In this document: piece by piece, positions 1-64,000 of the stretch
How the letters are laid out: every line of letters begins with the position of its first letter
How positions within the stretch are numbered: position 1 is the stretch's first letter
Source of the DNA: Malacoraja senta
Lineage: Eukaryota
Assembly (NCBI GenBank): GCA_038087875.1
Contig: CM075978.1
Location: 175,026,001-175,090,000 of the forward strand
Reading direction: 5' to 3'
Length of the DNA: 64,000 nt
Translations under genes and position numbers: made by a program
Notes under the pieces: generated by a model
Seen by the model: only the letters and a program-made list of their open reading frames with translations
Databases searched by the model: none
What the model was told of the DNA's origin: nothing

Positions 1-240
1 GGATAAACCGCCTGAACCGACAAAGTATCGAGGAAGCTGTAAACGTGGTTATAACGTTGGAAGGAACAATGGCTGGTGCGTAAAATTATCACCTACTCAA
101 ACGGCAATCACAATATGTCCATATTGCATATTGGCATCGAGACGATGGAAATGGGCAGATCTGTAAATGCATGTGGAATCGGTAAGATGTGGAATGTTGA
201 AACGAAATTACCTTGCAGTAAAAGGAGGGGATCGTAGACA

Positions 241-665
241 GGAATGGCGACTTCTCCCGCCCGAGTTGCGGGGTTGAGGATGACCTGGAGCGGGGCCTAA
301 CATCGCCCGGTGTAGCTTTAATAGCCGCGGGACTTGCTAGCGCACGCCGGGGGCTCCAACATCAAGACCCGGAGCGTGGCCTTGCATCGCCCGGCACGGC
401 TTTAATGGCCGCGGGACTTATTTATCATCGCCCGTCGGGGGCTTTAACTCTGACATCGGGATGAGAATGGGGAGTGCAGGGAAGAGATAAGACTTTGCCT
501 TCCATCACAGCGAGGAGGAGATTCGCTGTGATGGATGTTTGTGTAAATTGTGTTGTGTCTTGGTTCTTCTACTTGTTTGTATGACTGCAGAAACCAAATT
601 TCGTTTGAACGTCAATGAGGTTCAAATGACAACAAATAAATTGTATCATTGTATCATTTTATCAT
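241..665 (+). mobile_element. 5'-truncated copy of GC-rich non-autonomous retroelement (family A)
   Basis: Same internal repeats, CCATCACAG hairpin and GAGGTTCAAATGACAA...ATAAA tail as 25071-25925 and 59303-60190; ends in a (TATCAT)n-like tail. Confidence 0.75.
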
Positions 666-1561
666 CAAACAGTCTGATAACCCTGGACGTTGCCATTTCC
701 TTCCTCCCTTAAATGAACACGTTGGCCATCAACTATCAGTGTTTCATATGTACAGGATTCAGCCCTGTAGGCCTAACCGTAAATACAGTTTCAATTTGAC
801 ATGTCATATATTACGATAAATTTGCCACCTTCCCTATTCACCATCTTAATTTCCAGGCGATTGTAATCCTGATCCATGACTAACCTGAAACCTAAGTAAT
901 GGACGGTATCGAAAATGTTATCGCCAACCACTGGACCGTATAATTACCTTAAATTGCCCTAAGATTCTGCGCAGCATCGTCACAGTTGGATTACGTGCAT
1001 TCTAGCTCAGAATGTCTTTCTGGGCACAATTTGTCTTTAACACTAAACATTTTCGAAATAATATTGCCCTACTTGAAATCTCCAACTGCTAACATAGTAT
1101 TAATCTTAAATCATTCCGATTTGCCTACATCTGTGACGCAAACACCCGATAACACGTTTGATAGTAGGACTAATACATTTACAGTTTATCATCAAAGTGA
1201 TTGTTATTCTATAGAGCATAGACCATAGAATAGTACAGCACGGGAACGGGCCCATCGGGCCGCAATATTTGTGCTAAAGATGCCGTCAAACCGAAAAATT
1301 CTCCCTGTACATGGCTCATATTCCTCTATTGCCTGTTCTTCCATGTACCTCCAACACCACCAAAGCACTTCAGATCTCCCTTAAGATCTCAATTTTCAAC
1401 TATATATTTAGCCAAGTATTCTCCTGATCTATCCTCCCATTCCTATATTCATTCACAAGTGGTACTGGAAGAACTCTCCATTAAACAACATTCAGGGGTC
1501 TTGCTCCTTAAAATTTCTAAAGTCCAAAGTCAATGCACAACCACACTTCCCCATTGTGCTA

Positions 1562-1680
1562 CTACTTTGGCCATTGGGCACCAAACGTCTTTTTTTCGAA
1601 AGCGATCAATATTGGTCACACGATGCAACAAGCTATCCATAGCTTCGAAAGCACCGTGGATGCTGCACAGCGAATCCATC
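1562..1680 (-). CDS. Gene A candidate TM/last exon, activating type (Lys in TM), with in-frame TGA at 1618-1616
   Basis: CTGAC branch-like site and TTTAG acceptor; phase 1 matches the C1 donor; reads (G)WIRCAASTVLSKLWIACCIV*PILIAFEKKTFGAQWPK** and ends in TAG TAG. Confidence 0.55.
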
Positions 1681-1934
1681 CTAAATACCAGATGCGCAAG
1701 AACGTAAGTCAGAAGCTGATGTTTAATGCATTTCCTGAAGGAATGGCCGCGAGCGACATTAGACTTGTTGCTGGTCTCCCACAAAGGGCAGGATAAACAT
1801 TGCACGTGCCCACTTCTCCTGATACGTATTGTACTTAAATTTACTTAACACTCCAAATGGAACAACCAAGTCGGTTAAGGGCTTTATCTGCTCCAACTAC
1901 AATTTAGTACAATCGGAAATCCACGCAGTTAACT

Positions 1935-3840
1935 TTAGGGCTTAATTAGGAAAGGGAAAATAGATTATGAAAAAAACCTGGCAGGGAACATAAAAACTGA
2001 CTGCAAAAGCTTTCATAGATATGTGAAGAGAAAAAGATTAGTTAAAACAAATGTAGGTCCCTTGCAGTCAGAAACGGGTGAATTGATCATGGGGAACAAG
2101 GACATGGCAGACCATTTGAATAACTACTTTGGTTCTGTCTTCACTGACGAAGACATAAATAATCTGCCGGAAATAGCAGGGGACCGGGGGTCAAATGAGA
2201 TGGGGGAACTAAGTGAAATCCAGGTTAGTCGGGGTGTTAGGTAAATTGAATGGATGAAAGGCCGATAAAACCCTGGACCAGATAGGCTGCATCCCAGAGT
2301 GCTTAAGGAAGTAGCTCCAGAAATAGTGGATGCATTAGTGATAATTTTTCAAAAGTCTTTAGATTTTGGAGTAGTTCTTGAGGATTGGAGGGTAGCTAAT
2401 GTAACCCCACTTTTTAAAAAGGGAGGGAGAGAGAAAACGGGGAATTACAGACCAGTTAGTCTAACATCGGTAGTGGGGAAAATGCCTGAGTACGTTATTA
2501 AAGATGGGATAGCAGCACATTTGGAAAATGGTGAAATCATTGGACAAAGTCAGCATGGATTTATGAAAGGTAAATCATGTCTGACGAATCTTATAGAATT
2601 TTTCAAGGATGTAACTACTAGAGCGGATAAGGGAGACCCAGTGGATGTGTTATATCTGGACTTTCAGAAGGCTTTCGACAAGGTCCCACATAAGAGATTA
2701 GTATGCAAACTTAAAGCACACGTTATTGGGGGTTCCGTATTGATGTGGATAGAGAATTGGCTGGCAGACAGGAAGCAAAGAGTAGGAGTAAACGGGTGCA
2801 TTTCAGAATGGCAGGCAAGGGAACCACAAGGCTCAGGGCTGGGACCCCAGCTATTTACAATATATATTAATGATTTGGACGAGGGAATTGAATGCAACAT
2901 CTCCAAGTTTGCGGATGACACGAAGCTGGGGGGGGGGGGGCAGTGTTAGCTGTGAGGAGGATGCTAGGAAGCTGCAAGGTGACTTGGATAGGTTGGGTGA
3001 GTGGGCAGGTGCAGTATAATGTGGATATATGTGAGGTTATCCACTTTGGTGGCAAGAACAGGAAAGTAGACTGTTATCTGAATGGTAGCCGATTAGAAAA
3101 AGGGGAGATGCAACGAGACCTGGGTGTCATGGTACACCAGTCATTGAAAGTAGGCATGCAGGTGCAGCAGGCAGTGAAGAAAGCGAATGGTATGTTAGCA
3201 TTCATAACAAAAGGATTTGAGTATAGGAGCAGGGAGGTTCTACTGCAGTTGTACAGGGCCTCGGTGAGACCACACCTGGAGTATTGCGTACAGTATTGGT
3301 CTCCTAATCTGAGGAAAGACATTCTTGCCATAGAGGGAGTACAGAGAAGGTTCGCCAGACTGATTCCTGGGATGGTAAGACTTTCATATGAAGAAAGACT
3401 GGATAGACTCGGCTTGTACTCGCTAGAATTTAGAAGATTGAGGGGGGATCTTATAGAAACTTACAAAATTCTTCAGGGGGTGGACAGGCTAAATGCAGGA
3501 AGATTGTTCCTGATGTTGGGGAAGTCCAGGACAAGGGGTCACAGTTTAAGGATAAGGGGTGAGTCTTTTAGGTCCGAGATGAGAATTTTTTTTCACACAG
3601 AGAGTGGTGAATCTGTGGAATTCTCTGCCACAGAAAGTAGTTGAGGCCAGTTCATTGTCTATATTTAAGAGGGAGTTCGATGTGGCCCTTGTGGCTAAAG
3701 GAATCAGGGGGTATGGGGAGAAGGCAGGTACAGGATACTGAGTTGGATGATCAGCCATGATCATATTGAATGGCGGTGCAGGTTCGAAGGGTCGAATGGC
3801 CTACTTTCTATTTTCTATGTTTCTATGTTTCTATGTTTAA
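1935..3840 (+). mobile_element. CR1 LINE, 5'-truncated, frameshifted RT
   Basis: ORFs 2299-2949 and 2943-3644 with [13 protein letters not shown] and SKFADDTKL motifs; (TTTCTATG)n tail at ~3805-3840. Confidence 0.95.
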
Positions 3841-3983
3841 CAATAGAATTAAGGCAGTAAGCAAGATAGAATTACAATACTTTTGCAACTTAGCAATCAT
3901 CCTCTCCATCGAAGCCACTTTCCTTTCCAAACACGACTGTCTGAATCCGCTACAATCGAACCTTCTAAAGTTTTCTACGTTAC

Positions 3984-4289
3984 CTGTTTTGAAATCCGGA
4001 ACATCATACGCTGCAGTCAATGGAGTAGGAAGAGTGAGGTGTGCCACTTGGCAAATATAGACCGACCCGCCCTGGTGTGTCCTTGTTTCCTTTAAATGAC
4101 TGGAAACTTCATATAATCCATTCATAGTCAGTTTTACCGTTGTATGTATGTCCACGAAAATCTCAATGCCATTTCGGTACCAAGTAAGGTTAAGTGACTC
4201 CGGGTAAAATTCATCCGCTTTACATAAGAGATTCAATGTGGTGGAGTTTTGATCAGGCAGTTTGGAGATTCTGAGCTGAGCTGGTGGAA
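3984..4289 (-). CDS. Gene A exon: Ig C1-set domain (SIRP/B7-H6-like)
   Basis: tttgcag acceptor, AG|GTAAC donor, 306 bp, phase 1-1; LLCKADEFYPESLNLTWYRNG...YICQVAHLTL. Confidence 0.92.
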
Positions 4290-4455
4290 CTGCAAATGTA
4301 AAGCAGAAAATGTATTTGTGATCCGAAAAACAACTACACGACATAACTGTTTTGTACAATACTGGTCGACGACCTCATAATTACACAGTTATGGGAACGT
4401 TCAGGATTAGCATATTGTCGGCTGTTTTTTTCGGATATTAACAACATAAATCGTA

Positions 4456-5608
4456 GGTGGACAAAAATGTTGGAGAAACTTAACGGGTGAGGCAGCATCT
4501 GTGAAGGTGACGTTTCGGGTCGAGACCCTTCTTCAGACTGATGTGGGGGTGGGAAGAAGAAAGGAAGAGGCGGATACAGAGGCTGTGGGAGAGCTGGGAA
4601 GGGGATAAAGCAAGGAATACCTGGAATTGGAGAAGTCAACTTTCATACCAATGGGGTGTAAACTACCCAAACAAAATATGAGATGCTTCTCCTCCAATTT
4701 GCGGTGGGACTCACTCTGGCCATGGAGGAGGCCCAGACAGAAAGGTCGGATTCTGAATGGGAGGGGCAGTTGCAGTGCTGATCAGGTTGGTTAATGTGAA
4801 CTGAGTGGAGGTGGAGGGCGAAGCGATCGCCAAACCTGCGATTGGCCTCACCGATGTAAAGTAGTTGACACCTGGAACAGCGGATGCAATAGATGAAGTT
4901 GGAGGAGGTGCAGGCGAACCTCTACCTCACCTGGAAAGACTGCTTTGGTCCTTGGATGGAGTTGGGGGGGGGAAGAGGTAAAGCGACAAGTGTAGCGTTT
5001 CCTGCATTTGCAAGGGAGAGTTCCAGGGGAGGGGGTGGGAAGGGACGAATTGACCAGGGCATTACGGAGGGAGCGGTCGCTGCAGAAAGCCAAAAGGGGA
5101 GAAGATGGGAAGAAGTGGCCAGTGGTGGGATCCCATTGGAGGTGGTGAAAAGGTCATAGGATAATCTGTTGTACGTGATGGTTGGTAGGGTGGAAGGTGA
5201 GGACAAGGAGGACTCTCTCTGTGTTATGCGTGGGGGGGGGGGTGGGAGTGAGAGCGGAGCTGCGGGATATGGAGGAGACCCTGGTGAGAGCCTCATCTAT
5301 AGTCGAAGACGGGAACCCACGTTTCATAAAGAATGAGGACATCTCCGATGCCCTGGTTTGGAACACCTCATCCTGGGTGCAGATGCGGCGTAGACGGAGG
5401 AATTGGGAGTAGGAGAGTCCTTACAGAAAGCAGGGCGTGAAGAAGTGTAGTCCAGATAACCATGGGAGTCAGTGGGTTTGTAGCAGATGTCGGTCCGTTG
5501 CCTGCGATGGAGATAATGAGGTCTAGAAACGGTAGGGAGATGTCGGAAATTGTCCAGGTGAATTTGAGTGCCGTATGGAAGTTGGTGGTGAAACGGATGC
5601 AGTCGTCA
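4456..5608 (-). mobile_element. Penelope-like element fragment (end of RT, GIY-YIG endonuclease, terminal pLTR-like repeat)
   Basis: Minus strand reads IYCIRCSRCQLLYIGEA at ~4840-4900; element absent at the paralogous site ~63950. Confidence 0.85.
4506..4539 (-). ncRNA. Minimal hammerhead-ribozyme-like motif at the Penelope 3' end
   Basis: CTGAAGA-A-GGGTC(TC)GACCC-GAAACGTC-AC; core resembles CUGANGA...GAAA...UH. Confidence 0.55.
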
Positions 5609-6480
5609 TCAGCCGTGCAATCTGATTCTGTACACGTCCTTTAAAAATAAAAGCCTTAATGAGAAACTTGACAGCAAGCATCTGAGAAAAATGAAAAATT
5701 TTAATCGTGCCCATTTTTTCAAAGAGTGTGAATTGTTGAATTTTATCAAAAAATGGTCAGTTTATCTTTAACTAACTCGCAACTTTACGGATTTGCTCTG
5801 TTTTTCAAATCTCAGACTGAGCACCATATATTACTTAGTTTTCTTGAAGTAAGAACAAATTAATTGGTAAATTTGAAAAAACACATAGGAATATCAGGTT
5901 TAGCCATTTATGTTTACTCGGGAGAGTGGGGAAGACGTTAAATACCGCTCCGGCAATTTCATAACGCGTTGGATATAAAAAAAAAGATCCAGCTAGGGTA
6001 GAAGGCCAGCAGGGCGGGTCCATAATGAGGGGGAATGTTGGAGACGGGAGAAGTGACCGTAACAGGGCGACGGTTGATGCCGCACCGGCAGTTGGAAATA
6101 AAATGGTCCAAATAAATGCTTCCCAACTGTGCCGGTCTATTGCATTCAAAATTTTCTCCTGCCCCTCCTCTCTTCCAGCTTTATACCTCCCACCCAGTGC
6201 AGATATTAGATAGCATTAATCAGCCTCGGAAAGTACTGCTGAAGATAGTAACTGTGTTGGAATCTGCGTTTCGGCGAATTTGGAGCAACGTCCGCATATT
6301 AGCAGCAAACAAACCAACCAATTAAACAGTTGTCCTAAGATCTTAAGACACAATATTACAAAGCACATGGGTACTTCGAATGGAAAACCTGGTCACATTG
6401 CTTTCCAGAATTATAGAATTGAACAAAAATAGAATAATATCACCATATTGCAGCACATTTGCTTTTACTGTCACACATAC

Positions 6481-6801
6481 CGAAGACTTTGATTCTGGAG
6501 CCAGATCCATTAACAATTTCACTTCCCTGGATTCCCACTCCGCAGTAATAGACTCCAGCATCATCTGCACGGATATTCAATATATGCAAGGAGGCTCCAC
6601 CTTGTTTAAAACGAACAAATATCTTCCTACTGTCAGAGGCTGTTTGCAGAATGTTCTGTTCGCCAAGTTTCCACCAATAAAATTCCACAGGTGGACTATT
6701 TTGCGATAGTCCAATAATGCAATAGAGAGTGATATTTGAATATAAGATCACGTGTTTGCTCAAAGGAGATTGAACGACTTGGTAGTGAGCATCAACGGCA
6801 A
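6481..6801 (-). CDS. Gene A exon: Ig V-set domain with J-like G strand (NGSGSRIKVF)
   Basis: ctgctacag acceptor, G|GTATGT donor, 321 bp, phase 1-1; ITLYC, FYWWK, DAGVYYC. Confidence 0.93.
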
Positions 6802-6969
6802 CTGTAGCAGAAGAAAATCAAAAATTATCCCATAACAGACGAGGACAGACACAATTAATCACAATTTTAAAGGATGCGTGAATGTGGATGTGCGTTCGAT
6901 ATACGGGTGCTGATCACAGAGGGTGTAGGTCAGTAAGAGGATGAAAACAAAAGAACAATCGAGTAATAC

Positions 6970-7024
6970 CTGCATTTATAATCAAGAGCGACGATAACAA
7001 CAGAACCACATCCCGAAACGGCAT
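6970..7024 (-). CDS. Gene A signal-peptide exon MPFRDVVLLLSSLLIINA
   Basis: ATG at 7024, hydrophobic core, phase-1 donor G|GTATT matching the V exon; conserved at 62322-62376. Confidence 0.82.
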
Positions 7025-9029
7025 ACTGAACTATGAAAATCATGTCCTAGGAAGTCCGAAATTCACTCAGGAGTTGCTGAAAGCAGCATGTAAGTAAAGT
7101 ATGATCTGGACAAAGAGAAATAGAGTTAACTTTTCTGTTCGAAAGACTTGGTCAAATGGAACATGTTGCACAATGCATTACCATGTCTCTGCTGTGAAAG
7201 AAAGGTTACGCGATTTGACGTGGGCTGAAGGAAATGACGTCCGATACGAAATTACCCAATTGCAGCTGTTCAGAAATGAGCTTCGGGATAAATTCTGGAA
7301 ACAACCTGTCGGTAGTGAATGTCATGTTCCGTGATGCAAACACATATTTGCCATCCATCCAGACGAATCTTGTCTTTGCTGAGTTTACCAATGAACTTCA
7401 TGCTAGTAGCTGCAGGTTTATATCAGAACAGAAAATTAAAAGTCTTCCACATATGTAGAAACTGAAAGAAGTCGGACATCCGAAAATACTAATAACCAGA
7501 TAGAAAATGACGTAAATGCGAAAAGGAAAGCTTTAAATATTTCTGTCGGCCATTAATGATTTGGATTGTGCCACCAACGTGTCACAAGACGTATTTAGTA
7601 TATAAGATAGATCCATCTTGGGACACTACCAACCCTTCTCCAAAGTACTATGTCCTATTCTTGACACATTAGTGGTAACATTAAAGGAACTATTAGCAAA
7701 ACAAACGGAAATGCCGAAAATATATACAGTAGCTGGTTATAGAACCGTCCTATCAGAGAATCGCAGAATCGTACAACAGTGCAACAAGCCTTGGTGTAGC
7801 TGCGCCAGCTACAACAACTGTGAATCATGTCTTCGCTAAACCCAATTGTTTGCGAGTCCGGCATCACTCTCTATTTTTCCTTTCTGTATACCTGTCGAAA
7901 TTTCTTCTGGACGTTGTAATTGTAATTGTGTTTGCCTTTCCGTCATGTTTGAAATAAACGTGCCTCTCCTTCTCTCCCATCCATTACATATTAAATGTTC
8001 CTATGTGTTGTAATTACCATCCAGTGACTGCCACATGTTCGTCTACGAATACGCTATTCCCAAATATGCCCCATCATTTTAACCTTAAACACAAGCGCGT
8101 CGGTCGCTTCTTCGTTGTTGCTAAAGCTGCACCACAAGTCCCCTTTTGATGTAACATTTGACATTTGGTGTTCAGAAGGGTGCCGCGATATTTGCTAAAC
8201 GGTCCTCGATTCTATGCCTGGTCCTGCCGACATACAGGACGAACATCGGATGCAGTTGACGAGTTTAGAAGATGTGCACGTTGCACTTTACTCTAGCACA
8301 ATGTGTTTAAAAAAATATATAAAGCAGCATTTGCTTCTTGCCATGGCCGATTCGGCGGAAACGGAACCAGATAACGTTTTACGTCCCACAACTTTCATTG
8401 GACTAGGAAAGAGTGTTTCTATCGATGGCGGATAAATTGGAGGACTAGGGAAAGGGAAACAACTCTGAGTAAACCCGTCTTTGAGGTTGCGGTTAGCATC
8501 AGTTATGCGTCTTTGTCTATGAAGCATGTTGCTAATAATGAAGCTCTGAGACGTATCCAGCAGGCTGTGGCATACCAAAATGGAATGAAAAGAGAGGTAC
8601 TGTGATGAGAGGGAGAAATTGGCATTTATGATACACACGGAAATAGTCTCAATTACTTAAGTCGGAGAGGTCTGCAATAAGCCTAGATGATTGAGCGTTC
8701 TTATAACAGTTTCATTTGGATTTGGATGGTTAAACAGAATAGTCAGTGGGTGAGGGTCGCAACCGGATGCTCAAGGTCTCTCTGAAAAGTCATCAAACAA
8801 TCTAGTTTCTTTTCTCCAATGCAGAGGGGAACGATTTGTGAACACCGAATTTTAATGTCAAACCGGAGGAAGTACAAAAAAATCGCTGCTTAACATGGAA
8901 AAAATATTTCCGTCTCTGCATGTTGGGAAAATTAATTGTTCCTCCTATGGTATAAATGCTATAAAACAGATCTATTTAGGTGAATGTGATTGAGCAGACC
9001 TTGGATTCACCAAGAAGGTAATCATTTCA

Positions 9030-11330
9030 ATAGACAATAGAGAATAGGTGCAGGAGAAGGCCATTCGGCTCTTCGAGCCAGCACCGCCGTTCAATGTGAT
9101 CATGGCTGATCATCCCCAATCAGTACCCCGTTCCTGCAATCTCCACATATCCCCTGACTCCGCTATCTTTAAAGGGTACTATCTAGCTCTCTCTTTAAAG
9201 CATCCAGAGAACCTGCCATCTGAGCCAGAGAATTCCACAGACTCACAACTCTCTGTGAGAAAAAGTGTTTCCTCGTCTCCGTTCTAAATGGCTTACCCCT
9301 TATTCTTAGACTGTGGCCCCATGGTTCTGGACTCCCCCAACATCTGGAACATGTTTCCTACCTCTAGCGTGTCCAACCCCTGAACAATCGTATATGTTTC
9401 AATAAGATCCCCTCTCATCCTAAACTCCCGAGTGTACAAGCCCAGCCGCTCCATTCTCTCAGCATATGACAGTCCCGCCACCCGGTATTTAACCTAGTAA
9501 ACCTACGCTGCACTCCCTCAATAGCAAGAATGTCCTTCCTAAAATTAGGGGACCAAAACTGCACACAATACTCCAGGTGTGGTCTCACTAGGGTTCTGTA
9601 CGACTGCAGAAGGACCTCTTTGCTCCTATACTCGACTCCTCTTGTTATAAAGGCCAACATGCCATTCGCCTTCTTCGCTGCCTGCTGTACCTGCATGCTT
9701 ACTTCCATAGACTGATGAACAAGGACCCCCAGATCCCGTCGTACTTCCCCTTTTCCCAACTTGGCGCCATTTAGATAGTAATCTGCCTTCCTGTATTTGA
9801 TACCAAAGTGGATAACCTCACATTTATCCACATTAAACTTCATCTGCCATGCATCTGCCCACTCCCCCAACCTGTCCAGGTCACTCTGCATTCTCATGGC
9901 ATCCTCCTCACAGTTCACACTGCCACCCATCTTTGTATCATCTGCAAATTTGCTAATGTTACTTTGCATCCTTTCATCCAAATCATTGATGCATAATGTA
10001 AATAGCTGCGGTCCCAGCACCGAGTCTTGCGGTACCACACTAGTCACTGCCTGCCATTCTGAAAGGGACCCGATAATCCCTACACTTTGTTTCCTGTCTG
10101 CCAACCAATTTTCTATCCATGTCAGCACTCTACCCCAAAACTATGTGCCCTAATTTTGCCCACTAATCTCCAATGTGGGACCTTATCAAATGCTTTCTGA
10201 AAGTCCAGGTACACTACATCCATTGGCTCTCCCTTGTCCATTTTCCTAGTTACATCTTCAAAAAATTCCAGAAGATTAGTCAAGCCTGATTTCCCCTTCG
10301 TAAATCCATGCTGACTCGGACCTATCCTGTTACTGCTATCCAAAATGTGCGGCTATTTCATCTTTTATAATTGATTCCAGCATCTTCCCCACTGGTCAGG
10401 CTAACTGGTCTATAGTTCCCTGTTTTCTCTCTCCCGCCTTTCTTAAAAAGTGGGATAATATTAGCTATCCTCCAATCCACAGGAACTGATCCCGAGTATA
10501 GAACATTGGAAAATTATCACCAATGCATCCACGATTTCTAGAGCCACTTCCTTACGTATCCTGGGATGCTGACCACCAGGCCCTAGGGATTGATCAGCCT
10601 TCAGTCCAATCAGTCTACCCAACACCATATCCCGCCTAAAGTGGATTTCCTTCATTTCCTCCGTCACCCCAGATCCTCTGGCCACTACTGTATCAGGAAG
10701 ATTATTTGTGACCTCCTTAGTGAAGACGGATCCAAAGTACCTGTTCAACTCATCTGCCATTTCCTTGTTCCCCATAATAAATTCAAATTTTTCGGTCTTC
10801 AAGGGTACAACTTTGGTCTTAACTAATTTTTTTCTCTTCACATACCGAAAAAATGTTTTGCTATCCTCCTTTATATTCTTGTCTAGCTTACCTTCGTACC
10901 TCATCTTTACTCCCCGTATTGTCTTTTTAGTTATATTCTGTTGCTGTTTAAACATTACCCAATCCTCTTTCTTCCCGCTCATCTTTGCTACCATGTACTT
11001 CTTCTATTTTATTTTTATACTGTCCCTGACGTCCCTTATCAGCCACGGTCGCCCCTTACTCCCCTTGGAATCTTTCTTCCTCCTAGGAATGAACTGATCC
11101 TGCACCTTCTGTATTATTCGTAGAAATACCTGCCATTTTGTTCCACTGTCATCCCTGCTAGTGTATCTTTTCAGTCAACTTTGGCCAGCTCCTCCTTCAT
11201 GGCCCCATAGTCCCCTTTATTCAACTGTAACACTGACACCTTCGATCTCCCCCTCTCCCTCTCCAATTGTTGATTAAAGCTGACCATGTTATGGTCACCT
11301 CCTCCTAATGGCTCATTACCATCGAGGTCC
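9030..11330 (-). mobile_element. CR1 LINE, 5'-truncated
   Basis: RT ORFs 9415-10128, 10122-10343, 10461-10994; (TATTGTC)-type tail at ~9030; absent in the paralogous copy. Confidence 0.95.
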
Positions 11331-12519
11331 TTTATTCAAAACATTGAAACGAAGAGGAAGATATCTCCGATTTAAGAGGATTTTGCCAGGACCTTGGATT
11401 CACGAAGAAGGTAATCATTGCAAAACACTGAAACGTAGAGGAATACATCCCTAATTTACGAGGATGTTGCTATGACTAGAGGGTGTAGGCTATAGGGAGA
11501 GGTTGAGCAGGTTTCATGGGCGGAAAGGGGAGACGACGACACAGGGGAACATGTTCCCTCCATGTTTTGAGAGATGGGGACAATCCCCCCCATGTTTTGT
11601 GAAACATGTCTTTTGTAATCAGTTCAATCCGATCGCGAGCTGAGGAGTCGCGGCCGCATGCATGGCCAGCTGGCTCAGACTCTGAAAATAATTGAATATT
11701 ATCCTTTGGTAAAGATAAACGCTCATCCATTCCTCATACAATACACAAAATAGGTTGCAGCAAAAGCAAAGCCGCATTGGAATTGTACATCTTTATAAGG
11801 CTCTCTGGTTTAATGAGTACTGCAGAACGATTGGGGTCGTTTATCACTTCACTGTGAGATAAAAACGACGTGTTAACTGTCATATCTCACTGTTATTTCG
11901 ATGCGTCACCAATCAATACGTCGATATGCATTCCTCAGTAAATATAATTGTGTTTTGACCATCTTTGGTTTTGACCTTCAAGTATTGATGACGCGTTTCT
12001 TTGAATAAAATTCACGCGAGAATATCTTAAAACAGTCCGATGCGGGTATAATTACCATTTGAACTTTGGTGGCAGACGAAGTATGCTGGAGGAACACAGC
12101 GGGTGAGGCAGCATCTATGTAGAGAAGGAATAGGCAACGTTTCGGGTCTCGACTCTTCTTCAGACCATTTGTGAACTTTGAATGTATTGGTGGATGGGAA
12201 AGATTTAAACGGGTATCGGAGGGTCATCCGGCTGCCGAGCTGGTGTGCAGGTATAGCCCCTTATTCACCCACGTTATTTAGTCATTTTTACCCATCATTT
12301 AGGGATGTTATATGAATTTAAACAAATTAAGTATGTTTATGTTTATTTTTGTTAGTTTATCAAAAGTTTATTTATGTATGCTTTTGTTAGTTTGTGAGAA
12401 GTTTATACATGTTGTCCCCCCCATCTCTCCGTCTCTCTCCTCCAAGTTTAGTACTTCTGTTTGCCTTTATTTGCTTCAGTTTTATTTAGTGTTATTCATC
12501 ACGTTGCAGCTTTTGAAAG

Positions 12520-15500
12520 TTTTTTTTTTTTTTTAATTTGTATTTATTAGAAGTACATTAAATTACAACCAATTACATTGGTACTCATCACGTAAATCTT
12601 ATTACAATTAATGTACTCCGTCATTTTTTACACTGATAAAAAGGAAAGGTTGAGATTAAGAAAAAAGAGAAAGTGAAGGAAAATAGTGAAGGTGTAAAAA
12701 CGTGACAACAAGAAAGAACAGAGACCCTGTAGAAAAGAAATTAAAAAGAAAGGATTAAGAGATAGACCCTAAAGAAGAAAAAAAGAGAAAGGGGAAAAAA
12801 GAGAAAAACAAATACTTTGTTATAAGCATCACGCAAATGGGATATACCAACTCTCCAGCTTTCATCCCCCTTTACCTGACCTCAGGTTTTTTTAAAGTAC
12901 TTTTGCACCCTTTACTTGTAATAATTCTATAAATGCAGACCACGTCAGGTGGAAGTGATCTGGTTTACCTGCCAGGAGGAGTCTTATCTCTTCTAGGTGT
13001 AATGTTTCAAACATGTTTGAAATCCACATGTTTATAGTTGGTATTGGAGCGTTTTTCCAGAATTTTAGGATTAACTTTTTTCCAGTTATTAACCCGTAAT
13101 CTATTAATTTCTTTTGAAACACATTTAGTTCAGGACTTTCTTCCGTTGTTGCGAAGATAATCCATTCTGCTTTTGGTATCAGTTTTATTTTAAATAACTT
13201 TGTAAAGATTTCAAAAATTTCAATCCAAAATTTTTGAATTTTTGTACAAAAAACAAATGAGTGCGCTATGGTAGCTTCTTGAGATTAACATGTATCACAA
13301 ATGGATGATACATTGGGGAAAAATTTATTAATTTTAGTTTTTGAATAATATAATATATGTAAAATTTTAAATTGTATTAAGTGTGTCTTACATTAATCGA
13401 ACATTTATGCACGTTTAATAAATGTTCATTCCACCTTTCCTTTGAGATCTTAATAGCTAATTCTTGTTCCCAGTCTCTTCTAATACCTTCCGTAGATGGT
13501 ATTTCTACATTTAAGATACTATTATACAAATATGATATTAAGTTTGCTGATTCAGCTTTTATCTGCATTGCTTCATCCAATACATCTGCTGGGATATTAT
13601 AATGATCTTTTGTATATTTTTTCAAATTGTCACATATTTGAAACTATTTAAAATATTGATTATTTCCCAGTTTATATATTATTTGTAATTGTTGGAATGA
13701 TAGTAATTTTCCAGTTTCATACAAGTCACCGAACGTTTTAATTCCTAGTCTATCCCATTGTGTAAAATATTTGTCTGTAATAGAGGGGTTAAACGAAGGG
13801 TTATTAACTATTGGAGATAAAAGCGATAGATTTCTTAATTTTAAATTTTGTTTTATTTGTTTCCAAGTTCTGATTGTACTATGTATAATTGGGTTGTTGT
13901 TATAATTTATGTTATTCAGTTTCATTGGTGAGAGGAAGATCGCTCCAATATTACCAGAGGAACAGTCCCCTCTCTCCATTACAATCCAGTCCACTTGCTG
14001 GGCAGAGTTGTCCATCAGTTGGATCATATTTTTAATATTTACTGACCAATAATAATACATGAAGTTAGGGAGTGCTAAGCCCCCTAATACTTTAGCTTTG
14101 TTCAAGTGTGTTCTTTGTATTCTATGGGATTTATAATCTCATATAAAATTAATAATGTCTGACTCCAATTTTTAAAAAAACTTCTTTGGTAGGTATATAG
14201 GAATCGATTGAAATAGGTATAAAATTTGTGGTAAGAAGATCATTTTTATTGCATTTATTCCGCCTATTAAAGACATCGGAAGCGTTTTCCAAAATTTAAT
14301 TAATGTATTTAATTTATTAAGTAGAGGATCATAATTTGCTTTGAACATGCCTTGATATATTCTGGTGATTTCAATACCCAAGTATTTAAATTTTTCTGTA
14401 GCTATTTTAAAAGGGAATTTTAAAAGATGTGTTGAGTCTTTCGGTTTTATTGACATAATTTCACTTTTATTCCAATTTATTCTGTATCCAGAAAAGAATC
14501 CAAAGTCCTCAATTAGATTTAGTATGTTTGGTATAGTAATTTGAGGTTTTGTAATGTACAATAATATATCATCCGCGTATAAAGATATTTCATTATTTGA
14601 GTATTTAGTATTATACCCATGGATATCAGGATGTGTTCTAATTTTTTCTGCTAATGGTTCAATTATGAGAGCAAACAACTGTGGTGATAATGAGCATCCT
14701 TGCCTGTTTCCCCTTGATAGTTGAAATTTCGAGGATAATATGTTATTAGTTAGTATTCTAGCTGTAGGTTTATTATATAATAATTTAATCCATAAAATAA
14801 AATTCTCTCCCAGTTGGAATTTTTGTGATACTTTATCCATATAATTCCATTCTACTTGGTCAAATGCTTTTTCAGCGTCCAGCGAAATAATTGATAATTC
14901 TTGTTCTTCAATTTTGTGTGAGTGCATTATATTGAGTAGACGTCTCATATTATTAGATGAATATCTCTTAGGGATAAACCCCGTCTGATCTGGGTTTATT
15001 AATTTACTAATATATTTAATTAATCTTCTAGCTAATTTCGCTAATATTTTTTGATCTGTATTTAACAATGCTATAGCTCTATATGAACCCGGTTCTTCTA
15101 TATATTTGTTGTTTTTTAAGTATTAGTGTGGTCGTTGATTCAGCTAATGTATCAGGTAATATTTGTTTATTAAAAGCATATTGATACATTTTTTGTAACT
15201 GTGGTATAATTTTGTCATAAAAGTTTTATAAAATTCATTAGTATATCCATCAGGACCTGGAGTTTTTCCATTCTTTAATGAATTTATTGTGTCTTCTAAT
15301 TCCTTGATTGAAACTTGTGCACCCAATTCCTCTTGTTCCTTCAACTCTAGCTTTGGAAGATTACAATTATCCATGAACTCTGTAATTTTATTGGAGTCCG
15401 TTGTTGTTTTAGATGTGTACAAATTCTCATAAAATTGCGCAAATCTTTTATTAATATCCTTCGGTATGGTTAGTAATTCCCCTCTATCTGATTTAATCTT

Positions 15501-17960
15501 TTGGATCGTATGTTCTTTTTCTCGTTTTTTTGGCTGACGAGCTAAAATTTATGCGGTTGATCCCCAAATTCAAAGTGTTCCTGTTTTGTAATTTGTAAAA
15601 GTCTTATAAGTTTGGCTGATAATAGTTTATTTAATTTAAATTTCAAAATTATTATTTTATTATGTTTATCTATTGATGGATCTTTAGCATTATCTATATC
15701 CATTTGTCTAATAAGTTCTTCTAACTGTCTTTGTTCATTCTTATTCTTTTTATTTTGAAAAGCTTGGTATGAGATTATAACACCTCTAATAAATGCTTTA
15801 AAAGATTCCCATAGTAAAGTAGGCGATATATCTGGAGTGTCATTTATTTCAAATAATACGTCCATTTGTTCTTTTAAATATATACTCGCTTGCGGATCTT
15901 TTAGGATTTGAGAATTGAATCTCCAAAACGATTTATTCTTAGACATTCCTTCCAGTTTTAAAAAGAAAGTTAGTGGTGAATGGTCTGAATTCGAATTTGT
16001 ATGGTATGCTGGGTTCACAGTGTGAGGGATTAATTTTGTATCCACCAGGAAATAATCTATACGTGAGTATGTTTTGTGTACCATTAAATAAAACGAGTAT
16101 TCCCTGCCAATCGGATTAGCAATTCTCCAAACATCTGTTACATTGGTATTATTTATATAAGTATTTAAAAGTTCACTAGTTTTAGATTTCGTATTCCCTC
16201 TCTGTGTTTGGCTTGATTTGTCTAAATACGGATCTAAAACACAGTTAAAGTCTCCTCCTATTATAACATTTTTATAATTAAACTCTGCGATTATGTTCAG
16301 AATTTTATTGAAAAAATGAGGATTGTCAAAGTTAGGCGCGTATATATTTACCAAGGTAATTGGTGTATCATGAATTTCTCCGGTAACTTCAATGTCTGTT
16401 ATGGTATTCTTTGCTTTGAATGGTATACCATTTCTAATAATGATTGACGTACCTCTAGAATTCGAAGTATATAAAGAATGATATATTTGACCTATCCATT
16501 TCGCCCTCAACCTAGCTTGATCCTGGGATTTTAGATGAGTTTCTTGTAAGAAAATGATGTCAGAATTGTACAGTTTCAGCTGAGCTAATATCTTACCCCT
16601 TTTAATAGGTTCATTAATACCTCTTATATTCCAACTGCAGAATGAGACTCCCCCTAGGTTCATTTGTTTAACATCATGCATTTTGAATAATTATAATACC
16701 TTTAAATCTTGTGGTGCATCCATGTCTCAGGTCTTTGGGTATTGGGGGAACCTTTGCATTACTAAGTTTTGTTGGCATATCCCTTTTACGCTTATCACTA
16801 AACACAAAACACAAACATGTGACTTTATGTGGTAATAATAATAATTTTTAAAAAATTGAAAAAGTGAAAATACAATGTCTAAAATGGTCGACACTGTAAC
16901 AAGTGGCCCACCTGTAGGTGGGAGAAAACCTTGTTTCGACTTCTATTGTTGATGTTAAACAAATAACTCCGCACCCTTGGTTAATCATAACATAATAGGA
17001 CGGGGCCTCACAATCAGATATATAATACAAATTTACCCTATATATTTCATTATAACCTATCTTATATATATCGCAATTTTATCTACTAATTATTAAACGA
17101 ATGATTTTACCTTCAATAATAATCAACTGTTGGTTTGAAGGGGTTAATGAAACGTGCTCCTGGACTTGAGCCAGGTGCTCGTTTCTCATCCCCTCCTCCC
17201 AGTTATAGATAAGGTTTAAATTTAGTAAAAATTTATGTTAGTTATATTAGTTCGTTATTTTTTTTGTTAGCGTCCGTTACTATTCTAGTTTAATATTGAT
17301 AACTTGTTAAATTGTTAAGTTGTTAACAGGATAAATTCTTACAATTGGATTTAATATTATAATCTATTAAACAATTAATGCTTCTGGTATAGTCTATTCT
17401 CTTCGGTTCGGCTGTTTACTTCGTTTGGAACACAAAATGTCCTTGAGTTAAAATTCCACAGATAACCAGTCTCGCCATCCTAAACAAAACACTACATGAA
17501 ATGGTTCTGAGCTGCCGATCCTCCATTAACTGTGGAATTCCAATAAAAAAGTTTGTTCATACCATCTATGTCGCTAATTTTCAACGATGCTCTGGGCATA
17601 TTTGTACGCATCCTCCGGGTTTACAAATGATCTTTCACGTCCATTATAAGAGATGCGCATTTTAGCTGGATAAAAGGCACCGTATCTAACATCTTGCATC
17701 CCCCTTAAAAGTTATTTTGCCTTTCTGAATTGATTTCTCTTTTGCACAATTCCATACGGATAGTCCCTGAATAATTTGATAATGTCGTTATCAAGCCTCA
17801 GTTGCACTCCATATTTCATTTTACTCATCACCTCTTCCAGTTCTGAAATGTCTCGACATTTCACAATAATCTGCCGTGGGTGGTCTTGTCTAGCTTGAGA
17901 TCCCGGTTTAAATCTCGGTACATGGTGTGCCACTTCAATATTCGGTTCTTTGGAGAGATT
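12520..17960 (-). mobile_element. L1-clade LINE, 5'-truncated within ORF1, disrupted ORF2
   Basis: ORF1 C-terminus (PRQIIVK, YPAKMRISYNG); APE domain 15542-16681 (SWNIRG, LQETH, GGDFN); RT 14172-15068 (LDAEKAFD, RQGCSLSP, YADD); AATAAA plus polyA at ~12520-12547; candidate TSD GCAGCTTTTGAAAG/GCTGCTTTTGAAAG. Confidence 0.93.
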
Positions 17961-18405
17961 AAGCTGCTTTTGAAAGATTTAAACGGGCATCGGACCGTTC
18001 GGACAGTCATTAAAGGCTCCGGACCGCGAGCAAGCGATTCCCGGCGTGCAGGTATGGTCCATCATTCACCCACGTTATTTAGTAATTTTTTACCCATCAT
18101 TTTCTCTAAATGATTGGTAAAAATGACTAAATAACATGGGTGAATGAGGGACTGTACCTGCACGCCAGCAAGCCCGTGCTCACGGTCAGGACCCTTAACG
18201 ATCGTCCGATACCCGCTTCAATCTTTCAAAAGCTACAGCGTGATAAATACCACTGAATAAAACTGAAGCAAATAAAGGTAAACAGAAGAACTAACCTTGG
18301 AGGAGAGAGAGAGAGAGAAAACGACACACGTAAACTTTTCACAAACTAACAAAAACATACATAAAGAAACTTTTGATGGGAGGAGATAAATTTGTTAGTT
18401 GTCAT
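17961..18405. repeat. Long palindromic (foldback/MITE-like) element; its left arm continues at 12310-12518 across the L1
   Basis: 17965-18095 is the reverse complement of 18110-18235; 12360-12518 is the reverse complement of 18225-18380; extra half-copy at 12195-12305. Confidence 0.8.
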
Positions 18406-18470
18406 GCACACTCGTCATCGGGCCGCCAGGCAATTGTGCCCCCCCTGTTTTAAAAGTGATTTCCGCGCTT

Positions 18471-18890
18471 AGCAGGCTGAGTAGGCTGGATCACTATTCC
18501 ATGGAGCACAGGACGATGAGGGGAGATCTTCTAGATGTATACAAAAACATGAGAGGAATAGATCGCGTGGATGCACAGAGTCTTCTGCCCAGAGCAAGGG
18601 AATCGAGGACCAGAGGACTTTGGTTCAAGGTGAAGGGGAAAATATTTAATAGGATTCTGATGGGTAACGTTTTCACACAAAGGGTGGTGGGTGTATGGAA
18701 CAAGCTGTCAGAAGAGGTAGTTGAGGCTGGGAACATCCCATCATTTAAGAAAGAGTTAGACAGGTTCGTGGATAGGACAGGTTTGGAGGGATATGGACCA
18801 AGCGCAGGCAAGTGGGACATAGTTGGCCGGTGTGGGCAAGTTGGGCCGAGGGGCCTGTTTCCACAATGTATCACGCTATGACGGTATGTC
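18471..18890 (+). mobile_element. Old CR1 3' fragment; its 5' part is at ~11455-11513
   Basis: LDHYSMEHRTMRGDL...FTQRVVGVWNKL; paralogous copy at 57970-58520. Confidence 0.85.
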
Positions 18891-19417
18891 GGTGGTGGTA
18901 ACGTATTAGCGCTTCTATTAATTACTTTGTGTGACGCGTTGGATGTGGAGACTGGTGGGGTTGGAAGTAACGATTAGTTCAGGAACTAGATGAGCTTCAA
19001 GCAAGGGTTCCATCTACTCTTGCGGGGGAGAAGCCACAGGACAGAAAGAATGAGAACCTTTCAGACATACCTGCGTGATCGTTCCATTGTCAACCAATGT
19101 GTCATACTGTAGATTGGGAACTGATGGCATGGAATAGGAGCACTGCCAAGGGACGAAATAAGAATACCTTAACTCATGACACCCGAGGAGAAATCATGAG
19201 ATAAGTAGATTGGGTGAATGCACGGGAATATTTTCACTGGATTGAGCAATCAAGAACTAAATGACATGGTTTTATGGTGAGAGGGGAATTAATAAGAACC
19301 CGAATCTGAACTATGTGTAGTGGAGATTTTATATAGGCCTGGATTAATATGGTAATCTACAGTGGGTAAATCCGAATGTGGGATAATATAGAACTAGTGG
19401 CCTCGGAGGGGATGAAG

Positions 19418-20178
19418 CATGTGTGGAAATCCGGTGGGGCAGGGGGACACATCCCCTCCATGTTTTGAGGGGTGGGGGATAACCCCCCCCCCTCCCATGT
19501 TTTGTAATCCGGATTTTGAAATTCGGTGAAAACAAATCTATTAAAAATCTCCGCATTCCGCGAGACAGTGGAGAAGGAACTGATGATCAAGGGCGCCGAT
19601 TGGACGAGTGAGACGTCGGTCAGCAAGTAGTGGGTGGGGCGGGGGGTGGGGCGGTGGGAGGCGGGACATGATGATTTAGTGCGATGATTGGAGGAGGGAG
19701 GTATCGGTCAGAGGCGGAAGTAGGGGGTGGGACTGAGGATAGAGCGCGGTGTTTGGAGAAGGGAGACGTCCTGGTAGAGCAAAGATCATGGAGGGGAGTT
19801 CCAATCGGTCCATTCGCGTGGCCTTTCATCGCCTGGCGAGACGCGGCCGCGTCAAATTGTTGCGTCGAGGCGAAAGATGCTCCCGATGTTGAAGCTCCCG
19901 CCGGGGGATGGAAGGCCCCGCGGCCGGTTTTAAGCCGCGCTGGGCGATGAAAGGTCCCGCGAACGGGCCGATTGAAGCCACACGATTCGGGCGGACGAAG
20001 CTGCTGGAGTTCCGAGTCGGTCACCAACCAGGTCAACTCCCGATGTTACCGTCCACAGGGCCCACGGCCGAAGCCTCCGAATTCTCGCGCGTGCGTGTGC
20101 GTGTGCGCGTGCGTATGCGCATGCGGGCACCAAGAAATTGTGCCCCCCCCCATGTTTTGACAGCGATTTCCGCCCCTG
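19418..20178. mobile_element. hAT-like MITE
   Basis: TIR CATGTGTGGAAAT/ATTTCCGCCCCTG; 8-bp TSD GGATGAAG/TGACGAAG; empty site GGGCGAAG in the paralog at ~56610 (minus strand). Confidence 0.8.
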
Positions 20179-20375
20179 TGACGAAGGGCTTGATTTCATT
20201 CTGTATTTTGCAATCAAATCAAACCTGTGTGGAAAGGTTCATCATGGGAGAAAATGCAATCATTGGAGGTGGGATCCATTGAATGATGCCTCGAGATGGA
20301 ATCGCATATCAGAGCGGCAATTAAGAGCATGGTTTCCTGCAAAGCCGAAACGAATATTTATCCTCACTGTATAAT

Positions 20376-20990
20376 CAGGGCCGGCCTTAAGCCGATTGGA
20401 CCGATTGCTCCCAATTGGGCCCCGTGAGTAAGGGGGCCCCGCGCCAGAGTAATCTACTCTCGGCTCGGGTAGATTTACCCCGGGTGGAGGGGGGAGAGAG
20501 GGGTGGAGAGAGGGGCGGAGAGAGAGAGTAGAGGGGTGGAGAGGGACGAAAGGGGTAGACGCGGAGGGGGTGTGAGGGGGAATGGAGAAGGGGGAGAGGG
20601 GGAGGTGGGTCGTTCGCTCACGGCAGCGCTCCCGCCCCTCCAGTCGCCGTGCTTCACGCAAACAACCCCGGCTGCGCCCCCCTCTCTCTCGGGGGAGACG
20701 CGTGAACAATACACGGAGGGCAGGGCGCGGGTTGGAGCAACGTTTACAAACATCGGCCTCAGCTCACACCCGTCCGCCCGGACCCCGGCATCCGCTCCCG
20801 CCGCCGGGCCTCTCCCTCCATTCTCTTCTTCCCTCCCGCCTTCCTCTCTCTTTTCCCTTCTCTCATTCGCTCCATCCCTTCTTTCTCTCCTTCTCTCCCT
20901 CCTTTCTCTACCTCCCTCCCGTCCTTCCTCCCTTCTCTCCCTCCCTCCCTCCCTCCCTCCCTTCTGTCCTTCCCTCCCACACACACAAAA
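20376..20990. mobile_element. hAT-like left end (CAGGGCCGGCCTTAAG) followed by GA- and CT-rich low-complexity sequence
   Basis: Typical CAGGG hAT terminus; right end not found; coincides with the end of duplication homology. Confidence 0.45.
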
Positions 20991-21029
20991 CGCACAGTCT
21001 ACACATTGTGTTTGTTACTTATACCTTCT

Positions 21030-21530
21030 CCATCATGGTCTGGTTTGGCTCAGCCACCAAGCCACCAAACACGAAACCTGGAGGCTGCAGCGAAACGTCC
21101 CGGTCAGCAGAGAAGGTTATTGGCTGCAATCTTCCCTCCATTGATGAACTGTACACTGCAAGGGCCAGGAAGCGAGCAGGCAAGATCATCTCTGACCCTC
21201 TCACCCTGGCCACAAACTCTTTGAATCACTTCCCTCTGGAAGGCGACTCCGGACTGTGAAAGCTGCCACAGCCAGACATAAAACAGTTTTTATCCACGAG
21301 CAGATGCTCTACTCAACAGCCAAAATCTGTAGCCTCCCTTTGACCTGGTATTTTGTTGGTTCACATGCTTGATCAATGGTGTTTTATCATTAATGTTTTA
21401 TTATTATTAATGTTTAGTGTTTCTGAGCCATTCGTAACTCTCACTGTATGTCATGTTGTTACTTGTGGGTGGAGCACCAAGGCAAATTCCTTGAATGTGA
21501 ATACTTGGCCAATAAACGTACTCACTCTCT
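21030..21530 (+). mobile_element. Rex1/Babar LINE 3' fragment
   Basis: SAEKVIGCNLPSIDELYTARARKRAGKII is similar to the C-terminus of the Rex1 ORF at 54304-55488; AATAAA tail. Confidence 0.8.
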
Positions 21531-21544
21531 TACTTAACAAAAGG

Positions 21545-22178
21545 TAATGCTACGGTGGTTATGGGAGATTTCAACATGCAGGTTGACTGGGAAAATCAGC
21601 TTGGCACTGGACCCCAAGAAAGGAAATTTGTAGAGTGCCTCCGAGATGGATTCTTAGAGCAGCTTGTGTAACGGGGATAGCTTGGACCCGATAGCAGCAC
21701 AGGATCAGGCAGGTATAGTTGGTACTGAACTTTATTCCGATACTGGAACACAGGAATGGGTACATCGTACTCACACAGAGACTCAGGATTGAGCGAGGGT
21801 TCCGAAGAGGGGCTGGGAGGTTCGAATCCTTGCAGGCAGTCGGGAAATCGCTGGAGAGTCTTGCATGAATGCTGAGAACAATCTGGCACTGTGGGAACGG
21901 TGAGGAGAGTCTAGATACCGGATTAATTGGTGATCAGAGGCAACTGAGTGCCACAGGTGAGGAGAGTTGGGCTGATGAGAGGGGAGTGGCAGGCAGGCAG
22001 GAGAGGGCAGACTGTGACAGCTTGTACTGGAGCCTACCAGGGAGAAGACAATTCTGGATTTAGTGTTGTGTAATGAACCGGATTTGATAAAGAAACTCAA
22101 GATAAAAGAACCATTACGAGGTAGTGACCATAATATGATAAATTTCAATCTGCAATTTGAGAGGGAGAAGGTAAATTA
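21545..22178 (+). mobile_element. CR1 endonuclease fragment interrupted by a solo LTR
   Basis: VVMGDFNMQVDWENQ...LDLVLCNEP, nearly identical to part of 28782-29354. Confidence 0.85.
21667..22019 (-). mobile_element. Solo LTR (353 bp)
   Basis: TGTAAC...GTGACA termini; perfect 5-bp TSD GCTTG; removing it restores the CR1 sequence; AATAAA on the minus strand. Confidence 0.85.
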
Positions 22179-24869
22179 GTAAGATTAAATGAGAATTTAC
22201 CAGTTTGAAGTTTGATCTTTATTTTATGAGGAGTTACGTTGAGGGATTATGTGAAGAGCCCGCCAGCACGCATGCGCGTCAATCTTCAAAGCAGCGGTGT
22301 GGGATCACAGGTAACAGTTTATTGAACTAAACATAGCAAGATTAGAGAAGACTAGAATACCAGCTGACCTTTATGATAGAGGGTTGGGCGCGGAGGGCAC
22401 GTAATCCCTCAACGTAACTCCTCATAAAATAAAGATCAAACTTCAAACTGGTAAGTTCTCGTTTAATCTTACTATTTTACTTTGGAGTCACGTGAGTGAC
22501 TACGTGAAGATTTCAAAGCTCTGTGATTTCATGCAGTGGAAACGAGTCCATGCGTCACACATTGTATCAGTTGACCAATGATGAGTGAACATTAATAATG
22601 CATTCAGATATGACATAGATATAGACATGTTGATGCTTTTAATGAACAAATAATGATAATATTAACCTCCCTCAAACGGAAGGAACTATGAACAGAACCT
22701 AACATAGAGTTGGCAAATACCACCGATCTGGCAATGGGTTTGTTCTGAACATTTGGAAAGATCGTATGTTTGATCATCCTGCAGCCGCTAGGATGTGGTC
22801 CCGCTAACGTCCATAACCCTGCTGCTGAGGTTGTTGCAGCCCTAGTGGAGTGAGACTTGAAAATGTCAGTGTTCACTCCTGTATAAGCCAGACTCGTTTA
22901 ACCACCTGGAGATGGTCTGTAGTAATAACTTCTTACGAGGCTTTATGTAACTCACAACATTGCTAGTTCAGAGTCTGTAAGGCTCTTAGTGACCTTAACA
23001 TTCTGGTGTAGATGTGTGACTACACACAACCGAAGGTCCATGGGATATGCAAACAAATCTAGTTTGAGACCTGATGCCCTGGTCTACTCTGCTTGACTAA
23101 GTAATAAACATAAAATGTTATTTAGCCCGCAGATATGATCATCCTATCCAGTCACAGCTTATGCAATGACTGGACCCGTTGTGCTGAACTAAGCGGCCAT
23201 CAGCATAATCACTTGTAAGTGAGTTTGACGAAGGACAGGGATGTAGCTGTAGCCCACTGGCGAAGCGACGTAGCACAACGTTAACATCCCATGTCTCTGC
23301 GTACCTAGGCCTGGGAGGTTTTGAGTTGAAGATACCCTTCATAATCTAGATTCTCAGAGGGTGAGACCCGACAGAGTGGATTCTGCTCCCCTCAGCCATC
23401 ATGATGAGAAGGCACTTAAAGGCTCTGTCCCACGGGTTTGCGGTCGTTGGCGGTCAAGCGCGGCGTCGCCGGAAGAGGGGACCGCACGGCAACCACGAGA
23501 GCGCCGCACGGATCCTGCACGGGGGGCCAAGTACGGCCGGTTCAACGAGCTTGTGGTTTCGGCTGATGACGTCTTTTGGATCGCGGGGTTGTGGCGGCGG
23601 CCGTGCCGCACACGTACCTCGCTGTCGGCGGCTGTGGCGGCGGCCATGCCGCACACGTACCTCACTGGCGGCGGCTGTGGCGGCGGCCGTGCCGCACACG
23701 TGCCTCACTGGCGGAGGCTGTGGCGGTGCAGGTTCGACACACGGCGCTCGTGCCTCACTGGCGGCGGCTGTGGCGGCGGCCGTGCCGCACTCGTGCCTCA
23801 CTGGCGGCGGCTGTGCGGTAGGAACATATTTTTGGACAGTGTTGGTTTTTATTTAGCACCGTGCGGTGTTGGGAACAACGCCGCACGGCCCTGGAATTGT
23901 GCGTTTGACCGAGCCCGCGGTCTCTGGCGGTCCAGTACCGGCAGATAGTTCCTGTTTCGCCGCCAATGACCGCAGACTCGTGAGACAGGCCTTTTAGGAA
24001 CAGTAAATGGCACTGTAACTTAATGATTGTCAAAACCCCATATAAAACTGAACTTCAAGACGTTAGTCATCCATGCCGAATTAACTGTAATATAAGCATA
24101 AAACAAATACCCCCCATCTTCTTATGAGGAAATACTGCTATTTGGTGGTATCCCTGCAATCTGCAGTGAGCACGGCCAAGGTTTATGGTTTAACAACCCG
24201 AGCCGCAGGAACGGTCTTCTCATATCTGCAAGTCAATAAATTGATTATATCATGCAGAGGATGGTTTCCCGAGTCACGGCTAAACCAGCAAATTTGTGTC
24301 CAGAAATAACCATATAAGGTTCTATTGTCATTCCCCACATCAGCGGGAACCATGGCTGTATAAGCCAGACAGGCACTACGAAAATGCCTGAAGCGGGAAC
24401 TTGCTGAATTTTTGCAAGACCCGTCTGATGAGGCAAAATGGAGGAAGACATAAAAGAACATTCCTCCCCAGTGTAGCGAGAATGCACCCATCGCCATTGA
24501 TATGCCACATATTTTTTGCAACTGGTGATTGAGCCTGGATGCAAACATCTCGATCGTTTGTCGAGCCACGATGTCATTAAATACTTTGTGATCCCAAATC
24601 CAAACTGTGTTGTCATTGATTTTACATGATGATACACCAGTGCTTAATGAGGTTAGGTAAACTATCACTGGATAGTTTGACTTGATTGCACCCATGTGAT
24701 TAACATATACCACCACCAAAGTGTATCAACTTGTACTTGAGCGTGCAGATTATGCATATTCACACAACCCTTTAATCCACAGAATGCAACCTGGTGTCTA
24801 TAGGTAGTTGATACCATATAACTGAACAATTGGTAACTTATGCAAATCCCATCCGCCTCCGTAACTAGA
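22178..24869 (-). mobile_element. DIRS1-like tyrosine-recombinase retrotransposon, 3' portion, degenerate, cut by the gap
   Basis: YR motifs HSTRAATTS (22604-22876) and KGIFNSKPPRPRY..TWDVNVVL (23139-23342); RNaseH/MT-like pieces 24183-24719; ~75-bp inverted pair 22178-22252 / 22400-22472. Confidence 0.85.
23420..23992. mobile_element. MITE with ~35-bp TIRs and a TTAA-like target (Kolobok-like), containing ~43-bp tandem repeats
   Basis: TTAA|AGGCTCTGTCCCACGGG...CTCGTGAGACAGGCCT|TTTA; about 5 copies of TGTGGCGGCGGCCGTGCCGCACACGTGCCTCACTGGCGGCGGC at 23590-23815. Confidence 0.7.
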
Positions 24870-25069
24870 NNNNNNNNNNNNNNNNNNNNNNNNNNNNNNN
24901 NNNNNNNNNNNNNNNNNNNNNNNNNNNNNNNNNNNNNNNNNNNNNNNNNNNNNNNNNNNNNNNNNNNNNNNNNNNNNNNNNNNNNNNNNNNNNNNNNNNN
25001 NNNNNNNNNNNNNNNNNNNNNNNNNNNNNNNNNNNNNNNNNNNNNNNNNNNNNNNNNNNNNNNNNNNNN
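24870..25069. other. Assembly gap (200 N)
   Basis: Run of exactly 200 N. Confidence 1.
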
Positions 25070-25070
25070 A

Positions 25071-25925
25071 TAGTGCGGCGGCGCGGATTACTGCAGCGGC
25101 CCCCACAGCCTGTCTGTCTTTTTTTTAAATTTGTGTCTAGTTAAATGTAGTTGTTTGTGTTTTTTGTACTGTTTTTAATTGTGTATATGTGGGGGGCGGC
25201 GGGGGGGAGGGGGACACGTTAAAAATCTCTTCCCTGTACGGGAGACCCGACCTTTACCCTGTCGGGTCTCCGTTGTCGTTGGGGCCTAGCTCCGTGAAGC
25301 GGCTTCCGACCTGGACGACCTGGGGGCTCCAGTCGCGGAGCCTGTGAAGCTGCGGACTTACCATCGTGGGGCTCGCCGGCCTCGGAGCGCGAGGAGCGGT
25401 GGTGGCTCGCTGCTGCGGCCCGACTCCCGGAGCTCCAGCTGCAGACCGGTAGACAGTGATATCGGGAGCTCGCGGGTCCGGGTGAGAGACCGCTTTCCGG
25501 AGCTCCCGTAACGCAACTTCTCCCGCCCGTGTCGCAGGGTTGGAACGACCCGGAGCTGGGCCGTAAATCGCCCGGCGCGGCTTTAATGGCTGCGTGACAT
25601 TCCAGCGCCCGCCGGGGGCTCCAACTTTGTGACTTTTGGGCCCGGAGCGAGGCCGACCGCCCGGCGCGACTTCAACGGCCGTGGGACTTAACATTGCCCG
25701 CCTGGGGCTTCAACATCGGGAGAAAAATGGTGCAGGGGAGAGAAAAGACTTTGCCTTCCATCACAGTGAGGAGGAGATTCACTGTGATAGACGTTTTCTG
25801 TAAATTGAATTGTTTGTGTGTCGTGTAGGAATTGTTTTGTTTGTATGACTGTGGAAACGGAGTTTCGTTTGAGCCTCTTTGAGGTTCAAATGACAAGGAA
25901 TAAAATCTAATCTAATCTGATAGTG
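25071..25925 (+). mobile_element. GC-rich non-autonomous retroelement (family A)
   Basis: Colinear with 59303-60190; (ATCTA)n tail. Confidence 0.8.
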
Positions 25926-26741
25926 GGGATATGAAATGAACTGCCAGATGAGATTATTGAGGCTGAAACTACAACAACATTTAAAGGACATTTGAACAGG
26001 ACATGGATGGTTTTGGAGACCAAACGCCGGCAGATGGGACTAATGCAGATGGGACAGTGTGATCGGCATGATGCATTCCAGCCCCTCTGCCAACCTATCT
26101 CTGTGTAAAGAGCGTGCCGCATACATCAATATCAACCTTCCCCCACTCAGTTTATATCCATGCCCTCTAATGTTCGACATTTCCCACCCTAGGATACAAT
26201 TTGTGACAGACTACCCTATCTATGCCCGTCATTTAAAAAATAATAATTTTATATATTGTCCCCTCAGACTCTGACATTCAGAAAAAATAATTCAACCTCT
26301 CCTTGTAGCTGAAACACTGATCCAGGCAACGTTCTGGTAAACCTCCGCTGCATCCTCTCAAATACATTCACATCATCCCTGTAATGGGGCAACCAGAACT
26401 GTTTGCAATACTAAATGCAGCTAATCAATCCAAAGTAACAAATCACCATGTGTCCCACACATTGAAATCATCTCCATTAGCATTCAATTACGGAATTAGC
26501 ATTCAAATACGGGTTTTTCAGAATCCATGCAGAAAAATGTCACTGCCCCATCCACATAAATCACCTTCATCATTACATTAAATTCAATCAGACGTGAGCT
26601 CCAATAGATTCCCGATGACTGACATGAACCTCAACAGCTTGTGATTTCCTTTCTTACTTATTTCCTTCAGAAAGAAAAGGGCAACATTCGCTACTCTTCA
26701 GCCATCCGGGAACTCGATTGTGGCTTAAGTGGATACCAAAC

Positions 26742-29700
26742 ATAGAAACATAGAAACATAGGTGCAGGAGGATGCCATTCGGCCATTCGAGCCAGCACCG
26801 CCAATCATGGCTGATCGTCCACAATCAATAACCCGTGCCTGCCTTCTCCCCATATACATTGACTCCACTAGCCCCTAGAGCTCTATCTAACTCTCTCTTA
26901 AATCCATCCTGTGATTTAGCCTCCACTGCCCTCTGTGGCAGGGAATTCCATAAATTCACAACTCTCTGGGTGAAAAGGTTTTTTCTCACCTCAGTCTTAA
27001 ATGACCTCCCCTTTATTCTAAGGCTGTGGCCCCTGGTTCTGGACTCGCCCAACATTGGGAACATTTTTCCTGCATCTAGCTTGTCCAGTCCTTTTATAAT
27101 TTTTATATGTTTCTATGAGATAACCCCTCATCCTTCTAAACTCCAGTGAATACAAGCCTAGACTTTTCAATCTTTCCTCATATGACAATCCCGCCATCCC
27201 AGGGATCAATCTCGTGAACCTACGCTGCACTGCCTCAATCACAAGGATGTCCTTCCTCAAATTAGGTGACCAAATCTGTACACAATACTCCAGATGTGGT
27301 CTCACCAGAGCCCTATACAACTGCAGAAGAACCTCTTTACTACTATACTGAAATCCTCTTGTTATGAAGGCCAACATTCCATTAGCTTTCTTCACTGCCT
27401 GCTGTACCTGCACGCCAACTTTCAGTGACCCGTGTACAAGGACACCCAGGTCTCGCTGTACCTCCCCCTTACCTAACCTAACCCCATTGAGATAATAATC
27501 TGCCCCCTTGTTTTTGCCGCCAAAGTGGATAACTTCACATGTATTTATATTATACTGCATCTGCCACGCATCTGCCCACTCACCCAACCTGTCCAGGTCA
27601 CCCTGAAACCTCCTAACATCCTCTTCACAGTTCACATTGCCACCCAGCTTTGTGTCATCCGCAAACTTGCTAGTGTTGATCCTAATTCCCTCTTCCAAAT
27701 CATTAATATATATGGTAAACAGTTGCGGCCCCAACACCGAGCCTTGCGGCACTCCACTCGCCGCTGCCTGCCATTCTGAAAAGGACCCGTTCACTCCTAC
27801 TCCTTGCTTCCGGTCTGCCAACCAATTTTCTATCAACACCCTACCCCCAATACCGTGTGCTCTAATTTTAGTCACCAGTCTCCCGTGCGGGACCTCATCA
27901 AAGGCTTTCTGAAAGTCTAGATACACTACATCCACTGGCACCCCTTCATCCATTTTACTTGTCACATCCTCACAAATTTAGCGAAGATTAGTCAAGCATG
28001 ATTTCCCTTTCATAAATCCATGTTGACTTGGACTAATCCTTTTACGGCTATCCAAATGCCCCATTATTACCTCTTTAACAATTGACTCCAGCATATATCC
28101 TACCACCGAAGTCAGGCTAACTGTCTGTAAATCCGCGTTTTCTCTCTCGCTCCTTTCTTGAAAAGTGGGATAACATTAACTATCCTCCAATCCACAGGAA
28201 CTGATCCTGAATCTATTGAACATTGGAAAATGATCACCAATGCGTCCACTATTTCTAGAGCCACCTCCCTGAGGATCCTGGGATGCAGACCATCAGGCCG
28301 AGGGGATTTATCATCCTTCAGTCCCATTAGCCTACCCAATAGTATTTCTCGTCTAATGAAACATTCTTTCAGTTCCTCTACACCCTTAGATCCTCTGTCC
28401 TCCAGTACATCTGGGAGATTGTTTGTGTCTTCCTTAGTGAAGACAGATCCGAAGTACCTATTCAACTCTTCTGCCATTTCCTTGTTGCCCATAATAATTT
28501 CACCCGTGTCTGCCTTCAAGGGACCCACATTTGACTTTGCTACTCTTTTTCCCTTAACATATCTAAAGATGCTTTTACTGTCCTTCTTTATATTCCTGGT
28601 CAGCTTCCCTTCATACTTCATCTTTTCAGCCCGTATTGTCCGTTTTGTTTCCTTCTGTTGTCCTATGAAAGTTTCCCAATCCTCTGGCTTCCGGCTACTC
28701 TTTGCTGTGTTATACATCTTTTCTTTTAGTTTTATTCTATCCCTAACTTCTCTTGTCAGCCACGATTGCCTCCTACTCCCCTTAGAATCTTTCTTCCTTT
28801 TTGGAATGAAATGATCCTGCGTCTTCCGGATTATGCCCAGTAAATTCCTGCCTTTGCTGTTCCACCGTCATTCCTGCTAGGATCCCTTTCCAATCTACTT
28901 TGGCCAGCTCCCCTCTCATGCCTTCATAGTCCTCTTGGTTCAACTGCATCACTGCCACTTCCGATTTAACCTTCTCCTTCTCAAATTGCAAATTAAAACT
29001 AATCATATTATGATCACTACCTCCAAGCGGTTCCTTTACCTCAAGTTCTCTTATCATATCTGGTTCATTGGACAACACTAAATCCAGAATTGCCTTTTCT
29101 CTGGTCGGCTCCATTACAAGCTGCTCTAAGAATCCATCTCGGAGGCATTCTACAAACTCTCTTTCTTGGGGTCCTGAACCAACTTGATTTTCCCAGTCTA
29201 CCTGCATATTGAAATCCCCCATCACCACAGTGGCATTACCTTTGTTACATGCCAGTTTTAACTCCTGCTGCAACTTACACCCTACATCCGGGCTACTATT
29301 TGGGGGTCTGTAAATAACACCAATTAGTGTCTTCTTGCCTTTACAATTCCTCAACTCAATCCACAGTGACTCTACCTCGTGTCCCTATATCATCCCTCGC
29401 AAGGGACTGAATTCCATCCCTCACCAGCAGAGCTACCCCCCTCCTCTGCCCACCTGCGTGTCCTTTCTATAGGATGTATAACCTTGAATATTAAGTTCCC
29501 AGGCCCGATCCTCCTGCAGCCACGTCTCAGTAATCCCCACAATGTCATATCTACCAACCTCTAACTGAGCCTCAAGCTCATCTACTTTACTTCTTATACT
29601 TTGCGCATTCATATAACAATACTTTTAATTCCTTACGCATCTCACCTTTCACATCGATCCCTATTACACTTGGCCATACTCTCCTATCCCTTTGTGAGCT

Positions 29701-30510
29701 TCCTTTCCCGTTAATTCTGGGGTCATTAACCATCCCTTTACTCTATTTCCCTTTAACTCCGTCCTCGACTATCCCATTTGACACCCCACCCCCCTTATTC
29801 AGTTTTAAACCACCCGTGTAACAGTGGCACACCTGCCTGCCAGAATGCTGGTCCCCCACCTGTTAAGATGCAATCCGTCCCTTTTGTACAGTTCCCCCTT
29901 ACTCCAAAACAGATCCCAGTGATCTAAGAATCTAAATCCCTGCCCCTTGCACCAGATCCTCAGCCACACATTCAGGTCCCGTATCTCCCTGTTCCTGCTC
30001 TCGCCAGCACGAGGAACTGGAAGCAAACCCGAGATAACAACCCTGGAGGTCCTGCTTTTCAGCATTTTTCCGAGCTCTCTAAAGTCACGCTGCAGAATAT
30101 TCATCCCCTTCTTTCCGACATCGTTTGTGCCGACATGCACTAGCACTTTCGGCTGTTCACCTTCGCCCTGGAGGATTTTCTGCACTCTGTCCGTGACATC
30201 CTGGATCTTGGCACCAGGAAGGCAGCACACCATCCTCGAATCCCGTCTATTGCCGCAGAAATCCCTGTCCGTACCTCTCATAATGGAGTCTCCAACTACA
30301 ATGGCGTTGCTTGACGTTGGCCGCTTTGGTTTTGACTCAACAGCCCTTTTTGCTTCGCAAGCCAGTCCGCCGCTCAGTGTGATAACGTCTTCTGTCCCGT
30401 CAGCTTCTAAGTGGGTGAACCTGTTCACAAGAGGTACAACACCCGGGGACGTTTGCATTCCATGATTCCCTCCCTTTCTCACCGTCACCCACCTTCTCTC
30501 TTCCAGTACC
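26742..30510 (-). mobile_element. CR1 LINE, near full-length: ORF1 SGNH/GDSL esterase part plus ORF2 EN-RT, disrupted
   Basis: 29805-30488 VVGDSI...VHVGTND esterase; EN 28782-29354; RT 27018-27965; (CATAGAAA)n tail at ~26742. Confidence 0.95.
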
Positions 30511-30599
30511 TTAGGTCCTCATCAAAGGCGCTGCAATCTCATCTCCTCCCTTGCCTACTTCAATAAAAGAGGGGCACCTTAAGGCTTTTGAAGAGAACC

Positions 30600-31990
30600 A
30601 ACTCTTTCTGGTTCTCAAAGTGCACCAGCAAATTGTCACCTAATTTACAATATCTCAGATCATCCAATCATTCCTCGCCTATATAACGTCATTCCTCCTC
30701 CTTACTGGCGCATACTGGTCCTGATTTCTGATCAGTTGGCCTTTAATCGACCACCATGTCCAATGTAAACGTACCCAACAACATCTGCTCACCATTTCAT
30801 CTCCCCCAATATCTAGATGCATCCTTATTCGTAGCTATCTTAAAACTTATGGATTTATGATCAGGGATCAGCTCATTTCCCAAAGTAAGGTGTAACATGG
30901 ACCGGCCTCGAGTTGGAATATCCACAGACTGTTTCAAGAAACTACCTTGGATACACCTAACCAAGCTTGCTCTCTTTAGATCTTCTGCACGAAGGAAGTC
31001 ACAGTCAATAATGGGGATTTGTCACCGATACCAGAAACTTGATGTTTTGACATCTTTCTCTAATCTCCCCACATATCTGTTTCTCTGTCATTCACCGGCG
31101 AAAGGGATGGTATAATCCCATTTTTGTTGCACCTCTCTTTATATTGCGTTCCACCCCTATTGCCTCAATTGATGAGTATGTGAGTGCCGCTGACATTTCC
31201 TGATTTGTAATGCAATTCCTGTATCTCTTGTACCCCATTCCCAGAATGTATGAAACATCAAAACTCATAAATGTTGAGTTAGCAGCCTACCGCTTTATCT
31301 ATAATACTCCTAATCCGCTTTATCTATAATACTCCTTAAAATAAACACCTCAACCGACCTGTTTCAACGTTTTGAACCACACTCAAAACACACCTCAGAT
31401 CATGCATCTTAATTTTTTTTTATTAACCTTTTCCCGCCACACCTCCATTTCAAACTAATGGGTCATAGCCCCGATCTTGCCACTAGCTGTTCCATGGGCT
31501 GACCTGCTGCTCCCACCACTCCCCCCCCCCCGCCGTGCTCATCCCTCGTGCATAAATCCTCCTAAGTAACTGCAAGGACACCGCCTTTACCTACCAGTTC
31601 AATTGCACCCCGTCCGTTTTATATAGGTCTCATTCGTCCTGTAAGAAAACCCAACAATCCATATATTTTATGCCCATCCACCTACACCAGGGCCTTAGCC
31701 AAGTGTTCACTTGGATTATTCTGCTATTCCTATCGATACCGTTTATTAATCCCGAGATCGCAATCCTGGAGGACTTGTTTTTTTCACCGAATACCGAACT
31801 CCCTGAATTCTCTTTGCAGGCTCTCGTGTCCCTTTCCACATATGGCATTGATACTATTATGGAGCACGAGATATGGCTTCTCACCCTCCCGTCTCACAAT
31901 GTTCCGTGTTTGCCACGTGACATTCGTAATACCAGACAATAGAGTGAGGAGAGAGCATTCTCGAGTATCTCTTGCTGCTAGTGAAACCAT
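30600..31990 (-). mobile_element. Old degenerate CR1 (esterase and EN remnants)
   Basis: SRIAISGL...IIQVNTWLRPWCRWMGIKYMD resembles the ORF1 esterase at 29805-30488. Confidence 0.6.
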
Positions 31991-33139
31991 TGACTGGAGT
32001 CGACTATTAGTATTTCATTTGAACTAATTTAACAGTGACGTTCATTCAACACTTAGATAAACAAGATGTTTTCGTACTTTTTATTTCTTCTCTAAATCAC
32101 AAATATTTGATCAGAAATACGCCGAATGAATTAACATTGAGCATGTCTCTGCCTGATGGAAATGTATCCATCGCTTCACTAATTTCACAGATAGTTCACG
32201 TCTATCACGTCTTCACCAACTGATGTAAATGACGAAGCTTTAAGATTACTGTTTAGATTGGCACAGTGATGTAGTAAGACGGGAGATGCGTGCAGCTTAC
32301 AGACGTGTTACCTCAACTCTAGAAGCCCCGGTTGAATATGGCCGCTCGTGGGTTTTTTTTTCCGTTCTCCATTTGACCACGTCATGAGGTCATAAGCGAT
32401 AGGAGTAGAATTAGGCCATATGGCCCATTAAGTACATTCCGTCATTCAATCATGGCTGATCTATTCTTTCCCCTTAACCTCTGACACCTGTATTATTCAA
32501 GAACTAATCTCTGACACCTGTACTAACCACGTGCTCCGGTAATTCACATATATCGAAAAATTGAGAGTCGATAGGATAATTGGATAAGGTGTCGCGTTGT
32601 GTTGGTGGGTGATGGAACGGGAGAATGAATTTATATGGATTTAGAGAGAATAAACCGGTATTAATGTACATCCTTGCTTGACGCACGAGGTCGTTGGATC
32701 AAACAAACTGCGACGCCAGGTATTATTTTGTGACAGTGCATGGAAACGGACGGAATTAAACAGTTCTATGTACAGATACAACAGTCCAGTTCAACCCAAA
32801 GCAGACTTGATCAATCCATAAACGCCAAACGACAATACATCCATAATGGGTTTTAATGCAAGTAGGTTAATTTAATCCATGTATTTAAGTTAATTATTCT
32901 AATCAAATACCTTTGTTAAATTGCGGTAATTTCAAATGCGGCTTCACATCATTCCGAGTTGCAATTCGAAGTTGAGAACAGTTAAAACTCACTTTCACAT
33001 TACAATTTGAAGAATAATCGTGCAACCAATATGAGCTCGTAATCGAACTAGTTGTGAAGCTTTCAACAAAATACCTCATAGCATTAACTACACGACGTTT
33101 GTCAACCTGGAACATTAATTTGAAGATAAATATGAACAA

Positions 33140-34086
33140 TGCAGTCGGTGGGGGCGTTGCAAGCCGGCCGCCCTGCCAGCAGCGTGTCAGTTTTTTCTAC
33201 TTTTTTGTTTATTTTAGTGTGTTTAAATTTGTGTTTTTGATGTTCCTCTGTGTGTCTTGTGTGTGGGGTAGTGGTGTGGGGGGGTGGTGTAGGGGGGGGG
33301 TAAGGGGGAAACCGTTTCGGTCGCCTCCTCCACGGAGAGGCGACTTTTTTCCATGTCGCCTCCCCCGTGGCCTAACATCGAGGATCGGTGCGGCCTTTCC
33401 CGGAGACGTGCCCGGGGCTTCAGCCGTGGGCGCAGCGCGGACTCTCGGCGTGGAGCGGGCGAACCCTCGCCGGCGCTCGCCGGAGGGGAACGCTCCGTTC
33501 ACTGGCTCGCGGCAGCCTGAAGCCGCGGTCTGCGGAGCTCCAGCTGGCGCGGCGTCCTGGGCCTGGGATCCCACGTTGGGGACCCGGGAGGAGAAGAGCT
33601 CCAACTGCCGGACCGCGGCCAACTTCGACCGCGAGCGCTGCGGGGACTTACCATCAGGAGCGGGGTCCCTCGCCGGGGACTCCTGGAGACGAGCTTCGAC
33701 CGCCGGCCCTGAGGTCTGCGGTGCTTCTGGCAGCGGCGTGGCGGGAACTTTAAATCTTCGACCGCCGGCCTGCGGCCTACACCAACCTGAAGCCGCGGTC
33801 TCCGGTAGGGGAGCACCGATTCAGGACTTACCTGGACTTTTTACCTTGTCTGCACATCTGGACGCCTGAAGCGGCGGCTGCGGAGGGTTGAGGTCCAGAC
33901 CTCGGGGGAGAATGGAGGAGGTCTGGCCAAATTTTGTGCCTTCCACCACAGTGATGAATGCTGTGGTGGATGTTTGTGTTAAATTTTGATTGTGTTTTTG
34001 TGCGTTATTTTTCATTGTACCGCTGCTGGCAAATTCATTTCACTTGCACTTTATGCGCAAGTGACGAATAAAACTGATTGATTGAT
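33140..34086 (+). mobile_element. GC-rich non-autonomous retroelement (family B)
   Basis: Same layout as family A (T-rich tract, G-run, hairpins); GTGACGAATAAAAC(TGAT)n tail; 3' end repeated at 36120-36302. Confidence 0.75.
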
Positions 34087-34509
34087 GGCTTTACATTTAC
34101 TTACTCTAATATAATCTTGCCGTTAATCTGTGAACCGGTGGCCCTTTTAACATCTTAAATATAAGCCTTCCTAAAATGAGGAAAAAATGTACTCGGCAGG
34201 TCCGCTTCAGTTCATGTAAGGTCTGGTAATTAGATTATATGCAGCCGGTAATGAAGACCTGTTAGTTTAATCGTTTCAGGCGGAGTATAAAAATAAGGAC
34301 ATTTGTTTGAGTGAATGATTACGCTGCCTACATTATTTTACTTTCGTGCGGTCTAATTGTTGCCTGACCTGTTCCGGATACAGCCACGCCTTTAGTTTCC
34401 ATTCTTCAAAGTCCCTGCAAGTAAGCGCGTAAATGTTCTGTGATTGCACATGAAGGCGATCACTCTAGCAGACGTAGAGCGATATGATTGACGCATTCTT
34501 TCCTTTCAG

Positions 34510-34585
34510 ATCAGAAAATTCATCGTCGATTTATTTCAACTCATCACAACTTTAGGCGTGTTTCCTCTGCGGATTTTGCATGCAG
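34510..34585 (+). pseudogene. Leader-like exon of a decayed paralog of gene B
   Basis: cctttcag acceptor, GCAG|GTAC phase-1 donor; FIVDLFQLITTLGVFPLRILHA aligns without gaps to FVVDTFLKVSPWTMYFLGILNA at 39018-39084. Confidence 0.55.
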
Positions 34586-35132
34586 GTACAGCTTTTTTTT
34601 TTACAAAACATAGTTTCAATTTGTGTTAATGGGTAGCTCACCCCAATTACTAGTATGTTTCATTGAAAACGAACCACATTAATGCGTTGGAATTACATAG
34701 CCTCGATTGGGACAAGGTTATCCTACGAAGGGCTTCATTGAGCTACACGAGATTTCAAGAACAACCCCGCAATTTTGTTATCGTTATGACAAAATTCTCA
34801 ATTTTAAACAAAATATAATTAAACGCACCACGTTTCCATAGCGAAATTTGAACCGAGCCCTTACTAGATGATGAGCTGAATAAGAATGCGCCTTCACTTT
34901 ACCTGCTCGGTTGTATTGTTTATTCTCCGATATCTTCAACACCGAGTCCGTGATTAAATTCATAATCGACAAGAAACACAGACATCTTCATTGCTAAATA
35001 AGATCTTGCGCATAAGGTGCACATCGTCAGTAGTAACGGTAGGGTGAGAATCAATACAGGGTCCACCAGGGAAATGAGGTGGATAATAAATCTGTTACTT
35101 CGCCTTTTTGAAATAATTATACATTGTTGAAT

Positions 35133-35245
35133 CCAGGGCTGTGGAGTCGGAGTGGGAGTCGTCGAGTCGGAATCGGAGCAATTTTGATGCAGCTGGAGTC
35201 GGAGTCGTTAAAAAAAGTCCCGTCTCCGACCTCCACATAAATTTC
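35133..35245. mobile_element. Short hAT-like remnant (CAGGGCTGTGGAGTCGGAG)
   Basis: GGAGTC subterminal repeats and a partial inverted end CTCCGACCTCCAC. Confidence 0.45.
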
Positions 35246-36119
35246 AGAGACTACTTAAATCGGAAAAAATCCCACTTTTTAAACATGCCGCACACATTTA
35301 TTTCCACCCGAGAGAATGAGAAATCACATCGGTGCAGCCATCTGGCGGCAGAACGACCAGAAACAAAACGTAAACAAACGCCATCACCAGCTGATTTCCC
35401 TCCACCTACTACTGAGTGATCATGTCTGGATAATTTCTGAATTCAAAAGGAAAATTTAGACATTCATTTATGGGGAAATATATTATAAATGAATACAGAT
35501 TACGAATGTTCATGATTTACTGCAAAATAAATCGTCAGTGATGATTAATTCCGTCTAAACAGCAGTACATACTAGTCTTGGAAAAGCGTCAAAAAATGTG
35601 GTGATTTTTCGTCAATGCAAACCTTAATTTCTACTTTCAGTGGGATGCTTGACACAATATTCTAGGTTAAAAGGTTAGTAAATGGTTGGGTAATGAAGGA
35701 AAAAAAGGTTAGGGCTCATTTAGCTAAAAGTTTAGTAAATACAGGCTAACCTAACCTAACGGGTTGGGGGCTGCGTCCCTGTGACCGCCGTAATCCCTTA
35801 AAACAAGTTTCCTTAAATTATTTAATTATTACCAATGAATAGAGACTACTAAAGTGAGTTAGTAAAGTATGCCCGTTCTTCCACCGGTATTTACTGTACT
35901 TGAACCTCGTATTTTGTGATGTATATAAGATGTTAATAATTCCATTTCAGGCACGGAATGAATCACTAATGTCATTCATTATTTTCTTATTCAGTAAAAA
36001 CGTTTGAGTTCATTCAAAATTACCCAAGTTAGCCAATTTGAAATCTAAAGCCCCTTTCTCAATGGCAAAGAAAACTCCAACCAGATCCTGCTGTTTTTGA
36101 TTATTTTACAATAATTACA

Positions 36120-36302
36120 GATGGAAATGGAGGAGGACTGGCCAAATTTTGTGCCTTCCACCACAGTGATGAATGCTGTGGTGGATGTTTGTGTTAAATT
36201 GGTATTGTGTTTTTGTGTGTTCTTTCTCATTGTACCGCTGCTGGCAAATTCATTTCACATGCACTTTACGTGCAATGTGACGAATAAAACCGTATTGTAT
36301 TG
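36120..36302 (+). mobile_element. Family B 3' fragment
   Basis: Near-identical to 33910-34086. Confidence 0.8.
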
Positions 36303-36589
36303 ATGAAAAAACATTTTGTGTGTCAGTGTATGATAGAAGATGATGATGATGAAAGATTGTGTGGAACAATGCTCCAACAAGAGCTTCAAATTTGAAAAGA
36401 CATTTGCATCGTTTCCACCCTAACATTTTAGAAGTTGTAAATGAGAAAGATACAAGAACCAATAAAAATCTTACAACTACATTAAAGTCAGCAAATACAA
36501 CTTGAATCAGAAACTTTTTGTTGCTAGTGTTGATAAACCACGAGAAGATTAGTTTAGTGGAGTATGTAATTTCTGTTGTCTATTACTCT

Positions 36590-36887
36590 GGACCGATGGG
36601 GGGGAAGCGATATCCGATGCTGCGCAGAAGACGCCGCTCAACAAAATAAACGTTACACACCTATTTCCCTTCCTCTTCGATCTTAATCAACCTAACGTAA
36701 CGGTGCACTGGCAAAGAGACGGAAATAAGAACTTCCTGAGAAGAGATAGCAGAACATTACGGGTAGGGGGCGCAACCGTTGTTGCTGCTGCATGTGAGCG
36801 TGCTGACAGTAGAATGTACTTCCACATTCCACAAACTTGCGGGTTAAACGGTTTAAAATGAAACCAGTCAAGAACCTATCATATACT
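36590..36887 (+). pseudogene. Decayed Ig V exon paralogous to the gene B V exon
   Basis: ISDAAQKT..INVT...VHWQRDGNKNFLRRDSR vs ISNVVQKT..INIT...VFWWKDGNKGFLKEDSR; both Cys lost, frameshifts, acceptor lost, GTGAG donor kept. Confidence 0.8.
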
Positions 36888-36919
36888 GTGAGGGGCGTTT
36901 GAATTTCAAATGTGAAACA

Positions 36920-38180
36920 CATGGGTGTGGCAGAGAATTCCAGAGCTTCACCACTCTCTGTGTAAAAAATGTTTTTCTCATCTCAGTCCTAAAGGATTTC
37001 CCCTTTATCCTTAAACTGTGACCCCTTGTTCTGGACTTCCCCAACATCGGGAACAATCTTCCTGCATCTAGCCTGTCCAACCCCTTAAGAATTGTGTAAG
37101 TTTCTATAAGATCCCCCCTCAATCTTCTAAATTCTAGCGAGTACAAGCCGAGTCTATCCAGTCTTTCTTCATATGAAAGTCCTGACATCCTAGGAATCAG
37201 TCTGGTGAACCTTCTCTGTACTCCCTCTATGGCACGAATGTCCTTTCTCAGATTAGGAGACCAAAACTGTACGCAATACTCCAGGTGTGGTCTCACCAAG
37301 ACCCTGTACAACTCCAGTAGAACCTCCATGCACCTATACTCAAATCCTTTTGCTATGAATGCTAACATACCATTCGCTTTCTTCACTGCCTGCATGCCTA
37401 CTTTCAACGACTGGTGTACCATGACACCCAGGTCTCGTTGCATCTCCCCTTTTCCTAATCGGCCACCATTCAGGTAATAGTCTACTTTCCTGTTCTTGCC
37501 ACCAAAGTGGATAACCTCACATGTATCCATATTATACTGCATTTGCCATGCATTTGACCACTCACCCAGCCTATCCAAGTCATCTTGCAGCCTCCTAGCA
37601 TCTTCCTCACAGCTAACACTGCCCCCCCCCCCCCCAGCTACGTGTCATCCGCAAACTTGGAGATGTTGCATTCAATTCCCTCGTCCAAATCATTAATGTA
37701 TATTGTAAATAGCTGGGGTCCCAGCACTGAGCCTTGCGGTACCCCACTAGTTACTGCCTGCCATTCTGAAAAGGACCCGTTAACTCCTACTCTTTGCTTC
37801 CTGTTTGCCAGCCAGTTCTCTATCCACATCAATACTGAACCCCCAATACCGTGTGCTTTAAGTTTGTATACTAATCTCTTATGTGGGACCTTGTCGAAAG
37901 CCTTCTGAAAGTCCAGATATAACACATCCACTGGTTCTCCCTTATCCACTCTACTAGTTACCTCCTCGAAAAATACTATAAGATTCTTCAGACATGATTT
38001 ACCTTTCATAAATCCATGCTGACTTTGTCCAATGATTTCACCACTTTACAAATGTGCTGCTATCCCATCTTTAATAACTGACTCTAGCAGTTTCCCCACT
38101 ACCGATGTTAGACTAACTGGTCTGTAATTCCCCGTTTTCTCTCTCCCTCCCTTTTTAAAAAGTGGGGTTACATTAGCTGC
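36920..38180 (-). mobile_element. CR1 RT fragment, truncated at both ends
   Basis: ORFs 36868-37578, 37638-38009 and 38046-38255. Confidence 0.93.
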
Positions 38181-38317
38181 CCTCCTTATGAAGGATAATA
38201 AAATAAATATCACGGAGACTAATATATTTCGAATGTAAACAACACGCGTTAGCATGAATAGTCAATTGTACATATTATTTACGTAACTGATATTTTAAAA
38301 AAACTGTCCAACAATAG

Positions 38318-38530
38318 GTAGACGCAAAATGCTGGAGTAACTCAGCGGGATAGGCAGCATCTCTGGAGCGAAGGAATGGGTGACGTTTCGGGTCGACACC
38401 CTTCTTCAGACCTTCGACACGAAACGTCACCCATTCCTTCGTTCCAGAGATGCTGCATGTCCCGCTGAGTTCCTCTAGCATGTTGAGTCTACCTTCGATT
38501 TAAACCAGCATCTGCAGTTCTTTCCTCCAC
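38318..38530. repeat. Palindromic Penelope-pLTR-derived repeat with a hammerhead-like core; other copies at ~12070, 39705, 43410, 60720, 61140, 61495, 63270
   Basis: GCTGGAGTAACTCAGCGGG...TGACGTTTCGGGTCGACACCCTTCTTCAGAC followed by its inverted copy; same sequence as the terminus of the 4456-5608 element. Confidence 0.8.
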
Positions 38531-38854
38531 ATTATGTTCAGCTATATATACGGCCTGCTCATAATACCTGTAATTCAGACATCTTACTTAGAACTGTGGA
38601 AATGACGAGGACGAAACCGGTCTGAGGAAATAAATGAGCTTTGAGGGTCGTTAAAGGGGAAAAGAACAGAAAAGAGGCGTTTTAAACCAAGATTGGTTCA
38701 TTCATGGCCTTATCAAATTCTCGAGGTGGTGGGGAGGAGGGGGGGGGGGCAATGTCCTTATTTGGCATCTTATTTTAATTAGATCCTCTCATTGGGAAAA
38801 TCGAGAAATGATCGATGTGCGGACTGTTTGATGTCCTCAAATAAAACAGCCTTC

Positions 38855-38910
38855 TATTTCCTGACTCAATTTCCGCCTTCAGGCACTCAGCAAGCCCTAT
38901 ATTAAAAGCA
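38855..38910 (+). promoter_or_regulatory. Candidate gene B proximal promoter (ETS-like TTTCCTG overlapping AP-1 TGACTCA; TATA-like TATATTAAAA)
   Basis: Motif matches only, ~100-150 bp upstream of the leader exon. Confidence 0.3.
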
Positions 38911-39007
38911 ACGCATTTCTCGGCCATGTCATGGGGTGACCGACGTGATTAGGAGTCAGTGTAGAAGATACCGTGACGATTATTAACCAGACCTTCATCT
39001 TTCCCAG

Positions 39008-39084
39008 CCAGGCCTGCTTCGTCGTCGATACGTTTCTGAAAGTGTCACCTTGGACGATGTATTTCCTTGGAATTTTGAATGCGG
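39008..39084 (+). CDS. Gene B leader exon; start uncertain (ATG at 39057, or spliced from an upstream mini-exon)
   Basis: ...MYFLGILNA G|GTAAAC phase-1 donor, ending like the leaders of genes A and C (IINA, FINA); tttcccag acceptor at 39007. Confidence 0.6.
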
Positions 39085-39372
39085 GTAAACTAGGGCTTCT
39101 ATTGCTTTTTATTTATGGGTCTTCAAATTCATATGATAGTTGTACCTTATAATGTCATGCTGAATTGTCCATAAAGTCATTGCTGTTGTATGAGTTCTGG
39201 AAAGGAGTGCAATTTACGAAACCTTTACGAGGACACAAAAGGCGGGCATAATAATTCGGTTCAATTCATCGTATATATTTATTCTGCGTGCAATAAGATA
39301 TTTGTCAGCAGTGTTAAATTTCCATTGCTGTATATCAATGACTAAACTGGATTGTGCACCATCTATTGACAG

Positions 39373-39684
39373 CTGCTGAGAACAGGTCGGGCAAGACGAT
39401 ATCGAATGTTGTTCAGAAGACGGTGATCAGTGGCATAAACATTACCTGTCGGTGTTCCTTCCCCTTCAATGTAAATCTGTCAAACCTAAAGGTTTTCTGG
39501 TGGAAAGATGGAAATAAAGGCTTCCTGAAAGAAGATAGCAGGAAAATCTTCATCATAAGGGCAGGAGGCGCCTACCTTCACCTGCTGAATGTCACGGTCT
39601 CGGACGCCGGAACATACTATTGTCTTGCAAAACAAGCGGGCCGAACGGTTGGGGAGGGAACAGGAGAGCAACTGATCGTATATG
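39373..39684 (+). CDS. Gene B exon: Ig V-set domain with J-like GEGTGEQLIVY
   Basis: ttgacag acceptor, G|GTGAG donor, 312 bp, phase 1-1; VFWWK, DAGTYYC. Confidence 0.93.
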
Positions 39685-40608
39685 GTGAGCGAACGGTACT
39701 TTAGTTGCTAGACAAAAGTGCTGGAGAAACTCAGCGGGTGCAGCAGCATCTATGGAGCGAAGGAAATAGGCAACGTATCGGGCCGAAACGTTGCCTATTT
39801 CCTTCGCTCCATAGATGCTGCTGCATCTGCTGAGTTTCTCCAGCACTTTTGTATACCTTCGATTTTCCAGCATCTGCAGTTCCATCTTAGGTACTTTAGT
39901 TGCAGCTCAAATTTGGATGTTGCGTCACAAAAGTCTTTAATCCAGAATACAAATGTGCAAAACGTTGGAAAATTATTCTAGATTGATTCGTTTGAAAATA
40001 TAGGTCAGAGGGCATGACAGCAATGATATTTGAGTTGAAGTATATTGAAGGTAGTGAGTGTAAGATGAATAAATACAACGGATTCAATTTGACACTGAAC
40101 GCCGAGGCGGGGATCCTCCTGATGTTTTCCTAATGATAATGTTATCAATATATAATCCTGTGAATTGAAAGAGCGAGGTTTTTACTTGCACAAATTAATT
40201 GAAATATAAATTAGATTTCTTGCGCCGAATTAGAGAAACAAGAAATTTTAGTGATAGCATTCTCTGTAAGCCAAAGTCTGCAACTGTTTATGACTGATTA
40301 TATTGGGAAGTTGAAATATTCACAACAGTACTGTGCCTTTGAAGAGTTGAAACTTGAAAGTTGATTCGCGCATGTTAGCACAGGAAACAAGTGTGCAAAT
40401 TAGTGCTCTTTTCTTAAATTAAATGTCAAGGGAATGCATGTCAAGGGAAGGAGGGTGGGGGGGGGGGGGGTCAATTGCGTTGAAGAACACCTTCATCTGG
40501 GCTCCCGATTTAAAAATTATGATGGAATTAAGTAGCGTTGGAACAAATGCTATTGGATGATGTAATCGACTTTTCCCCTTTCTTTTAATTCCATTTCTCT
40601 TTACCTAG

Positions 40609-40914
40609 CTGTCCCTTCTCCTCTGAAGATTGTATCTGTTCGATCTAGAAATGCTGCGACTCATTTCCTGAAAATCCAGTGCAGAACGGCTGCGTTTTAC
40701 CCGAAAGAATTTAATCTCACCTGGCATAGAAATGGTTCCGTCATCCAATCTGGATTTCGGCATGAACAAAATTCAACGGCAGACGGATTGTATGAAGTTA
40801 TCAGCTCTTTAGAGGAGAAACGGGCAGTCAAAGAAGGAACCGTTTACACATGTAAAATTATTCACCGTTCTATGCTAACTCCAGCAACAGCCAACTACAC
40901 GGTTCCTCATGAAG
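40609..40914 (+). CDS. Gene B exon: Ig C1-set domain (not in ORF track)
   Basis: ttacctag acceptor, AAG|GTAAC donor, 306 bp; AVPSPLKIVS...IQCRTAAFYPKEFNLTWHRNG...DGLYEVISSL...YTCKIIHRSMLTPATANYTV. Confidence 0.93.
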
Positions 40915-41459
40915 GTAACGTAGTATAATGGATATAATTAATATAACATAGTATAATGGATAGTCCACTGAATAATAATATTAATAGTAAAAATAAAATG
41001 TGAGGATTTTTAAAAGACCGTATTTTCTGCAGTAAATTTATTTTCCTAGAACTTGTGCAATTTTCCTATTTTATGCCAGCGTAGACGGACGCTGTACAGT
41101 CCATTCAGCCTATGTTGCCTCCCAGAAGATCCCATCAATACCGTTCCCGCAATCGATCGCGCACCTGTAGCTCATTCCCTTTCAAGTGATCTACAAGTCC
41201 ACTCTGATGCCCCCTCAAACATCACACTTTCCCGAGGAATAATGTAAAAATAATCAATTAACTCACCAAGCAGTTCCTTGGTAAAATCTCAGAGAAAGTG
41301 CAATGTCCATGCAGACAGTTTCCGAAGCCAGGCCTGAGCTTGGATATCTGGAGTTGTGAATCGATAACACTATTGCTGCACCATTAACTCGGTGAAGGTT
41401 TTGTTTTTGTTCGTTTATGGCTGAAATGGATAACCAATTGCAACACAGACACAGAGGCT

Positions 41460-43510
41460 ACCTAAAAATAATCTGCGCAAATACCGAAATATGAAGTACT
41501 CCTCGTCCAATGTGTCTGTGGCCTCACTCTGGTAACGCAGGATGCCCAGAACAGAAAGGTCAGTGTGCGAGTGGGAAGGGGATTTAAAATAGTTAGCAAC
41601 CGGGAAATCCAATAGGCCTCGGCAGACCTCATGCATGTTTTTAGCTTAACGGCCGCATAATCTACCTTTGTCTCGTTATTGTACGGTAGCCCGCATCAGG
41701 AACACTGGATGCAGTAGATAAGGTTATGGGAGGTGGGTGGGGGGAGGGGGGATGGAGGAGGGATGGGGGGGGGGGGGATCACGTTCACTAAAGAATGAGA
41801 GCAAGGTGGAAGTTAGTGGAGTAATTAATAAAGGCCATAAGTTCTGCACGAGTGCAGGAAGTAGCTCCAGCGTAGTTGACGATGTATTCGAGGAGGGGTT
41901 CGGGGGTAACGACAGCGTATGTTTTAAACAAGCACTGCACAATGTAACCAACACAATGATAGCCTGTAGCTGTGGCTGATGTGAGTGTCCAGCGGCACCT
42001 TTAACTTGGAGAAAGTGAGTGGAGTCAAAAGAGAAGTTATTGAGGGTGACGACAAATTCCTCTAGACACAGGAGATTGTTCGTAGATATCGTTGGTCTCT
42101 TTTCAAGGAAGAAACGGAGGCCATGACATTGTCCTGATCCTAACCACTCTACACCCACTACAGATGTCAGAGGTCATTGGGAGAAGGCAGGAGAATGGGG
42201 TTAGGAGGGAGAGATAGATCAGCCATGATAAAATTGCTGAGTAGACATGATGGGCCGAATTGCCTAATTCTACCATTCCTTATGACCTTAATAGCCCTCC
42301 CCTGCCCGCCCATGCACAGCTCCTCCCAACCCCTCCTCTCTGAAGGTCTCTGGTCCCCACGCCCGAGCCTGCTTCTACACCACTGCTCGCCCCTGACCCC
42401 ACCCCTCACCTCTGTCGTGTTTTCACCACCCCCTGACCTCCTTTGCGATACAGTACGGCCAGTCCTCGACAATTAGTACTACATCCTACACCCGTGCAGA
42501 ACTCAACTTCACCACTAATTTCCACCATGCCCACAAATGTACCTGGACTATCTCTGATACCGCTTTATCCTTCCTTTCTCTCTCTCTCTCCATTCACCCC
42601 ACCAGCCTCCGCAATACTAAACATCATCTTCGGACATTTCTGTCGCCTCCAACCTGATCCCATTATTGATCACATATTTACATCTCCATGCCTTTCCGCC
42701 TTTTGCAGACTGTTCCTCCACAACTATGTTTCATTCATCCCTTTAAACCCACACACCCCAACCCGATGTACTTTTCTCTACAACTGCCAGGAGACGTAAT
42801 ACCTGCCACTGTACCTCTTTCCTCGCCTCTATGCACGGACTCCGACAGTCTTTCCAGGTTGGACAGTAGTTCACATGCACCTTCTCTAATCTTATCTACT
42901 GCATCGGATGGTCTGGATGCGGGGTCCTGTACAATAGTGTGAAAAGGTGTGCATTCTGCGGCCATTTAGCTGAGCATGCTCAGACCTACTGGATCTCCCG
43001 GTAGCTAAGTATATTACTTCCCCTTTTACATTCCTACACTGACCTTTCTGTCCGAGGACCTGCCTTGCACAGAGTGGCGAAAGCAAATTCGACGAACAGC
43101 ACCTCATATTTCACTTGTATAGCATACAAGCCAGCGGCATGAACGTTGAATTCTCTCATTTTAGTAATGTCCACAAGCACGCACCTCCATCTCCTCTCCC
43201 TCTCCCCCACCCCGTCCCGCCCCCTCCCATATGCCCCCTTCCTCTAAATGTCGATTTACCAGTCCCACAATTCGCAACGATGTACCCCTCTTGGGATAGC
43301 GTCGTCCCAAACCAACAGTCGGCCTAACGGGGAACCGCCCTGCGTGGGGTCATATCGTGGTAGTCCCGATTGCTGCCGTTTTTTTCTTGCTTCTGCCCCC
43401 ACCCCCCACAATCAGTCTGAAGAAGTGTCCCGACACAAAACGTCACTTCTCCATTTTCTCCAACGATGCTGCCTGACCCGCTAAGTTACGCCAGCATTTT
43501 CAGTCTATCT
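41460..43510. mobile_element. Degenerate Penelope-like element(s) in inverted arrangement
   Basis: Minus strand RT/GIY-YIG remnants 41460-42160 (VVTLNNFSFDSTHFLQVKG; HSHTDLSVLG); plus strand RT/GIY-YIG remnants 42470-43170 ending in the pLTR-like repeat at ~43410-43510. Confidence 0.7.
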
Positions 43511-43893
43511 ATGAGAACTAACTTGTTGGCTCTTGCATTAATTGGGGACTGTTAGTGGGGAGAAGACGCCTGCAATGATTCACTCCTGACCAGCGTCAGT
43601 AACATTAACATCTCCTTCAAAATTTGGTGAACAGAATATATCCAAATTAATGTATTATGTTCTACAATTCCTGTTTCCTAACGGTCAATATCCCACAAGG
43701 TTCACTTAAGATCTATTTATTTCACTCGTAATCGCGCCATAAAGCGAAATTGCTGGCTCTGCCGCCTTCCACGCGGTGCTGGTGAAATCCATTGAGTGAA
43801 CATTTGAAATATCTTGCTTTGTTTTCCGCAAAGTCTACTTTGAAATAACTTAATTAAATATAAACGTTTGGTAATCGGTTTAACCTCCCACAG

Positions 43894-43995
43894 CTGTCGA
43901 GGGTTTATCTGCTTCTCTAATCGCTGGAAGTATCGGAGGTGCAGTGTTAATTTTAATGTTCATCGTTATCATCGTGATGGCAATTATATTTAGAG
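43894..43995 (+). CDS. Gene B transmembrane exon (uncharged)
   Basis: cccacag acceptor, AG|GTATG donor; AVEGLSASLIAGSIGGAVLILMFIVIIVMAIIFR. Confidence 0.88.
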
Positions 43996-44339
43996 GTATG
44001 TTTCTCATCCATTTTTTAACATTATCATCTCAGTATAATATTATAATATAATAATATTGGTAATTACGCGATTCTCTTGATAATAAAGGAAATGAAACAT
44101 TTTGTATGGGCAAAAATTATGATTATAATAAACAGCACCGACTAACGAAGATATTACATTTTGCATGTGACTAATGTTTGATGATCACATATTTTGAATT
44201 ATATGTATTATTTCGACACATTATCATATAGCAGCCAGCATTTAATTGTACCTGTTGAACATCTGTGAATTTTGTGATAAAAATGTGTTTCATTGATTGA
44301 AAGATAGCGCAGAGAAACCGGCCTTTTAACCCATCGATT

Positions 44340-44570
44340 CCAAGCCGGCCATCGATCATCCGTTCACACTAGCTCTACGTTAACCTACTTTCGCATCCAC
44401 TCAATACACAGTGGGGGCATTTACAGAGGTCAATTAACCCACAAACCGCACATTATTGGGATGTGGGAGTATACGGAGCAACGGATGAAACCCACGTGGT
44501 CACAGGGAGAACATGCCTCAAACTCCGCATTTACCTGCTGCACCACTGTGTCGTCCAACACTTTGGAAAA
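44340..44570 (-). mobile_element. V-SINE (HE1-like) remnant
   Basis: V-domain-like block similar to 56680-56880 and 61380-61495. Confidence 0.6.
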
Positions 44571-44732
44571 AGCGTGGCACAAACAACGTGGTTTAAGCCT
44601 TCACACATATGTAGTGAAGCCGTATACAGTGAAACTCTATCGTGCAATTATCACATGATATTACGTTCTTGGCGTGCAAAAACCCCCACCATGTCGCACG
44701 GCCTTTTATCACTATTTTATTTTTCCGAGCAG

Positions 44733-44776
44733 GTGCAAAGAAGCATACAGTAAATACAAATCGGACACAAAGTTGG
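44733..44776 (+). CDS. Gene B cytoplasmic exon 1 (GAKKHTVNTNRTQSW)
   Basis: tttttccgagcag acceptor, TGG|GTAAG donor; phase 1-0 bridges the TM exon and the next phase-0 exon. Confidence 0.72.
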
Positions 44777-45039
44777 GTAAGGCTAATTTAATATATGACT
44801 ATTCCATTTGTGAAAGTAGAGACAGGGTTGTGCCTTTGTTGAAACCAAGCCGTTTTAATGAGACCACGTCTTATTCTGTTTGAACGTATTCCCAATCCGT
44901 GAATTTCACAGTACACTACACAAAGGAGGACATAAAGAACAATACAAATGCATTTACAGGAGTTCGCATTTATTATAGATATCATATATATTGTTTACAC
45001 CAGGCGTAGTGAAAGGAATATTTTCATTTGCACCTTACT

Positions 45040-46490
45040 GTTTCCTGTCCAGCCACAGGCGAGATTTCGGAATACTAGAGAGTGGCCATGCTGTTTCTTT
45101 GTTTAAGAAGGGAAGTAGAGGGAATCCGAGGCTCAACCAGTTGGATCTAAATATAGATCGTTTAACCACATGTTAGTGGTTGGGTACCGATTGGAAAGAC
45201 TTCGTCAAGAGAGGATCTACTGACATTGGGAAGAGAATGGACGGATTAGCGATAGCCAGCACGGTCTAACACGTTTTACTGATGTAATTGAGTTTTCTGA
45301 ACAGATGACAAAGGAGATTGATGAAGGCAGGGCAGTAGCTGCTGCAAACACGAATCTAATGAAGGCTTGTGATAAAGTTCCTCATGATAGGTTGATCCAA
45401 AAGATCAAGATCAAGATATACATGATCCACTGTAACTTGGTGATATGAATTCAGAACTGGCTTCTTCAGAGCGACAGAGGTTTGTCGAAGGAAGATCTGC
45501 CTGAAGGTCTGTGATCAGTGGAATTCCACAGGGACCTCTGTTATTTGTGATATATATAAATGACGTAGACATAAACCTAGATGGGTTGTTGAGTAAATTT
45601 GCTGAACAACAGGAGGAGTTGCAGACAGCGAGGAGGGCTGTCGGAAGATACAGAGGGTTATAGATCATCGATAGAAGTGGGTGGAGAAATGGCAGACGGA
45701 GCATGATGGAGTATAACCCGAGCAGTCTGAGCTGTTGCACCTTAGAATGGCGCATGTAAGGATAATGTCAAGATGCTAAAGTGAATTGATGTGCAGGGAG
45801 GTCATGGAGTCCAAGCTCATAGCTCACTGAAGACGGCAGCACGAAGAGATAGGCTGGTAAAGATGGCATATGATATGTTTGCTTTCATTGCTACGGCATT
45901 GAATATAAAAGTCAATAAATCATGATACAGCTCTATAAGACTCTGGTTAAGGCCCATTTCGAGATTTCCGTGCGGTTCTGGTAGCCTCATTACAGAAAGC
46001 CTTTTGGGAGGGTGCAGAAGAGGTTTATCAGGTGCGCTTGGATTAGAGCGGTGCAAGTAAATGAAGGGGTTGTATAAACTTGGATTGTTTTTTTCTGGAA
46101 ATTCGGAGCATGAGGGCAGAATTGATAGAATGAAAGGCATAGATAGGGTAGACCGTCAGAACCTTTTCCACAGAACAGAAATGTCTAATGCTAGAGGGCA
46201 TAGCTATAAGGTGTGTGGGAGAATGTTTGATGGAGGTATACGGGGTAAGTTCTTTACATAGCGATTGTTGTTTGCCTGGAAGGCATTACCATGTGTGCTG
46301 GTGGAGGCAGACACGATAGTGGCGTTTAATAGACATTTAGATGGACATATGCACAAGGAAAAACGGATATGGATCATGTACAGATAGATGAGATCAGTTT
46401 AAAATGGCATCGTGTTCAGCACAAGCATTTTGGGCTGAACACGATGCCAAGGGCGCGTTCCTATGCTGTACTGTTCTATGTTCCATATTA
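45040..46490 (+). mobile_element. Old degenerate CR1
   Basis: RT and 3' UTR remnants (LFKKGSR, CDKVPH). Confidence 0.7.
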
Positions 46491-46689
46491 TGTGCAGTTA
46501 TCATATTGATCTGTCCAGTTGCGACTGTTTGCCCCGCAGTCGATTAGACTCTGGAAATTGGTCTTCGTGCGATAAGTCATTCGAGACAAACAAAAAATAA
46601 TTGTCCCTCGTTTATTCTTGCCAGTGCATTCCACGCGAAAGCTTTATCTGTAGTATAACTAATCTTAAAATAAGTTCATGAATTTCCAG

Positions 46690-46800
46690 GAAGAATGTGA
46701 GAACGTTGGCCGCAATCCGATGTACGCATATTTGGATCTTGTCCGCTGCAAAGAATATGAGAAACCTGAAGAGCATGTGGAGAGCCCTGTGTATGCAAAG
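46690..46800 (+). CDS. Gene B cytoplasmic exon 2 (EECENVGRNPMYAYLDLVRCKEYEKPEEHVESPVYAK)
   Basis: tttccag acceptor, AAG|GTAAAG donor, phase 0-0; two YxxL/I motifs. Confidence 0.8.
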
Positions 46801-46912
46801 GTAAAGTTCGTTTCACGCTTTTACTCTACACATCTGAGAATATAGATACGTCGTACTCGGAGAAATTAGTCATTTTCTTGTCCAATTAACAATAGCATAC
46901 ATTTGTGCACAG

Positions 46913-47044
46913 ATCGCAATTGTGGCTGCTGCTGATAATGAACTGGCATACGCTCCCTTGAACACGTCAAGCTCGACAAAGAATTTGAAACGGCAACATA
47001 AAGAAATAAGTGTAATATATAGCGGGGTGAAAAATAACAACTAA
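46913..47044 (+). CDS. Gene B last exon with two canonical ITIMs (LAYAPL, VIYSGV)
   Basis: tgcacag acceptor; IAIVAAADNELAYAPLNTSSSTKNLKRQHKEISVIYSGVKNNN*. Confidence 0.85.
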   Translation: MAIVAAADNELAYAPLNTSSSTKNLKRQHKEISVIYSGVKNNN

Positions 47045-47057
47045 ATTCGTCGGGCTA

Positions 47058-48107
47058 TATGTAGGTATGTTACAAAACTTACCTTCAGTCGCGCTGTAAT
47101 TCTGCCACTGGCCGTGTGCGCGATTTTGGCGCCTTTAAGGGGGGGGCGGGGTTAAAACGCGGTTTATCCTCCCTTGTCCTGGAAATATTTTGTTGGAGTA
47201 CAAAACTTCGCTGACAAAATCGTTCCTACCGGCGTTTTGTGAATTTTTTATTTTTATTAAATCGTCAATGTCAGCGCTACAGTCATTTTAAAAGCAGCTC
47301 CTGAAGCGTCAACGCCAATAACGGGGACGGATTTCACACAATGGACAGGTAAACGAAAGTGCTTTCTTTAAATGTATAAAAGTGCTTCTTAAGAAGCCTT
47401 TAATTCACATTTTGTCATGCGACACGGTGATTTTATTCCCCGAATTAACGGCAGTATTTTTCATGCCAATACGGGGTTAAATTCACCGCAAATGAACGTT
47501 CCAAAAGATCGCGTTCCAGAAATTCTCACTCGCAAGATGAATTAAATCCCCATTAATTTACAGGTATTAAACATTCAATTCCTTCCATTTGGCCTGTAAA
47601 TTCATGAAAATTAGATTTAAAAATTATGTTATATTGTGAATTATTGTGTGAATGTTATTTGGACACTTAGGCTATTTAAAAATGTTAATCTATTCTTAAG
47701 AAATTGATAGATGTTTAGATCTAGTAATTGAATTTTGTAATTAGCTACAATTAGGTAACTAACTAATTATATGCTTTACTTTCATGTCTTCGAAGTAAGA
47801 TTGTTTCATATTTGTTTCAGAATGCTTCAATCTATAATACCTGAAAATTTCTTTCAGTTACCATAATTTTTAAGAAAGTTATGGGCTTTTAACTGTCCTC
47901 GATCACAGCTTTTGTGTTAAGTCAATGGAAAAGCAATAGGGAACTAGATGCTAATTTCTGAGTATGATAATGGCCATAACTTTTTTAATACTGAAGATAT
48001 GAAAGTGAATTAAGTGTCAAATTAAACTTCTTTTTATGCTTTATCTGATGGGATAAATTGCAGACTTTATTTTTTAAATCTCAAAATTTTGTAACATTGC
48101 TACTATA
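47058..48107. mobile_element. ~1.05-kb non-autonomous DNA transposon with TA-rich flanks
   Basis: Imperfect TIR TATGTAGGTATGTTACAAAA vs TATAGTAGCAATGTTACAAAA (reverse complement of the right end). Confidence 0.65.
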
Positions 48108-50089
48108 TGGCAGTGAATCGAAAATTTGTCAGTTACGCTGGAAATGAATTATTCGCTAATTTGATTCTAATTTAGTATATTCATAGTATCATTGTGTCAT
48201 ACAACATGGAAACAGGCCCTTAGGCCAAACTTCATGCCGTCCAATATGCCTCAATAATCACACCTACCCGCGTTTGACCCATATCCCTCTAAACGTTTCC
48301 TATCTATGTACCTTCCCAAAAATCCAATACATGCTGTTATATAATCTGACTCAACTCGTTGCAGACACCCGCTATGTGAAAGCAGTGCCCGTCAGTTTAA
48401 AAAAAAATTAAATCTCTCTCCTCTCACCTTCAACATGTGTCCTTTAGTTTTTTATTCCCGTACTTTGGGTAAAATACTCTGTGCATTCGTCCTATCTATT
48501 CCCAAAATGTAATTCTTAACTTTCATTGCCGCGGACCTACTCTTTTATGTACTGTGAAGTTATAATAGGCACGTTTCCTTCTTGATTGAGGGGGTTCACA
48601 CAGCATGGCTAACTTATAATTTGTTTAAGACCATCTCATTGTTATTACAATTCCATTATTCCCCATTATGTTTACCTTCGATTGCGTGAGTTGGCATTCC
48701 GAATTCCATTTATTCCTTTATTAAGCTTGGTGCATGTGGTTATCAATTGATTATTTTCTTTCATACCAAATAATTATTTCAAGATTCCGATTAGTGAATG
48801 TTAGTGAATTCGATATTTTATACATCCATAATCCCTCAATCGTACGACTTGTGGTTTTCAAATGTTAATCATTTTTATTTCACTGGATTACTCTCGTCAA
48901 ACTGTAAGCACATGCAAATTTCGCGCCGCGATATTAGAGACCCACTTATCACCTCCTCTTTTGATCCACCGATAAGCTAAGGAATTTTCGGCACCAGGTG
49001 TCCTTAGTTCCCCATTGCAGGACTCTTAGATATCTAATTGAATATGGTGAAATATTCTGTGTCTCAATTCTCTTTGCAACCATTACGCTTTTTATTTTTT
49101 GCAGGGGTGGGCTTATATGCATTTGGCCGTGAACATCGGCTCTGAGTGTACATTATTAATGTCTTGTAGCGGAACCAAACTGGCCTGTATTCTCCATTAG
49201 AAAGATACACAAGATTTGGAATTATCGAAAATGCTCAGCAAACTTGGCAGCATGTGTGCAACGAGAAATAGGTTTAATGTTTCACGTCGGAGATTGTTTC
49301 AGTAGAACTGGAAAAGAGAAATTGAAATTGCAGAATTGCTGAACGGTGGCAATCCATCTCTCTTGCAACCTTCTCCGACACCTACACGTACCTTTTTAAA
49401 CTTTATTTCCCAGTTGCGGCAGAAGCTCGTGGTTGAAACATAGACCGCTTTTCTTTCCAGGCATGTTATCAAACCAAATGAATGTTTTCCGTATATTATT
49501 TTTGAATTAACATCTTTAACATTTGTATATTTGATTTTAAATTTAAGAAAACCTGCATATCACATACTATTTTCAATGATAATCATGTTGTTCCTTAGTG
49601 GAATGAATGTTAGAGGTCTGAAATATTTGGTTTTCTATTTGAATCAAACATTCTGAAATGTGCACCGTGACTTCTAAGCAAATCAAGTTTTCGGAATAAA
49701 ATATTTGCTATCCTTTTTCGAAACCATATTTTGGAGGACAACATCGCATTTTCCCTTGTCAAATAATTAAAACTTATATGTCACAATTCTGCTGTGTGAT
49801 TTGTTTTGGAGATATGATTCCAGGTCAAAAGTTCACAAAATGCATATTCACAACAAGATTATTTATGACGCTGCAAAAAATCCCAAACTCAATGGCCTTA
49901 CCAATGGAAAAATATTAGATAAGCGAGAGTCATAGAAATACACAACACGAAAAGGCCAATCTAATTGGCATTGACCATCGGCTTCTTTGTCATATTCCTT
50001 CATTGAGACCATTTTATTTTCCCCAGTTTCACGACAAAGACTCTCCACTCCCACTTCCCGCCTCGACACACATTCACTCACACATTTTG

Positions 50090-52400
50090 TACTTGTCGGC
50101 CACACACTGTTCACAAACTAAACAAACTTTGAGTCAGTGGACTGGTACATATTCAGGCATTCCGCAGCTAACCTGAATGAGTACGTCACCACCGTGACTG
50201 ACTTCGTCAGCAAGTCCATAGAAGATTGTGTATGGACGAAGACAATCCGAGTGTTCCCCAACTCGAAACCATGGATGAAACGCGAGGTGCATTCACAGGT
50301 CAAGGCCAGTTTTCCTGCACACAAGTCAAACAACCCAGAGCAGTACAAGAAGGCCTGCTATCATATTCGCAAAGCCATCAAGGATGCCAACAGACATTAC
50401 CGGGACAAACTTTGATCGAGGTATAATCACTCGGACACACAGAGAATGTGGCATGGTCCGAATAAGATAACTGGCTGCAAAGCTAGGTCAGGCAACATCA
50501 TTGGTGATAGTGCGACCTTACCTAATGAACTGAATGCTTTCTATGCTCGCTTCGAGCAGAACGCCAACAGAGCGGTGACACCTGGCGCATCAAACTCCTT
50601 TGTGCCTCTCCGCAGGGTGACTGGAGCAGAGGTTAGATCGGCCTTCCTGATGGTAAACTCACAAACAGGAACTGGACCAGACGGAGTTCCTAGCCGTGTC
50701 CTCATTAGCTGCACAGTTCAGCTAGCGGAGTATTCACGAACATCTTTAATCTCTTCCTACTCCGTTCTGGTACCCACCTGCTTCAAAAAGACCACCATTA
50801 TCCCATTGCCAAAGAAAAGCAAGACCCCATGCCTAAACGATTACCGTCATGTGGCCTTCACGTCCACCGTCATGAAATGTTTTGAGGGGCTAGTTATGAA
50901 ACGCATTTAATCCAGTCCACCCAGTGGATTTGACCCTACTGGCACAACAGGTCCACTGATGAAGCCATCGCCCGAGCCCTACACACATCCCTACAACACC
51001 TGAAGAAGAGAGACACCCACATCAGACTCCTAATTCATAATAATAATAATAATAATAATAATAACTTTATATATAAAGCACTTTAAACAACCACAGTTGC
51101 CACAAAGTGCTGTACATGAGAAATCATGAACAAAAAGCTATTACAAACAATTAAAAACCATTAAAAACCGTAAAACGAAGGACTATAAAAACACACTAAA
51201 AATTAAAAGACATTAAAAGCACTAAAAACAGGGGCAATGCCTCAGCCAGTGTCGAAAGCCAAAGAATAAAAATATGTTTTTAGGGAGGATTTGAAGATGG
51301 ACAGTGAGGGGGCCTGTCTGATGTGCAGCGGCAAGGTGTTCCAGAGTGCCGGAGCAGCAACAGAAAAAGCTCTATCCCCTCTGAGCTTCCGCTTAGACCT
51401 TGGTACCTCAAGGAGCAGCTGATCAGCTGACCCGAGGCACCGGGCAGGAGCATATAGGTGGAGCAGCTCAGAGAGGTAAGGCTACAACTCTGCCTTTAAT
51501 ACCATTATACCATCCCAGCTTAACACCAAACTCGCAGGACGGGTTCAGCACTCATCTTTGCAACTGGATCCTCAACTTTCTGACCAACAGACCCTAATCA
51601 GTGAGAATAGGGGACAGATCATCCTCCACGATAATCTTCCACACTGGTGCTTTGCAAGGATGTGTTCTCAGCTCCCGTCTATACTCCCTGTACACCCACG
51701 ACTGTGCAGCCATGAATAAACCTAATTCAAGTTTCAAATCCCCAGATTACACCACCATTGTGTGCCGATAAACAAATAATGATGAGACAGAGTACAGGAA
51801 GGAGATTGAGAACCTCGTGTCCTGGTGTGGAGACAATAAGCTTTCTCTCAACATCAGCAAGATAGTGATCGACTTCAGGAAGCAAAGTGGTACACATACC
51901 CCAGTTTGTATTGATGGTGCCGAAGTAGAGATGGTCGAAACCTTGGATTTCCTCGGAGTCAATACCACCAACAACTTCTCCTGGACAACACATATTGAAG
52001 CAACGTGCAAGAAGGAACACCAACGCTTCTGCTTCCTTAGAAGGCTTAGGAAGTTTGGCATGTCCCCTACATCACTCAACAACTTCTACAGACGCACCAT
52101 AGAAAGCATTTTATCAGGATGCGTCACAGCTCCATGTAGGACCATAAGGAATTGCAGCAAATTGTGGATGCAGCCCAGGCCATCACTCAAACAAACCCTT
52201 CTATAGATTCAATTTATACTTAACTCTGCCTTGGCAACGTCAGCAGCATGATCATAGACGAGTCGCACCCTGACCACTCCCTCTTCTACCCTCTCCCATC
52301 AGGCAAAAGGTGTGAAAAGGCAAACCACCAGTCATGGACAGTTTCTTGTCAGCTGTTATCAGGCAACTGAATCACCCTACCACAACCAGAGAGCAGTGCT
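50090..52400 (+). mobile_element. Rex1/Babar LINE, degenerate
   Basis: ORFs 50137-50415, 50446-50910, 51817-52206 (CLNDYRHVAFTSTVMKCFE). Confidence 0.88.
51040..51480 (-). mobile_element. L2-type LINE 3' fragment nested in Rex1
   Basis: Minus strand reads LLHLYAPARCLGSADQLLLEVPRS...RAFSVAAPALWNTLP; (TAA)n tail at ~51040-51063. Confidence 0.75.
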
Positions 52401-52429
52401 TAACTACTACCTCCGATGTCCCTTAGACT

Positions 52430-53760
52430 TTTCTTGACCGGACTCAGGAGGAGTAAACGGAGAGTTTGAGAATAATTAAGAAGGAAATCAGGAAGGCATC
52501 AAGTGGGCATGAAACAACTTTTGTAGAGAAGATTTAGGAAACTCCAAAAATATTGTTTAAGTATATTAAGTAGGCTGATTAAGGAGAACATATGCCCCTT
52601 CAAATAACAAATTGTATGTCTACGCTTGGAGCTGCATGAGATGGGCAAGATGCTCAATGAATGTTTCTCCTCTGGGGTGTGGTTAATGTTCGGCCTTTAT
52701 TTGAGAAGGGCTGCAGAAAGAAAATGTGGGAATTATAGACCAGTAAGCTAGACAATAAAAACTTGGGAACTATAGACCAGTAAGCTTGGTGTTCTGGGAG
52801 ATCGTTTTGCGGAATACGATTTACAGCATTTGCAAATGTAGGCATGCATTCTGGATACTTAACATAACTTATGCATGGGAGTATGTGTCTCACGAACCTG
52901 GTTGAGTTTGGTGATTAATTAACGAAAAAGATAGACGAGAGAAGGTCTACTTGGACTTCAGCAAGGCCATTGACAAGGATCTGCATGGTAGATCACTCTG
53001 CAAAGTTAGATTGCATGGGATTCAGGGAGAGATAACTAATTAGATAGGCAATACGCCCATGGAAATATAGCAAGGACTTATCGTGGAAGAATGTTTCTCG
53101 GACTTGAGGCCTGTTGCAGTCAAGAGGGGTAGCTAAAGAGTCGGAGCTGGTCATATTTGCATTTGTTATCCACATCATCGATTTGATAAAAAAAATGTAT
53201 ATGGCATTGTTAGTAATTTTGCAGATGTCACGAAATGACGTGGCATCTTAGCTGTGAAGAAGATTATCAGGATGAGAGCAGGATTTTGGTCAGCTGAGCA
53301 TGTGGACCAAGGAATATGTAATGGAGTTTATTTCAGCTGTGCAAAGTGTTGCAATTTGGGATGTCAATATAGTGTAAGACCCTTAAAGATTTAACGTAGG
53401 GACCTTGGGAGTATTTTGCAACAGAGGTACCCGGAAGTCGAGCACATCTTTCACTGTAAAGTGCGTCCCGGGTTGTTAGGGGGGAAGGAAGGTGTTTGCA
53501 CGATGGCCTTCTATTGAAAGGACATTGCAAATAGAAGTCGGGAAGTTATGTTTCACTTGTTCATGCCACGCGTGAAATGTTAACTTCTGGTCACCCTGCC
53601 ATAGAAAAGATAAAATTAAACTAGAGAGAGAGAGAGTGCAGAGATTTCTGCCAGGAATCAAAGGACTGAGTAATAAAGAGGCCTGGGTAGCGATCCAGAC
53701 AGGTACGATAGTGGCATTTTCGAGACTTTGCCTTGGTATATGGGTGTGCAGGGAAAGGAA
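52430..53760 (+). mobile_element. Old degenerate CR1
   Basis: Scattered RT motif remnants. Confidence 0.6.
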
Positions 53761-53974
53761 TTGTATGGATTACGGTGCTCTCCACAATGTTTGGGACACT
53801 GACCCATCATTTATTTATTTGCCTCTGTACTCCACAATTTGAGAATTGTGATTGAAAAAAATCGCATGTGGTTAAATTGCACATCAGCAGATTTTATTAT
53901 AGGGTATTTTAATACATTTTTGTTTCACCGTGTAGAAATTACTGCAGTGTTTATGCATAGTCACCTCTTTTCAC

Positions 53975-55700
53975 AGCTCGAATGTCGGCGAGGCATTACT
54001 CCCTGATGAGCTCAATGCGTTTTACGCACGCTTTGATAGAGAGAACACCGATGTACCTTCCCGAGCCCCCATTCGCTGTGATGGTATTTCAGTCTCAGTG
54101 ACAGAGGCCGACGTCAGGAAATCCTTCAGAGGGGTGAACCCTCGAAACGCGCCTGGACCTGATAGTATACCTGGTGTTCTAAAAACCTGTGCGGACCAAC
54201 TGGCTGGAGTTTTTACGGACATTTTAACCTCTCACTTCTGAGGTCTGAGGTTCCCATCTGCTTCAAAAGGGCATCAATTATACCAGTGCCCAAGAAGAGT
54301 TAGGTGAGGTGCCTCAACGACTATCGACCTGTGGCACTAACGCCTGTGGTGATGAAGTGCTTTGAAAGGTTGATCATGGCGCAAATCAACTCCTACCTCG
54401 ACAAAAACCTGGACCCAATGCAGTTCGCTTACCGCCACAACAGATCAACGGTGGATGCGATCTTGCTGGCCCTCCACTCCGCTCTGGACCACTTGGACAA
54501 CAAAAACTCATATGTCAGGCTGTTATTCATTGATTACAGCACGGCATTTAATACTATCATCCCCTCCGAGCTGGTTACCAAACTCGCAGAACTGGGTCTC
54601 TGCGCATCCCTCTGCAATTTAATCATCGACTTCCACATTCACAAACCACAGTCTGTTTGTATTGGTGGAAATGTGTCAGACTCGATAACAATCAGAACGG
54701 GAGCACCTCAAGGCTGCGTGCTCAGCCCCCTGCTGTACTCACTCTATACTCATGACTGCGTAGCCGGTCATAGTGCGAACTCCATCATCAAGTTCGCTGA
54801 CGACACCACTGTTGTGGGACATATCTCTGATGGAGATGAGTCAGAGTATAGAAGAGAGATCGAGCAACTGTCCATATGGTGGCAGCACAATAACCTGGCC
54901 CTCAACACCAGCCAAACCAAGGAACTGATTGTGGACTTTGGAAGGAGTAGGATGGGGACCCACAGTCCCGTTTATATCAACGGGTCGATGGTTGAAAGGA
55001 TCAAGAACTTCAAATTCCTGGACGTGCACATCTCTGAAGATCTCTCCTGGTCCGAGAACACTGATGCAATTATCAAGAAAGTACATCAGCGCCCCTACTT
55101 CCTGAGAAGATTACGGAGAGTTGGTTTGTCAAGGAGGACTCTCTCTAACTTCTACAGGTGCACAGTAGAGAGCATGCTGACCGGTTGCATCGTGGCTTGG
55201 TTCGGCAACTTGAGCGCCCTGGAGAGGAAAAGACTACAAAAAGTAGTAAACACTGCCCAGTCCATCATCGGCTCTGACCTTCCTTCAATCGAGGGGATTT
55301 ATCGCAGTCGCTGCCTCAAAAAGACTTTCAGTATCATCAAAGACCCACACCATCCTGGCCACACACTCATCTCCCTGCTACCTTCAGGTAAAAGGTACAG
55401 GAGCCTGAAGACTGCAACGACCAGGTTCAGGAATAGCTACTTCCCCACAGCCATCAGGCTATTAAACCTGGCGCGGACAAAACTCTGAACATTAATAACC
55501 CATTATCTGTTATTTGCACTTTATTAGTTTATTTATTCATGTGTGTATATATTTATATAATGGTATATGGACACACTGATCTGTTTTGTTGTCAATGCCT
55601 ACTATGTTCTGTTGTGCTGAAGCAAAGCAAGAATTTCATTGTCCTATCAGGTACACATGACAATATACTCACTTGAACTTGAACTTGAACTTTAACTTTC
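53975..55700 (+). mobile_element. Rex1/Babar LINE, 5'-truncated, with a long intact RT ORF (54304-55488)
   Basis: [30 protein letters not shown]; (TTGAAC)n tail. Confidence 0.93.
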
Positions 55701-56679
55701 AGGGCACCATAATGTTTGAGACACAGCAATGTCATGTAAATTAAAGTAGTCATGTTTAGTATTTTCTTGCATACCCTTTGTATGCAATGACTGCTTGAAG
55801 TCTGCGATTCATGCAGGGTGTCTTCTCTGGTGATGCTATGCCAGACCTGTATTGCAGCCATCTTTAGCCTATGCTGGTTTGGGGGCTAGTCCCCTTCAGT
55901 TTTCTCTTCAGCCTATAAAATAGAATTTGCCTATGTGTGTGGGTGTGCAGGGAAAGGAATTGTATGTATTACAGTATATGTAGGTAGATAGCAATTGCAC
56001 TGCTCATCATGTTCGGTGCAGACATCTTAGCCAGCAGGGTCTGACCTTGTGCTACACACAGTGTTCAAGTGTTCTAGTTGTGCCCAGGGGACTGTCTTGG
56101 TGCTGCTAGACTGTGTGACTCTATGTCGATGTATAAAAGCAAGGTCACCATTGAGGTTTATTCGCATTTTTAAAGGCACGGCAGATAAAAACAAAACAGT
56201 TGATGTAGTGGACTTTTAGAACGGCTTCAATGACAAAACACAGAATGGAAACTGGCCCTTCATCCCACCGAGGCCATGCCGAGCATTGATGTCGATCAGA
56301 AAGTGTGGAATAAGATGGGGGAATTGTCGGTCTTATCTCCCAAATAAAGTGTGAGAATAGGACTGAACATATAATTTCTGGTTTGAGATTTAAGATGGCA
56401 ACAGCCATGTAAACCGGTAAATACAGTCAGGATAAATATTCTTTTCGGCTTTGCAGGAAACCATAAACTTATTTGCCGCTCTGAAATGGGATTCCATCCA
56501 GAGGCATCATTCAATGGATTCCACCTCAAACGGTCGCATTTTCTCCCATGATGAATCTATCCACATAGGTTTGATTAGATTGCAAAATACAGAATGGAAA
56601 CTGGCCCTTCGCCCACCGAGGCCATGCCGAGCATTGATTCACACTAGTTCTATATTATCCCACATTCGGATTTACCCAC

Positions 56680-56880
56680 TCGGGGGGAATTCAAATATTC
56701 ATTTACCAACAAGCATACGAGTCTTTGAGATGTGGGGAGAAACAGGAGCACTCGGTAGGAACCTGCGTTATCACATGGAGAATGTGCAAACTCCACACAG
56801 ACAGTAAACGAGGGCAGAATTGATCCCGGGTCTCTAGCCCTGAATGATAGTAGCTCTACCAGCTAAACCACTGGGCCGCC
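56680..56880 (-). mobile_element. tRNA-derived V-SINE (HE1-like)
   Basis: Minus strand GGCCCAGTGGTTTAGC (A-box-like), CCCGGGATCAATTC (B-box-like), then TGTGTGGAGTTTGCACATTCTCC. Confidence 0.75.
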
Positions 56881-57969
56881 CTGTAATTAACTTCCTTGCA
56901 ATTATCTTCCTTCTTCCGAGAAACTACTACAAATGACTTGGGCCAAATCTATGCTTGCCTTCTGTAGGAAGCATGAGAAAGTCCTTATTGCATTCCAACT
57001 GGCATCCTCAGCGCTTGAATGTCAGCACTGATTGGGGATGATCAGCCATGATCACATTGAATGGCAGTGCTGGCTCGAAGGGCCGAATGGCCTATTCCTG
57101 CACCTATTGTCTATTGTCCACATCGACAGTTGCATTAGTGCGTATAGCTGCATCCGTAGAGAAATGCACAGTTTCGTCAGTTTTTGGCTTCGTTCCATCG
57201 TGCTCTAATCTTCACGTGGATGATCTATGATTCTTCATTACGCTTTTAGTTTGCTCTGTATCTACATCAGTGGATAAAGCAGGGAGCAAAATCCATGCAG
57301 AATATGAAACTCCCAAAGTTATATATTCATGGAGATATGGAGTCACAAATTAGGGAAAGGGGCTTTTTGGCCCAACCCGTCCATACCACCTATATGCCCC
57401 ATGTAAACTGGCCCCATTTTCCCGCGGTTAACCAATATACCTCAGAACCATTCGATCCATGCGCCTGGCCAAGCCAAGTGTCTAAAAAATGTTGTTGGAG
57501 TACTTGCCTCAATTACCTAATCTGACAGCTCGTTACATATACCTACCACCCTCTGTGAAAAAGTTCCGATTTGGGTTCTTATTAAAGATTTCCCCTCTCA
57601 ACACAAAACCATATAATCTAGTTCTTGATTGCCCAATGCCGCGAAAAATATTCTGTGCATTCACCCTATCTATTTATCTCATGATTTCACCTCAGGTGTC
57701 ATGCGTCTAGATATTCTTATTCCGTCTCTTGCAGTGCATCTATTCCATGCCATCAGTTCCCAATCTACAGTATGACGCATTGGTTGACAATGGAATGATT
57801 CGCACAGGTATATCTGAATGGTTCTCATCCTTTCTGTCCTATGGCTTTCCCCCCACAAGAGTAGGTGGAACCCTTGCATGAATCTCATCTACTTTCCACC
57901 CCACCAGCCTCCACATCCAAAGGGTCACGCAAAGTAATTAATAGAAGCGCTAATAAGATCCCCCCCACC

Positions 57970-58520
57970 ATAGTCATAAAGTGATAGTGTGGAAATAGGC
58001 CCTTCATTCGAACTCGCCCACACCGGCCAACAATGTCCCAGCTGCACTAGTCCCACTTGCCTGCACTTGGTCCATATCCCTCCAAACCTGTCCTATCCAT
58101 GTACATGTCTAACTGTTTCTTAAACGATGGGATAGTCCCAGCCGCAACTACCACCTCTGGCAGCTTGTTCCCTTTCACCACCCTTTCAACGTCAAACCGG
58201 AGAAGTACAACTAAATCGCTGCTTAACATGGAAAACATATCTCAGTCTCTGCATGTTGGGAAAAATGATTGTGTGAAAAAGTTACCCCTCGGATTCCTAT
58301 TACATATTTCCCCTTCAACTTGAACCTACGTCGTCTGGTCCTCGATTCCCTTACTCTGTGCATAAGACTCTGTGCATCTACCCGATCTATTCATCTCATG
58401 ATTTTGTATACCTCTATAAGATCTCCCCTTATCCTCCTGCGCTCCATGGAATGAAGAACCAGGCTACTCAACCTCTCCCTAGAGCCCACACCCTCTGGTC
58501 CTGGCAACATCCTCGTAAAT
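57970..58520 (-). mobile_element. Old CR1 3' fragment (paralog of 11455-11513 + 18471-18890)
   Basis: Reverse-complement identity to copy 1; carries an extra ~80-bp insert. Confidence 0.85.
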
Positions 58521-59302
58521 CAGAGATATACAATATCCCTCTACGTTTCAGTGTTTTAAAACAATTACCTTCTTCGTGAATCAAAGGTCTGCTCAATCAC
58601 GTTCACCTGAATAGATCCGTTTTATTCAAAAATAGCATTTTTGCATATCACCATGGGAGGAACAATTATTTTTCCCAACATGCAGAGACTGTGACTTTTT
58701 ATCCATGTTAAGCAGCGATTTATTTGTACTTCCTCCGGTTTCACGTTGAAATTTGGTTCACAAATCGTTCTACTCTGCATTGGAGAACAGAAACTAGATT
58801 GTGTGATGACTTTTCAGAGAGACCCTAAGCATCGGGTTGCGTGCCACTTTAATTCGTTCTCCCTGTCCCACTGACTATTCTGTTTACCCATCCAAATCCG
58901 AATGAAACTGCTATAAGAACGCTCAATCATCTAGGCATTATGCAGACATCGTCAACTTAGGTAATTGAGACTTTATTTTCGCGTGTACCATAAGTGCCCA
59001 ATCTGCCTCGCATCACAGTGTCTCTCTTTTCATTCTCTGTTGATATGCCATAGCATACTGGAAACGTCTCAGAGCTATCTACAAGTCCTCCAGCTTATCC
59101 GCCATCGATAGAAATACTCTTTTCTAGTCAAATGAAAGGCGTAAGCCGTAAAACGTTAAAGGGTTCCGTTTCCGCCTAATCGGCCATGGCTCGAAGCAAA
59201 ATAAATAAAAAGACACATTGTGCTAGAGTAAAGTGCGACGTGCACGTCCTCTAACCTCGTCCACTGTATCCGATGTTCCTCCTGTACGTCGGCGTGACCA
59301 GG

Positions 59303-60190
59303 TATAGAATCGGTTCCGGTTGGCGGCGCGACTCACGTTGCAGCGGACCCTGCAGCCTGTCTGTCTTTTTTGTATTTTTTTGTCTAGTTAAATGTAGTTG
59401 TTGTGTTTTTTTATTACTGTTTTTAACTGTGTATATGTGGGGGGCGGGTGTGGGGGGGAGGGGGAAACGTTTAAAATCTCTTCCCTGCACGGGAGACCCG
59501 ACCTTTTCCCTGTCGGGTCTCTGTTGTGGTTGGGCCTAGCACCGTGGAGCGGCCTCCAACCGAAACGACCTGGGGGCTCCAGTCGCGGAGCCTGCGGAGC
59601 TGCGGACTTACCATCGTGGGGCTGGCCGCCCTCAGAGCTTGGGGAGCGGTGGTGGCTCGTTGCTGCGGCCCGACTCCGGAGCTCGGAGGTTCCAGCCGCA
59701 GGTCCGGTGGACTGTGATATCGGGAGCTCGCGGGTCCGGGTGGGAGACCGCTTTTCGGAGCTCCCGCAACGCAACTTCTCCAGCCCGTGTCGCGGGGTTG
59801 GAACGACCCGGAGTGGGGCCGTACATCGCCGGCGCGACTTTAATGACCGCGGGACATTCCAACGCCCGCCAGGGGCTCCAACTTTGCGACATTTAGACCT
59901 GGAGCGGGGCCGTACATCGCCCGGCGCGGTTTAATGGCCGTGGGACTTACCATCGCCCGCCTGGGGCTTCAACATCGGGAGAAAAATGGTGCACAGGGAA
60001 AATAAAATGATTTGCCTTCCATCACAGTGAGGAGGAGATTCACTGTGATGGATGTTTGTGTGAATTGAATTGTTTGTGTGTCTTGTAGGAATTATTTTGT
60101 TTGTACGGCTGTAGAAACAGAGTTTCGTTTGAGCCTCACTGAGGTTCAAATGAGATTTAAAAAATATTGTATTGTATTGTATTGTATTGT
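59303..60190 (+). mobile_element. GC-rich non-autonomous retroelement (family A), apparently full length
   Basis: TSD AATCG; (ATTGT)n tail; empty site at ~8205 in copy 1. Confidence 0.85.
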
Positions 60191-62321
60191 AATCGAGGAG
60201 AGTTTAGCAAATATCACGGCACCCTTCTGAATAGCAAATGCCAGATGTTACATCAAAAAGGGACATGTGATGCAGTTTTAGCAGCAACGAAGAAACGGCC
60301 GATGCACGTGTGTTTAAGATTAAAATGATGGGGCATATTTGAGAATAGGGTATTCGTAGACGACCATAAGGCAGTCACTGGATGATAATTACAAAACATA
60401 GGGATATTTAATATGTAATGGATGGGAGAGAAGCACGTTTCTTTCAAACATGATGGAAAGAGGCAAATACAATTACAACATCCAGAAGACATTTCGACAG
60501 GTATACAGAAAGGAAAAATAGAAAGCGACATGGGATTTGCAGGCAACTGGGTTTACCGAAGACATGACATAGCTGCTGGCACAGCTACACCAAGGCTTGT
60601 TGCACTGTGGTACGATTCAGCGATTGTCTGATACGACTATAACCATCTATATGTTTCGGGATTTTTTTTTGCTAACAGTTCAAACAGTATAGGAAGGAAC
60701 TGCATATGCTGTTTTAAACCACATATAGACACAAAAAGCTGTAATAACTCAGCTTCTTCAGTTTGAAGCAGGGTCTCGACCCGAAACGTCACACATTCCT
60801 TCTATCCAGAGATGCTGCTTGTTCCGCTGAGTTACTCCAGCTTTTTGTGTCTATCTTAGGAGTTAGCTGTACATGGTGGCAGCTCCATGCATGGGGTGTG
60901 AAAGAGATGATTGGTCCAGGAGTCTGACAACAGTGGGGAAGAAGCTGTTCTTAAGCCAGGCTTTTAAATCCCCATACCTTTTCCCGGAAGATAGAACAGA
61001 AAAAAGGGATTTGCCAGGGTTGCAGGCATCCTTAACAATACTTCCAGACTTCCTGATGCAACGCACTGTTACATGGACTGGATGGAGGGAAGTGAAGAGA
61101 CTCTGATGGACTGAGCTGTGTTCATCATTCTCTATATAGGAAGGATCTGCAGATGCTGGTTTAAACTGAAGATAGACAAAAAATGTGGAGTAACTCAGCG
61201 GGTCAGACAGCATCTCTGGTGAACAGGAATATGTGACTTTTCGGGTCGAGACCCTTCTTCAGACTGCTGGTCAGTCAGTCAAAAGCAGAGCAGTTGCCCT
61301 ACCAGGCTGAGACTCCTGTCAGAATACCTTCTATAGCATAACTGTAGACGTTTGAGAGAATTCTCATCAACGTGCCGATTCTACTCACAGTTCAAAGGCC
61401 AATTAACCTACAAACCTGTACATTTGTGGGGTGTGGTAGAAAACCAGAGCACCCGGAGGAAACCCACGCACAGGGAATGTGTGCAAACGCCACACAGGTC
61501 TGAAGAAGGGTCTCAACCAGAACCGTCACCCATTCCTTCTATCCTGAAATGCTGCTTGACCCGCTGTTACTCCAGCATTTTGTGTCTATCTTCGGTGCAG
61601 ACCAGCATTTGCAGTTCCTTCCTATACACAGACAGCATCCATGGTTTGAATTTTAATTTTACCACGAATATGTCAAGAATGGGACATAGTACATTGGAGA
61701 AGCGTTGGTGCAGTTGGTCCCAAGAGGGATATAATTTATATATTAAATACGTATTGGGACGTTGGTGGCACATTCCAAACAATTAATGGCCGATAGAAAT
61801 ATTTAAAGCTTTCATTTTCGCATTTACCTCATTTTCTATCTGGTTACTAGTATTTTCGGATGTCCGACTCCTTTTAGTTTCTACATATGTGGAAGACTTT
61901 TAACTTTCTGTTCTGACATAAAACTGCAGCCATTAGCATGAAGATCATTGGTAAACTCAGCAAAGACAAGATTCGTCTGGATGGATGGCAAATATGTGTT
62001 TGAATCGTGGAACATGCCATGCACTTCCGACAGGGTGATTCCAGAATTTTACAGAAGCTCATTTCTGAACAGCTGCAATTGTGTCATTTCGTATCGGACG
62101 TGATTTCCTTCAGTCCACGTCAGACCCTGTACCCTTTTTTTCACAGCAGAGATATGGTAATGCATTGTGCAACATGTTCCATTTGACCAAGTCTTTCGAA
62201 CAGAAAGGTTAACTCTATTTCTCTTTACCAAGATCATACTTTACTTACATGTAGAGTTCAGCAATTACTGAGTGCATTTCAGACTTCCAATACTTAGGAC
62301 GTATGATTTTTATAGTTCAGT

Positions 62322-62376
62322 ATGCTTTTTCGCGATGTGGTTCTGTTATTATCGTCGCTCTTGTTTATAAACGCAG
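62322..62376 (+). CDS. Gene C signal-peptide exon MLFRDVVLLLSSLLFINA
   Basis: ATG at 62322, phase-1 donor G|GTATT; paralog of 6970-7024. Confidence 0.82.
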
Positions 62377-62544
62377 GTATTTTTCGATTTTTCTTTTGTT
62401 TTCATCTTCTTACTGACCTACACCCTCTGTGATCTGCACCCGTATATCGAACGCACATCCATTTTCATGCATCTTTTAAAAGTGCGATTAATTGTGTCTG
62501 TCCTCGTCTGTTATGGGATAATTTTTGATTTTCTTCTGCTACAG

Positions 62545-62865
62545 TTGCCGTTGATGCTCACTACCAAATCGATCAATCTCCGACGATCAAACACGCGATC
62601 TTACATTCAAATATCACTCTCTATTGCATTATTGGACTATCGCACAATAGTCAACCTGTGGAATTTTATTGGTGGAAACTTGGCGAACAGAACGTTCTGC
62701 AAACAGCTTCTGACAGTAGGAAGATATTTCTTCGTTTTAAACAAGGTGGAGCTTCCTTGCATATATTGAATATCCATGCAGATGATGCTGGAGTCTATTA
62801 CTGCGGAGTAGGAATCCAGGGAAGCGAGATTGTGAATGGATCTAGCTCCAGAATTAAAGTCTTCG
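62545..62865 (+). CDS. Gene C exon: Ig V-set domain (paralog of gene A V)
   Basis: ctgctacag acceptor, G|GTATGT donor, 321 bp open frame; J-like motif altered to NGSSSRIKVF. Confidence 0.93.
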
Positions 62866-64000
62866 GTATGTGTAACAGTAAAAGCAAATGTGCTGCAAGA
62901 TGGAGATGTTATTCTATTACTGTTCAATTCTATACTTCGGGAAAGCAATGTGGCCAGGTTTTCCATTGGAAGTACCCATGTTATATGTAATATTGTGTCT
63001 TAAGATCCCAGGACAACTGTCTAATTGGTTGATTTTCGGTTGTTAGTATGAGGATGTTGCTCCAAATTCACTGAAACATAGATTCCAACACAGTTACTAT
63101 CTTGACTAGTACTTCCCGAGGACGATTAATGCGGTCTAATATCTGCTTGTAATTTATATTGATCTTCTTTAAATCATTCAGAATTACGCGCTGGTGTTAT
63201 TTTAACACAGGTGTATCGTAAACCTTTTTCTTCACCAAATATTCAATGAAATTCCAAATACACAAAGGAAGAAATATTGCTGGAGTAGCTCAGCGGGTGA
63301 AGCCGCAACTCAGCAGACCATGAATAGGCGACGTTTTGGGTTGGGACCCTGCTTCAAATTGAAGCGACGGACGGGGTGGGGGTAGAGAGTTGGAAGAGAG
63401 GAGGGGGGGGGAGCTTTGGGTGTAATAGACCGACACAGTTGGGAAGCATTTCTTTGGACCATTTTATTTACAACTGCCGGTGCGGCATCAACCGTCACCC
63501 TGTTCCGGTCACTTCTCCCGTCTCTAACATTCCCCCTCATCATGGACCCGCCCTGCCGGCCTTCTGCTCTAGCTGGATCTTTTTTTATATCCAACGCGGT
63601 TTCAAATTGCAGGAGCGGTATCAAACGTCTCCTCCTCTCCCGCAGTAAACATAAAAGGCTACACCTGATATTCCTATGTTGTTTTTTTAATTTACCAATT
63701 AATTTAGAGTTCTTACTTTAAGAAAACTAAATAATATAGGGCGCTCATTCTGAGGTTTGAAAACAGAGCACATCTGTAAAAGTTGCGAATTAGTTAAAGA
63801 TAAACTGACCAATTGTTATTAAAAAATTAAACAGAGGTAGCAATTCACACTATTCGAAACAGTGGGCAACGATTGGAAACGCTAAATAAGTTTTCATTCT
63901 CCTCGGATGCTTGCTGTCGTGGATGTGTATAGAATCAGATTGCACGGCTGAGCACGATTTATTTTGTTGATATCCGAAAAACCGGCCGAAGTTGTGCTAA

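Follow-up and report, generated by a model that had tools for sequence, protein, structure and literature searches.

A stretch of 64,000 nucleotides of Malacoraja senta DNA (contig CM075978.1; hereafter, the window) carries several genes of immunoglobulin-type receptors, and the question raised by this locus is whether an activating and an inhibitory receptor form a pair in it, as had been proposed in a sequence-only reading. The reading preferred here, to which we assign a probability of about 75%, is that the window covers part of a large chondrichthyan cluster in which gene B is inhibitory, genes A and C are duplicates belonging to another lineage, and no pair is present. Four copies of the family were found: gene B, which is complete, genes A and C, which are near-twins, and one dead fragment. 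No further Ig exons were detected in the window by tblastn of family sequences, no flanking non-family genes are present in it, and its density of LINEs is high. All of the exon junctions given below were predicted from the sequence. The window contains one interruption:

24870-25069, unstranded: assembly gap, in intergenic, repeat-rich non-coding DNA with no exon nearby

This gap lies 17.8 kb from the leader of gene A and 11.5 kb from the dead fragment, and is not spanned by any exon or reading frame. What depends on the scaffold join is limited to how gene A is linked and oriented with respect to the fragment and to genes B and C.

Genes A, B and C each possess a phase-1 split leader and a germline-joined VJ exon. 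Their three V exons were intact, as expected, and all presented the WWK, DSRKIF and YYC motifs and a J-like G strand with GxG (NGSGSRIKVF, GEGTGEQLIVY), with Pfam V-set/Ig_3 E-values from 1e-8 to 3e-10. The C1 exons of genes A (4289-3984, - strand) and B (40609-40914, + strand) had exactly the 306 bp previously attributed to them and were recognized by Pfam as C1-set (E-values of 4e-12 and 4e-10). The leader ends that all four copies were thought to share were observed, in phase 1, in genes A (INA), B (LNA) and C (INA), but not in the pseudogene, for which a leader was searched for and not found. The family is predicted to consist of membrane receptors of type I, in which a split leader precedes a germline-joined VJ domain, one C1-set domain, a transmembrane segment (TM) and a variable tail.

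Gene B was the only copy that could be followed from leader to tail:

39057-39084, + strand: leader exon, coding part, MYFLGILNA plus 1 base
39373-39684, + strand: VJ exon, 312 bp
40609-40914, + strand: C1-set exon, 306 bp
43894-43995, + strand: TM exon, uncharged, ..LIAGSIGGAVLILMFIVIIVMAIIFR
44730-44776, + strand: juxtamembrane exon, (A)GAKKHTVNTNRTQSW, acceptor NAGNAG (44728-44732)
46690-46800, + strand: cytoplasmic exon 1, PMYAYLDL ... PVYAK
46913-47044, + strand: cytoplasmic exon 2, with the ITIMs LAYAPL and VIYSGV and the stop TAA at 47042-47044

The uncharged TM and ITIM-bearing tail claimed for this gene were corroborated, the seven exons being joined, with AG/GT throughout, in a CDS of 1038 nt (345 aa) with no internal stops. 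The TM exon reached 17.6 bits against an HMM of the TM exons of the family, a score attained by none of 995 shuffles, and the gene was colinear with Heterodontus XP_067905931 across V, C1, TM and both tail exons. Two canonical ITIMs (LAYAPL and VIYSGV) and two SIRP-alpha-like YxxL/I sites, with a spacing of ~23 residues, form the tail modules PMYAYLDL..PVYAKI and LAYAPL..VIYSGV. Gene B is thus predicted to encode an inhibitory type of receptor. Binding of a ligand by the VJ domain would lead to phosphorylation of the tail tyrosines, and the phosphorylated tail would then recruit SHP-type phosphatases, as SIRP-alpha does. The ancestral start codon (39030-39032), nine codons upstream of the present ATG, is ATG in shark and ACG in the window; hence, a 9-residue leader remains, and the loss of this codon places the expression of the gene in doubt. 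Translation from the ACG, or from the short leader, might still be possible.

The ectodomain of gene A was equally clear, and the region downstream of its C1 exon was interrupted by a LINE:

6970-7024, - strand: leader exon, coding part, ATG at 7024-7022, 18 codons plus 1 base, ending in ..IINA, donor GT
6481-6801, - strand: VJ exon of 321 bp, both of its ends in phase 1, with WWK, DSRKIF, YYC and NGSGSRIKVF
3984-4289, - strand: C1-set exon, 306 bp, AG/GT
3839-3983, - strand: ORF continuing C1 in frame through the donor, with a connecting peptide (GNVENFRRF...) and half a TM (..SILLTALILLL)
1934-3838, + strand: 5'-truncated LINE, antisense within gene A, with RT ORFs at 2299-3644 and the 3' tail (CTATGTTT)n
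1897-1930, - strand: flank beyond the LINE, the inferred pre-insertion end of the exon, in the same frame (..TAWISDCTKL), with the stop TAG at 1899-1897

As it stands, the ORF that continues C1 ends 4 codons inside the LINE and contains the first half of a TM of the short-tail type; the flank on the other side completes a hydrophobic segment of 19 residues, followed by Asp. The 3' junction of the LINE is exact, and the 5' junction (1933/1934) was set by the GTT(AA) target-site duplication, the similarity to other copies being firm only from 1966. Tested with an HMM built on class II tails, the rejoined segment scored a weak 3.8 bits, a value reached by 2 of the 795 shuffles scored, and it has Asn at the position of the Arg of the family. 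At the only readable locus, that of Chiloscyllium, which belongs to the gene B lineage, C1 and the class II TM are encoded by distinct exons, the latter lying 4.2 kb past the former. These data weakly suggest a short-tail TM of the class 'R...T...D/E-H', in frame after C1 and split by the LINE, as the best anchor candidate for gene A. If so, gene A is most likely disabled, or yields at most a truncated V-C1 product.

The remaining two copies, and the duplication that relates genes A and C, were located as follows:

62322-62376, + strand: gene C leader exon, coding part, ending in ..LFINA
62545-62865, + strand: gene C VJ exon, sharing 93.4% nt identity with the V exon of gene A, the remainder of the gene being past the window
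5670-9000, unstranded: inverted duplication, gene A arm, with its partner at 63918-58586 and 80-90% identity
58586-63918, unstranded: inverted duplication, gene C arm, shared with the gene A arm
36595-36858, + strand: relic of a V exon, gene B lineage, sharing 68.6% nt identity with the V exon of gene B over 153 bp
36868-38185, - strand: LINE copy adjoining the relic, with RT ORFs

Genes A and C are 90% identical, with the tail verified in neither, and the comparison points to young inverted duplicates of a lineage distinct from that of gene B. The degenerate relic was the pseudogene that had been anticipated: both canonical Cys and the acceptor AG are gone, and its end adjoins the LINE.

Paired receptors are defined by conserved ectodomains with opposite signalling, encoded in one small cluster, the activating member having a short tail and an Arg or Lys in the TM, through which an ITAM adaptor is bound (PMC3533184). 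Genes A and B had been proposed as such a pair, but their ectodomains are only 36% (V) and 40% (C1) identical and belong to separate, well-supported lineages; therefore, they do not form a true pair. In the tree, gene B grouped with Heterodontus XP_067905931 and a Chiloscyllium short-tail protein (100% SH-aLRT), and genes A and C (99%) with four proteins, three of them ITIM-tailed and the fourth a short-tailed one from a shark. The proposal of a paired family did hold at the level of the family, which includes both ITIM and short-tail charged-TM forms, but not in the window. A pair within one species was provided by the Chiloscyllium proteins P0200 and P0204, with 80% identity over an alignment of 206 residues, which are close up to the TM and then diverge in their tails, one with a class I-type (uncharged) TM and the other with a class II TM. 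The class II tail was found in at least four ectodomain lineages. Instead of a mid-membrane Lys like that of SIRP-beta, the short-tail members classified use Arg-type TMs, with one exception, a protein of Mobula that has a Lys close to where its TM starts. Judging from these tails, the family as a whole appears to behave like paired receptors, the same ectodomain lineages carrying either ITIM tails or short tails with Arg-type TMs. It shares with the receptors of the LILR/KIR/PIR type the gene clusters, the birth-and-death evolution, the inhibitory ITIM members, the short-tail members with a TM Arg (LILRA pairs with FcR-gamma; PMC3533184) and the near-identical ectodomains with opposite tails within a species, here Chiloscyllium. 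In contrast, its ectodomain is V plus C1 instead of C2/I-type domains, and the window lacks a near-identical pair with opposite tails.

Two alternatives concern the state of the copies in the window. All of them could be decaying, with gene B as a young pseudogene and the locus as mere birth-and-death debris; the lost start codon of gene B, the LINE inside gene A, the degenerate V relic and the abundance of LINEs are all consistent with this. Nevertheless, the CDS of gene B is otherwise intact and keeps all of its splice sites, its in-frame downstream ATG has an A at -3, and the pN/pS between the V exons of genes A and C was 0.45, not ~1, which makes general decay unlikely. Conversely, gene A could be an intact activating receptor, its C1 exon being spliced to the exon previously proposed as its activating TM, with a Lys-containing TM, a DAP12-like adaptor and gene B as its functional partner:

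1562-1680, - strand: proposed activating TM exon for gene A, GWIRCAASTVLSKLWIACCIV, TGA, 17 more codons

This exon follows an AG acceptor in the right phase (1682-1681), begins with a fairly hydrophobic stretch of 20 residues that includes Arg and Lys, and by eye resembles a short-tail TM of Leucoraja, which likewise has R close to its start and CC close to its end, and in which an Arg occupies the position of the TGA. Moreover, neither an ITIM exon for gene A nor any ITIM-like motif downstream of it was found within the window. Against this, the in-frame TGA comes after 21 codons, so that no cytoplasmic residue is left unless the stop is read through, and the score against the HMM of family TM exons was 0.9 bits, which 316 of 936 shuffles equalled or exceeded. 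Counted per strand, the window has ~0.36 hydrophobic 20-mers per kb that come with a phase-1 AG acceptor; hence, ~1 such candidate is expected by chance in the 4 kb downstream of the C1 exon. The claim of a Lys TM with a short tail was not confirmed, and, with ectodomains as different as those of A and B, an activating gene A is very unlikely.

The extent of the family supported the proposal of a lineage-restricted, non-rearranging group with a VJ and a single C1 domain and SIRP-like features, by searches, profile and tails alike. In two word-indexed searches and in an HMM search that was exhaustive, V-C1 members were retrieved only from sharks, rays and chimaera, and no bony-vertebrate orthologue was retrieved. 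One C1 domain was present in the homologues inspected, save for a few models resembling gene fusions, and the tails, with one to three repeated ITIM modules, followed the consensus LTYAxLDL..TVYAQTK. The suggestion that the family was possibly uncharacterised stood in part: no paper describing a chondrichthyan V-C1 family was found in a literature search, but gene models already exist in at least 14 species. The NCBI pipelines name many of them 'tyrosine-protein phosphatase non-receptor type substrate 1-like', and others, inconsistently, SIRP-alpha-like, SIRP-beta-1-like, tapasin-related-like and so on, the sources of the names being SIRP, TAPBPL, Ig lambda, NCR3LG1, CD276 and MHC.

With respect to SIRP, the window presents the same arrangement of an N-terminal V domain, its G strand J-like, and a C1-set domain after it, and the family profile was colinear with the V-C1 portions of SIRP-alpha (PDB 2wng, E 9e-35) and SIRP-gamma (4i2x, E 3e-30). 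The tail of gene B, as a sequence pattern only, has two modules of an ITIM, ~23 aa and xYAxx, as in the ITYADL...TEYASI and LTYADL motifs of SIRP-alpha (ITYADL, LTYADL and TEYASI in PMC5413580), and inhibitory and short-tail charged-TM members coexist in both families. SIRP, however, is V-C1-C1, whereas genes A and B have one 306-bp C1 exon each, and the short-tail members mostly carry an outer-edge Arg with an inner-edge D/E-H, or NxxR, instead of the mid-TM Lys of SIRP-beta. Nor was the relation exclusive, since Ig heavy chains and UrIg2 were scored equally or higher by the family profile, and the predicted V-C1 fold fitted SIRP-alpha no better than it did B7-family proteins and B7-H6. The V domain alone had no special affinity to SIRP d1 or NKp30 in the PDB comparisons.

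The family could also be one already published, either the shark NCR3 (NKp30) family, reportedly described by Kinlein et al. in 2021, or the PRARP genes. Mammalian NKp30 is an activating receptor with an Arg in its TM and is not known to have a C1 domain. A non-rearranging VJ-type V domain is common to NKp30, shark NCR3 and the family, and the F-G region of the latter may resemble that of human NKp30, which is taken as a lead only. PMC12227049 cites NCR3 genes of shark (MT914154-61), and PRARP, compared here by description only as MHC-linked genes, is listed among the IgSF genes with joined VJ domains (PMC10751288, PMC11599192). Nevertheless, the NKp30 layout, in which the VJ leads directly to stalk and TM, differs from that of genes A and B with their C1-set exons, an NCR3-like name was borne by none of more than 60 NCBI models, and human NKp30 was not in the best 60 PDB matches of the V exon of gene A or of the family V profile, so that this identification is quite unlikely. 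That the proteins are V-C1 ligands of the B7 or B7-H6 type, shown to other cells instead of signalling themselves, is highly improbable. B7-H6 (NCR3LG1), with its V plus C ectodomain, was among the best Foldseek matches of the predicted fold (TM-scores of 0.72-0.73, 24-25% identity), together with PD-L1, ICOS-L and CD276, and the names NCR3LG1-like and CD276 homolog are borne by some of the models. The two-domain TM-scores, however, hinge on the predicted interdomain angle. The typical C domain of B7 is C2-set, and that of the family was called C1-set by Pfam; its tails, which either repeat ITIM modules or are short and go with conserved polar residues in the TM, in paired TM classes, are hallmarks of signalling receptors.

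The preferred reading, a cluster of receptors restricted to cartilaginous fish, also bears comparison with UrIg and UrIg2 of elasmobranchs, which have in common with the family a non-rearranging single-exon VJ, a split leader and C1-type domains. UrIg is a secreted molecule with three C domains, and UrIg2 has nine or more C domains (PMC12227049). The best matches of the profile in the PDB included UrIg2 (9dmx, E 1.7e-37). Unlike UrIg and UrIg2, the genes described here form a large multigene family in which one C1 is followed by a TM and an ITIM or short tail.

The immunoglobulin exons were inventoried over the whole window by motif scans and by tblastn with the exon translations, and exactly three V exons, one degenerate V exon and two C1 exons were found:

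6801-6481, minus strand: V exon of gene A (motif scan, tblastn, Pfam)
39373-39684, plus strand: V exon of gene B (motif scan, tblastn, Pfam)
62545-62865, plus strand: V exon of gene C (motif scan, tblastn, Pfam)
36595-36858, plus strand: degenerate V exon, the V relic (motif scan, tblastn)
4289-3984, minus strand: C1 exon of gene A, 306 bp, AG/GT
40609-40914, plus strand: C1 exon of gene B, 306 bp, AG/GT
24870-25069: assembly gap among non-coding repeats (distance to gene A 17.8 kb, to the V relic 11.5 kb)

The three intact V exons were read from the DNA as phase 1 at both ends and were assigned to V-set/Ig_3 in Pfam (E 1e-8 to 3e-10), and the WWK, DSRKIF, YYC and GxG J-like motifs were recovered in the V exons by the motif scan, as the sequence-only reading had described them. 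The two 306-bp C1 exons of the same account were likewise found, with C1-set matches in Pfam (E 4e-12 and 4e-10). Short leader exons, ending in ..INA, ..LNA and ..INA plus one base and a GT donor, precede the V exons of genes A, B and C, with predicted leader-to-V junctions at 6970^6801 in gene A and 39084^39373 in gene B; the leader ends said to be shared by all four copies are common to these three genes but were not confirmed for the V relic, for which a similarity search returned no leader. The relic was 68.6% identical in nucleotide sequence to the gene B V exon over 153 bp, had lost its acceptor AG and both cysteines, and lies with its 3' end against a LINE. Two further matches to the leader-end pattern AAYGCNGGTR, at 47227 and 48265 on the minus strand, were discarded, as they have neither an ATG nor a hydrophobic leader and one of them is inside a repeat.

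The surrounding sequence is LINE-rich vertebrate DNA with reverse-transcriptase and endonuclease ORFs throughout. The assembly gap is crossed by no exon and no reading frame rests on it, and the scaffold join affects only where gene A sits with respect to the remaining copies; an ORF spanning the gap (24798-25106) consists of X residues and has no meaning. Two GC-rich (49–54%) low-complexity stretches, 19600-24000 and 33050-33870, contain long ORFs that overlap on the two strands and are rich in Pro, Arg, Ser and Gly; these gave no Pfam match, and the stretches are probably simple-repeat DNA and not genes.

In gene B, the exons that follow C1 are these four:

43894-43995, plus strand: transmembrane (TM) exon, uncharged
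44730/44733-44776, plus strand: juxtamembrane exon, 47 bp, with a NAGNAG acceptor
46690-46800 and 46913-47044, plus strand: tail exons

Its seven predicted exons gave a CDS of 1038 nt (345 aa) with canonical splice sites and no internal stops, colinear exon by exon in tblastn with an annotated Heterodontus protein, including the juxtamembrane peptide and both tail modules. The TM exon scored 17.6 bits against an HMM of the TM exons of the family, the non-rearranging VJ and single-C1 membrane receptors to which these genes belong, and this score was reached by none of 995 shuffles. The tail carries the canonical ITIMs LAYAPL and VIYSGV as well as PMYAYLDL and PVYAKI, arranged in two modules with approximately 23 residues between tyrosines. 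The earlier proposal that gene B ends in an uncharged TM followed by ITIMs was therefore upheld. Its translation is doubtful, because the start ATG of the orthologous leader exon in Chiloscyllium punctatum (locus L001, BEZZ01001040.1, 9990-10054) aligns with ACG here (39030-39059) and the next in-frame ATG, at 39057, leaves a leader of only nine residues, MYFLGILNA. Judged from these sequences, gene B may be weakly translated or recently inactivated, the ACG pointing either to near-cognate initiation or to a very young pseudogene. The tandem acceptor of the juxtamembrane exon (ccgAG/cAG/gtg, 44728-44732) would make a single Ala optional.

An exhaustive HMM search with the three V exons returned 1456 hits. 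The top-ranked ones were unrelated multi-Ig proteins with scores summed over many domains, and the inspected single-domain hits covering the whole V domain all came from sharks, rays or the chimaera Callorhinchus and had the V-C1 architecture, apart from a few variants without C1 or TM. Two word-indexed searches gave 39 and 32 relatives, all chondrichthyan, under the names SIRP-alpha-like, SIRP-beta-1-like, tapasin-related-like, Ig lambda-like, NCR3LG1-like, CD276 homolog and MHC-like. A literature search found no description of SIRP-like receptors in cartilaginous fish. The tails of the family fell into three classes:

Class I: uncharged TM and one to three [xLTYAxLDL ... TVYAQTK] modules
Class II: short R...D/E-H anchor
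Class III: remaining short tails, whose TM contains R, K or NxxR

The class II motif, R-F-[IV]-L-x-F-L-V-I-L-I-L-T-I-I-I-x-[DE]-H (then F-K-R), was conserved from Callorhinchus to sharks and was present in proteins P0061, P0168, P0169, P0171-P0174, P0026, P0068 and P0204, which represent no fewer than four ectodomain lineages. A similar R...E-D/H pattern is known from receptors coupled to FcR-gamma, among them GPVI, LILRA and NKp46. A maximum-likelihood tree of ectodomains placed gene B with one Heterodontus protein of class I and one Chiloscyllium protein of class II (100% support). Genes A and C fell together with four proteins, three of class I and one, from a shark, of class II (99% support). 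On this tree the class II tails required at least four changes.

The activating/inhibitory pairing proposed for the cluster applies at family level, whereas the genes of the window do not show it. Two Chiloscyllium plagiosum genes (P0200 and P0204), 80% identical over an alignment of 206 residues and close up to the TM, carry past the shared part a class I-type TM in one case and a class II TM in the other, a pair that fits the paired-receptor definition of PMC3533184. Genes A and B, by comparison, share only 36% (V) and 40% (C1) identity. A second V-set and C1-set gene of the family lies upstream of the short-tail gene of the gene B lineage in L001 (1-6162, minus strand), divergent from it, so the clustered, mixed-orientation layout is common to sharks too. 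Among the annotated isoforms P0098, P0136, P0090, P0177 and P0185, some run without C1 from V to TM and ITIM tail and others without TM from V-C1 to the tail, the latter presumably soluble, which suggests exon-skipping variants.

Regarding the place of the family among known receptors, the best PDB matches of its V-C1 profile were Ig heavy chains, through several C1 domains adding up. Shark UrIg2 was matched at E 1.7e-37 and SIRP-alpha (2wng) at E 9e-35, the latter in a single colinear stretch over V-C1, and SIRP-gamma was also among the best. The C1 domain alone matched Ig, SIRP d3, MHC and UrIg2. UrIg and UrIg2 have three to eleven C domains, unlike the family (PMC12227049), and the family tail module matches the SIRP-alpha tail motifs ITYADL, TEYASI and LTYADL (PMC5413580). 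The colinear match and the tail module agree with the earlier description of a SIRP-like family with a single C1 domain. Because the two-C1 architecture was not found in it, the family is filed as SIRP-like in how it would work, to judge from sequence, and outside the SIRP family proper. It may, though this is less probable, be identical with the shark NCR3 or PRARP family. Two other approaches did not discriminate. A V-only profile and a single V exon searched against PDB gave lists of mostly multi-Ig proteins and antibodies, with no choice among SIRP, NKp30 and B7. Foldseek, run with the AlphaFold prediction (pLDDT 89) for an ectodomain of the gene B lineage, gave generic matches to V+C two-domain folds: the predicted structure superposed on B7-H6 (TM 0.72–0.73, 24–25% identity) and likewise on B7-family proteins, tapasin/TAPBPR, butyrophilins and SIRP-alpha.

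Genes A and C sit on an inverted duplication (5670-9000 versus 63918-58586, 80–90% identity), and between their V exons 21 of 318 sites are substituted, at a pN/pS of 0.45; gene C exits the window after its V exon. While the sequence-only reading was largely real in its observations, the activating anchor that it gave to gene A, a Lys-containing TM with a short tail at 1680-1562, was not confirmed. A phase-1 AG acceptor precedes this segment, whose translation, GWIRCAASTVLSKLWIACCIV, is followed immediately by TGA, so that it has no tail. It scored 0.9 bits against the family TM-exon HMM, matched or exceeded by 316 of 936 shuffles. Hydrophobic 20-mers with a suitable acceptor occur in the window at about 0.36 per kb per strand, and one such candidate is thus expected by chance in the 4 kb after the gene A C1. 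The lack of any ITIM-like motif downstream of gene A within the window also counts against it.

A different anchor may be read from the C1 exon itself, whose frame continues past its donor for 49 codons, from GNVENFRRF... as far as ..SILLTALILLL, and then enters the 3' end of a 5'-truncated LINE. Similarity to other copies delimits this insertion to 1966-3838; its tail is (CTATGTTT)n, and its junctions, placed at 1933/1934 and 3838/3839, both carry GTT(AA). When it was removed in silico, the frame continued as ..TAWISDCTKL to a stop, giving a 19-residue hydrophobic stretch followed by Asp. The joined segment matched the class II tails weakly (3.8 bits; 2 shuffles out of the 795 scored did as well), with Asn at the position of the family's Arg. 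The class II TM of L001, the one homologous locus read, of the gene B lineage, is a separate exon 4.2 kb after C1, and none of 24 candidates from a word-indexed search with the gene A C1 and its read-through ORF was significant, so no annotated protein backs the read-through. The G that follows C1 was rejected as evidence, since spliced class I TM exons likewise begin with G. On sequence grounds, the read-through segment would be the better of two weak anchor candidates, and gene A, which has no verifiable anchor, is probably disabled.

A more speculative reading of these data, to which we assign a probability of roughly 0.12 as a whole, is that genes of the family may have two alternative outcomes where the C1 exon ends. 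If the C1 donor is read through, a receptor with the conserved short-tail R...T...D/E-H anchor would result, a putative adaptor-coupled 'on' form; if it is spliced to exons further downstream, the product would be the uncharged TM and ITIM 'off' form. Gene A would then be a copy in which a LINE ruined the read-through anchor, and the family an ancient single-C1 relative of SIRP joining paired innate receptors to the antigen-receptor V-C1 unit. Ig heavy chains, with their choice of secreted or membrane form, offer an analogue. The window, with an inhibitory gene that has lost its start codon, a LINE-hit copy, a partial copy and a relic, mainly illustrates birth-and-death turnover.

No living lineage with Ig/TCR/MHC immunity is older than the cartilaginous fish, and non-rearranging VJ-C1 genes in them bear on the pre-RAG form of the antigen-receptor unit. 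A large, so far chondrichthyan-only VJ and C1 SIRP-like family would add to that picture an innate paired-receptor system with ITIM tails and with a short-tail anchor whose conservation extends from chimaera to sharks. Annotators would also gain a uniform name for dozens of genes that at present go under SIRP-alpha-like, tapasin-related, Ig lambda-like, NCR3LG1-like, CD276 or MHC-like.

Additionally, several mobile elements were recorded. The longest copy of the LINE family inserted in gene A lies at 26738-30488 (minus strand), with a reverse transcriptase of 315 aa and upstream ORFs, and other copies were found at 9055-10994 and 36868-38185, the latter adjoining the V relic. A LINE of a different family, at 13644-16681 (minus strand), is AT-rich (29–35% GC), retains open frames for an endonuclease (379 aa) and a reverse transcriptase (298 aa), and was possibly active recently. 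Two palindromic elements that look like MITEs, 38316-38494 (179 bp, 84% self-complementary) and 39709-39855 (147 bp, 94%), lie upstream of the gene B leader exon and just after its V exon, respectively, and related copies occur at 4454-4538, 12071-12166, 43415-43512, 60761-60857, 61170-61264 and 61496-61623.

Follow-up and report, generated by a model that had tools for sequence, protein, structure and literature searches.

Described molecules close to the skate gene analysed here include mammalian SIRP-alpha (PTPNS1/SHPS-1) and the UrIg/UrIg2 genes of elasmobranchs. SIRP-alpha combines a V domain with a J-like G strand, C1-set domains, an uncharged transmembrane (TM) helix and a two-module tail, a layout that recurs in the skate gene, and mouse SHPS-1 likewise has three cytoplasmic exons. 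UrIg and UrIg2 are non-rearranging VJ-C genes whose source paper mentions neither ITIM nor SIRP; the epaulette shark UrIg2 model in it comprises one VJ and 11 C domains (PMC12227049). The skate gene shares with UrIg/UrIg2 its non-rearranging organization, the combination of a V(J) domain with C1-type sequence and its occurrence in cartilaginous fish, and the UrIg2 structure was a top PDB match of the profile of its family. An assignment to UrIg/UrIg2 was considered and, in the light of that paper, rejected: the two are different families. No paper describing a chondrichthyan SIRP-alpha-like family was found in the literature on SIRPs of sharks, elasmobranchs or cartilaginous fish.

We analysed a stretch of 64,000 nucleotides from Malacoraja senta (the window), to which all positions refer. 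Positions 39030–47044 on the forward strand constitute a real, unannotated skate gene for a predicted cell-surface immune receptor of the inhibitory type. Its seven exons are joined by GT-AG introns throughout, with intron phases 1-1-1-1-0-0 and a single open frame, and the spliced frame from the ATG at 39057 to the stop codon at 47042–47044 comprises 1035 nt and 344 amino acids. Exon 1 (39030–39084, donor GT at 39085) encodes the leader and was placed by tblastn, in which residues 2–18 of the ray and sawfish leaders (MFLKRS.W..) aligned to 39033–39083. Exon 2 (39373–39684, phase 1 at both ends) encodes a V-like Ig domain with the J-like G strand GEGTGEQLIVY, exon 3 (40609–40914) a C1-set Ig domain, and exon 4 (43894–43995) a stalk and an uncharged TM helix that aligns to those of long-tailed shark proteins. 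The juxtamembrane cytoplasmic exon 5 (44733–44776) is only 44 nt long, with phase 1 in and phase 0 out, and was identified from its GT-AG sites, frame continuity and a gapless alignment to shark orthologs. Exon 6 (46690–46800) carries the first tail module and exon 7 (46913–47044) the second, followed by the stop codon; the former was recognized by tblastn to the tails of two Heterodontus francisci proteins (P0013 and P0151) and by a tail-module HMM, the latter by its alignment to P0013. A pattern scan places a probable 3′ UTR at 47045–47280, with the first ATTAAA at 47256.

This model retains the five junctions given in the preliminary description (39684/40609, 40914/43894, 43995/44733, 44776/46690 and 46800/46913), each of which has GT-AG sites, consistent phases and an open frame. 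The exon order proposed there, L-V-C1-TM-cytoplasmic tail, was borne out by Pfam domains, hydropathy and full-length shark and ray matches. It is also correct that the V exon alone had surfaced in the open reading frame track, as the only ORF of at least 90 aa among the exons is 39354–39704. The proposed gene end at 47044 holds and the proposed start at 39008 does not, the coding homology of exon 1 beginning at 39030. In local blastp the spliced protein matched proteins of sharks and rays from end to end (E 1e-109 to 1e-115), demonstrating that the gene is real and far beyond chance. Searches of a 5.8-billion-protein collection, one of them seeded with the gene's own exon translations, returned no protein of the skate gene, indicating that no annotation pipeline has produced one.

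The skate protein is similar over its full length, with identical domain order, to members of a large multigene family detected by our searches in cartilaginous fish alone, and it is probably an inhibitory-type member of one of its subfamilies, judging from sequence comparison. All ten clusters looked up were chondrichthyan, and the sole non-chondrichthyan match at E ≤ 1e-10 in the 5.8-billion-protein collection was rodent SIRP-alpha. Automatic annotation mostly names the relatives SIRP-alpha-like, and some NCR3LG1-like. The shark proteins P0013 and P0151 of H. francisci and P0152 and P0153 of Stegostoma tigrinum, named [quoted passage not shown], have 39–47% full-length identity with the skate protein and, like it, show L-V-C1-TM-tail order, an uncharged TM helix, a two-module four-tyrosine tail and a VKN.N end. 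The best full-length match was P0013, with 47% identity over 347 aa including the tail; exon 7 is 46% identical to its final 39 residues, with the C-terminal VKN.N in common. The most similar ectodomains, by contrast, are those of Pristis pectinata P0158, Hemitrygon akajei P0159 and Mobula hypostoma P0160 (57–64% identity across leader, V-like and C1 domains; 64% over 243 aa for P0158), which share the batoid-specific CRC motif in strand B. Unlike the skate gene, these three batoid proteins are of the activating type, with an Arg inside the TM helix and a short tail without tyrosine modules. The C1 exon as a lone query also retrieved family members, at 45–58% identity.

The preliminary description called the receptor complete, which is supported by the seven exons and the frame but is doubtful at the 5′ end of the assembled copy. 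The conserved initiator position (39030–39032) reads ACG, and the next ATG, at 39057, leaves a leader of nine residues with only about six hydrophobic ones. Three other sequencing runs (X1, X2 and X6) show T at 39031 and thus ATG. The four runs compared cover exons 1–5 only and represent genomic DNA, as their contigs continue through introns as well as exons; a search limited to RNA-Seq libraries for exons 6–7 listed no run. The ACG therefore marks this copy as a start-loss or weakened allele, or as a base error, with ATG present in other individuals or close relatives. Among contig pieces from related skates, exon differences are about 2.5–3% versus 4–5.6% in introns, a gap too slight to demonstrate purifying selection.

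The main alternative is that the assembled copy represents a non-functional allele or a young pseudogene, in which the change from ATG to ACG blocks proper translation or membrane targeting and the intact frame reflects the recency of the lesion. The ACG falls exactly where Met1 stands in the three batoid orthologs and in the majority of the shark orthologs, the frame contains no ATG from the upstream stop as far as 39057, and no protein of this gene is recorded. In addition, a degenerate V-exon relic 2.5 kb upstream shows that gene decay happens in this cluster. On the other hand, all other exons are intact with good splice sites, the downstream ATG at 39057 has A at −3, and the ACG may be a single-base assembly error. 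Even a genuine ACG with a purine at −3 can start translation at low efficiency. The ATG in X1, X2 and X6 further argues that the gene as such survives in the lineage, and we regard loss of function of this copy as unlikely, though it is the most serious of the alternatives.

The two Ig domains of the predicted receptor carry the family signatures. Exon 2 matched the Pfam families Ig_3, ig and V-set and shows 62–69% identity with the proteins of Pristis and Hemitrygon. Exon 3 matched Pfam C1-set at E 3.9e-10, its score of 40.4 bits exceeding the cut-off of 21, and shares 68% identity with the protein of Pristis; its PDB sequence matches were Ig constant domains, SIRP-gamma, SIRP-alpha and MHC. 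In the family alignments the signatures are YWW/FWW (strand C), DxGxYYC and GxGTGxxLxV (G strand) for the V-like domain, and QCRTAAFYP, LTWH.NG and YTC..H for the C1 domain. The skate protein has these signature residues in both domains, including all invariant V-like columns (C27, W42, D77 and G79) and the C1 cysteines and Trp. The first domain, termed V in the preliminary description, is short, with only 56 residues between its cysteines, and in an AlphaFold model (pLDDT 89) it is predicted to fold like an I-set or short V domain, the nearest folds being I-set domains, VNAR and BTLA. No second C1 exon was found between the V and TM exons, including the 2979-nt intron 3. The TM segment proposed in exon 4 agrees with hydropathy (Kyte-Doolittle 3.2 over 19 aa), no other part of the protein being strongly hydrophobic, and its helix contains no Arg, Lys, Asp or Glu. 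No alternative Arg-containing TM exon of the batoid-relative type was found within the 64-kb window.

The cytoplasmic tail comprises 96 aa and contains the four tyrosine motifs listed in the preliminary description: PMYAYL (within NPMYAYL) and PVYAK|I, the latter split by the exon 6/7 junction, and LAYAPL and VIYSGV in exon 7. LAYAPL and VIYSGV match the ITIM consensus (I/V/L/S)xYxx(L/V), as had been noted, and they are the only two canonical ITIMs of the four; PMYAYL and PVYAK carry Pro at −2 and fall outside the consensus. At these first two positions the shark relatives have LTYAAL and TVYAE, whereas LAYAPL and VIYSGV are conserved in position with LTYAAL/LTYLAL and xVYAAV/PIYAV of the shark orthologs. 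The tail consists of two copies of a module found throughout the family, from chimaera to rays, in which an ITIM-type tyrosine is followed 23 residues later by a YAxx tyrosine, giving tyrosine spacings of 23, 15 and 23. With its uncharged TM helix and repeated modules, the skate protein has the features of the inhibitory subtype, as well as those of ITIM-bearing IgSF receptors in general. From these motifs, recruitment of SHP-1/2 by the skate receptor is likely.

A different reading of the same tail is that it does not recruit SHP phosphatases, and that the protein acts, in the manner of B7-H6/NCR3LG1, as a ligand or in adhesion, its tyrosines serving endocytic sorting. All four motifs also fit YxxPhi, the family profile matches B7-H6 structures (E 3.5e-20), and some members bear the automatic name NCR3LG1-like. 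Against this, the two-tyrosine module with its fixed 23-residue spacing and ITIM consensus is conserved family-wide, and the occurrence of tail modules alongside short-tailed relatives with a charged TM helix is characteristic of receptors that come in inhibitory and activating pairs rather than of ligands; a ligand role thus appears improbable. Positive or adaptor-mediated signalling, through the ITAM-like YAKI-x11-YAPL or through an NPMY (NPxY) that binds PTB-domain proteins, is the least credible alternative and very improbable, as both patterns are found in the skate protein but the spacing is 11 rather than the 6–8 usual in ITAMs and the orthologs read YAET and (N/K)LTY at these positions, so that neither pattern is conserved and both look like lineage-specific accidents.

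Orthology to tetrapod SIRPA is not established by the comparisons. The description of the tail as SIRP-alpha-like and four-tyrosine holds for the layout. The tyrosine spacings of 23, 15 and 23 compare with 24, 17 and 24 in rodent SIRP-alpha (P0164), and the family tail-module HMM scored the skate tail at 43.2 bits and the rodent tail at 22.9 bits, with none of 1000 shuffles reaching that value (maximum 9.9). SIRP-alpha and SIRP-gamma were also among the best PDB sequence matches of the skate receptor and the family profile. The profile matched SIRP-alpha at E 8e-24, with Ig light and heavy chains, UrIg2 and B7-H6 scoring about equally. By contrast, SIRP-alpha has two C1 domains and the skate receptor one, so that its ectodomain is not V(J)-C1-C1; SIRP-alpha has a full-length V domain with 66 residues between the cysteines, as against 56; and overall identity is only 21–31%. 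The window contains only paralogs and repeats, and therefore no synteny marker.

The interpretation we prefer remains that of an inhibitory receptor. The germline, non-rearranging gene would encode a type I membrane glycoprotein with a leader, a short V-like Ig domain, a C1-set Ig domain, an uncharged TM helix and the 96-residue tail. To judge by the motifs, ligand binding would cluster the receptor, Src-family kinases would phosphorylate the tail, and the exon 7 ITIMs LAYAPL and VIYSGV, 23 residues apart, would dock the tandem SH2 domains of SHP-1/SHP-2, which would then damp activating signals. Taken as a whole, including the inhibitory mechanism and the caveat of the ACG start, we consider this account of the gene product probable.

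More speculatively, the two-module tail, with one module per exon, may be truly homologous with that of tetrapod SIRP-alpha, in which case the SIRP-type inhibitory signalling cassette, together with paired activating and inhibitory V-C1 receptors, would predate the split between cartilaginous and bony vertebrates, and a start-loss allele may be segregating at 39031, where ATG and ACG differ; we hold this extended reading to be possible but doubtful. The tail closely matches the SIRP-alpha layout, and this turns the age of the SIRP/SHP-2 signalling cassette into a question that can be tested. The ATG/ACG contrast between the assembly and the other runs provides a tangible example of what may be functional polymorphism of an immune receptor, and it may explain why the skate gene has no database protein. 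If a start-loss allele does segregate, it would represent presence/absence-type functional variation in an inhibitory receptor, comparable to that of KIR-like systems. The family to which the gene belongs is represented in databases solely by computer predictions whose names are inconsistent, and the skate gene adds an unannotated inhibitory-type member to this large paired V-C1 receptor family of cartilaginous fish.

The seven exons were joined by script into a spliced frame that was open over 1035 nt, encoded 344 aa, and terminated in TAA. The chain on the forward strand comprised exon 1 (39057-39084, coding from a downstream ATG and followed by a GT donor), exon 2 (V, 39373-39684), exon 3 (C1, 40609-40914), exon 4 (TM, 43894-43995), exon 5 (44733-44776, frame continuous), exon 6 (first tail module, 46690-46800), and exon 7 (second tail module with the stop TAA, 46913-47044), with an AG acceptor and a GT donor at every junction and incoming phases of 1-1-1-1-0-0 for exons 2-7. 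Splicing bore out the exon chain, phases, and GT-AG sites of the preliminary description. Its statement that the V exon alone is visible as an ORF also held, no other exon of the gene being found among ORFs of at least 90 aa. Exon 3 encodes a C1-set Ig domain (Pfam E 3.9e-10, passing the curated cut-off), exon 2 matched several Ig models in Pfam, among them the V-set C-terminal half, and exon 4 holds the sole strongly hydrophobic segment of the protein, which is without a charged residue.

The C1 exon was used as a phmmer query against 1.84 billion representatives, and follow-up searches supplied names. The matches were single-domain with 45-58% identity, and the named ones all came from sharks, rays, and the chimaera Callorhinchus. 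Their database names were mostly SIRP-alpha-like, the rest being SIRP-beta-1-like, NCR3LG1-like, tapasin-related, MHC class II beta-like, or uncharacterized. P0013, a long-tailed relative from the shark Heterodontus francisci, aligned end to end with the spliced model (47% over 347 aa) with a common C-terminal ending, and the exon junctions were gap-free except for one residue at exon 6/7. The closest ectodomains were those of the batoids Pristis pectinata (P0158, 64%), Hemitrygon akajei (P0159, 62%), and Mobula hypostoma (P0160, 57%), all with short tails and an Arg within the TM; the subfamily therefore has activating and inhibitory versions. Judged from these sequences, the window holds a real gene of a recognisable chondrichthyan SIRP-like V-C1 family, an unannotated member of the ITIM-bearing paired IgSF receptors, and it appears to be the inhibitory version of its subfamily. 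An alternative Arg-bearing TM exon was looked for near the gene and not found within the window.

The 96-residue tail carries PMYAYL, PVYAKI (its Ile encoded by exon 7), LAYAPL, and VIYSGV; all four Tyr motifs of the preliminary description are thus present, and the ITIM consensus is matched by LAYAPL and VIYSGV alone, the two that it had named. The same module, with a consensus of roughly xxLTYAALxLxxSKKTxKPKxxEExTVYAxTK, makes up both exon 6 and exon 7, and a module of P0151, another Heterodontus protein, aligned to each of them. The module was found from chimaera to rays in 1-3 copies per protein. Rodent SIRP-alpha (P0164) also has two modules, ITYADL..EYASI and LTYADL..EYASV, with a Tyr-Tyr spacing of 24 residues, compared with 23 inside each module of the window's gene. 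An HMM built from the family tail modules, scored against the window's tail, the SIRP-alpha tail, and 1000 shuffles only, gave 43.2 and 22.9 bits for the two tails, and 0 of the 1000 shuffles exceeded 9.9. Most of this signal came from the ITIM LTYA(D/A)L(N/D)L itself; the two tails therefore show a common layout, with homology unproven.

The ectodomain of the window's gene is not strictly SIRP-like. It is encoded with a single C1 exon, against two C1 domains in SIRP-alpha. In domain 1, 56 residues separate the cysteines, the G strand is the J-like GEGTGEQLIVY, and the AlphaFold model (pLDDT 89.3, 43-sequence alignment) has eight strands; the nearest solved folds were I-set domains (obscurin-like, titin, IgLON), followed by shark VNAR, BTLA, and PD-L1. 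Ig chains, UrIg2, SIRP-alpha, SIRP-gamma, and B7-H6 all matched the family profile about equally well, so none of the named families stands out as the closest. An identity with UrIg/UrIg2 was rejected because the shark UrIg2 model consists of one VJ and 11 C domains with no inhibitory tail described (PMC12227049).

All three batoid relatives start with MFLKRS.W.(M/I)Y..AI.NA, and the alignments of most shark relatives also begin with a Met there. In frame at the leader the window reads T-FLKVSPWTMYFLGILNA; ortholog residues 2-18 aligned to 39033-39083 by tblastn, and ACG stands in the place of Met1 (39030-39032). Between the upstream stop and 39057 the frame contains no other ATG, and initiation at 39057 would leave a nine-residue leader with about six hydrophobic positions ahead of the mature N-terminus, which is doubtful as a signal peptide. 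Four public sequencing runs were compared with the window over 38790-44789; their contigs continue across introns, which identifies them as genomic DNA. A search confined to RNA-Seq libraries yielded no run. Three of them (X1, X2, and X6) have T at 39031, restoring ATG, at full depth, with identities to the window at this end of 99.5% over 945 nt (X1) and about 95-97% (X2 and X6); close relatives or other individuals have therefore retained the ancestral ATG. The C at 39031 in the assembly is a derived allele or an error, and the gene as assembled carries a start-codon lesion. The comparison suggests that the haplotype assembled around the start codon holds several derived bases or errors beyond this one. 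At the non-coding positions 39008, 39281-39282, 39305, 39919, and 39924, the four runs agreed with each other and differed from the window.

The window is a receptor cluster. One paralog lies at 3997-7025 on the reverse strand (V exon 6781-6482; C1 exon 4284-3997, 41% identical to the gene's C1), and a second, represented by a leader and V exon at 62325-62865 on the forward strand, extends past the window edge. These two flanking paralogs, in opposite orientation, have nearly identical leader and V exons (leader MPFRDVVLL.., V signature FYWWKLGEQN). Their identity to the V domain of the gene is only about 36%, so neither of them is a direct partner of the gene. The gene's own subfamily is represented 2.5 kb upstream by a decayed V exon (36595-36843 or 36595-36886, forward strand), with 37-40% identity to the V domain of the gene and its orthologs. 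It keeps the RDGNKNFL..DSR signature, has lost the strand-B cysteine, lacks 3 aa through a deletion, and is broken by stops; a C1 or TM relic to match it was not found. Immediately downstream of it is a LINE reverse-transcriptase fragment (36868-38009, reverse strand). Long reverse-transcriptase-like ORFs of LINE fragments at 54304-55488 (+), 29805-30488 (-), and 50137-52206 (+) occupy much of the space separating the receptor genes, and the 200 N at 24870-25069 mark an assembly gap or a masked region. Intron 2 contains a 195 bp foldback (palindromic) repeat at 39695-39889, 10 bp past the V-exon donor, with the direct repeat GTACTTTAGTTGC at its flanks. Its word depth, in the millions in four skate runs, marks it as a very abundant element. 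In run X4 (organism C), one contig passes from 39694 straight to 39890, so this relative lacks the insertion.

What the sequences show is the architecture, family membership, a TM without charge, a pair of conserved canonical ITIMs spaced by 23 residues, and the existence of charged-TM relatives. The preliminary observation of a seven-exon receptor is confirmed, and its interpretation, a SIRP-alpha-like four-tyrosine tail recruiting SHP-1/2, is partly supported. SIRP-alpha, PECAM-1, and other ITIM-bearing receptors provide the basis for the most likely scheme. Src-family kinases would phosphorylate the tail, SHP-1/SHP-2 would dock through their tandem SH2 domains on the Tyr pair of exon 7, assisted more weakly by the two tyrosines of exon 6, and the signals of the activating relatives would thereby be damped.
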